The notes under the pieces: generated by a model | The model's database searches: none | Told to the model about the DNA's origin: nothing | What the model saw: the letters and a program-made list of their open reading frames with translations, nothing else | Shown here: one piece after another, positions 1-64,000 of the stretch | Numbering within the stretch: position 1 is the first letter of the stretch | How the letters are laid out: each line of letters begins with the position of its first letter | Assembly: GCA_002269645.1 (NCBI GenBank) | Contig: NIVC01001554.1 | Coordinates: 146,298 to 210,297 of the forward strand | Origin: Macrostomum lignano | Taxonomy: Eukaryota | Reading direction: 5' to 3' | DNA: 64,000 nt | Program-made: the position numbers and the translations under genes

Positions 1-479
1 GGATTTAAGCAATGCGGGGCTGGCCAGGGGAAGGGGTTAGAGATGATGATGCTGTCTGGCCCGTGTGGAGCCTGGGTCTGCGGTGTCACGCAAGGACCCG
101 GAGAAGCTATAGGGGGGGATGACAGGCATGTGAGAGAGTGAGCAGTGCTCAAACACACACATTATGCCAATATAATCTTCTACACTTAGTTGCGCCTTCC
201 TCCTCTTTGGTTTTCAGTTTTCCTTCTTCCTTCATCTTTCTCCGTGTCGACTTTTTTTTCTCATCCCCCCCGACCCTCCATGCCCCAGAGATTTTCCTGT
301 CCCGGCAGAAGCGAAATTATTTTTACAAAAAAGCACGCTGCTCCGCTAATCCCATCATCTCGGGGACTCGAGTGGCCGGAGCCGCAGACAGATATTTCCC
401 CACATTGAGGGGGAAAGAGATGTGGCAGTTCGCGTTTGATAGAGGCAAAGTGGAAATGAGGATGAATTAGGAGTGAATG

Positions 480-483
<4 letters not shown>

Positions 484-560
<77 letters not shown>
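484..560. repeat. (TC)n microsatellite
   Basis: Uninterrupted TC dinucleotide run of ~38 units. Confidence 0.98.
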
Positions 561-562
<2 letters not shown>

Positions 563-2616
563 CTCTGTCTCCGCCAGCCACTTCCTCTATGCCGAATTTT
601 TCTCCCATCTGCCCCAATCCCCTCCTCAATGTTGAAGCTGCTGGCTATTCCCAAATAAAGCTGAAACCCAGAATTATCGATCCGGACTGCCAGCTCAATA
701 CCCGCGGGCGACTAAAAAAACTTGCCTTGATCATTTTTACTGTTGCTGGGAAAATCTAGACACTCTGGCAACTCTGGGATCTTTGGGGGGTAGAAATATA
801 GCAGTGGCGCCTGTCATCGCCCCCCCTTAGTCATTTTATTAGCATTTTACCGGCTCACGGGGCAAGGAAAATCATAATTTTCAAGCAAACAGGCGGCTAC
901 AGACCGACCGGCTAATCCTCTCATTTTGATGCCGGAGTCTCAACCCCTCCCCTACCCGAAAATTGCTGCTGCTGTGGGATAATTAAACCAAGCAGCGACT
1001 CTCTCACCCAACCCTAATCTTGCGGGCACGGAGGATTTCTCTGAAACTCTTCTCTCCGATTTTTTACAGATAGTTGGCCGCCTGGCAGGAAACGGTCTCC
1101 CTTATCTCATTTCTCCCACTCCCTGAATCCCCAAACATTTGCTAGAATTAATCAGTCTCTCCCCCCTGCCTCCAGCCGCCTGTCGGAGTTGCCATGCTCA
1201 AAAGTCGATAAAAAGTGGCTGTCTTTTCTTCTGAGAAAATTTGAGCATGAAAAATTTATGACCTCCCACCAGAAGAGCCATATTTTTGGGATCTTGGAAA
1301 AAATTCCCCGGGTGAGCTTGGCAATTAATGGCATCGATTGTCCTCAAAATGAAGCCGACAATTGCTGGCTCAGAATCAATAGTAGCTCGAGAGATTTAAT
1401 ATACAAAAACGCTTCCATGGCAACACAGAGACGCAGGTGAAAAAATTGACACCTGACTTAAAAAAAATAATTTTTTTCTACGACTCTAATCTGTTTAGAT
1501 AGGACTTGACAATAAAAAATCTGATTGGATAATTGTGCTTATTATCTGCCATAGAGATAAAATGACCAACACAGCTAGCTGGCCACAGGCGCGCTGCGGG
1601 GCGCCACCAGAGCTCAAGACAATTTACAATGGACCCCCCGCCGAGTGTGGGGCTCGCGCAAATTCCTAGATAAACATTTCTTAGAAAACAGAAAACAGCC
1701 ACAGGATGACGAGGCTGAAGAATTAGCCCCGGGAATGACGCAATTGAAGATCCTGGCCCCCAAAAATAAGGCAAGCGCAGTTCGGCGGGTGAGCAGGGGG
1801 GGGGGGCTTCTCTCTGTTAAAACAGCGACAGATTTGGAATTCGGGTTTCAACTGATAAGCGGGGGACGGGGGGCGGTCAAGTGTGGGCGAAAATTGATCA
1901 GATAGAGGTGGGGATGAGGAACCCCGTCTCCCCTGAAGCCCCCGAGGGCAGAGTTCGGCTGTGGCCATACGCTGTGCTGCGGGCAGCATAATAACAGACT
2001 GTTGCTGCAGTCCGTGATTTCCCCAAAATACTTCAGCCGCCCTCCAGCTCAACTCCGCCCCCACCCGGCCCTTGAAAACCTGCTAATTACTGTGGCTAAC
2101 TGTGGGATTAATCTCCCAAATGCCTGCGGGGCGATTCCCCCGAACCCCATCGAAGTGCTTGCGTGCCAGACTCCGCCGCTTGAGTTGCCGCCATCCCCGT
2201 AGCCTCCTTCATCATGGGATTAAATCCCCCCCAACCCAACTGAGGAATTCAAAATCGGCCCACCTGCAACAAGTGCTCTACTCGCGCTTGCAAATAGAAG
2301 CAGCAAAAAGTCAGAAATTAAACACGAAACAAAAAAGCGAAACTCGGGCGCAATTCAAGTAGAATCCACTATTTTCTAATTGATCTCACTCTGTCCCTTG
2401 CTTCACCGACTCCCACTCTGCAGTTTCACAACCGACTTGTTGTTTGAGTTGAGTTTGAAAAGGCTGAATAACTGCTCCCCAAAATTCTGTGTTTCGAGCT
2501 GCCAATTGCTTCCAGATGCTTAGCTTTGGCTTAATTTATACCCGCCCGGGTCCTCTGCGCTCCTACAAACCCTAGGAGGCACGCCTCACTCCATGGCTTA
2601 CTGACTCTGCTTTCCC

Positions 2617-4160
2617 TGATTCCCCTCTCTCTTATCTCTGCCGCTCTCTGATTCCCCTCTCTCTTATCTCCGCCGCTCTCTGATTCCCCTCTCTCTTATC
2701 TCTGCCGCTCTCTGATCCCCCCTCTCTCTTATCTCTGCCGCTCTCTGATCCTCCCTCTCTTATCTCTGCCGCTCTCTGATCCTCCCTCTCTTATCTCTGC
2801 CGCTCTCTGATCCTCCCTCTCTTATCTCTGCCGCTCTCTGATCCCCCTCTCTCTTATCTCTGCCGCTCTCTGATCCTCCCTCTCTCTTATCTCTGCCGCT
2901 CTCTGATCCTCCCTCTCTTATCTCTGCCGCTCTCTGATTCCCCCCTCTCTTATCTCTGCCGCTCTCTGATCCCCCCTCTCTCTTATCTCTGCCGCTCTCT
3001 GATCCTCCCTCTCTCTTATCTCTGCCGCTCTCTGATTCCCCCCTCTCTTATCTCTGCCGCTCTCTGATTCCCCCCTCTCTGATCTCTGCCGCTCTCTGAT
3101 CCTCCCTCTCTTATCTCTGCCGCTCTCTGATTCCCCCCTCTCTTATCTCTGCCGCTCTCTGATTCCTCCCTCTCTGATCTCTGCCGCTCTCTGATTCCCC
3201 CTCTCTCTTATCTCTGCCGCTCTCTGATTCCCCCTCTCTCTGATCTCTGCCGCTCTCTGATTCCCCCCTCTCTGATCTCTGCCGCTCTCTGATTCCCCCT
3301 CTCTCTGATCTCTGCCGCTCTCTGATTCCCCCCTCTCTGATCTCTGCCGCTCTCTGATCCCCCCTCTCTCTTATCTCTGCCGCTCTCTGATCCTCCCTCT
3401 CTTATCTCTGCCGCTCTCTGATCCCCCCTCTCTCTTATCTCTGCCGCTCTCTGATTCCCCCTCTCTTATCTCTGCCGCTCTCTGATTCCCCCTCTCTGAT
3501 CTCTGCCGCTCTCTGATTCCCCCCTCTCTGATCTCTGCCGCTCTCTGATTCCCCCTCTCTGATCTCTGCCGCTCTCTGATTCCCCCCTCTCTGATCTCTG
3601 CCGCTCTCTGATCCTCCCTCTCTTATCTCTGCCGCTCTCTGATTCCCCCCTCTCTTATCTCTGCCGCTCTCTGATTCCCCCCTCTCTGATCTCTGCCGCT
3701 CTCTGATTCCCCCCTCTCTGATCTCTGCCGCTCTCTGATTCCCCCTCTCTCTTATCTCTGCCGCTCTCTGATTCCCCCCTCTCTGATCTCTGCCGCTCTC
3801 TGATTCCCCCTCTCTCTGATCTCTGCCGCTCTCTGATTCCCCCCTCTCTTATCTCTGCCGCTCTCTGATTCCCCCTCTCTCTGATCTCTGCCGCTCTCTG
3901 ATTCCCCCCTCTCTTATCTCTGCCGCTCTCTGATTCCCCCTCTCTCTGATCTCTGCCGCTCTCTGATTCCCCCTCTCTCTTATCTCTGCCGCTCTCTGAT
4001 TCCCCCTCTCTCTGATCTCTGCCGCTCTCTGATTCCCCCCTCTCTTATCTCTGCCGCTCTCTGATTCCCCCTCTCTTATCTCTGCCGCTCTCTGATTCCC
4101 CCTCTCTCTTATCTCTGCCGCTCTCTGATTCCCCCTCTCTCTTATCTCTGCTGCTCTCTT
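2617..4160. repeat. Pyrimidine-rich minisatellite, ~29-31 nt unit (TCTCTGCCGCTCTCTGATTCCCCCTCTCT(T/G)A), ~50 copies
   Basis: Visible tandem repeat with a variable C-run, ending ~40 nt from the Bcl-2-family exon 3 donor. Confidence 0.97.
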
Positions 4161-4199
4161 TCATCTATCTCTCCTTCAACCCCTCTGCCCCTCACTCAC

Positions 4200-4430
4200 C
4201 CAGCCTCCCTGCAGAGTGACCCAGCAGGCCACGCGGTGCCGCACGAAGGCCAGCGACCAGGCCAGGAGGCGGCGGAACCAGTTCACGCCGAATTCCAGCA
4301 GGCCGCGGATGGCCACATCGGAGCAGAAGAAGAACAGCACGACAACTCGCTCGCGGGTGACGCCGCCGCGAAAGAAGAGCTCGGTAAGTAGGGCGTCGAA
4401 ATCGGTCGCCGTGATCTGCTGGACTGGCAC
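4200..4430 (-). CDS. Bcl-2 family (Bax-like) protein, exon 3: BH1 and BH2
   Basis: Acceptor CCCCAG|GTG at 4430 and donor TGG|GTGAGT at 4199, both phase 0 (77 codons). Encodes ELFFRGGVTRERVVVLFFF (BH1-like) and WVTLQGGW (BH2). An intron right after GGW is the typical Bcl-2-family position. Confidence 0.88.
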
Positions 4431-4590
4431 CTGGGGCAGGAAATTTGGTGAAACTGAAGTAATGAGATTGCTGGATGATTTTTACTTTGAGACCGGTTGA
4501 GCCTTTAATGCAAAGCAGGGATATCTTTGCTATCTGTTGCTTTGTCTCTTAATTTCTAAGCCTTGAAAATATTCCTCAGATTTTATTCGT

Positions 4591-5340
4591 TACCTCTCCC
4601 ACTCTCTCTTCCTGGCTACCTTTCAACTCTACCTCTTCCTAGCTACCTCTCTACACTACCTCTTCCTAGCTACCTCTCTACTCTACCTCTTCCTAGCTAC
4701 CTCTCTACTCTACCTCTTCCTAGCTACCTCTCTACTCTACCTCTTCCTAGCTACCTCTCTACTCTACCTCTTCCTAGCTACCTCTCTACTCTACCTCTTC
4801 CTAGCTACCTCTCTACTCTACCTCTTCCTAGCTACCTCTCTACTCTACCTCTTCCTATCTACCTCTCCCACTCTACCTCTTCCTAGCTACCTCTCTACTC
4901 TATCTCTTCCTAGCTACCTCTCTACTCTATCTCTTCCTAGCTACCTCTCTACTCTATCTCTTCCTATCTACCTCTCCCACTCTACCTCTTCCTAGCTACC
5001 TCTCTACTCTATCTCTTCCTAGCTACCTCTCTACTCTATCTCTTCCTAGCTACCTCTCTACTCTATCTCTTCCTAGCTACCTTTCTACTCTACCTTTTCC
5101 TAGCTACCTCTTTACTCTATCTCTTCCTATCTACCTCTCCCACTCTACCTCTTCCTAGCTACCTCTCTACTCTATCTCTTCCTATCTACCTCTCCCACTC
5201 TACCTCTTCCTAGCTACCTCTCTACTCTATCTCTTCCTATCTACCTCTCCCACTCTACCTCTTCCTAGCTACCTCTCTACTCTATCTCTTCCTATCTACC
5301 TCTCCCACTCTACCTCTTTCTATCTACCTCTAACACTATC
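4591..5340. repeat. 24-nt minisatellite (CTCTACCTCTTCCTAGCTACCTCT-type), ~30 copies
   Basis: Visible tandem repeat in intron 2 of the Bcl-2-family gene. Confidence 0.97.
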
Positions 5341-6554
5341 CATTAATATCTACATCTCCCAATCTACTATCATCTATTCCCTCTCCAGTTAAGTTATCTT
5401 ACCCCCCCCCCTGTTCTGCTCACACTCACTGGACCCCACGAGTCACAACTGAAGTGTTGTCAGCCTTTCCCAATTTGCTCATGCATAAAAGTAAATATTA
5501 AAAACAGATTTTTAACACCCCTTGCTCTCGGCTGGACAAAGCAGCACTTGAAATCAACTACTAAGTTATGCAAATACTTTAGCGCATTCTCATCAACTTG
5601 ACACTGTCACACAGCTTAAAGAAAGAGTTTCAGAAAATATCTGACATGAATAATGATTGCGCAATCAAGCTCAGGACAGACGGAATTCTCGCTGCTCGAA
5701 AAGTTAACAAAAAATTCCAAGTGGCCGCTACCTATTCTAAGTAGGAGAAGAAGACAGGATGGAGGCCCAGCTAGCTGAATTATTCAAATCCATACTCAAA
5801 ACTTACGATTATGAAAAATGAACAAGCTTATAACCTTTTTAAAGCTTGATAGCTGAGAAATATAATGAGACAAAAAAGGCAGTAATTAAAAAATTTGGTT
5901 GGTCTGTTTAGGTCGCGAGGTGAGTCGGTGGGGGGGGGGGTCGAGGCTGGGCAGGCCGGGGCCTGCAGGCGGGCATGGAAACCGCGGAGGTTTAAAAAAA
6001 GCCGAGGCTGAAGAGACATGCAGAGCGGATTATTAGCCTTCCGAGTCTGTCCCGACCCTCGGGGTCACCGCCGGAGCCGCTGGCTGGGAGGCCAACTTCT
6101 GTTGTCAGGCGAAAGCGGGGAAAACGTTGAGACGAGACCGGAATGCGCAATCCGAGTTGCCACCCAGGATTTTGGGGTTGCGGAAAATTGAGAAGAAAAT
6201 CTGAGAAATGAGCGGCTTTGATGTGAAAGACTTCGGGTCACGCGGGGGCTCGGCCCGACTCGACCTCAGAACTGTGAGCAGGTGCTCACTCAGCGGGCTA
6301 CTACAAAATGACCCCCACCCTGGCAACAGGGTGACTTTGACTGGTTTTCACCCAACCAGAGGTCATTGGAATAGAAAAGAAAATCGAACAGATTCCAGTC
6401 CAGCAGCTCAGGAAAGGAATTCAACCTATTTTTTTCAGACACTGCTTAAAAAACAACAGGCCCCGGTATCTGGGCTGGGATTGACTATTTTTTTATGAAG
6501 AAACTAAAAAAATAAACACCTTTTTCAAGTGAAAAGAAGAAGGAACGGGAAGAA

Positions 6555-6872
6555 AAGAGAGGAAAGGGGAGGGGAGAGAGGAGAGGGGAGAGAGGAGAGG
6601 GGAGAGAGGAGAGGGGAGAGAGAAGAGATGAGAGAGAAGAGATGAGAGAGGAAGGAGGATCGAGAGGGGAGAGAAGAGAGAGGGGAGAGAAGAGAGAGGG
6701 GAGAGAAGAGAGAGGGGAGAGAAGAGAGGAGAGAGGAGAGGGGAGAGAAGAGAGGAGAGGGGAGGGGAGAGAGAGTAGAGATGGGAGAGGGGAGAGATGG
6801 GAGAGAGGAGAGAGGAGAGGGAGGAGAGAGGGGAGGGAGAGGAGAGAGGAGAGTAGAGGAGAGGGGAGAGGC
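6555..6872. repeat. GA-rich polypurine low-complexity tract
   Basis: About 300 nt composed almost only of G and A. Confidence 0.92.
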
Positions 6873-7062
6873 GAAAGAGTAAGAGCAGATGATAAGAAGG
6901 CAGATATTAAAAGTAATAACGAGAGCTCAAAAGCGCACAGAACTGAAACGCGCAGAAGGCATGACAACAAAAGCAGCAGTAGAGCAAAAAGTTCCATAAC
7001 GAATCTCAAATACAAGCAATGCCAACTAAATTGCTGTGTTAGACGGCTGTTTAACAGTGCCG

Positions 7063-7502
7063 GCACTCTGGGACAAGCACTCTGGCACAAGCACACAGGC
7101 ACAAGCACACTGGCACAAGCACACTGGCACAAGCACACAGGCACAAGCACACTGGCACAAGCACACTGGCACAAGCACTCTGGCACAAGCACTCTGGCAC
7201 AAGCACTCTGGCACAAGCACTCTGGCACAAGCACACTGGCACAAGCACACTGGCACAAGCACACTGGCACAAGCACTCTGGCACAAGCACACTGGCACAA
7301 GCACACTGGCACAAGCACTCTGGCACAAGCACACTGGCACAAGCACTCTGGCACAAGCACTCTGGCACAAGCACTCTGGCACAAGCACTCTGGCACAAGC
7401 ACTCTGGCACAAGCACACTGGCACAAGCACACTGGCACAAGCACTCTGGCACAAGCACTCTGGCACAAGCACACTGGCACAAGCACTCTGGCACAAGCAC
7501 AC
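7063..7502. repeat. 14-nt minisatellite TGGCACAAGCAC(TC/AC), ~31 copies
   Basis: Tandem repeat abutting the exon 2 donor (GTGAGT at 7506, minus strand). Confidence 0.97.
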
Positions 7503-7506
7503 TCAC

Positions 7507-7624
7507 CCGTCTGGCCTGCTGGCGCACGCGCTGCCGCTCGCGGGACCGGTTGAACTCTTCGGCGAGGTCGCGCAGAACCAGACCGGCCCGGCGCCACTGC
7601 TCTCGTCCGGACGCGGCCGCTGGC
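7507..7624 (-). CDS. Bcl-2 family (Bax-like) protein, exon 2: BH3-like helix
   Basis: TTCCAG|G at 7624 and CGG|GTGAGT at 7506; 118 nt (phase 2 to 0) joins exons 1 and 3 in frame. Encodes (E)PAAASGREQWRRAGLVLRDLAEEFNRSRERQRVRQQARR. Confidence 0.8.
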
Positions 7625-7661
7625 CTGGAATTCCAGGGTAACCGCGAGAGTGAGGAAAGAC

Positions 7662-7790
7662 TAGGGTTGGGGAAGATTAGGGTTGGGGAAGATTAGGGTT
7701 GGGGAAGATTAGGGTTGGGAAAGATTAGGGTTGGGGAAGATTAGGTTTGGGGAAGATGATTAGGGTTGGGAGGTTGGGGATGATTAGGAT
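7662..7790. repeat. 16-nt G-rich repeat (TAGGGTTGGGGAAGAT), ~8 copies, in intron 1
   Basis: Tandem GATTAGGGTTGGGGAA units. Confidence 0.93.
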
Positions 7791-7835
7791 TGGAGGTCTT
7801 GAAAAATCCCTCTCTCCCTCAGCCAGAGAACTCAC

Positions 7836-8224
7836 TCAGCATCCGGCATCGTCACGAGCTCGACAGCTCGCCGCTCCGCCAGTCCCGCCGGCCGGTCCGG
7901 CAGCCGCTCAATCTCGTGGGCCACAAAGTCGCTGAACAGCCGGGCGCCGTCTCTGGCCGCCGCCGACGTCACATCGGCGACCTCCAGCTGCGGTAGCGTC
8001 GGCGGCTCGGACTCGACCACCTCTGACGGCTGCTGGCGGCGAGCGTCTCGGGGCAGCAGGTCCGGCCCGACCCCGGTGAAAGTCACTTCGAGTGGAGGCG
8101 GCCGGCGAGGCCTCGGAATGCCGTTGCCGCCGCCGTCGCCGCTGCCACCTCCGCCGTTGCCGGAAATCCGCAGGCGCAGACAGGAGGGCGGCTTCCCGCC
8201 ACCGTTACCGCGGTTGGACGACAT
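7836..8224 (-). CDS. Bcl-2 family (Bax-like) protein, exon 1
   Basis: ATG at 8224; donor GA|GTGAGT at 7835 (389 nt, phase 2) is in frame with exon 2. Gly/Pro-rich N-terminus followed by a helical segment (AARDGARLFSDFVAHEIERL). Confidence 0.72.
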
Positions 8225-9065
8225 GCTGTGAGTCGCTGTATTCGAGTATCTCTAATTTAGCCGATTTGAGCTCAAATATTGAGCAAGAAAAGGATGGAAC
8301 CCGTCTGCTTGATTTGGTTTGGCCTCGACTCCAGGCTCTGTCCCAGGCTCAAAGCCTTCCGACACAGGATATTTATTGATAATCCGCGGGGTTCGCAGCC
8401 ACCCCAGCGCCTCTCCCAGCCCTCCGCCCGAAAATCGGCCACGTCCTACCAGGAGCAGCAGCAGCAGCAGGAGCAGCAATCAGCAAAGCGCCTCTCAGCC
8501 CCCATTGTCTCCCCTCAACCTGGCAAAGCGGTCCAATGAGCCGCCATCTCTGCCGCTGATTGGCTGGCTGAGCTCGGAGAATTCTGCCACCAACAGCTCG
8601 CTTATCAATTAGTCAGCACAATTGATGAAATTGTTAATCGTAACTCTGCGCGGACTAGATGAAGGTCAAGTTAAAACAAATCTGCACTCGAACGCGTTCC
8701 AATGATAATTATAATTTGTTAAAGCATGCCAACAGCAGTAAACATTAGAGAAATCCATTCTCCATATTTCTACTTACTTACAATTTGTCAATTAACACAC
8801 AAAAACTGGAGTCCACTCGAGTGGCACTTCAATCTGAGAAATGCACTATTAGTCAAAGGCTGTTAATTGCTTGTCAGTCAGAATCTGTGAAGTGGCAATG
8901 GCCAAGGTTAAAATCTGTTAGAGTGTTGCGCACTTGACTGCATCAGGTTCGCCACACTGCCCCATCATGCAATACAAACAAATGAACTTTGAAGAGTGCA
9001 TTTGTACTTTAAAAGAGAGAAATTCGATGATTAAAAGTTCCAATTGTACTTTGAAGCTCGTATCA

Positions 9066-10510
9066 TTTAGTTCAGGTGAGATTTTAGCGCCAATTTAGTT
9101 CAGGTGAGATTTTAGCGCCAATTCAGTTCAGGTGAGATTTTAGCGCCAATTCAAGTTTAGGTCAGGTGAGATTTTAGCGTCAATTCAAGTTTAGGTCAGG
9201 TGAGATTTTAGCGCCAATTCAAGTTTAGCTCAGGTGAGATTTTAGCGCCAATTCAAGTTTAGCTCAGGTGAGATTTTAGCGCCAATTCAGTTCAGGTGAG
9301 ATTTTAGCGCCAATTCAGTTCAGGTGAGATTTTAGCGCCAATTTAGTTCAGGTGAGATTTTAGCGCCAATTCAGTTCAGGTGAGATTTTAGCGCCAATTT
9401 AATTCAGATGAGATTTTAGCGCCAATTCAATTTTAGGTCAGGTGAGATTTTAGCGCCAATTCAAGTTTAGCTCAGGTGAGATTTTAGCGCCAATTCAGTT
9501 CAGGTGAGATTTTAGCGCCAATTTAGTTCAGGTGAGATTTTAGCGCCAATTCAAGTTTAGGTCAGGTGAGATTTTAGCGCCAATTCAAGTTTAGGTGAGA
9601 TTTTAGCGCCAATTCAGTTCAGGTGAGATTTTAGCGATAATTCAGTTCAGGTGAGATTTTAGCGCCAATTTAGTTCAGGTGAGATTTTAGCGCCAATTCA
9701 GTTCAGGTGAGATTTTAGCGCCAATTCAAGTTTAGGTCAGGTGAGATTTTAGCGCCAATTCAAGTTTAGCTCAGGTGAGATTTTAGCGCCAATTCAGTTC
9801 AGGTGAGATTTTAGCGATAATTAAGTTCAGGTGAGATTTTAGCGATAATTCAGTTCAGGTGAGATTTTAGCGCCAATTTAGTTCAGGTGAGATTTTAGCG
9901 CCAATTCAGTTCAGGTGAGATTTTAGCGCCAATTCAAGTTTAGGTCAGGTGAGATTTTAGCGCCAATTCAAGTTTAGCTCAGGTGAGATTTTAGCGCCAA
10001 TTCAGTTCAGGTGAGATTTTAGCGCCAATTCAGTTCAGGTGAGATTTTAGCGCCAATTCAGTTCAGGTGAGATTTTAGCGCCACTTCAAGTTTAGGTCAG
10101 GTGAGATTTTAGCGCCAATTCAATTTTAGCTCAGGTGAGATTTTAGCGCCAATTCAGTTCAGGTGAGATTTTAGTGATAATTCAGTTCAGGTGAGATTTT
10201 AGCGATAATTCAGTTCAGGTGAGATTTTAGCGCCAATTTAGTTCAGGTGAGATTTTAGCGCCAATTCAGTTCAGGTGAGATTTTAGCGCCAATTCAAGTT
10301 TAGGTCAGGTGAGATTTTAGCGCCAATTCAAGTTTAGGTCAGGTGAGATTTTAGCGATAATTCAGTTCAGGTGAGATTTTAGCGATAATTCAGTTCAGGT
10401 GAGATTTTAGCGCCAATTTAGCTCAGGTGAGATTTTAGCGCCAATTCAGTTCAGGTGAGATTTTAGCGCCAATTCAAGTTTAGGTCAGGTGAGACTTTAG
10501 CACCAATTTA
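9066..10510. repeat. Minisatellite with core CAGGTGAGATTTTAGCGCCAAT; 28-nt and 34-nt unit variants, ~48 copies
   Basis: Core plus TCAGTT (28 nt) or TCAAGTTTAGGT (34 nt), interspersed. Confidence 0.97.
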
Positions 10511-11269
10511 TAGTGAGTACGCCATCCCAAGTTCCCTAGGGGAAAGGGGGTTGGGGTTGGGCGAGGAAATCTTGATGACATTTTGGCATCGCGGGTCCAA
10601 ATTCAGAATGCCAGTGGCATCTATGTACCATAAAAAGTGCCAGGAAAGAAGGAAGGAATGCGACAGTCTCGCATACTAATTGTGGATAAGTCGCTACATA
10701 AAGAGGCTCTAGATACAGTTGCTATGGCGGTGCAGTTGGAAATCTCCCAAGAGAACGCTGGCACCTTAAGCTCCTCTTGTACACTCAGTTGTAGCAAAAG
10801 AAGCTCCACTCAGTTTTATTTGTCGTGGAAAAAGGCAATTCAGCCCCAGAGTTGCAAAACTCTGAAACACAAGCTCACGAGTTCAGTTCTTTTATTCAAC
10901 TGAATTTTTTGTAGCTGGTAATGCAATACTCGCTGCTCAGTCCCCTGAGATGATACACAGTCAAGTCATTTCTGCGCAACCGGCTTAGCAACTAAAAATT
11001 GAAATTTTAGCTGGAGAAACACCGCCCCACACCTCAAGTCGGTGTTTCAGAGATAAAAACGGGAAGCTATTAATTGTTCGCTACATCCCAGGCGTTTCTA
11101 GTTTCGTTTGTAGAAAGCAACTGCATTTAGATTTCATAATTTCATTTAGTCTGCTATGTTGCTGGAAACCAAACATCTGCTCTCACACACAGGAACCTCA
11201 GCCCTCTCTAACATTTATTCATTGTCATTTACCCTCTCTCCATGCTATCTTAGCCTATATTAACCATGC

Positions 11270-11625
11270 TATCTGGCTACTTCTCCCTCTCCTACCCCTA
11301 GCTACTTCTCCCCCTCCTATCCTTAGCTACTTCTCCCCCTCCTACCCATAGCTACTTCTCACCCTCCTACCCTTAGCTACTTCTCCCCCTCCTACCCATA
11401 GCTACTTCCCCTACCCAACTACTCCCCCCTCCTACCCCCTAGCTACTTCTCCCCTCATATCCCTTAGCTACTTCTCCCCTCATATCCCTTAGCTACTTCT
11501 CCCCTCATATCCCCTAGCAAATTCTCCCCTCATATCCCTTAGCTACTTCTCCCCTCCTACCCTAAGCTAATTCTCCCTTTCCTACCTATAGCTACGTGTC
11601 CCCCTCCTACACCTAGCTATTTTCT
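11270..11625. repeat. ~25-nt minisatellite (CCCTTAGCTACTTCTCCCCTCCTAC), degenerate
   Basis: Visible tandem repeat; shares CCTAGCTAC with the 4591-5340 array. Confidence 0.9.
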
Positions 11626-12717
11626 TGCCTTTCTAACTACCTCTACCTCCTCTCCTTACTTATATCCGTCTCTCCCTACTTCTCTATCCAACCTATTTGT
11701 CATTCTCTTCTTTACTAATTGAAGAAACTAAATGGCATTCTATATTCCAACTTCCTCTATTCTTGCACTCGCTCAAAGATTTCGCTGTAGACCTGCAGAG
11801 GCGACAGAGGAAAAGCATCTTGCCAAGAACACACAAGAGTTGTAAATCATTCCCCACACGGCAGCGGATGTAGCAGAAGGTTAAGCCAGCCCGGGTAACT
11901 CTAATAATTCTCAATTGTGCCTCTCCACTATCACTTAGCCGGCCATTTTGTGGAAGAATTCCGAACCCTACACTAACACACCTCACTGCAGTTTGCTTCA
12001 GGCAGTTTAGACCGCCGTGTACCGGGAGAGCAATCTGCGCAAATAATTGTGTTTCTCCCTGCTGCAGCCCTGGATACATTTTCTCCCAACCCACCGGGAA
12101 GAGGGACAGGAAATCGGGGCCGAGGATAAGTTCCATACAGGCGTGCGTTTTGTTGCGGCTTCTTCTAGTAGAGAAAAAAGATGAAAGATTGGGTTTAAAA
12201 GGTGACGATGAATCGGCCACTTACGATTCAATTTGCCCGAAAGATACGGCTAGAAGAATAGATAATAAAGCACGCCCGGCGCACTCCAGAGCGCCGTCAT
12301 TGCAATAAACATAAAAAAATTGGTATTGCTTGTCGCTGAATTTTCTCTTCTTTTTCAGCGAAAGCAAAAGCAAGGAGCGGCCGGGGAGAACACGAAGGAA
12401 CTGCGCACATGCCCGCTTGGCGGCAGCGGCAGCGGATGGATGACACACGCAAACAAATCCACAATGTAGCCAAACTGCATTGCAGCCATAAAACTTCTCG
12501 GCTTCGCGAGAACTGCTTTAAATTAGAAGAATTATTGCTTTGGCCAGGTTGCTGCCTCCTTATCTTGGAGACGGAAACCCAGAGGGAAGGAGCGCCTCTC
12601 ACTTCTGCTGCCTGCAATAATCTGCGAATGTAGCCGAATTGGAAAATTGCTGCGGAGGTCTCTCGATCCTTTTTTATAAACCAAATTGCTTTGCTCCTTT
12701 GCTGGCTTTGTGCTTCC

Positions 12718-12760
12718 TGTCTGTCTGTCTGTCTGTCTGTCTGTCTGATTGTCTGTCTGA

Positions 12761-12806
<46 letters not shown>

Positions 12807-12808
12807 GA

Positions 12809-12850
<42 letters not shown>

Positions 12851-12863
12851 GCTTGTCTGTCTG

Positions 12864-12903
<40 letters not shown>

Positions 12904-12908
12904 GTCTA

Positions 12909-12947
<39 letters not shown>

Positions 12948-12961
12948 GATTGTCTGTCTGA

Positions 12962-13007
<46 letters not shown>

Positions 13008-13009
13008 GA

Positions 13010-13070
<61 letters not shown>

Positions 13071-13075
13071 GTCTA

Positions 13076-13109
<34 letters not shown>

Positions 13110-13130
13110 GTCTATCTGTCTGTCTGTCTG

Positions 13131-13163
<33 letters not shown>

Positions 13164-13166
13164 ATG

Positions 13167-13231
<65 letters not shown>

Positions 13232-13291
13232 GTGTCTGATTGTCTGTCTGTCTGTCTGTCTGCCTGTTTGTCTCTCTGTCTGTCTGTCTGC
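12718..13291. repeat. (TCTG)n tetranucleotide microsatellite with interruptions
   Basis: About 570 nt of TCTG units. Confidence 0.98.
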
Positions 13292-14939
13292 ATGTCTGCA
13301 TGGTAAAAGTTCAGACGAAAAGAAAAGACAAGCTTTTGACAAGAGGACAATCAGCATTTAATTACACTACCAGGATGCAGGCCAAATTAAAATCCAAAAT
13401 AAAGAGGATTACAGCGCAAAGGATAATTAAAGAAAGCAAAGCCATGCAGCTAGCGAGGCGGGGGCAGTCAACCAAATAATTGGCAACAAATTTGAAAGCT
13501 GGCCCAACCCGGGCCAACAATAGAGGAGCAACGAGTAGCAGCGAGAGTGAGCGACCGGTCAAGCAGGAGGATGAAGGGGGATTCGCCGAGGCGTACTGGT
13601 GGACCGCCGCCTCAGCACAGCACGGTTTAATTGGCTCAGGTGGATCAGGGCTGGCGGCCTTTGTGGCCTCCGCTCTCGCCTGGGGGGCCGAGGGGTCGGC
13701 GAGCAAAAAATATGAAAAACTGCCAATGTCCAGCCTCTCGCCCGCATCCTACATTGAGGCAGCTTAAGGACCCCGCCTCGGGGAATGAGCGGAGCTATCA
13801 GCAGCCCCGCTGCCGGGGTCTCCACGCATGGATAAAGCGGCTGGGTTAATAACTGGACACTGCGGCACAGGGCACACGTGCGAGCGGCCGGCCCGCAGAC
13901 TTCTTCATAATTTAATGCTCCATCACTACAGTATCCGCTTATGCTAGATGTATAATCGCCCATTGTCCTTGACCAATGAACCTGCTTAGCCATAACTATA
14001 AGGATTCCCACTGTCTTTGATGAGGACTGTAATTAGCAGGGAGCTACTAAGCAAAGGAATTGGTTTCCCTCCCCAAGCACAATTTTGTTTTCTTATCCTC
14101 CTAGCAAAACTAAAATCTCTCCCTTGTGTTTTAAATCACGCTGAAGGTCATGAAGACAAACATTTATGAAGATACCAACGGTAGAGACATTACATTGAAG
14201 TTACAATTCTTGACAAATAATGTGTATCAATCGATGTATCTATCTAGCTTGTATCTATCCAGCCGACATGACTTCATATGGTGCTCCAATTGCACAAAGT
14301 CTGCAAAGGAAGAATTTGCTGAATTCCAACGATCCCAATAATGCAGGGAACTTGCAAAACTGGCTGATGAGATGAGACTAACCCGATTGCAAATATCTTT
14401 TCGAATAAATTATAAGAATATAAACTCATTCTGAAAACCGAATAATTCGATTGGTGCCTGTCATAGAAGAGGCACAAGATTATCCACTGCGCGTGTGCGG
14501 CCACCAACTGATAAACAATAGATGCCAATCGCGCAATGAGAATTTCAAGGATGGAGGAGGTCTTCAGCCTGGAGAACTGCTCAGCTCTCCACGCATAGAG
14601 ATGGCTATCACTGTGCTGGCTATTGCGCCAGCGCCCGTCAGCTAACATTTAGTTAATGAAGCCAGACTCACCTGCATGCACAGCTATATTCATCATCTAC
14701 TTAACCTGCATCGATTGACCCGCGATGCTTTATTCAGCTAGCTAGTTGAGCAGTCATGCCGATTCCGCTAAGCCGGATACGTACGCAGACTCGCATTTCT
14801 CAGGCATGCCTGCATTCTGTGCCAAGGGACCTGGCTCTCATGGTTGAGCACTGCACAAGCCCCAGGCCAATTCTCGTTCAAGAGCCCTAAAATTAATGTC
14901 ATGATATTAGTTTAGTAAGAAGCATTAGGCTGTGTGCAC

Positions 14940-15330
14940 CCTGGCGCACTTTAAGCGACATTGTCACACAGCCCCCGGGAAGGGACAGCGGCTCTCACTG
15001 CAGTGCAGCACCCGGGAAGGGGCCGGCGAGAGGCATTGCTGCCCATTCCGCCGACTCCCCTGAGCAGGCACACAAGCGCGCGGATACGTACGCAGTCATA
15101 CGCACAGGCACACACTCACACAGGAGTGTACAGCGGCCCTAACTTTATTTATCGTTAGGCATGTACACTTCACTGCGCATTGGGAGTTGGCCCTCACGGC
15201 CGTTAATTGCACGAGCAGAGCCAAGCCGAGATTCCAATTCAGCCCCAAATTAATGTGACGGCACTTGGAATCGAGCCTGGGCCGCTGGCACATCAGAGCG
15301 CCGCGATAGACCGCTGGGCTACGCCCCCCT
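14940..15330 (-). mobile_element. Probable tRNA-derived SINE remnant
   Basis: Minus-strand head GGCG-TAGCCCAGCGG (A-box-like, 15321-15311) ... CCAGGCTCGATTCC (B-box-like, ~15276-15267) at tRNA spacing. Body limits are approximate. Confidence 0.42.
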
Positions 15331-16716
15331 TAACCGTTAAGCTACTCTGCATCTGGGATGCTGAAATCGAAACGAAATTCAAACAATACAAGAATTGCAA
15401 TTTTGATTCATTGCTTTTTCACTAACATAAAAGAAGAAACAATTCTTTTAGTAGTAACTTTGTTAAAGCTAGCAAATAAAAATGCATCAAGTGACGTGTT
15501 TGTTTAATTCAAGTCACCGAATGAACCGAGCTTCGAGCACAAACGCATGCAATAGAGAGACAGAAGGTATAGCATAAACAGCTAGGGGAACAAATATAAA
15601 AAAGAATTACAGTGGCAGGAGGATAGACTGCAATTGCAACAGACATTGAGTTATCAAGAGAGACTTGGACAGCAACAAAAAAGTTATGGACCACGAACCA
15701 AAAAAGAACACGAAAAAACTAGCAGAGCAATAAGAAAAAAACTACTATTACTGTACAATTCAGCTGAAATCCATCATTGCGCTCTCCATTCCAGGTGGAT
15801 GAAGTTGAGGATCAAGAGTGGCGAGAAAGGCAGCTGGATGCAGACTATGGGAGAATCAAGAGTGGGAGGAGCTCCTCAACACTGTAAATCCTCACAATTG
15901 GATGGCATCTGCGAAAAGACTGAAACCAAAAACGCGCGCCAAGAGCGTGGCGGAGAGGGGAGGGGAGAGTGCCGAAAAAATGTGATGGGGCAATGGCCAG
16001 AGCCAGAACTAGAATACTTCGATCACAAAGTCTCCCAGCAAGTGAAAGGGAAAGAGACCTGCAGCTGTTCCAGAACCACTTCATCATCAGAATCTTCGCC
16101 TCTCTTCGCACACCTTGAGATATCACAATTCAAAAATATGAGTCACAACTATAGGATTAGGCAATAGTAAAGAATTGAGTTGCAGCAAAAAATATGGCGA
16201 CTTAGCGAGAGCTGCGAATGAAAACACGGCCACTAAAATTGAGTTATTACTAGAATTTTATTTTTGATTTCAATCATAACGTGACTTAATATTTGAATAT
16301 TCTTATTTATTACTAGTAATGAGGGAACATACACGCGCAACTGCTGGCTGACCTGGCCAATCCGGCCAACGTAAATTGAGGTGGACCAGGGGTAAGTCGC
16401 AAAAATGCCCACCCAAGGAAATAAACGTAGTAGTAATTAGATGACGAAGCATTTAGCCTTAAAAATACAGTCATAGTTACTCCTGCCGTTTACTCAAAAT
16501 TGCGTTAATTTTCTGAGCATTTTCTTCCCAGGTAAGTCGCATGGCCAGTGTAAATCAGGGGGTTTGCGCATGTATGAGAGATAATATGGGTCAGTTGACA
16601 ATTAAAAGGAAATGTGAACTGCATTTCCAAGCCTGTTGATGTCCAAGCTAAAATCTTCAACTCAAGATCCGACTAATCTCGTAAAAATATTTCTTCTGAC
16701 TCAATGAATTTATTCA

Positions 16717-18744
16717 TCAGCAGCCAGTATCGGCTCCGGAGTTCCACGGCCACAGCAGCGCGGGTCCTTCATCATCAGCCTCATCTTGGCCATCGGTCTC
16801 GGCCTCGCCGCCATCCTCATCGTCGCTGGAGTAGTGCCGGTCGCGGCCGCTGCTCGACTCTTCGTCCTCGGGCAGGCCGATCAGGAATTGTCGATCGCCG
16901 CTAAGCCGCAGTCCGGCGGCGATTAGGGCGTCGGCCACCTCATCAGGGGTGGCACTCAGCGACTTCAGCACGACGTAGTTGCACAGGCGGCTGATGGGCA
17001 GGCGCACCAGGTCTCCATAAGGATCATCGCTGTTGCTGTCATCTGAATCGGGCACTTCGGCCGTGCTCCGGCGATGCCGTTCAAACAGCAGGCTGGTTCG
17101 GGCGCATCTGACCGCCTCCTGGGCCAGGTGCTCGTCGCGCGGCAACTCCGTTTGCCATGGGAACTCAAATTTTAATACTTCCTTATATGGCTCGGCTGTT
17201 GAATAGTCGCTGACAGTGTCATTTGGAACAAATGCGCGGCTTATAGCGTGACCAGAAGTATCACTAGGATTTGTGACGTCACCGGAAGTACCAGTATAGC
17301 TCGTAGGGATATCAACGGAAGCACCAATATGATTAGTGACGTCATAGGAAGTCCCAGTACGATTAGTGATGTCACCGGAAGAAACAGTATGATTAGTGAC
17401 GTCACCGGAAGCAACAGTATGATTAGTGACGTCACCGGAAGCAACAGTATGATTAGTGACGTCACCGGAAGCAACAGTATGATTAGTGATGTCACCGGAA
17501 GCAACAGTATGATTAGTGATGTCACCGGAAGCAACAGTATGATTAGTGACGTCACCGTAAGCAACAGTATGATTAGTGACGTCACCAGAAGCAACAGCAT
17601 GATTAGTGACGTCACCGGAAGCAACAGCATGATTAGTGACGTCACCAGAAGCAACAGTATGATTAGTGACGTCACCGGAAGCAACAGTATGATTAGTGAC
17701 GTCACCGAAAGCAACAGTATGATTAGTGTCGTCACCGGAAGCAACAGTATGATTAGTGACGTCACCGGAAGTCTCAATACGTTTAGTGACAGGCCCTGGC
17801 AACAAGGTAAATACGGCAATCTGCGAGCAGTGGCCAATCATCTTCAGGCCGTCGGGCGCGTCGCCAACGCCAGTGAATCGAACAGCGTAGCCGTACCGGC
17901 GGGCGATGGACTGCGACCAGGCCTGGAACTGAGCCCGAGTCCATTCGAATTTGTGATCATGATGCCGCAGGCCAGGAAAGCGCGGCCCGAAGCAGGTATT
18001 GAACTCGGCATTGGGAGTGGTGACAACAACCAGGCCGGGCCTCAGCTGGCCAAACAGGTGGCCGGGCAGCCTGGCCAGCTGGTCAAGCGGCAGGTGTTCG
18101 ATCATTTCCACTAGCAGAGCGGCGTCGGCGCCGGCAAGCCTAGCATCTGGCTCGGTGGCGCAGCCGGCCAGCAGCCTGGCGCGCATTGGCCGGCTCCGCT
18201 TCTTCATGTAGTCGCCGACAGTCGGCGCCAGACTCTGCCTGGCCGCTTCCAGCATCACCGGGTCCTGTTCGGCGACGTAGTCGACTGCCAGATAATCGAC
18301 ATCGAATCGGAGAAACTTCAACGATTGAGAAAACAGGCGGCACTCGGCGGCGCCAAGGTCGATCAGTTTGATCACGCCGGGCCGCCTGCTGTCGTTGCCG
18401 AACCGCTCCACTAGCAGGTCGAACGCGGCCGTGTATCGCTGCTTGTACAGCGGCGGCGAGAAGCTTACAGTTAGCGACGTCGACGATTCGACTCGGTCGC
18501 GATCATCGCCGCCTCCGACTGGCTGGAAGCAGGGCCGACGGGGAAATACGACGCGCTGTGCGGCCAGACCGAGCAGCTGCCACGGAGGCCATTGAGAGGC
18601 TTCGCTTGCTTCGATGGACTCGTACCAGGCTGGCCGGCTGTAGGACCGGTAGAATGCGGTGGAATTGGCGGCTGAATTCGCAGACGCAGCAGCTGACGAA
18701 TTGTCGTCCGGTGCGTTGTCGAACTGGCCGACAGAAGCTGCCTC
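16717..18744 (-). CDS. HENMT1: Small RNA 2'-O-methyltransferase HEN1, main coding exon
   Basis: The frame is open upstream of the ORF-track start to acceptor TTTTCACACAG|GAG at 18744. Motifs: FSPPLYKQRY, IDLGAAEC (SAM binding), EMIEHL, TTPNAEFN, RHHDHKFEWTRAQFQAW, CSQIAVF; acidic C-terminal tail. TGA at 16717 is followed closely by AATAAA. Confidence 0.93.
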   Translation of the reverse strand, partial: EAASVGQFDNAPDDNSSAAASANSAANSTAFYRSYSRPAWYESIEASEASQWPPWQLLGLAAQRVVFPRRPCFQPVGGGDDRDRVESSTSLTVSFSPPLYKQRYTAAFDLLVERFGNDSRRPGVIKLIDLGAAECRLFSQSLKFLRFDVDYLAVDYVAEQDPVMLEAARQSLAPTVGDYMKKRSRPMRARLLAGCATEPDARLAGADAALLVEMIEHLPLDQLARLPGHLFGQLRPGLVVVTTPNAEFNTCFGPRFPGLRHHDHKFEWTRAQFQAWSQSIARRYGYAVRFTGVGDAPDGLKMIGHCSQIAVFTLLPGPVTKRIETSGDVTNHTVASGDDTNHTVAFGDVTNHTVASGDVTNHTVASGDVTNHAVASGDVTNHAVASGDVTNHTVAYGDVTNHTVASGDITNHTVASGDITNHTVASGDVTNHTVASGDVTNHTVASGDVTNHTVSSGDITNRTGTSYDVTNHIGASVDIPTSYTGTSGDVTNPSDTSGHAISRAFVPNDTVSDYSTAEPYKEVLKFEFPWQTELPRDEHLAQEAVRCARTSLLFERHRRSTAEVPDSDDSNSDDPYGDLVRLPISRLCNYVVLKSLSATPDEVADALIAAGLRLSGDRQFLIGLPEDEESSSGRDRHYSSDDEDGGEAETDGQDEADDEGPALLWPWNSGADTGC
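17270..17775 (-). repeat. 30-nt coding minisatellite inside HEN1 ((S)GDVTNHTVA x ~15-17)
   Basis: GATTAGTGACGTCACCGGAAGCAACAGTAT units; the reading frame is maintained throughout. Confidence 0.95.
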
Positions 18745-18955
18745 CTGTGTGAAAATGGTTTTAATCAGCCTTAAATAAAGTACAAATGTACTTTAAAAGT
18801 TTAGATAAAGTAATTTGTACTTTTAAATCGAGCACATGTACTTTAAACAGAGTACTTGTGCTAAGAAAGTACACGTGTACTTTTTTCTTGGGGTAACACG
18901 AGAAATCGAATAAAGTTTCGTCAGCCTTAAAACTGTCAACGGTGCAAACACTTAC

Positions 18956-19163
18956 CGACTCAATCAAGTACTGCTGTTGCTCCTGTTGCTGAGTTGATGA
19001 AGGATCAACCAGCTGGTTTGAAACAGTTGAAACTGACGCCACGGCCGACGCTTCGGCAGACGGGGCGGCAGCAGCAGAAGCAGGCTGCTGTGCGACATCG
19101 GGGCAGTCGCCGCTGCTCAGTGACGCTGTGGGGGTCTGGTGTGCGGGGTGAATGGCGGGTGAC
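18956..19163 (-). CDS. HENMT1: HEN1 upstream exon (Ala/Ser/Gln-rich); 5' boundary uncertain
   Basis: Donor TCG|GTAAGT at 18955, phase 0, in frame with the main exon across a 211-nt intron. Candidate acceptors are AATAG|G (19163, phase 2) and CACCAG|ACC (19135, phase 0). No in-frame ATG. Confidence 0.6.
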
Positions 19164-19247
19164 CTATTCAATATAAACAAAACATATGGCAATTTTTATC
19201 ATAAATATTTAATCATCTGGTGTCTCTGTTACCGCTTTTCAGTGGTT

Positions 19248-21432
19248 AATGGGCGATTCTTAACGGTGTCTAGTGGGCGATTCTCAGCGGTGTCTAGTGG
19301 GCGATTCTTTAGGTGTCTAATGGGCGATTCTTAACGGTGTCTAGTGGGCGATTCTTTAGGTGTCTAGTGGGCGATTCTTTAGGTGTCTAATGGGCGATTC
19401 TTAACGGTGTCTAGAGGGGGATTCTTTAGGTGTCTAATGGGCGATTCTTTAGGTGTCTAATGGGCGATTCTTTAGGTGTCTAATGGGCGATTCTTTAGGT
19501 GTCTAATGGGCGATTCTTTAGGTGTCTAATGGGCGATTCTTTAGGTGTCTAATGGGCGATTCTTAACGGTGTCTAGTGGGCGATTCTTTAGGTGTCTAAT
19601 GGGCGATTCTTTAGGTGTCTAATGGGCGATTCTTAACGGTGTCTAATGGGCGATTCTTTAGGTGTCTAATGGGCGATTCTTTAGGTGTCTAATGGGCGAT
19701 TCTTAACGGTGTCTAATGGGCGATTCTTTAGGTGTCTAATGGGCGATTCTTTAGGTGTCTAATGGGCGATTCTTAACGGTGTCTAGTGGGCGATTCTTTA
19801 GGTGTCTAGTGGGCGATTCTTTAGGTGTCTAATGGGCGATTCTTTAGGTGTCTAATGGGCGATTCTTAACGGTGTCTAGTGGGCGATTCTTTAGGTGTCT
19901 AATGGGCGATTCTTAACGGTGTCTAGTGGGCGATTCTTAACGGTGTCTAGTGGGCGATTCTTTAGGTGTCTAATGGGCGATTCTTAACGGTGTCTAGTGG
20001 GCGATTCTTTAGGTGTCTAATGGGCGATTCTTTAGGTGTCTAATGGGCGATTCTTTAGGTGTCTAATGGGCGATTCTTTAGGTGTCTAATGGGCGATTCT
20101 TTAGGTGTCTAATGGGCGATTCTTTAGGTGTCTAATGGGCGATTCTTAACGGTGTCTAGTGGGCGATTCTTTAGGTGTCTAATGGGCGATTCTTTAGGTG
20201 TCTAATGGGCGATTCTTAACGGTGTCTAATGGGCGATTCTTTAGGTGTCTAATGGGCGATTCTTTAGGTGTCTAATGGGCGATTCTTAACGGTGTCTAAT
20301 GGGCGATTCTCAGCGGTGTCTAGTGGGCGATTCTTTAGGTGTCTAATGGGCGATTCTTTAGGTGTCTAATGGGCGATTCTTAACGGTGTCTAGTGGGCGA
20401 TTCTTTAGGTGTCTAATGGGCGATTCTTTAGGTGTCTAATGGGCGATTCTTTAGGTGTCTAATGGGCGATTCTTAACGGTGTCTAGTGGGCGATTCTTTA
20501 GGTGTCTAATGGGCGATTCTTAACGGTGTCTAGTGGGCGATTCTTTAGGTGTCTAATGGGCGATTCTTTAGGTGTCTAATGGGCGATTCTTAACGGTGTC
20601 TAGTGGGCGATTCTTTAGGTGTCTAATGGGCGATTCTTTAGGTGTCTAATGGGCGATTCTTTAGGTGTCTAATGGGCGATTCTTAACGGTGTCTAGTGGG
20701 CGATTCTTTAGGTGTCTAATGGGCGATTCTTTAGGTGTCTAATGGGCGATTCTTTAGGTGTCTAATGGGCGATTCTTTAGGTGTCTAATGGGCGATTCTT
20801 AACGGTGTCTAGTGGGCGATTCTTTAGGTGTCTAATGGGCGATTCTTAACGGTGTCTAGTGGGCGATTCTTTAGGTGTCTAATGGGCGATTCTTTAGGTG
20901 TCTAATGGGCGATTCTTAACGGTGTCTAGTGGGCGATTCTTTAGGTGTCTAGTGGGCGATTCTTTAGGTGTCTAATGGGCGATTCTTAACAGTGTCTAGT
21001 GGGCGATTCTTTAGGTGTCTAATGGGAGATTCTTTAGGTGTCTAATGGGCGATTCTTTAGGTGTCTAATGGGCGATTCTTAACGGTGTCTAATGGGCGAT
21101 TCTTAACGGTGTCTAATGGGCGATTCTTAACGGTGTCTAGTGGGCGATTCTTTAGGTGTCTAATGGGCGATTCTTAACGGTGTCTAGTGGGCGATTCTTT
21201 AGGTGTCTAATGGGCGATTCTTTAGGTGTCTAATGGGCGATTCTTTAGGTGTCTAATGGGCGATTCTTAACGGTGTCTAGTGGGCGATTCTTTAGGTGTC
21301 TAATGGGCGATTCTTAACGGTGTCTAGTGGGCGATTCTTTAGGTGTCTAATGGGCGATTCTTAACGGTGTCTAGTGGGCGATTCTTTAGGTGTCTAATTG
21401 GCGATTCTCAGAGGTGTCTAATGGGTGATTCT
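19248..21432. repeat. 23/24-nt minisatellite GTGTCTA(A/G)TGGGCGATTCTT(TAG/AACG), ~93 copies
   Basis: Visible tandem repeat with interspersed variants. Confidence 0.98.
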
Positions 21433-24080
21433 TGGCGAAATTTGGCACTTCAACAGAAAGCAGGTGTTTTAATCAGCATTGCAAAAAGCAGTGTAATATT
21501 TAAAATATTTTGGCACCAAAATGGTCCCGTTTAATGTTACTAAAGTAGAAAGTCAGACAGAAGGATGCGGGTAGGCAAAAAATCTCCCATAAACAATGCT
21601 GCATCAAAATCCGCGACATCTGTTAGTTGTGACTTGGAAAATCTTTCAATCTTTCCGGACCATATTGGACTGTGGGCAATGTTTTCACTACCAACAAAAC
21701 TACCAGAGTCAACGTCGGCTTGTGATCCCCCCATCAACTTTTGACTGTTTATTTGGATTAGAATTCGCACCGAGCCGCCTTCTTCTTTTAAAGCTTTAGG
21801 TGGCGCTATCAAGTTACGCTGCCAGTAATTAATATAAAAAATGACACCAAACTCCGGTCTAACATCGATCATTTTTTAAGAAATCGCGCTTTCTGAGAGC
21901 TTGTAGATGCCTAATGGTGTAGCCAATACTGTACTCAGGCACGCACTCTGTGGCCGCGCCCCTTGCCACTTAACTGTCAGCGTCTTTGTATTTTACATTA
22001 TCTACAAATCAAGGAGCTGGCAATAGGCGAACTCATAATAAATAATGATTGCTTTAGGGCAAGAATCAGCTGTTGAGGCCTGAGCCACGGCCCGTAGCAG
22101 GCTTCTGTGAGGGTGTTAGATAGAATTGGCCACTTTAACGGGATAAAGGGGGACAAGACAGAAATCAAATGTTGAACAACCGGCACAATGATTGAATATG
22201 ATTGCGCATCATCGGGTTAACAATTATACATTTGAAAACTAACTATAGACCCTGAAGCCTCACAGGTGCTAGCTACGTTAATTCAGCCGCAATATTTTAT
22301 AGGGGCTCGCACACCGCGGGGGGGGGGCTTGAGGGAGGGACAGACAGACAGCCAGGAATAAGGCGGTGCGAATCTCTCCACTCTCTTAAAACAAGAGAGC
22401 CGACAAAGTTAAAGCAGAGAAGAAACGAAGTGTGATAATAAGAGGCAGAGGTAAGGGTTGGTTAAAGACATGGCCAACACAGGACGAAGACAAAGAATTA
22501 TAGAGCGAATAGAAAAGAATTTGATCTTAAAAACAAGCCGGGTCATGGGAGAGAGAGAGAAAGGGAAGTCTGCGTATTGGGCTATTGACAATTGCCACCT
22601 TGGGGATTTCAATAGTGAAATAAACCGAAACCAGTGGGGAGAAAAAAGTTTCCGGCCAAAGTATTAGCTATCTGCCTAGCTGTCAGTTGTTAATTGAAAC
22701 AGAGACAGAGCGTGGAGCGTGCGGCGGGAATGATCGAGGAATTGCAACGTGCTGTCCTTCCTAGTAGGCTTCCTATAGGCCTATAGATATAGATAGAAAA
22801 CCGGCGAGGTCGCCCGCATTTCTCGGACCGGCCCCGCCCCCCCCCCTCACTCCCCCGACTCGCCTCGGGGGGTCAGGCGCGAGCGGTTTGGCTCTTATAC
22901 TCTATAAATGCATAAACCCACATAGCGAAGAGTAAGGTAAAAATAAGGAAGCATCAACAGGCCGATCCCGCATAATTCGAATTCAATTTTAGCTCGCGAT
23001 CTGTTCTTCTTCTACAAGCCCAAAAGCAGAAGAATATAGAAGAGAACATACGCAAGTCTTTCCCTGCACCGTTTGCGTAATTAGACCGTGGAAAAAACCC
23101 GCATAGGTGTGGGGGGAGGGAGAGGGAATAGAATGGGAAGATTTGGAAGGAGGGCCATCGCGCCGAGTTTTGACACCGCGCTGCGCAGTAGAAGCGGGGA
23201 AATTTAAAAGAGAGAAAAAAGCAGACACAAAGAAAGAGATCGCCACGTCCCGATTAACGCAGGAAAGAGAAAAACACCAGACCGACCTGTTACGCAATGC
23301 ACAACTTTAAGCCTCTCTCACCATTTATATACTTGCATTAAAATAATGGCTGATGTAGAGACAGCGATAACCTACGCTCCCCCATTCAAGCCGTCTTGAG
23401 GAGCTTCATCTTGGGCGCGGGATGCTGGACACACTGGCTTGACTCGAATTCTGTGACGGGAAATGCCCCAAGCAGACCAACACCCCCACCCAGCAAGATA
23501 ATCCGCAAACTGGCAGATTAGCAAATTATATGTTAGCCTTTTCTTCTTAAAAAATTTTCTAAACTAATTGGCCTCTTCTAAAAGCAGTTCCACACAAGAT
23601 TAGAAACACACTCGGAAGCTAACAACCGTCTCTGATAGGAGATCAAGTGAAAACTCAGGTGCGAATTCAACTGTTACGAGTAGAAAGAGAAAGAAAGCGG
23701 CACGTGGCCCCTGCCGAAGCCTTCCTGCTAATGCAGTTTCTGCACGCAAAGATTTCTGCTTGGAGAAATGATCACACACACCTTTGAGCGATAAAACTGA
23801 CAAGCCATTATTACTAAAAAAACTTCATAAGTTGAAATGAATAAATAAAACGCAACAAGAAAGTAAATTTAAACACTTAAAATACGTTAGTCTGCATTTG
23901 GATTTAATTATTAAACAATCCGACATTAATTAAGGTATTACAGGAAAACGTGACAGCGCGCTTTAGAACCATAACAAATCAGCCAATGAGTTAATATAGA
24001 AAACTATAGATCTTTTCTCTAAAACCTCTCAAAGGGGACACACATTATCTATACTGTTTTTATCGCTCACTGAGATCTCA

Positions 24081-24963
24081 TAGGTGAGATTTTAGCGCCA
24101 ATCTACCACAGATGAGATTTTAGCGCCAATCCAACACCACAGGTGAGATTTTAGCGCCAATCCAACACCACAGGTGAGATTTTAGCGCCAATCCAACACG
24201 ACAGGTGAGATTTTAGTGCCAATCCAACACGACAGATGAGATTTTAGCGCCAATCCAACACGACAGGTGAGATTTTAGCGCCAATCCAACACCACAGGTG
24301 AGATTTTAGCGCCAATCCAACACGACAGGTGAGATTTTAGTGCCAATCCAACACGACAGATGAGATTTTAGCGCCAATCCAACACCACAGGTGAGATTTT
24401 AGCGCCAATCCAACACGACAGGTGAGATTTTAGCGCCAATCCAACACGACAGGTGAGATTTTAGCGCCAATCCAACACCACAGGTGAGATTTTAGCGCCA
24501 ATCCAACACCACAGGTGAGATTTTAGCGCCAATCCAACACCACAGGTGAGATTTTAGCGCCAATCCAACACCACAGGTGAGATTTTAGCGCCAATCCAAC
24601 ACCACAGGTGAGATTTTAGTGCCAATCCAACACGACAGATGAGATTTTAGCGCCAATCCAACACCACAGGTGAGATTTTAGCGCCAATCCAACACCACAG
24701 GTGAGATTTTAGCGCCAATCCAACACCACAGGTGAGATTTTAGCGCCAATCCAACACCACAGGTGAGATTTTAGCGCCAATCCAACACCACAGGTGAGAT
24801 TTCAGCGCCAATCTAACACCACAGATGAGATTTTAGCGCCAATCTAACACGACAGGTGAGATTTTAGCGCCAATCCAACACCACAGGTGAGATTTTAGCG
24901 CCAATCCAACACCACAGGTGAGATTTTAGCGCCAATCCAACACCACAGGTGAGATTTTAGCGC
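24081..24963. repeat. 31-nt minisatellite CAGGTGAGATTTTAGCGCCAATCCAACAC(C/G)A, ~28 copies
   Basis: Tandem repeat; its 22-nt core is identical to that of the 9066-10510 array. Confidence 0.98.
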
Positions 24964-25146
24964 AGAAATCAAGAATTGTAGATAATTGATTTAGCTTCAG
25001 AAGGTTTTAGTTATTTTTGGCCTACAACTTTCATGCAAAACGCAGAGGAACTGAAATGGCATCCAAATTGCATAAACCAATCATAAAGCTTGAACTAACA
25101 CCAACCTTTAGACTAGCACCCTATCTGCACATAGTTTCTCAGCGCG

Positions 25147-25584
<438 letters not shown>

Positions 25585-25669
25585 TTAGTAACTGTGTGCT
25601 AGTATTATAGCAATTTAATTATAGTAACTTTATACTCAATGTAAATTTAATGGAATACCTAATGTTACA

Positions 25670-25998
25670 ATACCGAAACTTCACCTACCGAAACTTTACC
25701 TACCGAAAGCTTCACATACCGAAACTTCACATACCAAAAGCTTCACATACCAAAAGCTTCACATACCAAAAGATTCACATATCGAAACTTCACCTACCGA
25801 ATCTTCACATACCAAAAGCTTCACATACCAAAAGCTTCAGATACCAAAAGATTCACGTACCGAAATTTCACCTACCGAAGCTTCACATACCAAAAGCTTC
25901 ACATACCAAAAGCTTCAGATACCAAAAGCTTCAGATACCACAAGATTCAGATACCGAAACTTCACCTACCGAAACTTTACATACCGAAAGCTTCACAA
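25670..25998. repeat. 15/16-nt minisatellite (CCGAAACTTCACATA / CCAAAAGCTTCACATA)
   Basis: Degenerate tandem repeat ~110 nt inside the ZNF330 intron from its acceptor. Confidence 0.9.
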
Positions 25999-28031
25999 AA
26001 GCAAATATTTTAAGCCCAAACTTTCCATGCCAAAAATCAAGCTATTCAATATACATTATATATAACATATATTGTACATTACAAATCGAACTGAATTCTA
26101 ATAACTATGGGTAGTTAAATTTATAAAACATGACAAAATTGACTAGAAAAGCAAATTATTTTATTGCGTTCTATATTAATTCCGAGTCTGCAAAAGCGCC
26201 TAAATCTAGTTAGAGTGGGATGCGGCAAATCATATAAGTATCTTTACTTGCCGTGTATCGAGGCTTAAAAAAGCAAAAATGTACGAGCAAAAGAGACGCC
26301 TGGGGCTTAAGAATTACGAAACACACTTGTTATCCACTTGAATTGATAGAAGAAAGCCAATTATTAAAAAGACATTTTTCATTTGTCTTAACCGACAATT
26401 TTTCTTTATCTAATTGTTATTGTAGAGGAAGTGAATTCTTTGATACTTTTGCTAGCTTCGTGTCGGTAAGTTGTTTTTCTTTCACAAGGAATATTCAGGC
26501 CAGATTCCTCTAGGCCGAGTAAATTGCAACATATTGCTTAGAGTCAGCGGGCGGTAGGCCCAGAGCCGCTAGCATCTTTTATTTTTGTCTGGTTTTCTTG
26601 TTCTCCAGATCGGTTCGATAAACCGTTAATAGCCGGCTATGCAGTGAAGCATGCCAGACAACAATTATATCGAGTCCAAATCCCATTCACAGTGTATAAG
26701 CTCTGCTCCAAGTTAGGAGACGGAAATCTTCTCATCCATGAATAATGCCGGCACAATCTGTTGAAGTAATTCCTTTCCTGCCTTTCCTTGCCATAATTGA
26801 AGGACAAAAAACAATAGGGACTTAAAAATAGTCGATAAAATCGCTACAGCTAATCTTCTAGGAGTTGAAAGAGCGCCTTTTCAAAGCCTTGGATACAACG
26901 GCAGCTTCAATGCGATCTCGATAACTCAACACGATACGGTTGTCAGAGTGAATTCCAAAGAACACCAAGCAGATCGGATGTCGAACTTCTCTGTTGTGAT
27001 GAAGCAATTAGTTTGCCACAACTGAAAATCAGATAGAAGAAGCTGAAGAGCCTGCCAGCCCTCAGATTTTCTGAGTCAGGAAACGCGCGGAGGACGGCAG
27101 CAGCTGCAGCAATAAAGAATGAGGAGAGAAAAAGAGGGAGCCACGCGTCTCCTCAGTTTTTATTCGCCAAGTGACAATTCGGAGGGATGGAATTCGCCTT
27201 TGAGCTTTCTATTTAACAACCGCAGCCGCCGACAGACGGGCGTTCAAGAGTGGAGGATCGGAAACAAACACTGGTTGCTAGGCAGATGAGCAAGCACAGT
27301 AACAAAACCAGCAGCCGCTGCGGCTCCCTGCTCCGTAAAAAAACAGCAATCGATGACAAGCGGCCCAGGATGATAAATTTGATGAGTGGCGGCTGATGAC
27401 AAAAGCGAGGTAGCAACCAAAAACGCAGACGGCTGGAGTGCTGCTTGTCTTTGACTAGCACAGCTTGTGGATTTTCCACGGGGGAATGGCGCCTGTCTCA
27501 ATTTTTATCCCTCCCCATACTACAAGAGGCGCTAAGTCTCTTAAATATCCTTGAGATCGCTTTATCGGCACAATGTGACAATTCTCCTCCATTCAGCAGG
27601 CTCACTGACATTATTCAAAAAATAGCGGCGCTGATTGATGCCCAATATTAGCTCAGCCGGCACGCCCTGCCTAGGATCTAAGATTGAGCAGATTTGCTTA
27701 CGAGTTCATTCTTAATCATTTCCTTTCTTCTGCAAACACGCGCGCGGTGTATTTTCCCTTTTCCGTTGCCGTGGCAAAAAGCCACTAACGTGGATACAGG
27801 CAAAGGGATAAATGATAAGCCGCTTATACAAACTAATTCCTCACTTTTCAAACCCTAAAAACTTGTCAACGGTAAGCAGTTACACACAGATCTACTCGAT
27901 CCGATTATTTCACTGAATTAGCAGCATTTTTCGCTATTTCAAGCTCATTATTAATATTACAGTTGAACCACTTTTACATGTCCTTGACTTTTACATAGAT
28001 TTTACATGAAATTGATTCTTTAACAAACCTT

Positions 28032-28770
28032 CCTACAGTGGACAGCCGCTGCATGTCTCTGAACCTACAATGGACAGTTGCTGTATGTCTGTGATCCTAC
28101 AGTGGACAGTTGCTGAATGTCTGTGATCCTACAGTGGACAGTTGCTGAATGTCTGTGATCCTACAGTGGACAGTTGCTGTATGTCTGTGATCCTACAGTG
28201 GACAGTTGCTGTATGTCTGTGATCCTACAGTGGACAGTTGCTGTATGTCTGTGATCCTACAGTGGACAGTTGAAGTATGTCTGTGATCCTACAGTGGACA
28301 GTTGAAGTATGTCTGTGATCCTACAGTGGACAGTTGCTGAATGTCTGTGATCCTACAGTGGACAGTTGCTGTATGTCTGTGATCCTACAGTGGACAGTTG
28401 CTGTATGTCTGTGATCCTACAGTGGACAGTTGCTGTATGTCTGTGATCCTACAGTGGACAGTTGAAGTATGTCTGTGATCCTACAGTGGACAGTTGAAGT
28501 ATGTCTGTGATCCTACAGTGGACAGTTGCTGAATGTCTGTGATCCTACAGTGGACAGTTGCTGAATGTCTGTGATCCTACAGTGGACAGTTGCTGTATGT
28601 CTGTGATCCTACAGTGGACAGTTGAAGTATGTCTGTGATCCTACAGTGGACAGTTGCTGTATGTCTGTGATCCTACAGTGGACAGTTGCTGTATGTCTGT
28701 GATCCTACAGTGGACAGTTGCTGTATGTCTGTGATCCTACAGTGGACAGTTGTATTCTGTGATCATACAA
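28032..28770. repeat. 32-nt minisatellite CTACAGTGGACAGTTGCTGTATGTCTGTGATC, ~22 copies
   Basis: Visible tandem repeat in the ZNF330 intron. Confidence 0.97.
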
Positions 28771-31700
28771 TGGACGGCCGCTGAGAGAGGTCAGCTAAAT
28801 TCAATTACCTTCTTAGATATCAACTTACGGGCGAGACGTGGCGCCATATTGCCCCATAAAGCCATTTTTCGTTTCGTTGTCTTTATATCGTTTCTGATCA
28901 TGTTTTCTTATGGCGGCTTATCTATCTACCCGTAAAGGCTGACTTGACTCTACAAAAGCATAATAGCGGACTATTTCTGCAATGAAATATTTTTTCAAGA
29001 ACCAAGCACAGCTGGTCTAGCAAAAGAAGCTAAGTAAAGAAAAATCTTAGTGGGTCAACACGGACACCGAATTCTTATTTTCATTCACGCAATAAACTTT
29101 TCTTCTAGCATGAAAAAGCCAAAGCAAAATGTTAGAAGCAGCAAGAAGTCAGCTGAGCACAGACCCGATTCAATCTTTCGGTTTTGGCGCAGAAATCAGA
29201 AATAACTAAGAAATCAGTCAAACTGATCCCCAGCTAACCTAGTTTTCATTTTTTTCAAAATTCCTTCCTCCTCGGATTGAATTGCCAACCGCACAAATAA
29301 TTGAGGTCAATTTTTTTAAAGAATAAAGTTGACGCCAGCTAGCTTGAGTTGTCTCTCGAGCGCATCCCCTAATGCGGGGAGTCCTATAGGGGGTATCAGT
29401 TTCGCACACGTGTGACCCATCCCGGATAAGGCATTTAAGGCTTAGCTGTTGCGCGCAGCAGGTCGACCGGTCGGTGTATTTATTAAGACAGGAGAAAGAC
29501 GGCCACCGGGGTTCAATTTACTGGCGCACGGTGCAGGTAAGCCAGAGATACCTATCTAATCATAAGGCGCGTGACATTTCCCTTAGCCCAGTGGAGCTAC
29601 AGAGAGAGGGGGTAAAGAAATTCGAGAGCATTCGACGCGCGCACCTCAACAATTAACAGATTGGTCATATGGCCTGTTGGGATAAAGCTAAGAGCAAGGT
29701 CGACGACTTAAGTAGACGGATGGGAACTTCGTTTCTTAGAAAATCTCTAGGGAAGCTGGATTTAAGCGAAAACTACACTACCGAGATAGGAACTTTTCAC
29801 GTCTTATCTTTATTATAGATATGGTTTTCTAAGAAACGATATCTCCCGTCCTACTCAAGACATCTTTGAGCAGGAGAAACTCACTAAATAGCTACCCTAA
29901 TAGTTGACGCGACTATTTCATACGAAATCAAAAAACCGCAGGCCACTTGCCGCGTCACTCAAGTAAGCAGCAGCTGGCCTCAGCCAGCCTGTCTCTGCTT
30001 GAGCATATTAACCACCAGGCCTGACCGTGTGGGTAAAAGCAATTCCACTGATGAAGTACCGCTTTTGATCTCGTTGACGGATAAAAGTTGGCTATCGACA
30101 GCGGCAGCACTTCAAATCCACTTTACTTATTCGTGACTTGCCTGCTCAATAGTAGAGGATATACACTCTCTACTTTATCCTTCACTTTCTAGCTAAGGGG
30201 AATAGGGTAGCACCAGTTGTTTGCCCACTTCAATGGCGGGGTGGCTGGGGTTGCGATCATGGACAGATAAGCTGAAGATATTAAGATAGAAGATTTCTTA
30301 ACACAAGCGGAGGTGGAAGGGCCCCGGGCGGCGGGAACGGCGAGCTGGACTGGCGGTAGTGGGAGAGTCAAACAATGCCGCGGATGTTGGGAACATTTTC
30401 GGGTTCACGTGGCGCCTTTACCTTCTTCTCTCTCTCTCATAACTATTTGTCCTAGCATATCAGCTTTCCCATGCTAGTCTGGGGATCGGCAGCAGGCAGG
30501 CAGTCAATTATCAAGCCTTCATCAGTCTAAGGCTCTATCATCCCCAAATTAAGACATTGTGTGTGCGCGTGTGTGTGCTAGGCAAGCCGCAAAGAGGCCG
30601 GGTCAGAGGTCGGACAGGAACTTGCAGCGCATAAGAGAGCAATTTATATATTTTAATGCATCATCATTAAGCGACCTAAACTAGCAAATTTTCTGTCAAA
30701 ATTAAGGGCAACACAAAATCGCAAGAAAGTAGGGGGGGGGGAACTGGGTTTAAGCAGGAATAAGAAGTAAAATCAGGGGATTCTGTGGAAAATTACAGAA
30801 GAAAGTCATAGATGATTAGGAAATCTGGAGGGGACTGGAGGTTAGGAGCGAATCTAATATATAAAAAAACGAACAGGAAGGTCACCCCTAAGAGTGTCTG
30901 GGGCGATGGGAGGCCAACATGTGCGGGGAAGGAGCAACAATTCAATGAGACGCGATGCGACAGTTTGCGCAGATGAGGGGACATTGCGGGCCCTAGACAA
31001 CCACAGCAGCACTCTACTTCACAATTCAGCAACTCTTTTAACAATGCCCCGCGAACCACAACAGCTTCCACTTAAGTGAAACTGGTTTGCAAGTGGCATT
31101 CAACACCATTTTCTCAGCTTCCGTTTCTTGTTCCCTCTTAAACCAGAAACTTCTCTACAATTAAACAGCTGCAGCGTCAAATCCAGACTCGCGATTGCGG
31201 CTTAGCAACCAGTATTGAGGAAATTCCGATCCCCGCTCTCAACAACTCCTCTCGCGCCACGAGGATCCTGGCGGTCAAAGGCCACACGGAGGACAAGCTT
31301 GATTGACAATCGCCTTAGCGCGGCAGGGGGCGGCGCGGCGATACTCGACCCATTATAATACCAGAGACTCTCACCGCGCTCCCTGCAGATCACTGTTGCT
31401 AAAAGATTAACCCCTCCATCTTTTGTGCTCAGCAAACGTCAGTCACCTGTTTTCGATAATTCCACAACTGGAGAGGATAGCTGTCTGCTTAAACAGGCAG
31501 TGTATCCGCCTGGATACAGCTTAGAAAAAGCAGACTAAGAGCAGCAAGAATAACATCGTACTCAGCTCAGTGTGGTGGGTTTGAACAACGGGATTCTTAT
31601 TCATTTAAAATCCTCCATGGGAACAGAGAAGAGAAAAAACAATCACTCAAGGTTTGGAACGTTCTGAACAGAAGCCCAGCACTTCAACATGCTCAAAAAA

Positions 31701-31902
31701 ACCTTAACCCGCATGGAGACAGGCATTCCTTTGTGCAGGTCACGCGCATGGCACATAAAAAATTAACTGTTTTATATCTGACTTCTGCCCACAGCTTTGA
31801 TTAGTCAGTTGGACTTTGAATATCAAGTGGATTTCAAAGTCATTTTTAGGTCAAAAAGGCTGTATCGAATATTAATTACGCGAAAGTTTATATAATTTAA
31901 GC

Positions 31903-34900
31903 TTCAGATTCCCCAGGACAGGGCAGCCGCTACAGCCTCAGATTCCCCAGGACAGGGCAGCCGCTACAGCCTCAGATTCTACAGGACAGGGCAGCTGCTA
32001 CAGCCTCAGATTCTACAGGACAGGGCAGCCGCTACAGCCTCAGATTCTACAGGACAGGGCAGCCGCTACAGCCTCAGATTCTACAGGACAGGGCAGCCGC
32101 TACAGCCTCAGATTCTACAGGACAGGGCAGCCGCTACAGCCTCAGATTCCCCAGGACAGGGCAGCCGCTACAGCCTCAGATTCTACAGGACAGGGCAGCC
32201 GCTACAGCCTCAGATTCTATAGGACAGTTCAGCCGCTACAGCCTCAGATTCTACAGGACAGTTCAGCCGCTACAGCCTCAGATTCTACAGGACAGGGCAG
32301 CCGCTACAGCCTCAGATTCTACAGGACAGGGCAGCCGCTACAGCCTCAGATTCTACAGGACAGGGCAGCCGCTACAGCCTCAGATTCTACAGGACAGGGC
32401 AGCCGCTACAGCCTCTGATTCCCCAGGACAGGGCAGCCGCTACAGCCTCAGATTCTACAGGACAGGGCAGCCGCTACAGCCTCAGATTCCCCAGGACAGG
32501 GCAGCCGCTACAGCCTCAGATTCTACAGGACAGGGCAGCCGCTACAGCCTCAGATTCTCCAGGACAGGGCAGCCGCTACAGCCTCTGATTCTTCAGGACA
32601 GGGCAGCCGCTACAGCCTCAGATTCTACAGGACAGGGCAGCCGCTACAGCCTCAGATTCCCCAGGACAGGGCAGCCGCTACAGCCTCAGATTCCCCAGGA
32701 CAGGGCAGCCGCTACAGCCTCAGATTCTCCAGGACAGGGCAGCCGCTACAGCCTCAGATTCCCCAGGACAGGGCAGCCGCTACAGCCTCAGATTCTACAG
32801 GACAGGGCAGCCGCTACAGCCTCAGATTCTACAGGACAGGGCAGCCGCTACAGCCTCAGATTCTACAGGACAGGGCAGCCGCTACAGCCTCAGATTCTAC
32901 AGGACAGGGCAGCCGCTACAGCCTCAGATTCTACAGGACAGGGCAGCCGCTACAGCCTCAGATTCTACAGGACAGGGCAGCCGCTACAGCCTCAGATTCT
33001 ACAGGACAGGGAAGCCGCTACAGCCTCAGATTCTACAGGACAGGGCAGCCGCTACAGCCTCAGATTCCCCAGGACATGGCAGCCGCTACAGCCTCAGATT
33101 CTACAGGACAGGGCAGCCGCTACAGCCTCAGATTCCCCAGGACAGGGCAGCCGCTACAGCCTCAGATTCTACAGGACAGGGCAGCCGCTACAGCCTCAGA
33201 TTCTACAGGACAGGGCAGCCGCTACAGCCTCAGATTCTACAGGACAGGGCAGCCGCTACAGCCTCTGATTCCCCAGGACAGGGCAGCCGCTACAGCCTCA
33301 GATTCCCCAGGACAGGGCAGCCGCTACAGCCTCAGATTCTACAGGACAGGGCAGCCGCTACAGCTTTAGATTCCCCAGGACAGGGCAGCCGCTACAGCCT
33401 CAGATTCTACAGGACAGGGCAGCCGCTACAGCCTCAGATTCTACAGGACAGGGCAGCCGCTACAGCCTCAGATTCTACAGGACAGTTCAGCCGCTACAGC
33501 CTCAGATTCTACAGGACAGTTCAGCCGCTACAGCCTCAGATTCCCCAGGACAGGGCAGCCGCTACAGCCTCAGATTCTACAGGACAGGGCAGCCGCTACA
33601 GCCTCAGATTCTACAGGACAGGGCAGCCGCTACAGCCTCAGATTCTATAGGACAGGGCAGCCGCTACAGCCTCAGATTCTACAGGACAGTTCAGCCGCTA
33701 CAGCCTCAGATTCTACAGGACAGGGCAGCCGCTACAGCCTCAGATTCTACAGGACAGGGCAGCCGCTACAGCCTCAGATTCTACAGGACAGGGCAGCCGC
33801 TACAGCCTCAGATTCTACAGGACAGGGCAGCCGCTACAGCCTCTGATTCCCCAGGACAGGGCAGCCGCTACAGCCTCAGATTCTACAGGACAGGGCAGCC
33901 GCTACAGCCTCAGATTCCCCAGGACAGGGCAGCCGCTACAGCCTCAGATTCTACAGGACAGGGCAGCCGCTACAGCCTCAGATTCTCCAGGACAGGGCAG
34001 CCGCTACAGCCTCTGATTCTTCAGGACAGGGCAGCCGCTACAGCCTCAGATTCTACAGGACAGGGCAGCCGCTACAGCCTCAGATTCCCCAAGACAGGGC
34101 AGCCGCTACAGCCTCAGATTCTACAGGACAGGGCAGCCGCTACAGCCTCAGATTCTCCAGGACAGGGCAGCCGCTACAGCCTCAGATTCCCCAGGACAGG
34201 GCAGCCGCTACAGCCTCTGATTCTACAGGACAGGGCAGCCGCTACAGCCTCAGATTCTACAGGACAGGGCAGCCGCTACAGCCTCAGATTCTACAGGACA
34301 GGGCAGCCGCTACAGCCTCAGATTCTACAGGACAGGGCAGCCGCTACAGCCTCAGATTCTACAGGACAGGGCAGCCGCTACAGCCTCAGATTCTACAGGA
34401 CAGGGCAGCCGCTACAGCCTCAGATTCCCCAGGACAGGGCAGCCGCTACAGCCTCAGATTCTACAGGACAGGGCAGCCGCTACAGCCTCAGATTCCCCAG
34501 GACAGGGCAGCCGCTACAGCCTCAGATTCTACAGGACAGGGCAGCCGCTACAGCCTCAGATTCCCCAGGACAGGGCAGCCGCTACAGCCTCAGATTCTAC
34601 AGGACAGGGCAGCCGCTACAGCCTCAGATTCTCCAGGACAGGGCAGCCGCTACAGCTTCAGATTCTACAGGACAGGGCAGCCGCTACAGCCTCAGATTCT
34701 ACAGGACAGGGCAGCCGCTACAGCCTCAGATTCTACAGGACAGGGCAGCCGCTACAGCCTCAGATTCTACAGGACAGGGCAGCCGCTACAGCCTCAGATT
34801 CTACAGGACAGGGCAGCCGCTACAGCCTCAGATTCTACAGGACAGGGCAGCCGCTACAGCCTCAGATTCCCCAGGACAGGGCAGCCGCTACAGCCTCAGA

Positions 34901-35574
34901 TTCTACAGGACAGGGCAGCCGCTACAGCCTCAGATTCTACAGGACAGGGCAGCCGCTACAGCCTCAGATTCCCCAGGACAGGGCAGCCGCTACAGCCTCA
35001 GATTCTACAGGACAGGGCAGCCGCTACAGCCTCAGATTCTACAGGACAGGGCAGCCGCTACAGCCTCAGATTCTACAGGAGAGGGCAGCCGCTACAGCCT
35101 CAGATTCTACAGGACAGGGCAGCCGCTACAGCCTCAGATTCTACAGGACAGGGCAGCCGCTACAGCCTCAGATTTTCTTCAGGACAGGGCAGCCGCTACA
35201 GCCTCAGATTCTCCAGGACAGGGCAGCCGCTACAGCCTCAGATTTCCCAGGACAGGGCAGCCGCTACAGCCTCAGATTCTACAGGACAGGGCAGCCGCTA
35301 CAGCCTCAGATTTCCCAGGACAGGGCAGCCGCTACAGCCTCAGATTCTACAGGACAGGGCAGCCGCTACAGCCTCAGATTCTACAGGACAGGGCAGCCGC
35401 TACAGCCCCAGATTCTACAGGACAGGGCAGCCGCTACAGCCTCAGATTCTACAGGACAGGGCAGCCGCTACAGCCTCAGATTCTACAGGACAGGGCAGCC
35501 GCTACAGCCTCAGATTCTACAGGACAGGGCAGCCGCTACAGCCTCTGATTCTACAGGACAGGGCAGCCGCTACA
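31903..35574. repeat. 34-nt minisatellite CAGATTCTACAGGACAGGGCAGCCGCTACAGCCT, ~108 copies
   Basis: 3.7 kb tandem array in the ZNF330 intron. Confidence 0.99.
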
Positions 35575-36412
35575 TAATAGGAATTTTTTCTTATAAATAA
35601 TTAAACTGATACTCGATCTTCTCTCTGAATATTCCTTAAAGAGTTTTCATCTCCGCTAAACAGACGAGTTCGATCAACTGTTGCATAAGCTTGAGTCGCA
35701 TCGCATCTGAAGAATATTTGCCTATACGTGTGTCAAAGATAAAGGCAAACATGCATCAATTGAGCGAATCCTCCTGCAGCTTATCATTACTATGATTATT
35801 AGACAGAGTTTTCACATTCAAAGCCTACCCCAACACCCGAGCTGACACAAAACAAGAAGTCAAAGTCAAACGAAGCGTTAAAACAGATTTGGGCGACAGT
35901 GATCAGCGAGAGCAGCGGATAACAGACAGGATTTGGATAATTATAGCGCAGAGCCAGACAAGGAGGCGAGCCAGTTTTAGGCCAGGATGCGAATGACAGT
36001 GAAAAGACTGACCGAGCCTTGAACTGGGCCGCCAGAGCGCAGAAATGAGTTTTGAGAAAATTTTAGAAAGCAAACGACCGCGGCGAAGTCTTATAAAAGC
36101 TAAACTGACAGGGGGAAATCTCTCCCAACCCTCACCGCCCAGTCTATCGCTCACTTTCTGGAGTGTAATTATAATGTGCGATAATATATAGCAAATCCTA
36201 TCCAGGATATCAGATCTAGCTATTTATAAATCACAATAACCATTACTGCTAAATGACATCATGATTCCATCCTCTGCGTGCTCAGACTTGAAAGCATTAA
36301 AATTAATCATGGAAAGAAAAGATCAATAAGGAAGTAATTCAAATTAGCGATTATTAATTTCAGTGAGCATGGTTTTTCTACAGATATCAAAATTTTGAAG
36401 AATTTACACAGT

Positions 36413-37737
36413 CAGTAAGCATTACACAAACCAGTAAGCATTACACAAACCAGTAAGCATTACACAAACCAGTAAGCATTACACAAACCAGTAAGCATTA
36501 CACAAACCAGTAAGCATTACACAAACCAGTAAGCATTACACAAACCAGTAAGCATTACACAAACCAGTAAGCATTACACAAACCAGTAAGCATTACACAA
36601 ACCAGTAAGCATTACACAAACCAGTAAGCATTACACAAACCAGTAAGCATTACACAAACCAGTAAGCATTACACAAACCAGTAAGCATTACACAAACCAG
36701 TAAGCATTACACAAACCAGTAAGCACTACACAAACCAGTAAGCATTACACAAGCCAGTATCATTACACAAACCAGTAAGCATTACACAAACCAGTAAGCA
36801 TTACACAAACCAGTAAGCATTACACAAACCAGTAAGCATTACACAAACCAGTAAGCATTACACAAACCAGTAAGCATTACACAAACCAGTAAGCATTACA
36901 CAAACCAGTAAGCATTACACAAACCAGTAAGCATTACACAAACCAGTAAGCATTACACAAACCAGTAAGCATTACACAAACCAGTAAGCATTACACAAAC
37001 CAGTAAGCATTACACAAACCAGTAAGCACTACACAAACCAGTAAGCATTACACAAGCCAGTATCATTACACAAACCAGTAAGCATTACACAAACCAGTAA
37101 GCATTACACAAACCAGTAAGCATTACACAAACCAGTAAGCACTACACAAACCAGTAAGCATTACACAAGCCAGTATCATTACACAAACCAGTAAGCATTA
37201 CACAAGCCAGTAAGCAATACACAAGCCAGTGTCATTACACAAGCCAGTATCATTACACAAGCCAGTATCATTACACATGCCAGTGTCATTACACAAGCCA
37301 GTATCATCACAAGCCAGTGTCATTACACAAGCCAGTATCATTACACATGCCAGTGTCATTACACAAGCCAGTATCATCACAAGCCAGTGTCATTACACAA
37401 GCCAGTATCATCACAAGCCAGTATCATTGCACAAGCCAGTATCATTACACAAGCCAGTAAGCACTACACAAGCCAGTATCATTACACAAGCCAGTATCAT
37501 TACACAAGCCAGTAAGCACTACACAAGCCAGTATCATTACAAGCCAGTGTCATTACAAGCCAGTACGTACCATTACACAAGCCAGTGTCATTACACAAGC
37601 CAGTATCATTACACAAGCCAGTGTCATTACACAAGCCAGTATCATCACAAGCCAGTATCATTACACAAGCCAGTAAGCACTACACAAGCCAGTATCATTA
37701 CACAAGCCAGTATCATTACACAAGCCAGTAAGCACTA
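36413..37737. repeat. 19-nt minisatellite CAGTAAGCATTACACAAAC grading into an 18-nt variant (CCAGTATCATTACACAAG)
   Basis: Homogeneous left part and a degenerate right part. Confidence 0.97.
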
Positions 37738-38435
37738 CTGGTTACTACTGGTTACTGGTTACTAACCAGATGCGGGCTGAAGGTTCACTAATAGCCGATT
37801 TGTGTTAATAAAAACAGAATTAAACAATCAAGCTGCTTTAGTATTCCTGGGATAACATAATTTGCCAGCAGGTTCTGTTTGATCCCCAAACCTAACCCGA
37901 CCGAACAATCCGCGGTATAAAAATTGTGTGAAAGGCTTCCAGAAAGCTTGGGGGAGTGACGGAAATCAGGCAGCCTACAAGCCTGCCTCTCAGCGTGCAA
38001 TCAATGCAATGTCCACCCAGACAGTAGATAATGATTCAGGTCACGCACAGGCGCTTACTGTGTATTGCTATGCGTCACAATTAAATAGTAAAGACTTCGC
38101 ATTGAACATCCTGTTAGGAATTGCGCAGACAGATGGACAAATCTTAGAGGAGGTCAATGCTGGAATTAAATCAGATAAAATCGATATTAAGATAGTATAG
38201 CACTGGCATAACAATAACGATGACATCGTTTTAATTTGAGCAGTAAGAAAAGTATTTCGATCGTTCCCTTTACTACTGAATAGTAGAAATCGAAGAATTA
38301 ATACAGTAAAGTCGATTTATAAGATGAAAATACTTCATTATGATTTCTAAGAGTGCGATTTGTGATAAAAGTGTCAGGACTAATGCTCATGAGGTAGGGG
38401 CGATTTTCATGATGTAGGTTAAGAGAAGAGGCAAT

Positions 38436-39290
38436 TCTCATGTAGATTAGAACGCCTGGTTCGCATGTAGATTAGAAGGCCTGGTTCGCATGTAGATTAG
38501 AAGGCCCGATTCTCATAGATTAGACTGCCCGATTCTCATGTAGATTAGAATGCCCGGTTCTCATGTATATTAGAAGGCTCAGTTCTCAAATAGATTAGAA
38601 TGCCCGGTTCTCATGTAGATTAGAATGCCCGATTCTCATATAGATTAGACTGCCCGATTCTCATATAGATTAGAATGCCCGATTCTCATGTAGATTAGAA
38701 GGCTCAGTTCTCATGTAGATTAGAATGCCCGATTCTCATGTAGATTAGAATGCCCGATTCTCATGTAGATTAGAATGCCCAGTTCTCATGTAGATTAGAA
38801 GGCTCAGTTCTCATATAGATTAGAATGCCCGGTTCTCATGTAGATTAGAATGCCCGATTCTCATATAGATTAGACTGCCCGATTCTCATGTAGATTAGAA
38901 TGCCCGATTCTCATATAGATTAGACTGCCCGATTCTCATGTAGATTAGAATGCCGGTTTCTCATGTAGATTAGAATGCCCGATTCTCATATAGATTAGAA
39001 TGCCGGTTTCTCATGTAGATTAGAATGCCCGATTCTCATGTAGATTAGAATGCCCGATTCTCATGTAGATTAGAATGCCCGATTCTCATGTAGATTAGAA
39101 TGCCCGATTCTCATGCAGATTAGAATGCCCGATTCTCATGTAGATTAGAAGGCCCAGTTCTTATGTAGATTAGAAGGCCCAGTTCTCGTGTAGATTAGAA
39201 GGCCCAGTTCTCGTGTAGATTAGAAGGCCCAGTTCTCGTGTAGATTAGAAGGCCCAGTTCTCGTGTAGATTAGAAGGCCCGGTTGTCATG
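38436..39290. repeat. 25-nt minisatellite TAGATTAGAATGCCCGATTCTCATG, ~34 copies
   Basis: Tandem repeat ending ~40 nt from the ZNF330 exon 1 donor. Confidence 0.97.
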
Positions 39291-39322
39291 AAAGGTAAAC
39301 GGTTGCAGCAAATTTGCAGTCA

Positions 39323-40355
<1,033 letters not shown>

Positions 40356-40936
40356 GCTAAGCGTAACGAAGGCTGATCGATAAGGCAGCTAAAGCGTCAA
40401 ACCTAGCCTACCTGCCTACTAGTAGTAAAGAGCAAAGCAATGCATCGAATTTGCTATCCAGACAAGCAAAATATGTCGCATTTAATGCTGAAATAACACA
40501 GATTTATGTAGCGCCTGGAGGCAATAAATACACACAGCTTGAAATAGAATTGGCAGACGCTATTATAATAAATGTTTCATGACACAGAATGCTGAAGCGC
40601 GCAAAAATCGATGACACAAAATTAAGTTTTGTGGTCGGCAAGTCGGCAGGGCCAATCAATCAATTGGAAATGTTGTCAGACAAAAACAGCAAAATGAAAC
40701 AAAGCAAAAAAACATCAACAATTCAGACAATTTTATTTGCACGGCAGCATTATTTTTTGTTCGATAAAATGAAAATGAGCAGAAAGAAAACTAATAATGC
40801 GGAAGACAGCTCACAACAGAAACATGAAGTGAAAATGAGCATCAACTATTTGAATCTTGATCGGATTGGCTACAAGCTCAATAAATTAGATTTATTTTTT
40901 AACTTGGAATAGTTTTGTGAAATAATCATTCAGAAG

Positions 40937-41347
40937 ACTTTAGTGGTGATTCAGAGACAGCACTGCGGACTCCATAAGGCTGATTATTCAGAGACAGCAC
41001 TGCGGACTCCATAAGGCTGATTATTCAGAGACAGCACTGCGGACTCCATAAGGCCGATTATTCAGAGACAGCACTATGGACTCCATAAGGCCGATTATTC
41101 AGAGACAGCACTGTGGACTCCATAAGGCTGATTTTTCAGAGACAGCACTGCGGACTCCATAAGGCTGATTTTTCAGAGACAGCACTGCGGACCTCATAAG
41201 GCTGATTATTCAGAGACAGCACTGTGGACTCCATAAGGCCGATTATTCAGAGACAGCACTGCGGACTCCATAAGGCCGATTATTCAGAGACAGCACTATG
41301 GACTCCATAAGGCCGATTATTCAGAGACAGCACTGCGGACTCCATAA
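40937..41347. repeat. 36-nt minisatellite TTATTCAGAGACAGCACTGCGGACTCCATAAGGC(C/T)GA, ~11 copies
   Basis: Visible tandem repeat. Confidence 0.96.
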
Positions 41348-41835
41348 AGGCAAGTCAGAAACGAGTAAATGAAAATTCAGGTGGCAATCTAGTGCTAATT
41401 CAACTCTATGCATACAAAAAATTAATTTCCCTTTGCCTTAACAGACTTATACGAAGCTAAACGTACGAGCTACTCTAAAATTGAAAGAAAAGTATTAGAT
41501 TAAATCTATTTAAACTTAAAATTCCGCTTAAATAACAAACATGTCAAAGCAGGACTCTAATATTTCATAATTTAGCTTAAAATGTGGAAAAATATTGAGA
41601 CAATGGATATAAATAAAGTTGGTAGTACTCTACCAGCAAGTGAAACTAGTCAATTTTATGACCAGATTTACACAAATGAAAGATAAAATTAATGAGACTC
41701 AATCGGGTTAATTAGAATTCAATGTCGAATTTTCTCACATTCAAGTTGACCTCCGAAAATGAATAATAAAAACAACAAACGCGCTCCCTGCGCTCGCTAC
41801 TTAAAGTAGGGCAGTAGCGCATATATACTGAATAT

Positions 41836-42001
41836 TCAATTGCGAACCAACGACCGGCCCAGCCTGCCGCCGCCGCCTCCTCCGTTGGCATCGAAGACGG
41901 TCACTTCGTCGTCTGCGTCGTCTTCATCAAGTCGCTGCATCTCCAGCTTGTCGGCGTCAACCAATCCGTAGCGACGAGACTTGCTAGCCCGGCGCCGCAG
42001 C
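41836..42001 (-). CDS. FAM174: FAM174-like membrane protein, last exon (cytoplasmic tail)
   Basis: CCAACAG|G at 42001 (phase 2). LRRRASKSRRYGLVDADKLEMQRLDEDDADDEVTVFDA resembles the FAM174 tail (K-T/S-R-R/K-YG-V/L...E-M/L..L..DDEDD..TLFDA). TGA at 41836. Confidence 0.78.
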
Positions 42002-43566
42002 CTGTTGGCAATTGTAAGCAAGTTATGCACTACTGTCCTGACTGACAACAATTAGATTATAGAACCAGGTACAAACTAGCATTTTAGAGACCTCAACTGG
42101 CAAGAATTAAAACTATTCCTACAAAGCTTTATTTAACATTTATAAAAAGTGTTCTAAAAAGTTTGTTGAACCATGTGCAATACAAAGAAATATTATAAAT
42201 ATTATGCAATTTTGTTAAAAACAATACTTAAATTTATCATTAATATATAGAGTATCAACCCAGATTTATTTAAATATATCAACACCACACTAGAAGCATT
42301 TAGTAGGATAAAACATCTTTGCAATGTCAATTTCATCTAAATCTAGCCATATTGGAAAATGGTTGATCTACCTTGATGAAGAATTTATTGTTCTATGATC
42401 ATATCTACTTGATCTACTGCTATTATATAATCTCTCTTTACTATTAATTTGCAACTTAATATCTATTGTGTCTATATGTATAATTTATAAACAACTTTGC
42501 AATAATAGATTTTAAATCAATTATTTATAATCAGGTGCAGATCTAAAAATTTGAACGAATGGTGCAGGTTACTAAGGTACTTTGGCTTTGATTATGTGTT
42601 ACTCATAGAAAGAAAGAGAAAATCTAAATTGATAGAGGCATACCCATTGTGTCTCCTATATTTGATATTATTTATTGTACAAAAATTAAAAAGGAAATAT
42701 ATACCTATTCTAATCTATAAATTGTATATTCCCTAAATGGACCACTTAGGTTTCTTGGGTGAGCCCATTAGACCCAATGTATCTCTTGAAAGTTTTAGAG
42801 ATCACTGTCTCTATATAGTTTAAGTTCAGTAGCTTAAGCATTAAATGCATTGTACAATAATCCATATTTGTTATATATATTTATGTATTGAGTCTATATT
42901 GGCATGACACAACATCTTACACTGTAGATGGTTGATCTTTTGTTTGGCTTGTCAATTCTATTGCTGCTAATTGCAAAGCTAATGTCACCTATGTCAGTTC
43001 TTACTATTATTGTCTCTATAACAATATAGGCTATCTCATTGCTAGAACAGTTAACTTCCAAACCATATGTTCTTTCAATAAAACATAGGTGCTGCAGCCT
43101 CTCATATAGCAACTGAGCAAGTTTAAAACCCTTATCATTAATTTTCTATTCAGTACAGCTCATGCATATAAATGGCTAACAACTGCATATTTTTCCTTAC
43201 CATGACAGAAAAGAATATCTATTTCCCACAGCTAAAAAACAGCTAAAGTGTCTATGGTTGGCTTAAATAATTTTTATAGCTTTTGTAGGTTCAAATTTTT
43301 AATAGTTTGCATAGAGTGGCCTATGTTCTAATCTATTACCATTTAAAACTATGACTATCTTGGTCATGCACCATAAAGTATGGCATCCTTTAATTGCATT
43401 AGATATAAAGTGTAAGTTATATAAAATATAGGCATGGGCTAAACTATAATAAGTTAAAATATATTAATGTTAAAGCTTATTCATTATTGTCTTGAAATAG
43501 AATTACATCCTTCCTCCTATATACTAAAAATGAAATGTCTGTAACTAACTAGCTATGCGATAGATT

Positions 43567-43720
43567 TCAGAAAAAATGGCTCAACCGATTTTCTTCAAAC
43601 TTGCACCATTCGATCAGAAATTTTCCTGGGACGGTACATGCATCTTGGCTAAGAAATTGCTCAATGTTAAAGGGATTAAATATTCGAAAAACATGCTTTT
43701 TTGCAAAGGTCAAGCCAAAT
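43567..43720 (+). mobile_element. Possible Helentron/HINE (DINE-1-like) non-autonomous element remnant
   Basis: CAGAAAAAATGGCTCAACCGATTTTCTTCAAACTTG resembles the conserved GGCT(G/C)AACCGATTTT..TGAAA(C/T)TT core of these elements. Ends not defined. Confidence 0.35.
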
Positions 43721-43989
43721 TTTTGACTTGAAATGCATTGTAAGAATGCTAGAGAAAAAACTGACTGGCTGAATAACGATTGTGATAAAGATTGCATCAC
43801 AACAAGTTGAAAACAGTGCCACAGAAATGCACACAAGACTTGATTGAAATTGCGTAACCATATTGCTAACTTGAATTGAGACTGATACTGGCTGACTGAG
43901 AAATTGATTATGTCATAACTTTCTACTCCAATTGACTTGCTGTAAGAATTGAATTATAAGGGCCACAATTCATGTTCTCCAAATGAAAA

Positions 43990-44070
43990 GAGATAGCCCA
44001 GATGCGAACAGACTGGGATGCTAATGTAGTGACCTGGGTTCGAATCTTAGTAGTGCAAAAGATTTTTTTA
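43990..44070 (+). pseudogene. tRNA-like sequence (tRNA pseudogene or SINE head)
   Basis: A-box-like TAGCCCAGATG (43994), B-box GGTTCGAATC (44037-44046), then a T-run; the cloverleaf stems pair poorly. Confidence 0.4.
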
Positions 44071-44111
44071 TTAAAACACATTAAAAACACAAAACTGCTA
44101 CACATAAAAGA

Positions 44112-46250
44112 AGCACAATGTCAAACATAGAAGAGCAACCATGTTGAACATTAAAGAGCCACCATGTCGAACATAAAAGAGCCACCATGTCAAGCATAAA
44201 AGAGCCACCATGTCAAACATTAAAGAGCCACCATGTCAAACATTAAAAAGCCACCATGTCAAACATATACGTGACTCCATGTCAAACATAAAAGAGCCAC
44301 CATGTAAAACATATATTTATGACTCTTTGTCGAACATAAAGAGCCACCATGTAAAGCATTTACGTGACTCCATGCCAAATATATACGTGACTCCATGTCA
44401 AACACATACGTGACTCCATGTCAAACATTAAAGAGCCACCAAGTAAAAAATTGAGAGCCACTATGTCAAACATTAAAGAGCCACCATGTCAAACATTAAA
44501 GAGCCACCATATCGAACACTAAAGAGCCACCATGTCAAACATATGTGACTCCATGTCAAATATATACGTGACTCCATGTCACACATAAAAGAGCCACCAT
44601 GTAAAACATATACATATGACTCCATAACAAACATTAAACAGCCACCATGTCAAACATTAAAGAGCCATCATGTCAAACATAAAAGAGCCACCATGTCAAA
44701 CAATAAAGAGCCATTATGTCAAACATTAAAGAGCCACTATGTCAAACATTAAAGAGCCACTATGTCAAACATTAAAGAGCTACCATGTCAAACATATATG
44801 TGACTCCATGCCAAATATATACATGACTCCATGTCAAACATTAAAGAGCCACTATGTCACACATTAAAGAGCCACCATGTCAAACATATACGTGACTCCA
44901 TGTCAAATATATACGTGACTCCATGTCACACATAAAAGAGTCACCATGTAAAACATATACATATGACTCCATAACAAACATTAAACAGCCACCATGTCGA
45001 ACATTAAAGAGCCATCATGTCAAACATAAAAGAGCCACCATGTCAAACATTAAAGAGCCATTATGTCAAACATTAAAGAGCCACTATGTCAAACATTAAA
45101 GAGCCACCATGTCAAACATATACGTGACTCCATGCCAAATATATACATGACTCTATGTTGAACATTAAAGAGCCACTATGTCACACATTAAAGAGCCACT
45201 ATGTCACACATTAAAGAGCCAACATGTCAAACATTAAAGAGCCACCATGTAAAGCATATATGTGACTCCATGCCAAATATATACATGACCCCACCATGTA
45301 AAGCATATATGTGACTCCATGCCAAATATATACATGACCCCATGTCTAACACATACGTGACTCCATGTCAAACATTAAGAGCCACCCTGTTGAATGTTAA
45401 AGAGCCACAATGTAGAACATTAAAGAGCCACAATGTAGAACATTAAAGAGCCACAATGTAGAACATTAAAGAGCCACAATGTAGAACATTAAAGAGCCAT
45501 GATGTCAAACATTAAAAAGCCATCATGTCAAACAATAAAGAGCCACAATGTAGAACATTAAAGAGCCACCATGTCGAAGATTAAAGAGCCACAATATGTA
45601 GAACATTAAAGAGCCACAATTTCGAACAATAAAGAGCCACCATGTCCAACATTAAAGAGCCACCATGTCTAACATTAAAGAGCCACCATGTCAAACATTA
45701 AAGAGCCATCATGTCAAACAATAAAGAGCCACCCTGTCGAACATTAAAGAGCCACAATGTAGAACATTAAAGAGCCACAATGTAGAACATTAAAGAGCCA
45801 CAATGTAGAACATTAAAGAGCCACAATGTAGAACATTAAAGAGCCATGATGTCAAACATTAAAAAGCCATAATGTCAAACAATAAAGAGCCACAATGTAG
45901 AACATTAAAGAGCCACCATGTCGAACATTAAAGAGCTACAATATTTAGAACATTAAAGAGCCACAATGTCAAACATTAAAGAGCCACCATGTCGAAGATT
46001 AAAGAGCCACAATATGTAGAACATTAAAGAGCCACAATGTAGAGCATTAAAGAGCCACAATGTAGAGCATTAAAGAGCCACCATGTAGAACATTAAAGAG
46101 CCACAATTTCGAACAATAAAGAGCCACCATGTCGAACATTAAAGAGCCACCATGTCGAACATTAAAGAGCCACCATGTCAAACGTAAAAGAACCACCATG
46201 TTGAACATTAAAGAGCCACCATGTCAAACATTAAAGAGCCGCCATGTCAA
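44112..46250. repeat. ~23-nt minisatellite AACATTAAAGAGCCACCATGTC(A/G) with ATACGTGACTCCATGTCAAAC variants
   Basis: 2.1 kb degenerate array in the FAM174-like intron, with internal block duplications. Confidence 0.95.
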
Positions 46251-46362
46251 ACATAAAAGATACACAATTTCAAACGTAAAAGTAAGCGTCATGCCAATTT
46301 TAAAGGAGCCACTATAGAGCTAAGGAAATTGTTGCACTAGCTACTTATTGTCTGGTAGATGC

Positions 46363-46506
46363 TTGCTATTTGGGGATGCTTGCTATCTGGGGGATATGCT
46401 TGCTATTTGGGGGATGCTTGCTATCTGGGGGATGCTTGCTTTTTGGGGGATGTTTGCTATCTGGGGGATGCTTTCTATCTGGGGGATGCTTGCTATCTGG
46501 GGGGTG
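46363..46506. repeat. 18/19-nt repeat GATGCTTGCTATCTGGGG, ~8 copies
   Basis: Visible tandem repeat. Confidence 0.93.
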
Positions 46507-47071
46507 ATTTCTTTTTGCATTACACTTTATTTGAGCAGTTCTTCTGTTGTCTTTGTGAAGGCTTTATTTGGCTGTCTTTTTGTTACTTGTAGAGAACAGA
46601 GATTCTATCCAGATGTCCCCCAATGGGGGGCGAAGATTGCTAGTTTATTACTAGAACTAAAGCTTTATATAAAAGAATAATCTATATAAAAGGCTAGGCC
46701 TATAAACTAAAATGCCATATTTAAAGACATGTTGGCTATGTCTAAAATAAAAAAAGCATATTAACAATGATTATGCCTCTAATAGTAATTAAGTCCATAC
46801 TACAATATAAACATGGCTAGACCATTGTGCCTTTGCCTATAATATTAGAGCTTATAATAGACATGGTGGCCATATATCTTAAACAATATAGAATGTTTCT
46901 CAGTAGAAACAGCAGCCATGTTAATGGAGTCTACATAGTATTAGCAGCTATATCATTGATGATTTTATATTTAAAGACATACCATAGTCAAGAAGGTGGC
47001 ATGTATATACCAGAATTAAATTTGGGAAGAAATCTCTATATATGCCAAATATGCTAAAAATTGGAAATGAC

Positions 47072-50000
47072 ATGTATTGGTTTCCCGACAGACATTCAGA
47101 CAGACATTCAGAAATCGTTTAGTAAATGTTTAACAAAATTTGCTATTTAGTACGCAAGATGGTGTAAATTTTCAGACATTTTTACGCATGTCTCTGCTTT
47201 AAAAAGACACCTCAGACACACACAAAGACGCTTCACAAACTGAGACATTCCCTAGCAACTGTTGTTACGACGTTTCCCAATATACCGAATACTGTATATA
47301 GTAGTTTTTTGAGAAGCCGCTACATCGTCCCACTTTGGTCTTGCTGCATGAAATTTGCACAGCTGTTTTACGCATGTCTCTGCTTTAAAAAGACACCTCA
47401 GACACACACAAAAATGCTTCACAAGCTGAGACATTCCCTAGCAACTGTTGTTACGACGTTTCCCAATATACCGAATACTGTATATAGTAGTTTTTTGAGA
47501 AGCCGCTACATCGTCCCACTTTGGTCTTGCTGCATGAAATTTGCACAGCTGTTTTACGCATGTCTCTGCTTTAAAAATACACCTCAGACACACACAAAGA
47601 CGCTTCACAAGCTGAGACATTCCCTAGCAACTGTTGTTACGACGTTTCCCAATATACCAAATACTGTATATAGTAGTTTTTTGAGAAGCCGCTACATCGT
47701 CCCACTTTGGTCTTTCTACATGAAATTTGCACAGCTGTTTTACGCATGTCTCTGCTTTAAAAAGACAACTCAGACACACACAAAAATGCTTCACAAACTG
47801 AGATATGCCCTAGCAACTATTGTTACGACGTTTCCCAATATACCGAATACTGTATATAGTAGTTTTTTGAGAAGCCGCTACATTGTCCCACTTTGGTCTT
47901 GCTGCATGAAATTTGCACAGTTGTTTTACGCATGTCTCTGCTTTAAAAAAACACCTCAGACACACACGAAAATGCTTCACAAGCTGAGACATTCCCTAGC
48001 AACTGTTGTTACGACGTTTCCCTATATACCGAATACGTATATTGTACGTAGTTCAGCCTAGACATTGCTGATCACTGATCAAGCCTCAACAATGGGCAAA
48101 CCTCAACTGCTAGGTATCCTCAGCTGTCTCCTCGAGCACTCTGTCATCATCTGGATGCCGTCGTCGGCACCTTTAACAGATTACGCCATGTGACTATATA
48201 TGAACAGCTAGCCTGATAAGAATTTTTCTAGTTTCGCTGATCAAGCCTTGAAAATGGGCAAGCCTCAACCGCGGGGAATTCTCAGCTAGTCTGTCGAGCA
48301 TTCATTCATCACCTGGACGCCGTCGGCACCTTCAACGGACTACACCAGCTGACTATGGACACTCTGATGCAAATACATGTACGCCAGATTTTTCTTATCG
48401 AGCTTCAATAATGGGCAAAACTTAACTGCCGGACATTCTCAGCTAGAATCTCGAGCCTTCAATAACCACCCCGATGCCGTCGGGACCTTCAACAGGTGGC
48501 ACCAGGTGACTATGGACATCCTCATACGAATTTCTCTAGTTTCGATATTCAAACCTTTACAGTGCAGGCAAGCCTCAACTGCTAGGTATCCTCAGCTAAT
48601 CTCCCAAGCATTTAGTCATCAGTCATCACCCCGACGCTAGGCATCTTTAACAGATGACACCAGGTGACTGTGACCACCCTGATGCAAATTTCTCGAGTTT
48701 CGCCAATCAAGCCTCGACAGTGAGCAAGCCTCAACTTTTGGACACCCTCAGCTAGTCTCTCTAGCATTCCGTCACCACTCCGACACCGTCGGCACCTTCA
48801 ACAGGTGGCATCAGATGACTATGGACATCCTTTTGCAACTATGTCAGGTTTTTCTTATCAAGCTTCAATAATGCGCAATCTGTAACTCCAGTTTATTCTC
48901 AGCTAGAGTCCCAAACAGTCTATTATCACCCGACAATTATGTAAACATGATGAGGTAATTTGTTAATTAAACTAAATTGAACAGAATGTTCACGAAAAGA
49001 AGAAAGCACTAAAAACTACCAAATTTTCTGTGTATAATGAAGATAAAGTTACAATATATTGATACTAAATATCAAGTCTTCTGTCTTAAAAGTTACTATT
49101 TGTTTCAAAAAAATCATACTTCTGGGTGTCCATGGTCATGGTTTCGTCTCTTTGAAGGTGCCGATGACGGCAGAATGACGACAGAATGCTTGAGAAACTT
49201 GTTAAGGATGCCTAGCAGTTAAGGTTTGGCAATTATTAAAGCTTGATAAAAAATCTAGCATATTTGCATCAGAGTGTCCATAGTCAGCTGGTGTAGTCCA
49301 TTGAAGGTGCCGACGGCGTCCGGGTGAAGACTAAATGCTCGAGAGACTAGCTGAGGATGTCCAGCAGTTGAGGCTTGCCCACTCATATCGAGGCTTGATT
49401 AGCGAAACTAGCTGAGAAATTTGAACAGCGTGTCCATACATGTAGACACCTGTTTCAACTTGTTGAAGGTCCAGAAGCTCCGCCTGGGTGAAGGCTAGTG
49501 ACCAACAAGGTCAAATAAATCTGATGCAGACACATGTGGTCGACGTGCTGACGAAATTTGGAGACTTGGCAAGGCTGCACTGAGGCGCAGTGCTTATTGG
49601 CACACAGGGTGTAATACACTGGCGCTTATGGGAAAATCCAACCATCTGCAGGCAGAATCATCGAATATCTCGACGGTCCAGAGGGCTGGCGACGACTTGA
49701 TTCTTGTTCGAGAAGGTGCGTAGCAAAAAGTAAGCCCGTGTTCTTGAATTTCGTGCGCCCACGTTGCTCCGTGTCGACGCATCAAAAAATGTCAGCTGGG
49801 ATGGGGGATTCCCTGTTCTACTGTTAATAATAGAACAGTAATATTAGTATATAGTAATAAAAGAAATACAGTAATACGATCGTAATAATCTTATTATATC
49901 ATTATTAATAGTACTAATTTCAATAATAGTCTTAATAATATTGTAATAATAATACATTTGGTATTCTAAGAAAACGTCGTAACAACAGTTGCTAGGGAAT

Positions 50001-50547
50001 GTCTCAGCTTGTGAAGCGTTTTTGTGTGTGTCTAAGGTGTCTTTTTAAAGCAGAGACATGCGTAAAACAACTGTGCAAATTTCATGTAGAAAGACCAAAG
50101 TGGGACGATGTAGCGGCTTCTCAAAAAACTACTATATACAGTATTCGGTATATTGGGAAACGTCGTAACAACAGTTGCTAGGGCATATCTCAGTTTGTGA
50201 AGCGTTTTTGTGTGTGTCTGAGTTGTCTTTTTAAAGCAGAGACATGCGTAAAACAGCTGTGCAAATTTCATGTAGAAAGACCAAAGTGGGACGATGTAGC
50301 GGCTTCTCAAAAAACTACTATATACAGTATTCGGTATATTGGGAAACGTCGTAACAAAAGTTGCTAGGGAATGTCTCAGCTTGTGAAGCGTCTTTGTGTG
50401 TGTCTGAGGTGTCTTTTTAAAGCAGAGACATGCGTAAAAATGTCTGAAAATTTACACCGTCTTGCATACTAAATAGCAAATTTTGTTAAACATTTACTAA
50501 ACGATTTCTAAATGTCTGTCTGAATGTCTGTCGGGAAACCAATACAT
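47072..50547. mobile_element. Non-autonomous Foldback/Mutator-like DNA transposon (3,476 bp) with 9-bp TSD
   Basis: Termini ATGTATTGGTTTCCCGACAGAC... and ...GTCTGTCGGGAAACCAATACAT are inverted, with ~3 mismatches over the first ~115 nt. GGAAATGAC is duplicated at 47063-47071 and 50548-50556. The arms contain 186-bp tandem repeats (~4.6 left, ~2.5 right). No transposase ORF. Confidence 0.9.
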
Positions 50548-51325
50548 GGAAATGACTATTATTTATAACAAAAGTTTAAAATTATGACTTAGCTTTTGTA
50601 CTGCAACAATAATAGACCTATTTTCTATCATTATATTTGATATTTATATATACATTATAACAAAATAAGTGTTGTTTCTATTTTTCCTTTATAAATAATT
50701 TGTAGTTATATACTTGTGTTGTGCAAAGTTCTGATACTTAAATTCTTTAAATCATTATATTATTATATCTAATTAATAATTATTCTTTTTTCATTTGCAC
50801 TCCCATTATCTATCATCTCTTAACTGCAACCTTTTTCTTTGAAATGTTTTATATTTGTTACAGAAACTTGCACTTATTTTTGAATAGCTTTGTATATCAC
50901 TTTTTTATATGCCAAATCCCAAATGTATTTTTATTTTGTATACAAAAGGCCCATGCCAAAATTTTTTTTTAAGATTTAAGCATGCCAAACATGCATACGA
51001 AATGAACTATGAAGGGCTAGAATTTTCAAGCAAAAAGGACACCTTCCTGACTATGGAAAACATAGGCCTAGAGGGTGGCTGTGTCTCTATTAGGCTTATA
51101 GAATCCATTCAACATTGGAAACAGTGGCAGTCTCTTTATTGCCAAAAATTAAAGCAACTGTTCCCTGTACCATGTGTGCTTACATGTATATCATACATGG
51201 CAGATGTGCCTATAAGCTTTAACCTCATAGACATAGTTGCCATTTCTAAAATTAATAAGTACTCCAAAACTAAAAATCAATCAAACAATGTTGCCAACAT
51301 ATAAGAACAATATTTTACAACTTAC

Positions 51326-51690
51326 ATGACAGACTTGGCAACAAAGAACAACAGCACAAGGGCTGTAAGAACACACAAAATCACCGCACTTTTTAGTAGT
51401 GTTTGTTTGTTTTCTAGAACAAAAGAGTTTACTTTATTATTCCACGTAGCTGTTGGATTAATAGCTGGAATAGATGTTGGACTAACATAATAGGCACTAG
51501 ATTTCATCCAAGGCGAGCTCATAGTGTTGAAAGGACTAGGCGATAGTGTAGTCATAATTATTTTATAAATAATAGGAATGGCTAGGTCCTTAGGCCTACT
51601 CCTAGGATATTTATTTTGCCTAGGCCCTATATAACAAGTCAAGACCAAGAACAAGAACACAGCAATTAACTCCGGACTACAGAAGAATTT
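51326..51690 (-). CDS. FAM174: FAM174-like membrane protein, first coding exon (signal-peptide-like, Ser/Thr/Pro-rich ectodomain, TM); start uncertain
   Basis: TM segment TLLKSAVILCVLTALVLLFFVAKSV; donor AT|GTAAGT at 51325 (phase 2) joins the last exon in frame (..SVM|LRRR) across a 9,324-nt intron. The frame is open to an in-frame TAG at 51693-51691. Confidence 0.72.
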
Positions 51691-52101
51691 CTAGTCTAAA
51701 AAATGACTATATCAACCTAGCAGGACAAATAGGTTTATTACCACAGGATCGCTGTGAAAATTGGTAAATTTAGTTCAAACTAAGAAATATGCGCCAAACA
51801 GACTCGCATGCTACGAATGATTATTCGATCATCGCAGCGGCGTGGTTGTGCGTTTTAAATTCATAAACAAACGAAAATTTTGAGGTTTATTTTTTGTTTT
51901 AAAAACTTTATAAACATCTTTTGCGCGAAAAGTTATACATAACACGATAAACTAAGAACAAATGTTGAAAATTTGTTATAACTTAGTCGTAGCTAGCGAG
52001 CACGAAGTAAATTTAATTTCAATTTTCTGTGAGATTTTAGTAACATTTCTGTAAGATTTTACATCACCGTCTTTTTTTCTTGGATTTTTGTATATGGTGC
52101 C
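51691..52101. promoter_or_regulatory. Putative bidirectional promoter region between the FAM174-like gene and DNAH12
   Basis: Head-to-head coding starts 411 bp apart; near-palindromic E2F-like CTTTTGCGCGAAAAG at 51918-51932. Confidence 0.45.
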
Positions 52102-52265
52102 ATGAGCAGCAACGAAAAACTCCCCCCAATCGCGGGGGAGAAACGATCTAATGGAAAGCATGATGCGAAAAGCAAATCCGGAGCTGAAGAGGGTGAATTC
52201 GCCGCTCTTAATTTGCATAACTACCGCCTGGCCGACAAGAAAAGAGATCAGTTGCAACAATTCTT
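52102..52265 (+). CDS. DNAH12: Axonemal dynein heavy chain (DNAH12-like), exon 1
   Basis: GCC-ATG start, MSSNEKLPPI...; donor TT|GTAAGT, phase 2, in frame with exon 2. Confidence 0.72.
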
Positions 52266-52715
52266 GTAAGTGACATTATTTGGTGGTTAAAGCTTGACTT
52301 TCGGTGCCCCAGTTGATAAATTTTAGTGTTTAATCGATACTTTGATCCTTTTCTGTTTAGATCGTTGATCTGCATTTCAGTTTTTGCGCTATTTATTTAA
52401 CTGTCAATTTTACATGTATGTATTTAGAAACTTAGACATCTATATATGCTTAATTGGTTATAAGTAGTATTTTACTTACAACCTAAAACATTGGATGTGG
52501 CCTTAATAATGGTACGTTGGATTTCACCAAAATATTTGATTCCAAAACTGTGAATTTACTCTATATTAACAGGGTATATTTTGTACATACTGCAACATTC
52601 TTTCTCTGAACGCAATTTGCAGTAAATATCAAAAATTTATACTAAAAAAATTTGGAGTATCCAAATTTTCATATATGAAAAATTATATTTTTTCTCTAAT
52701 CTCATTTTTAATTAG

Positions 52716-52803
52716 AATCGAGAGGGCGCTGAAAACACAGCACGAAATGAAGTATGACAACAAAGATCTGTCGAAACCAACTCCGCCGGAGTATCCACAG
52801 GAG
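52716..52803 (+). CDS. DNAH12: DNAH12-like, exon 2
   Basis: ATTAG|A...GAG|GTGCGC; encodes ...PTPPEYPQE (cf. DNAH12 PPPDYPQ). Confidence 0.75.
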
Positions 52804-52889
52804 GTGCGCCTTACTACTTGTCTTGCTTATTTGGCGCAAATACTTGTCTTGCTTATAGAACTTTAGCTAGGCAAAAAACTACTTTTCAG

Positions 52890-53100
52890 ATGATGAGCGA
52901 TGACAGAAAAGTGCGATTAAACTACGAATTCCTACGAAAGTGCGTTGAAAGCAGCCCGATTCCGCCCATGTCGCCGGAATGGCTGGTCAACATAAAGCAC
53001 AAGATTGCCGAACATCTCCGCGAAGGCAAGGACGATTTTCTGAACGAAGTGCTGGCTGAAGTAAATCAGAACTTCGACACAAGCATGAAGAAATCTCTTG
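52890..53100 (+). CDS. DNAH12: DNAH12-like, exon 3
   Basis: TTTTCAG|ATG...G|GTGAGT; NYEFLRKCVESSPIPPMSPEWL. Confidence 0.85.
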
Positions 53101-53197
53101 GTGAGTAATTCAAAATTTTTAAACTAGAAAACCTGCTTGAAAGGGGTTGCTTTCAATGCAGATTATCAAATTTTAAGAGACGAAACATCGATTTTAG

Positions 53198-53273
53198 TTC
53201 AACTGTCTCTGAAGAAGCCTGATGTCCCTGGCCTGGAGGACGATGATCTAGTGGAACCGTCAGAGGAACCAGT
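53198..53273 (+). CDS. DNAH12: DNAH12-like, exon 4
   Basis: ATTTTAG|TT...GT|GTAGGT; VQLSLKKPDVPGLEDDDLVEPSEEPV; phases 1/2 fit the flanking exons. Confidence 0.78.
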
Positions 53274-53369
53274 GTAGGTCATCGACTTTAATTTAACTGA
53301 TCACTGAGAGAATTTAAGTAAGCCTAGCCGCTTCATTTCAAACGATTTCAAACTCAATAAAATTTTCAG

Positions 53370-54597
53370 AGGACTCGATTTCTCAAAGGAGTGGCACGAG
53401 AGTTTCGTAGCGAATAAGCGAGAAATTGCTTACCGGCTGATGATTCTGTATCCACAAATGCCAAAGCTGCTGGAGCTGTGCCAGCGCGAGCTCGGCCAGC
53501 AGATAATTCTGGACTTGGCTGAGTACAAGGCCGAAAGCCCCATGGAGTTTGAGACATTGCGCACAAATGTTACCTACGACTGCGAAAAGATGGAAGAGCG
53601 ATTACTCGGCCACTGGTACCGGGAGGTGATGAAGATATTCTCTGAACGCACAACTTCAGTGCTTCGTGTGGACCTTCAGGAGCCGTTCTACAGCTGTGTA
53701 ACTACTCTCATGTCAAACCAGCTCAAGCTGCTCAAAGAGGAAACCGTCAACGCGTGGGTTCTCCTCTTTGATGAGGAACAGCGCTTCCGGCTGCCGCAGC
53801 TCAACATGTTCCTGTCCTTCCAAGATCGCCAAATGAGCGTCGATCCAGAGTACGCGGTGTACGAGGACCTCCTACTCTCGGTTGTAGACGAGGTGAACAA
53901 GAGCCTAAGCTCGATTCCCACAGTGAGCTCGCAGCTGTCAGCCACGCCGAATGTGAACGTCCCGACGGAGCTGGCGGAGCACATCGTGCAGTTGGCCAAA
54001 GCCAAACTAAAATCCGCTGCCGCGCGCTACTTTGAAAGCGTAGAGAACAGCCTCAGGTCGTACCACGAGCGGTACGATTACCTGGTCGACGGTACGGCCA
54101 ACTCTCGAGTAGAGAAGTTCCTAACCGAGGAACACACGTTCGCCGAGTACTGCGAGCTGATCGAAGAGTATCGCGCCATCTCGTACGCCATTCGGCGTAA
54201 TCCAACCATAGAGTTCTACGATCTCATCCGGCTGAACGTCGAGGAGCTGAAGAACGGCCTCGCCGAAGTGGCTCAGGGCTACGCCGACCGCCTGCTGGAG
54301 CGGGTGGTGCGTGACCACCGTGCTGAGAACACAAAAATCTGCCAGCAGTTCGACTACGTCAAGGCCAGAGCTCAGAAGAAACCGGAGACCAGCGAGGAGC
54401 TCATGGAGATGATTAAATTCATGGAGCAAGCTCGTAGCACTGGCATGGTGACGCTGAATGAGAAGATCAAGGAATCACAAAACCGCCTGCAGTACTTGCT
54501 GGACGTCTGGATCTTCAACGACGACGATCTCCAGCTGAACAGTGAAGTCCTGACTTGGCCGAAGAGGATCTCGCCAATCTTCGATGAAAACGAGACG
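53370..54597 (+). CDS. DNAH12: DNAH12-like, exon 5 (tail)
   Basis: TTTTCAG|A...ACG|GTAAGT; GLDFSKEWH, FYSCVTTLMSNQLK, WPKRISPIFDEN. Confidence 0.9.
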
Positions 54598-54670
54598 GTA
54601 AGTAGCTGCTGAATATGATAAATTAAAGTACGCATTGAGTTACTTTGCTTCAATCAAATAACTCTTCCAG

Positions 54671-55005
54671 CTGCAAGAGGAGTCCAAGACTCAAGGTGAG
54701 AAGCTTCTGATTGAGCGCAAGGAGAAGCTAATTGCCGAGTTGCAGCGCATCCGCAACCGAGTGGACGAATTCAACGACTACGGCGAGATGGATCTCGAGA
54801 TCATGAGCCAGTACGTGCAGGACGTCAACAAAGTTCAGCAGCGCCTGGACACCGCTCGGGCCGACTCCGAGTGGATCAACAAGGAGGAGCAGCTGTACAA
54901 GTACCCTGTGACGCCATTCCCAGATATCGACGACTTGACTAACCTGATGCAGCCGTTCCTTAGCATCTTTAAGAACACATTCCGATACTTGAATAAGGAG
55001 AACCA
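54671..55005 (+). CDS. DNAH12: DNAH12-like, exon 6
   Basis: TTCCAG|CTG...CA|GTAAGT; KEKLIAELQR...WINKEEQLYKY. Confidence 0.88.
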
Positions 55006-55075
55006 GTAAGTGCATGAAATAGTGTTTATCGAACCATGGAACTACTTTAGCGTAATGTTTTATCTCTCTCTTCAG

Positions 55076-55565
55076 GTGGCTGAAAGGTGAATTCCTCGCC
55101 CTGGATGCCGAGCGCATTGCCGAAGAGGTGGATGAAATTAGCCGCGAAATTTTCCGCGTCTCCAAGGTGTTCAACAACCGGCTGAAGAAGATGCAGGCCG
55201 AAAAGGAAGAGCGGGAGCGCGAGAAGAAGAAGAGAAAGAAGCTGGAGGAAGACACTCAAGGTGAGGGTGGCGAGGAGGAAAAAGATGATGAAGAGGAAGT
55301 TAAGCCGCCCGCTGCACTGGACATTTGCAACACTCTAACGGAGAAGATCCGCGAGTTCAAGGAGAAGATCAACGTCATCGAAATTCTGTGCAACCCGGGC
55401 ATCCGGCAGCGTCACTGGGAAAAAATGTCCAGCATCTGCGGATTCGACATCACCCCGGATTCTGGAACAACTTTAATCAAGGTGCTCGGGCTCAAGCTGG
55501 ACGCCTTCATGGAGGAGTTCGGCCAGATATCCGCTGCCGCTACAAAGAGCACAGCCTTGAGAAGG
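55076..55565 (+). CDS. DNAH12: DNAH12-like, exon 7 (apparent 1-nt deletion at ~55547)
   Basis: TTCAG|G; NPGIRQRHWEK...PDSGTTL. The expected KEHSLEK appears only after a frame change; donor G|GTGAGT. Confidence 0.85.
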
Positions 55566-55639
55566 GTGAGTTCAGATTTGGCTTCTATCAAATTTCTAGT
55601 TCGTGGTTATTACACGCATTCCACATACCGGCATTTCAG

Positions 55640-56421
55640 GCATGAAGAAGATGATCGAAGACTGGGAGCCAATCAGCTTCTCCCTGATCCCCTACCGCGA
55701 GACCGGCATCAACATTCTGTCCAGTGTTGACGATATTCAAACCCAGCTCGACGACCAGATCATGCGCACGCAGACGATGCGTGGCTCGCCGTTCATCCGG
55801 CCATTTGAAAAGGAAATCCGAGAGTGGGAAGAGCGCCTGCTGCGCATTCAGGAGACCATCGACGAGTGGCTGAAGGTGCAGGCGAACTGGCTGTACCTAG
55901 AGCCGATCTTCAGCTCTGAGGACATCATGCAGCAGATGCCGGAACAGGGCCGCCTGTTCCAAACTGTGGATCGCAACTGGCGCGACATCATGAAGAACAC
56001 TGCCAAGGACCCCAAGCTGCTGAAGGCCACCGACATGCCCGGCCTCCTGGAGAAACTGAAAGACTCCAACGATCTGCTGGACAAGATCCAGAAGGGTCTG
56101 AACTCCTACCTGGAAAAGAAGCGTCTTTTCTTCCCTCGGTTTTTCTTCCTGTCGAACGATGAGATGTTGGAGATTCTGTCCGAGACAAAGGACCCGCTGC
56201 GCGTCCAGCCGCATCTTAAGAAGTGCTTTGAGGGCATCGCGAAGTTGGAGTTCGATAGTGCGCTGGACATTCACGGGATGTATTCGAGCGAAGGAGAGAA
56301 GATCAAGTTTAGCCAGACCATCAGCACGTCTGAGGCGCGAGGAGCGGTTGAAAAGTGGCTCCTTCAGGTGCAGGACGTCATGTTGATGTCCATGCGCGAT
56401 GTTATCGCTGCGTCCTACGAC
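55640..56421 (+). CDS. DNAH12: DNAH12-like, exon 8 (DHC_N2/linker)
   Basis: WLKVQANWLYLEPIFSSEDI...KRLFFPRFFFLSNDEMLEILSETKDPLRVQPHLKKCFEGI; donor GAC|GTAAGT. Confidence 0.95.
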
Positions 56422-57244
56422 GTAAGTCCTGTTTCTCTCTCCCTCAGCTAATCCATTTTTAGAGTTTATTTAAACAAAAAATTGAGCAAATCTCCCTTCC
56501 ATTCGTAGCGTTTGATCATTCTCGTATAATAGATTCCGTCAGAGCGGCAACAACTCAACCATCGTAAAATCGTTTTTTAGGACTTGTGTGACAAACGAAT
56601 CAACAACATCATGTTTGCGTCTAGTCCCGCCGATGAGCTGATACGTTTTTAAGCTTTAAAATTGTTTATTTAATTTTATTGGGCACACAATAGCATCAAT
56701 AGCTTAAGCATTTTCTCTGGTCATATTTGCTAGTACGAGTAAATTTAATTCGTTGCGTCCGATATATGTCACTAAGCATGGTAAACTATTAGGCTGTCAC
56801 GATGTACAGTTCGATCGGTACTTTTTATACAATACGATGAGATGCAGTTATTGTCGCACTGAATGCCAACGTTTCAGAAATATCCGTCGCTCTTGTCAGC
56901 GGACACGACGCATGTAATTTCTCAATTTGTCGTGCTTGTTTTTGTTCAGTTGTTGGTGAACTGAAGTTTGAAATTGAATGTTTGACCAGTGCCATCCCGA
57001 GACGCCAAAATCAATCCTTGCTGTTTCATAGTGTATCAATTGTCAAGTCACTGTCTATTTTTGTTTTTAATCACGAAATTCTACTCGTACTAATAATTTT
57101 GTCGGTTAAATGACTCAATCAATAACAGTATTTAAAATCACATATTTCCTTCCCTTCGCATGCAAACCATAAAATGTTTTTGTGTGCGCTGATTAATCAA
57201 TCTTCATTAACTGCAAGGTCACCTCAACCGTTTTCTCTTTATAG

Positions 57245-58563
57245 GCCTATGCTATTGAGGCCCGAAAGAAGTGGGTCTGTGACTGGCCTGGACAGGTAGT
57301 CCTGTGTGTCTCCCAGATCTACTGGACAGCCGAGGTGCACGACTCGCTAAGCGCCGGTGTCCAGGGTCTTAAGGACTACTACAAGAAGCTGTCCGACCAG
57401 CTATCTGACATCGTTGTGCTGGTTCGTGGCAAGCTGAACGCGCAGCAGCGCATCACTCTGGGTGCGCTGGTCGTTATCGATGTGCACTCCCGGGACGTGG
57501 TGGAAGACATGGTGAAGAAGGGCGTGTCCGATGAAAACGACTTCAATTGGCTGGCGCAGATGCGCTACTACTGGGAGGACGAGAACGTGTTCATCCGCCT
57601 GACCAACGCCAAAGTTCGGTACGCCTACGAGTACCTGGGCAACTCGCCGCGTCTTGTCATCACGCCGCTTACAGACAGGTGCTATCGCACTCTGATCGGC
57701 GCGTACCACCTCAATTTGAATGGCGCTCCCGAGGGTCCAGCCGGTACGGGCAAGACGGAAACAACAAAGGATTTGGCGAAGGCTCTGGCTGTACAGTGTG
57801 TTGTTTTTAACTGCTCGGACGGCCTGGACTACATTGCCATGGGGAAGTTCTTCAAGGGCCTGGCATCCAGCGGCGCCTGGGCCTGCTTCGACGAGTTCAA
57901 TCGAATCGAGCTCGAAGTATTGTCTGTGGTGGCGCAGCAGATTCTCAGCATCATCATCGCCGTGCGAAGCAAAGCCTCTGAGTTCGACTTCGAGGGAACC
58001 CTGCTCAAGCTCAACCCCAACTGCTACGTGTGCATCACCATGAACCCCGGATATGCCGGCCGCTCCGAGCTGCCCGACAACCTGAAGGTGCTGTTCCGGC
58101 CGGTGGCTATGATGGTGCCAGACTATGCCATGATCGGAGAGATCTCTCTTTACTCGTTCGGCTTCATGGACGCTCGAAACCTGGCCGTGAAGATTGTTAC
58201 CACTTACCGACTGAGCTCCGAGCTGCTCAGTTCGCAGAGCCACTACGACTACGGAATGCGTGCCGTCAAGGCTGTGCTCTCAGCTGCCGGAAATCTCAAG
58301 CTGAAGTTTCCAGATGACGATGAGAACATCCTGCTGCTACGCTCCATCCTGGATGTGAACTTGCCAAAATTCTTGTCGCACGATATTCCACTGTTTGAGG
58401 GCATCATCAGCGACTTGTTTCCGGGAGTTAAGAGGCCCGAAGCGGACTACAGGATCTTCCTCGACGAAATTCGTCGCGTATGCGAGGCTCACAAACTGCA
58501 GAGTGTTGACTTCTTTACCGAGAAAATCATCCAGACCTACGAAATGATGATCGTACGTCACGG
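57245..58563 (+). CDS. DNAH12: DNAH12-like, exon 9 (AAA1)
   Basis: TATAG|GCC; [21 protein letters not shown]-loop [25 protein letters not shown]; donor GG|GTGAGT. Confidence 0.97.
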
Positions 58564-58642
58564 GTGAGTTGCCGAGTGAATGCTTTTGCTGATTGTTTAT
58601 CGTATGAGCAAACAGTACACAATAAATGCTTTCCTATTTTAG

Positions 58643-58956
58643 CTTCATGCTGGTGGGCGAACCGTTCGGTGGAAAGACGAGTGTGCTTCATGTTCTGGCC
58701 GAGACGATGACCAATTTGAACGAGGCCGGCTACTCGGAAGACTACGAGAAGGTCATGTACCGGACCATCAATCCCAAAGCCATCACAATGGGCCAGCTTT
58801 TTGGCCAGTTCGACCCGGTGTCGCACGAGTGGACCGACGGTATCACAGCCAACACGTTCCGAGAATTCGCTTCTAACGACACACCCGACCGGAAGTGGGT
58901 CATTTTCGATGGGCCCATCGATACGCTGTGGATTGAGTCCATGAACACTGTTCTGG
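58643..58956 (+). CDS. DNAH12: DNAH12-like, exon 10 (AAA2)
   Basis: GEPFGGKT; [20 protein letters not shown]; [18 protein letters not shown]. Confidence 0.96.
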
Positions 58957-59042
58957 GTGAGCTTGGATTAAATAGATAGCACAATTTATCAATAAAATGT
59001 GAAATATTCAACGGCACTGTCAATATTTTTGTTTAATTGCAG

Positions 59043-59644
59043 ACGACAACAAGAAGCTGTGTCTGATGTCTGGAGAAATCATCCAGATGAGCAAGGTCAT
59101 GAGTCTCATCTTCGAGACCATGGACCTGTCGCAGGCGTCCCCGGCCACTGTCAGCCGGTGTGGCATGATTTACCTCGAGCCCAGCACTCTGGGCTGGCGC
59201 CCGTTGGTCAAGTCCTGGATCGAAAGCTTCCCCGAGGTGCTGATCAAGGACGGCAGCCAAGAAGTGATGTCGCACCTCATGGAGTGGGCCATTGATCCTT
59301 GCCTGGACTTTGTGCGCAAGAGCTGCCGAGAGTACATCAACAGCAGCCAGACTAATCTGGTGCGGTCATGCATGTTCTTCATCGACATGCTCATGGACGA
59401 GCACGTCAACGCCGAGAACGCCAAGGACAACAAGCACCTGAAGACGTGGATTGTAGCTGCCTGGCTCTTTGCCATCCCGTGGTCCATCGGCGGCATTCTG
59501 GACGTCGACAGTCGAGAAAAATTCGACAAGTTCTTCCGCGAACTCATCAGTGGTCGCAATGAGGCTAACCCGATACCAAAGGAGATAGGCAAGATTGAGA
59601 CCGTGTTCCCAGAAAATGGAATGGTCTATGACTACATGTACGAG
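59043..59644 (+). CDS. DNAH12: DNAH12-like, exon 11
   Basis: DDNKKLCLMSGEII...ASPATVSRCGMIY; donor GAG|GTATGC. Confidence 0.96.
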
Positions 59645-60001
59645 GTATGCACTTGCTACAACTAAGCTTCAATTCTGCCAGTCTGTCTAACAAAGCATAA
59701 CGCAAGCTAACAAACAATTTCTTCTATCATGTGCAAACTTCCAGTTTAATAGGCTCAACCTTGTTGTAAGTTAATTGTCATGACCAAAGTGGCACAGTCA
59801 CAGTGGCTAGAATCACGATTTTATTTGTGTCAAATTTCGTATAAATGTGTTTTTTCAGCCAGTAACAAAGAGGAAAGATTTTTTTATCTTTTTTTATGAA
59901 AATGCTTTATTTCAAGAATTCACACGCATTTTCATAGGGTCAGCAGCAGAAATCTGACTTAGTCGGAAGTAGAGCAAGCACTGCCTTTGTTGCCATTGCA
60001 G

Positions 60002-63000
60002 ACCAAGGCCAGAGGCCAGTGGCGCCACTGGAACGATCTGATTCGCGGCTCGGATCTGTTTGCCGGCAAGAAGATCCGCGAGATCCTGGTGCCCACCATG
60101 GACACCGCACGCTACAAGTTCATCATGGATCTCTGCATTGAGAAATCACGGCCGCTCATGTTTGTCGGCCCTACCGGCACGGGAAAATCCGTCTACGTCC
60201 AGGACAAGATGATGAACGAGCTGTCAAAGGACAAATTTGTGCCTCATTTCGTGAATTTCAGTGCTCAGACAAGCGCCAATCAGACGCAGACCGTCATCAT
60301 GTCAAAGCTGGACAGGCGCCGCAAGGGAATCTTCGGACCGCCGATCAACAAGCAGGCTGTCATTTTCATTGACGACATCAATATGCCGCAGAAGGAGGTG
60401 TATGGAGCCCAGCCGCCCATTGAGCTGCTTCGCCAGTACTTTGACCACGGCAACTGGTACGACTTGAAGGACACTTCCAAGATCATCCTTCAGGATGTTT
60501 ACTTCATCGCCGCCATGGGACCACCGGGTGGCGGCCGCAACGACATCACGCCGCGCTTCATGCGACACTTCAACATCGTCTCAATGACGCCATTTAACGA
60601 TGACACAATGATTCGCATTTTCACAGCTCTGATGAATACGTACATGAAGACGCAAGGCTTCACATCGGACTTCCTCGCCATCGGCAGTACCATCGTGCAC
60701 TCGACCATGGAGGTCTACAAGGCAGCTATCAAGAATCTCCTGCCAACGCCGGCTAAGAGTCACTACGTGTTCAACCTGCGCGACTTCAGCCGAATCATCC
60801 TGGGTGTCTGTCTGATTAAGCGCGAGCAGGTGACAGAGAAACGCGTCTTCACTCGCCTGTGGTGCCACGAGGTGATGCGCGTCTTTTACGATCGTCTAAC
60901 AGACGACACGGACAGGAAATGGCTATTCAAGCTGCTGCAGGACTCAGTAAAGAACCACTTCAAGGACAGCTTCGAGTCCGTGTTTGAGCATCTGGCCGGT
61001 GGCGGTACTGGGCAGGGGTCAGTCAGCGAGGAAGACGTCAGATCGTTGATCTTTGGCGACTTCATGAACCCGGATCTTGAGCCTGATGAGCGGGTGTACG
61101 AAGAAGCAAAGAGCATTGACGATTTGTACCCGATTGTCGAGCAGGCTCTGGACGAGTACAACAACATTCAAAAGAACAAGATGCACCTGGTCATCTTCCG
61201 CTACGTACTAGAGCATCTATCAAGAATCTGCCGCATCCTCAGGACGCCAGGAGGTCACGCCCTTCTTGTCGGCGTCGGCGGCTCTGGTAGACAGTCGCTA
61301 ACGCGGCTGGCCACCTCAATGGCTGGCTACATCATCTGCCAGCCGGAAATCTCAAAGAATTACGGCATGACCGAGTGGCGCGAGGACGTCAAGAAGATGA
61401 TGAAGAAAGCCGGTGCTGAAGGAAAGAAAACCGTCTTCCTGATGGCCGACACGCAGATCAAAGAGGAAACCTTCCTGGAGGACATTGACAATCTGCTAAA
61501 CACGGGAGAAATTCCCAACCTTTTCCCCAACGACGAGAAGGTTGAGATCATGGAGACCGTGCGGCCATTTGCCCAAGCTGGCGACAAGAACGCCGACTTC
61601 TCTCCAATCGCCCTGTACGCATTCTTCGTGAATCGGGTGCGAGAGAACCTGCACATTGTGATCGCCTTCTCGCCTATTGGCGACGCATTCAGGAATCGGC
61701 TACGGAAGTTTCCCAGCCTGATCAACTGCTGCACAATTGACTGGTTCCAGCCCTGGCCACCAGATGCTCTGGAACGCGTGGCCATGAAGTCCTTCGAGTC
61801 AGTCGATATGGAGGATGACCACAGGACCGACGTGGTGAAGATTGTGCAGAATTTCCACACCAGCATTCGACTGCTGTCAGAAAAGTTTTTGACGGAGATG
61901 GGACGTAAGACATACGTGACGCCCACCTCCTATTTAGAGCTTATCCTCAGCTTCCGAGGCCTCATCAATGCCAAACAGGAGGAAACGATGCGCCAAAAGC
62001 GGCGCTACGTCAATGGTCTGGACAAGCTGGCCTTCGCTGGTGAGCAAGTGAAGGACATGCAGGAGAAGCTGGAGGCTCTGCAGCCGCAGCTGGTGCAGGC
62101 CAGCGCTGAGAACATTGAGCTTATGAAAGTTATCGAGCACGAATCGGTTGTAGTTGCCGAGCAGGAGGACAAGGTGACCAAGGAGGAGGCGATGGTTAAC
62201 GAGAAGGCGGCCTCCTCGCGTGCGTTAAAGGATGAATGCGAAGCGGACCTGGCTGAGGCCCTGCCAGCTCTTGAGGCCGCCCTGGAGGCGCTGAATACCC
62301 TGAAGCCCAGTGATATCACCATCGTGAAAACGATGCAGAATCCTCCCGAAGGCGTAAAGATCGTGATGGCCGCCGTGTGCGTAATGCGCCAGGTGCCGCC
62401 CGACAAGATTCAAGACCCGGCAGGCGGACCCAAAAAGGTGCTCGATTACTGGGGCCCGTCCAAGAAGCTGATCAACGACATGAATTTCCTGAATTATCTG
62501 AAAGAGTATGACAAAGACAACATACCCGTCGCGGTGATGACAAAGATCCGCAAGGAGTACATACCAAATCCCGAGTTCGAGCCCAGCAAGGTGTCACGTG
62601 CATCGTCCGCAGCTGAAGGTCTGTGCAAGTGGATCCTCGCCATGGAGGTCTACGATCGCGTCGCCAAGGTGGTGGCCCCGAAGAAGGCCAAGCTGGCCGA
62701 GGCCGAGTCGAGCTGAAGAGCAACATGGAGATTCTGGCGCAGAAGCAGGGCGAGTTGCGCGCCGTGCAGGACAAGCTGGCCCAGCTGAAGCAGCGGCTGG
62801 AGGACGCGCAGAATGAGAAGGCGCGCCTAGAGACGGAGGTCGATCTCTGCGCCAAGAAGCTGGACAGAGCCAAGAAGCTATCGGCGGCCTTGGAGGGGAG
62901 AAGGACCGCTGGGATCAGGCGGCCAAGAACCTGCAGAGCATCTACGACAACCTGCTTGGCGATGTGCTCATATCCGCAGGTGTTATTGCCTACCTGGGCC

Positions 63001-63203
63001 CATTCACCATGATCTACCAGGTCCCAGACCACCAACGAGTGGGTGAAGCTGTGCAAAGAAAAGAATATTCCCTGTTCGGATAATTTCTCCCTGACCGTCT
63101 GTCTGGGCGATCCCGTGCAGATCCAGGCCTGGAACATTGCCGGCCTGCCGAGAGACGCGTTCTCCATTGACAATTCGGTCATTGTGTCCAACTCCAGGCG
63201 CTG
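60002..63203 (+). CDS. DNAH12: DNAH12-like, exon 12 (AAA3, AAA4, stalk/MTBD; indels at ~62710, ~62880, ~63018, ~63204)
   Basis: GPTGTGKS, HYVFNLRDFSR, GVGGSGRQS, CCTIDWFQPWP, YVTPTSYLELI, stalk coiled coil, LGDPVQIQAWNIAGLP. Confidence 0.94.
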
Positions 63204-63296
63204 CGTGAGTGCTAAGCAATCGATTGTAATATACCATTTTGAGTCTCGACAGTGCAAAGACGCACAAATTCGTTGGTTTTTGCGTAAAAGCGTTGC

Positions 63297-63708
63297 TTCG
63301 ATGGGATGCCGCAACTCCCCCAGTCCATTGATGGGATTCCGCAACTCCCCCAGTCCATCGATAGGATTCCGCAACTCCCCCAGTCCATCGATAGGATTCC
63401 GCAACTCCCCCAGTCCATCGATAGGATTCCGCAACTCCCCCAGTCCATCGATAGGATTCCGCAACTCCCCCAGTCCATCGATGGGATTCCGCAACTCCCC
63501 CAGTCCATCGATGGGATTCCGCAACTCCCCAGTCCATCGATGGGATGCCGCAACTCCCCCAGTCCATTGATGGGATTCCGCAACTCCCCCAGTCCATCGA
63601 TAGGATTCCGCAACTCCCCCAGTCCATCGATGGGATTCCGCAACTCCCCCAGTCCATCGATGGGATGCCGCAACTCCCCGGTCCATCGATGGATGCCGCT
63701 ACTCCCTG
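63297..63708. repeat. 30-nt minisatellite CCCCAGTCCATCGAT(A/G)GGATTCCGCAACTC, ~14 copies, in dynein intron 12
   Basis: Visible tandem repeat between donor 63205 and acceptor 63780. Confidence 0.96.
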
Positions 63709-63780
63709 GTCTTCACCAAAGGAACTCAATTGATTCTGCTGTCACGTGATTTAACATAAGCTTTCTATCGACACGTTTAG

Positions 63781-64000
63781 GCCGCTCATGATCGATCCGC
63801 AAGGCCAGGCCAACAAGTGGATCAAGAACACATACAAGTCGACGCCAGGCTTCGCCGTGATCAAACTGAGCGACTCGAACTACATGCGCCAGATGGAGAT
63901 GGCCATCAGCTACGGCAACCCGCTGCTACTAGAGAATGTCGGAGAGGAGCTGGACCCCAGCCTGGAACCGGTGCTGCTCAAGCAGACTTTCAAGCAGAGT
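63781..64000 (+). CDS. DNAH12: DNAH12-like, exon 13 (AAA5 start; truncated by the window end)
   Basis: TTTAG|G CCG gives (W)PLMIDPQGQANKWIK...NPLLLENVGEELDPSLEPVLLKQ. Confidence 0.94.

Follow-up and report, generated by a model that had tools for sequence, protein, structure and literature searches.

The leader AUG is supported as the start codon of HEN1, a small-RNA 2'-O-methyltransferase gene (19135-16717, minus strand) in the window analyzed here, which is the last 64 kb of the Macrostomum lignano scaffold NIVC01001554.1 (assembly Mlig_3_7). We consider it probable that HEN1 takes its Met from the leader, that ZNF330 and a Bcl-2-family gene use their own ATGs, that a FAM174-like gene most likely uses an internal ATG, and that ZNF330 and HEN1 may be co-transcribed. 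HEN1 is a new example and not a new mechanism, because leader-donated AUGs are established flatworm biology. To our knowledge, nobody has yet described this gene as an example, even though its GenBank protein already carries the Met.

A first-pass annotation of this DNA had proposed a trans-spliced cluster of four co-oriented genes in which the leader provides the start codon of HEN1 and of the FAM174-like gene. The four minus-strand genes (Bcl-2-family, HEN1, ZNF330/NOA36, and FAM174/DUF1180-like) were confirmed, and the sequence-level statements were all found where that annotation had placed them (Table 1). Taken together, its observation was partly confirmed and its interpretation as a whole partly supported.

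Table 1 Features of the window and their positions. A slash marks an exon boundary.
Feature	Positions	Strand	Details
Bcl-2-family, ORF (stop to stop) with BH1/BH2 exon	4179-4481	-	Pfam PF00452, 41.4 bits, E = 2.2e-10
Bcl-2-family, first coding exon	7835-8224	-	ATG at 8224, preceded by cacAG/c
HEN1 exon 2	16717-18744	-	FSPPLY, LIDLGAAEC, VEMIEHL; (SGDVTNHTVA)n decapeptide repeat array; stop codon
HEN1 intron 1, cis-spliced	18745-18955	-	GT...cacAG; YLIES/EAASV junction in cDNA protein ALD16259.1
HEN1 coding exon 1	18956-19135	-	TPTASL...YLIES, 60 codons; donor TCG/gtaagt; 19135 is record position 165432 of NIVC01001554.1
HEN1 putative trans-splice acceptor AG	19136-19137	-	cacaccAG/ACC; 5'-partial CDSs begin at ACC in three loci
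23-nt tandem repeat array	19247-21433	.	About 94 copies, in spacer/outron
Candidate cis micro-exon	23322-23338	-	...AAATG/GTGAGA; same in three loci, in no annotated HEN1 model
ZNF330/NOA36 exon 2	25147-25556	-	Includes stop codon; exact 315-aa product is PAA66504.1
ZNF330/NOA36 exon 1	39331-39868	-	Annotated 5'-partial CDS from 39868 (LLIKAAN)
Genome-encoded ATTTATTGCATG	39870-39881	-	Last 12 nt of M. lignano leader; directly upstream of annotated ZNF330 5' end
FAM174-like exon 2	41836-42001	-	G + LRRRASKSRRYG...SLVRN + stop; acceptor ttgccaacAG/G
FAM174-like exon 1	51326-51690	-	Putative signal-peptide-like stretch, ectodomain, transmembrane segment; donor AT/gtaagt; 51690 is record position 197987 of NIVC01001554.1
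FAM174-like internal ATG	51553-51555	-	Codon 46, MTTLSPSPF...; start implied by 131-aa annotated product
FAM174-like competing acceptors	51691-51697	-	tAGacTAG; exon start 51695 (leader AUG out of frame) or 51690 (in frame)
Axonemal dynein heavy-chain gene, divergent	52102-64000	+	ATG at 52102

The spliced leader and the HEN1 start codon

Spliced-leader trans-splicing, on which the proposal depended, is present in the source species, whose leader is published as CGGTCTCTTACTGCGAAGACTCAATTTATTGCATG, with the 3' end ...TTGCATG (PMC8629364). M. lignano has only this one leader of 35 nt, ending in ATG (PMC8629364; PMC5730564), and its genome annotation trims transcripts where leader-bearing reads map (Wudarski et al. 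2017, PMC5730564). The use of a flatworm leader AUG as initiator is established (Cheng et al. 2006, as cited in PMC9851317 and PMC12582326). The closest protein to the HEN1 of the window is a UniRef entry from M. lignano, with 100% identity.

Gene structures, phases, the missing genomic ATG, the cDNA-protein identity and, for three copies, the annotated boundaries are direct observations. The annotated HEN1 CDS is 5'-partial and starts at the ACC of 19135 in all three genomic copies (window, duplicate and homeolog), adjoining cacaccAG in each; relative to the HEN1 frame, this first mRNA base has phase 0. None of the 60 codons of coding exon 1 is an in-frame ATG, and the frame is closed upstream by a stop 19 codons before 19135. 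As had been noted, no ATG precedes the FSPPLY and DLG motifs: FSPPLY lies at residue 156 and the SAM-binding motif LIDLGAAEC at residue 188, and the first in-frame genomic Met is only reached at residue 225 (DPVM). Both phase-0 acceptors listed in the first-pass annotation, 19135 and 18744, exist, but they are not equivalent, as 18744 serves the cis-splicing of intron 1 and 19135 is the annotated 5' end of the CDS.

The protein records agree with this boundary. The genome codon preceding the first Thr is CAG (Gln), whereas the GenBank cDNA protein ALD16259.1 has M-TPTASL there. The NCBI model PAA66503.1 is labeled 'partial' and has TPTASL as its N-terminus, as does UniRef A0A1I8JJ92, a separate record that matches another genomic copy. 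With a Met added, the genome-spliced HEN1 (736 aa) is identical to ALD16259.1 everywhere but in the repeat array, which is 80 residues shorter in the cDNA protein. In addition, the HENMT1 cluster Mlig032602 carries the TRANSSPLICED flag in a published table (supplement of PMC5816591), assigned to members g1, g5, and g6 and not explicitly to the window copy g3. The 5'-partial CDS in three copies, the M-TPTASL protein and this flag together support the leader-donated Met.

Under the proposed mechanism, the HEN1 pre-mRNA would be trans-spliced at cacaccAG/ACC, with 19135 as first exon base. The 3'-terminal AUG of the leader would then fall in phase 0, the mRNA would read ...UUGCAUG ACC CCC ACA, and the initiator Met would come from the leader, because the leader AUG alone can start a protein that contains the SAM-binding motif. 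We infer that the first Met of the cDNA protein is this AUG and that ribosomes use it for HEN1.

The Met could also come from a cis-spliced micro-exon farther upstream with ATG as its last three bases, and the candidate raised earlier is indeed present at 23338-23322. It is the sole ATG/GTRAG site in the 6-kb ZNF330-HEN1 spacer, it is identical in all three loci, and its ATG (23324-23322) would yield M-TPTASL as in ALD16259.1. We regard this origin as very unlikely. The exon is absent from the RNA-seq-guided models at the three loci, all 5'-partial at 19135, which disfavors it because a real exon would have made the CDS called complete. The HEN1 cluster also carries the TRANSSPLICED flag, and exact conservation of a 23-mer is not significant between copies that are 92-95% identical.

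Even less credible, by a small degree, is that HEN1 is trans-spliced but initiates either at Met225 or from a codon other than AUG, leaving the leader AUG irrelevant. The U at position -3 of that AUG does make for a weak context. However, a Met225 start would lose both FSPPLY and LIDLGAAEC, the leader AUG would be the first AUG of the HEN1 mRNA and in frame with a 736-codon ORF, and in-frame leader AUGs are used in S. mansoni.

The leader-started HEN1 resembles the leader-AUG genes of Schistosoma (2006, J Biol Chem 281:733; 'slORFs', Song et al. 2023, PMC9851317): both have a leader with a terminal AUG and an acceptor in phase 0 with the ORF, there is likewise no genome-encoded AUG before the essential domain, and the HEN1 cDNA protein likewise has a Met joined straight to the first exon codon. 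It differs in that M. lignano is a free-living macrostomid, and in that the HEN1 case is read from sequence and annotation. In line with published M. lignano trans-splicing (PMC5730564, PMC8629364), the HEN1 acceptor is CAG, the TRANSSPLICED flag is present and the gene is neoblast-enriched; of the M. lignano acceptor motif [T/C]TNCAG, the HEN1 CACCAG matches the CAG part only. The 23-nt repeat array ends about 110 nt upstream of this acceptor.

No Pfam domain was found in HEN1 at E < 0.1. Compared with named animal HENMT1/HEN1 proteins, it shows 41-43% identity over the methyltransferase core (E down to 1e-46) and keeps the motifs FSPPLY and LIDLGAAEC. It differs from them in its N-terminus, which is long and of low complexity, and in its decapeptide repeats, an array specific to the lineage.

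Start codons of the neighboring genes

ZNF330 uses an ATG of its own (39847-39845), and so does the Bcl-2-family gene. As had been pointed out, the Bcl-2-like ATG has an AG 1 nt before it, and the ZNF330 ATG has one 5 nt before it; such closeness (within 5 nt) is nothing unusual by chance, and a leader AUG joined at either site would be out of frame. The acceptor proposed for ZNF330 (AG/39852) did not hold up, as the annotated 5' end is at 39868/39869. The ZNF330 homeologs have TAATTGCATG where the window has ATTTATTGCATG.

For the FAM174-like gene, the end at 41836 comes from the NCBI annotation, the junction KSVM/LRRRASK is seen in the annotated protein P0246 of the homeolog, and a Pfam DUF1180 match to the product (60.4 bits) spans the exon junction. 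The annotated product has 131 aa, that is, 77 + 54 from the internal ATG at 51555. This length with the KSVM/LRRRASK junction fits only an internal-ATG start. Since the same annotation lets the frames of HEN1 and ZNF330 run open as 5'-partial, the TAG at 51693-51691, which is in frame, must be part of the FAM174-like transcript; the 5' end of this transcript thus lies upstream of the acceptor proposed earlier. The codon-46 start is the most likely one by this arithmetic from the 131-aa length. The resulting protein would have no cleavable signal peptide, and its N-terminus would lie outside the membrane, followed by the transmembrane segment and then a basic tail.

The first-pass annotation had instead proposed a leader-donated Met for this gene. 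Splicing at acTAG/AAA (51690) would give MKFFCSPELIAVFLFLVLTCYIG..., and the 177-aa product would be a type I membrane protein carrying a signal peptide. The TAG is both an acceptor candidate and an in-frame stop, and M+KFFCSPE..., continued through the correct exon 2 acceptor (42001), does amount to 177 aa. Overlapping this phase-0 AG is the sole stop of a frame that stays open for 45 codons upstream of the internal ATG (p about 0.04 by shuffling), the other two frames having 4 and 7 stops. The N-terminus read from 51690 is hydrophobic and looks like a signal peptide, and FAM174 proteins are type I membrane proteins with signal peptides. We nevertheless find this start unlikely: a 5'-partial model would be expected to have 176 aa and not 131, and the hydrophobic peptide is encoded by a T-rich tract. 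The homeolog has a TGA at codon 19 of the upstream frame, inside the proposed signal peptide, although this copy may be no more than a decaying one. Started at codon 46, the protein should still be oriented N-terminus-out by its basic tail, which follows the membrane segment.

The choice of acceptor also weighs against a leader start here. A better one, TTTTTTAG, lies 5 nt upstream (the AG at 51697-51696, already noticed earlier) and a further AG (ctgtAG, exon beginning at 51676) 14 nt downstream; each of the three is a TAG, as opposed to the preferred CAG. If trans-splicing used TTTTTTAG/, the stronger site (51695), only a 10-codon upstream ORF would open from the leader AUG. The homeolog reads tAGaaTAG at the competing acceptors. 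The dynein ATG limits the 5' region of the FAM174-like gene to about 400 nt, and the homeolog is arranged likewise.

Possible co-transcription of ZNF330 and HEN1

The locus tags of HEN1 (Mlig032602g3) and ZNF330 (Mlig032602g4) share a transcriptional-unit prefix, which hints that the two genes are co-transcribed. They may thus be transcribed together and would be separated by the HEN1 trans-splice. The shared prefix could also come from read-through or from assembly across repeats. The polycistronic transcription suggested earlier therefore finds a hint for this pair only, and their spacer of 6.0 kb (about 2.9 kb once tandem repeats are taken out) exceeds the 1 kb spacing published as operon criterion for M. 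lignano (Ustyantsev and Berezikov 2021, PMC8629364).

It seems improbable that all four minus-strand genes form a single leader-resolved operon, transcribed from a divergent promoter beside the dynein gene. The genes are co-oriented, no other NCBI gene call lies between window positions 6717 and 49868, ZNF330 and HEN1 have their common prefix, and repeats are known to inflate intra-operon distances in M. lignano (PMC8629364). Against this, the spacers are 2.0, 6.0, and 8.5 kb (the first two about 1.1 and 2.9 kb without tandem repeats), compared with the 1 kb cut-off and a published mode near 100 nt. Moreover, the Bcl-2-like gene is unannotated in the NCBI record, and the homeolog of ZNF330 belongs to a differently named unit (Mlig013688g1).

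The HEN1/ZNF330 pair shares with published M. lignano operons (PMC5730564, PMC8629364) the single unit prefix and a spacer filled by repeat arrays, and differs from them in spacer length. With the SL2-type operons of C. elegans, the locus has in common co-oriented genes and a trans-spliced downstream gene. C. elegans operons use a specialized SL2 leader without an AUG and have spacers of about 100 nt, whereas the M. lignano locus combines one leader and kb-scale spacers with a leader AUG that is probably used for coding.

Gene map of the window and the spliced leader

Exact look-ups placed the genes of the window on scaffold NIVC01001554.1 of the Macrostomum lignano assembly GCA_002269645.1 (Mlig_3_7), of which the window forms the final 64 kb (record coordinate = window coordinate + 146297). 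In protein comparison, the translation of the HEN1 exons was 100% identical to a M. lignano UniRef entry. The first-pass annotation had assumed a trans-splicing flatworm, and the source is indeed such a species: M. lignano has one spliced leader of 35 nt (CGGTCTCTTACTGCGAAGACTCAATTTATTGCATG; TTATTGCATG is a stretch of it) with the 3' end ...TTGCATG, with trans-splicing in about 30% of its genes and operon assignments for about 15% (PMC8629364). A search with a leader 23-mer, allowing up to 3 mismatches, found no spliced-leader RNA gene in the window, and no Rfam match was found in it either.

Every sequence detail of the first-pass annotation was found in place, and the four co-oriented genes that it described could be mapped on the minus strand. 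The ATG of a divergent axonemal dynein heavy-chain gene confines the 5' region of the FAM174-like gene to about 400 nt, and a bidirectional promoter region common to both is probable.

Features mapped in the window and the basis of each assignment
Feature	Coordinates	Strand	Basis or remark
FAM174/DUF1180-like	exon 1 51690-51326, intron 51325-42002, exon 2 42001-41836	-	Pfam and homeolog junction
ZNF330/NOA36	exon 1 39868-39331, ATG 39847, exon 2 25556-25147	-	exact annotated product
HEN1	exon 1 19135-18956, intron 18955-18745, exon 2 18744-16717	-	cDNA protein junction
Bcl-2-family gene	ATG 8224; BH1/BH2 exon within ORF 4179-4481	-	PF00452 profile
Axonemal dynein heavy-chain gene	52102-64000, off scaffold end	+	divergent from FAM174-like

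Origin of the HEN1 start codon

The annotated HEN1 CDS begins at an ACC codon immediately after cacaccAG in all three loci compared (the window, its near-identical duplicate on NIVC01000246.1 and the homeolog on NIVC01002975.1). The NCBI model PAA66503.1 (BOX15_Mlig032602g3) is labelled "partial" and has the N-terminus TPTASL, as does A0A1I8JJ92, a separate UniRef record that matches another genomic copy of HEN1. The cDNA-derived GenBank protein ALD16259.1, which was not found on any contig of the searched collection, starts with MTPTASL, while the genomic codon preceding ACC is CAG (Gln). When a Met is added, the genome-spliced product equals ALD16259.1 over its full length, except that the cDNA is 80 residues shorter in a decapeptide array. 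Upstream, the frame is closed by a stop 19 codons 5' of the acceptor at 19135; downstream, the first genomic in-frame Met is residue 225 (DPVM), beyond both the FSPPLY motif (156) and the SAM-binding LIDLGAAEC motif (188). Judged from the sequence, no genome-encoded in-frame AUG would be able to yield a functional HEN1. Since the leader ends in ATG, the trans-spliced mRNA would read ...TTGCATG-ACC CCC ACA, in phase 0.

The 5' ends of trans-spliced genes in the Mlig_3_7 annotation were set by mapping leader-trimmed reads (PMC5730564), and a supplement of PMC5816591 gives the Mlig032602 HENMT1 cluster the flag TRANSSPLICED and scores it as enriched in neoblasts. (The supplements of PMC5173321 and PMC5946080 hold no rows for FAM174, ZNF330 or HENMT1.) The start of the CDS after an in-phase AG in three loci, together with this cluster flag, constitutes an annotation-level match to in-frame trans-splicing. 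The 5'-partial CDS in three copies, the Met of ALD16259.1 and the phase-0 position of the leader ATG make it very probable that the initiator codon of HEN1 is supplied by the leader, as the first-pass annotation had proposed. If the leader Met is used, the predicted N-terminal peptide is (Ac-)MTPTASLSSGDCPDVAQQPASAAAAPSAEASAVASVSTVSNQLVDPSSTQQQEQQQYLIESEAASVGQFDNAPDDNSSAAASANSAANSTAFYR. Two phase-0 acceptors had been put forward: 19135 is the annotated start of the CDS, and 18744 proved to serve ordinary cis-splicing, as the acceptor of intron 1.

The alternative source of the Met would be a cis-spliced micro-exon ending in ...AAATG before GTGAGA at 23338-23322, a caveat already raised in the first-pass annotation. 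This site is present and is the sole ATG-GTRAG site in the ZNF330-HEN1 spacer, but none of the three RNA-seq-guided HEN1 models includes the micro-exon, and its use would have made these models complete rather than 5'-partial.

A leader-supplied HEN1 start would follow a known flatworm pattern. Cheng et al. 2006 showed that the 3'-terminal AUG of the leader is used as initiator (as summarised in PMC9851317 and PMC12582326), and in Schistosoma mansoni 28% of trans-spliced mRNAs have the leader AUG in frame, with more than 40 cDNAs that need it (PMC9851317, PMC12582326). As in those cases, termed slORFs, HEN1 has an in-phase acceptor, a leader AUG and a Met joined to the first codon of the exon. 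Leader-donated starts are not discussed in the papers on M. lignano trans-splicing that were consulted (including PMC8629364 and PMC5730564). HEN1 thus adds a new, well-supported case to a known mechanism, although the Met is already implicit in its GenBank protein. In annotations of trans-splicing flatworms, such genes are called "partial" or their true N-terminus is missed because the start codon is not encoded in the genome. HEN1 is an enzyme of the piRNA pathway, and in M. lignano it would be a clean case, in that no enzyme would be made without trans-splicing; leader addition would therefore be tied directly to how a factor of stem cells and the germline is expressed. Constructs built on the HEN1 5' region, whether transgenes or knock-ins, must retain the acceptor in its original phase.

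The decapeptide repeats (SGDVTNHTVA) lie within window 16717-18411 on the minus strand, the repeat part spanning about 17240-17840, and the genome copy of the array is the longer one by the 80 residues that the cDNA lacks. At the array, NCBI divides the window locus into two models (427 and 270 aa); the duplicate locus has a single model of 735 aa.

Translation start of the FAM174-like gene

When the translation of FAM174-like exon 1 was compared with the representative library, one protein was matched, P0246 (102 aa). This protein is annotated at the homeolog and has the junction ...VAKSVM followed by LRRRASKSRRYG. The Pfam DUF1180 (PF06679) score rose from 41 bits with exon 2 alone to 60.4 bits with the P0246 junction (gathering score 27.7; profile 96-163, covering the transmembrane segment and the basic/acidic tail), so exon 1 is part of this gene. 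An exon 2 acceptor at gtcAG-G (~42040) was rejected: the P0246 junction sets the exon 2 start at 42001, and exact look-ups based on the rejected acceptor found no match. Within 42-52 kb, no other candidate first exon encoding a transmembrane segment improved on 51690-51326. The 9.3-kb intron and exon 1 lie in an AT-rich island (window 42000-52000; GC 30-43% vs 45-60% elsewhere), and GC content is 36-38% in exon 1 and 63% in exon 2.

The first-pass annotation had also proposed a leader-donated start for this gene, by trans-splicing to exon start 51690, which would give a protein of 177 aa. This is not supported, and we consider such a start improbable. The NCBI product at the locus is a DUF1180 protein of 131 aa ending at 41836. 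Exon 2 accounts for 54 residues and exon 1, from its first ATG (codon 46, 51555) to the donor, for 77; as 131 - 54 is exactly 77, the annotated product, its sequence being deduced from these lengths, starts at the internal ATG. This form keeps the entire DUF1180-matching stretch, transmembrane segment and tail included. As the tail behind the membrane span is strongly basic, the positive-inside rule predicts that the form starting at codon 46 inserts with its N-terminus on the outer side, lacking a cleavable signal peptide. The same annotation leaves 5'-partial frames open, both in HEN1 and in ZNF330, where seven codons precede the Met, so a FAM174-like transcript beginning at 51690 would have received a 176-aa annotation. 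A product of 131 aa thus implies a transcript that includes the in-frame TAG at 51693-51691 and has its 5' end upstream of the proposed acceptor, and the ATG at 51555 suffices for it.

What speaks for a start at 51690 is the upstream frame itself, which is open for 45 codons (p ~0.04; the other two frames hold 4 and 7 stops) and has a signal-peptide-like hydrophobic stretch; however, such a stretch is also the plain translation of a T-rich tract. In the one homeolog compared (L006, on NIVC01002975.1), the upstream frame reads KIFCCPELIAVFLFLVLT and then stops, codon 19 having changed from TGT to TGA. It should also be noted that the in-frame AG competes with AGs giving exon starts at 51695 and 51676. 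One possibility is that the 5' end lies at 51695, after the stronger TTTTTTAG site, where a joined leader AUG would start nothing more than an upstream ORF of 10 codons (MTRNSSVVRS). An open frame next to an AG is therefore insufficient evidence of a start donated by the leader.

It is conceivable, although unlikely, that the pair of TAG acceptors separated by 5 nt (exon starts 51695 and 51690) acts as a switch. If it were so, the downstream site would bring the leader AUG into frame and add a signal peptide, giving a type I protein of 177 aa, the upstream site would give the 10-codon upstream ORF and the 131-aa form without a signal peptide, and membrane targeting of the protein would be controlled by the choice of trans-splice acceptor.

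The three copies of the gene have three different annotated 5' ends (131, 102 and 90 aa). In L006 (3797-4080), a 9-nt insertion in exon 1 has produced a tandem TTCCAG TTCCAG; the annotated CDS begins right after the first unit, at an internal ccgttcCAG acceptor that would not bring the leader AUG into frame. Ahead of the transmembrane segment, what remains of the L006 frame contains no AUG, and this copy may be decaying. In the duplicate on NIVC01000246.1 (L004, 3442-3639), exon 2 carries two residue changes (R to Q and A to T) and the annotated product is the one of 90 aa.

ZNF330, possible co-transcription and the remaining spacers

Over 173 aa, the ZNF330 translation is 65-73% identical to proteins named ZNF330, and the annotated product of the gene carries PF06524. 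By exact look-up, this product is LLIKAAN followed by MPKKK... (315 aa; PAA66504.1, PAA87148.1). As LLIKAAN precedes the Met, the annotated 5' end lies at 39868/39869, and this is the case in all three loci. It is preceded by TG, not AG. Adjoining it is a genome-encoded ATTTATTGCATG (39870-39881, minus strand), a perfect copy of the 3'-terminal 12 nt of the leader; the site holds the only exact match in the window to the last 11 nt of the leader (TTTATTGCATG). The homeologs have TAATTGCATG there; in L004 (the duplicate) and L005 the corresponding site lies immediately before position 10001. It is possible that this 12-mer led to a false trans-splice call through the trimming of leader sequence from reads at a genomic look-alike, and it is also possible that the 12-mer is what remains of a cDNA that carried the leader. 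That ZNF330 might be a retrocopied mRNA bearing the leader was set aside in view of the 13.8-kb intron and a leader-like stretch of only 8-12 nt. ZNF330 and the Bcl-2-family gene have ATGs of their own, and a leader AUG joined at the AGs noted just upstream of them (exon starts 39852 and 8225, respectively) would be out of frame.

The first-pass annotation had suggested that the four genes might be transcribed polycistronically. ZNF330 and HEN1 are neighbours in the same orientation, in that order, with HEN1 annotated as trans-spliced, and their locus tags (Mlig032602g4 and Mlig032602g3) have a common prefix. In this annotation the prefix stands for a cluster of assembled transcriptional units that were later cut into genes (PMC5730564), so a prefix is informative only when unrelated genes have it in common. 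As ZNF330 and HEN1 are unrelated, an assembled unit must have extended across both, which lends annotation-level support to their co-transcription. The idea that the suffix ".g3" marks the third gene of a unit was rejected, since the prefix refers to a whole cluster of such units (PMC5730564). The ZNF330 gene of the homeolog has a different unit name. The spacer between ZNF330 and HEN1 measures 6011 nt, 3069 nt of it tandem repeats; the roughly 2.9 kb left after their subtraction exceeds the operon criterion used for M. lignano, a repeat-adjusted intergenic distance below 1 kb (PMC8629364). The other spacers among the four genes are 2.0 kb (~1.1 kb without repeats) and 8.5 kb, and a single operon containing all four genes is unlikely.

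Tandem-repeat arrays occupy 19247-21433, 24082-24963, 39882-40363 and 40949-41347 of the spacers. The motif GAATCGCC occurs both in the array with a 23-nt unit upstream of the HEN1 acceptor and in the array with a 50-nt unit upstream of the ZNF330 5' end, the latter adjoining the leader-like 12-mer.

The exon of the Bcl-2-family gene was recognised by PF00452 at 41.4 bits (gathering score 31.4). The portion of this gene from window 6717 up, including its first coding exon, carries no NCBI gene call. Long low-complexity arrays lie between its exons and downstream: the repeats at 6488-7690 are rich in CA/GT, and the one at 2500-4160 is GA-rich and translates as ERGESESGRDKR.
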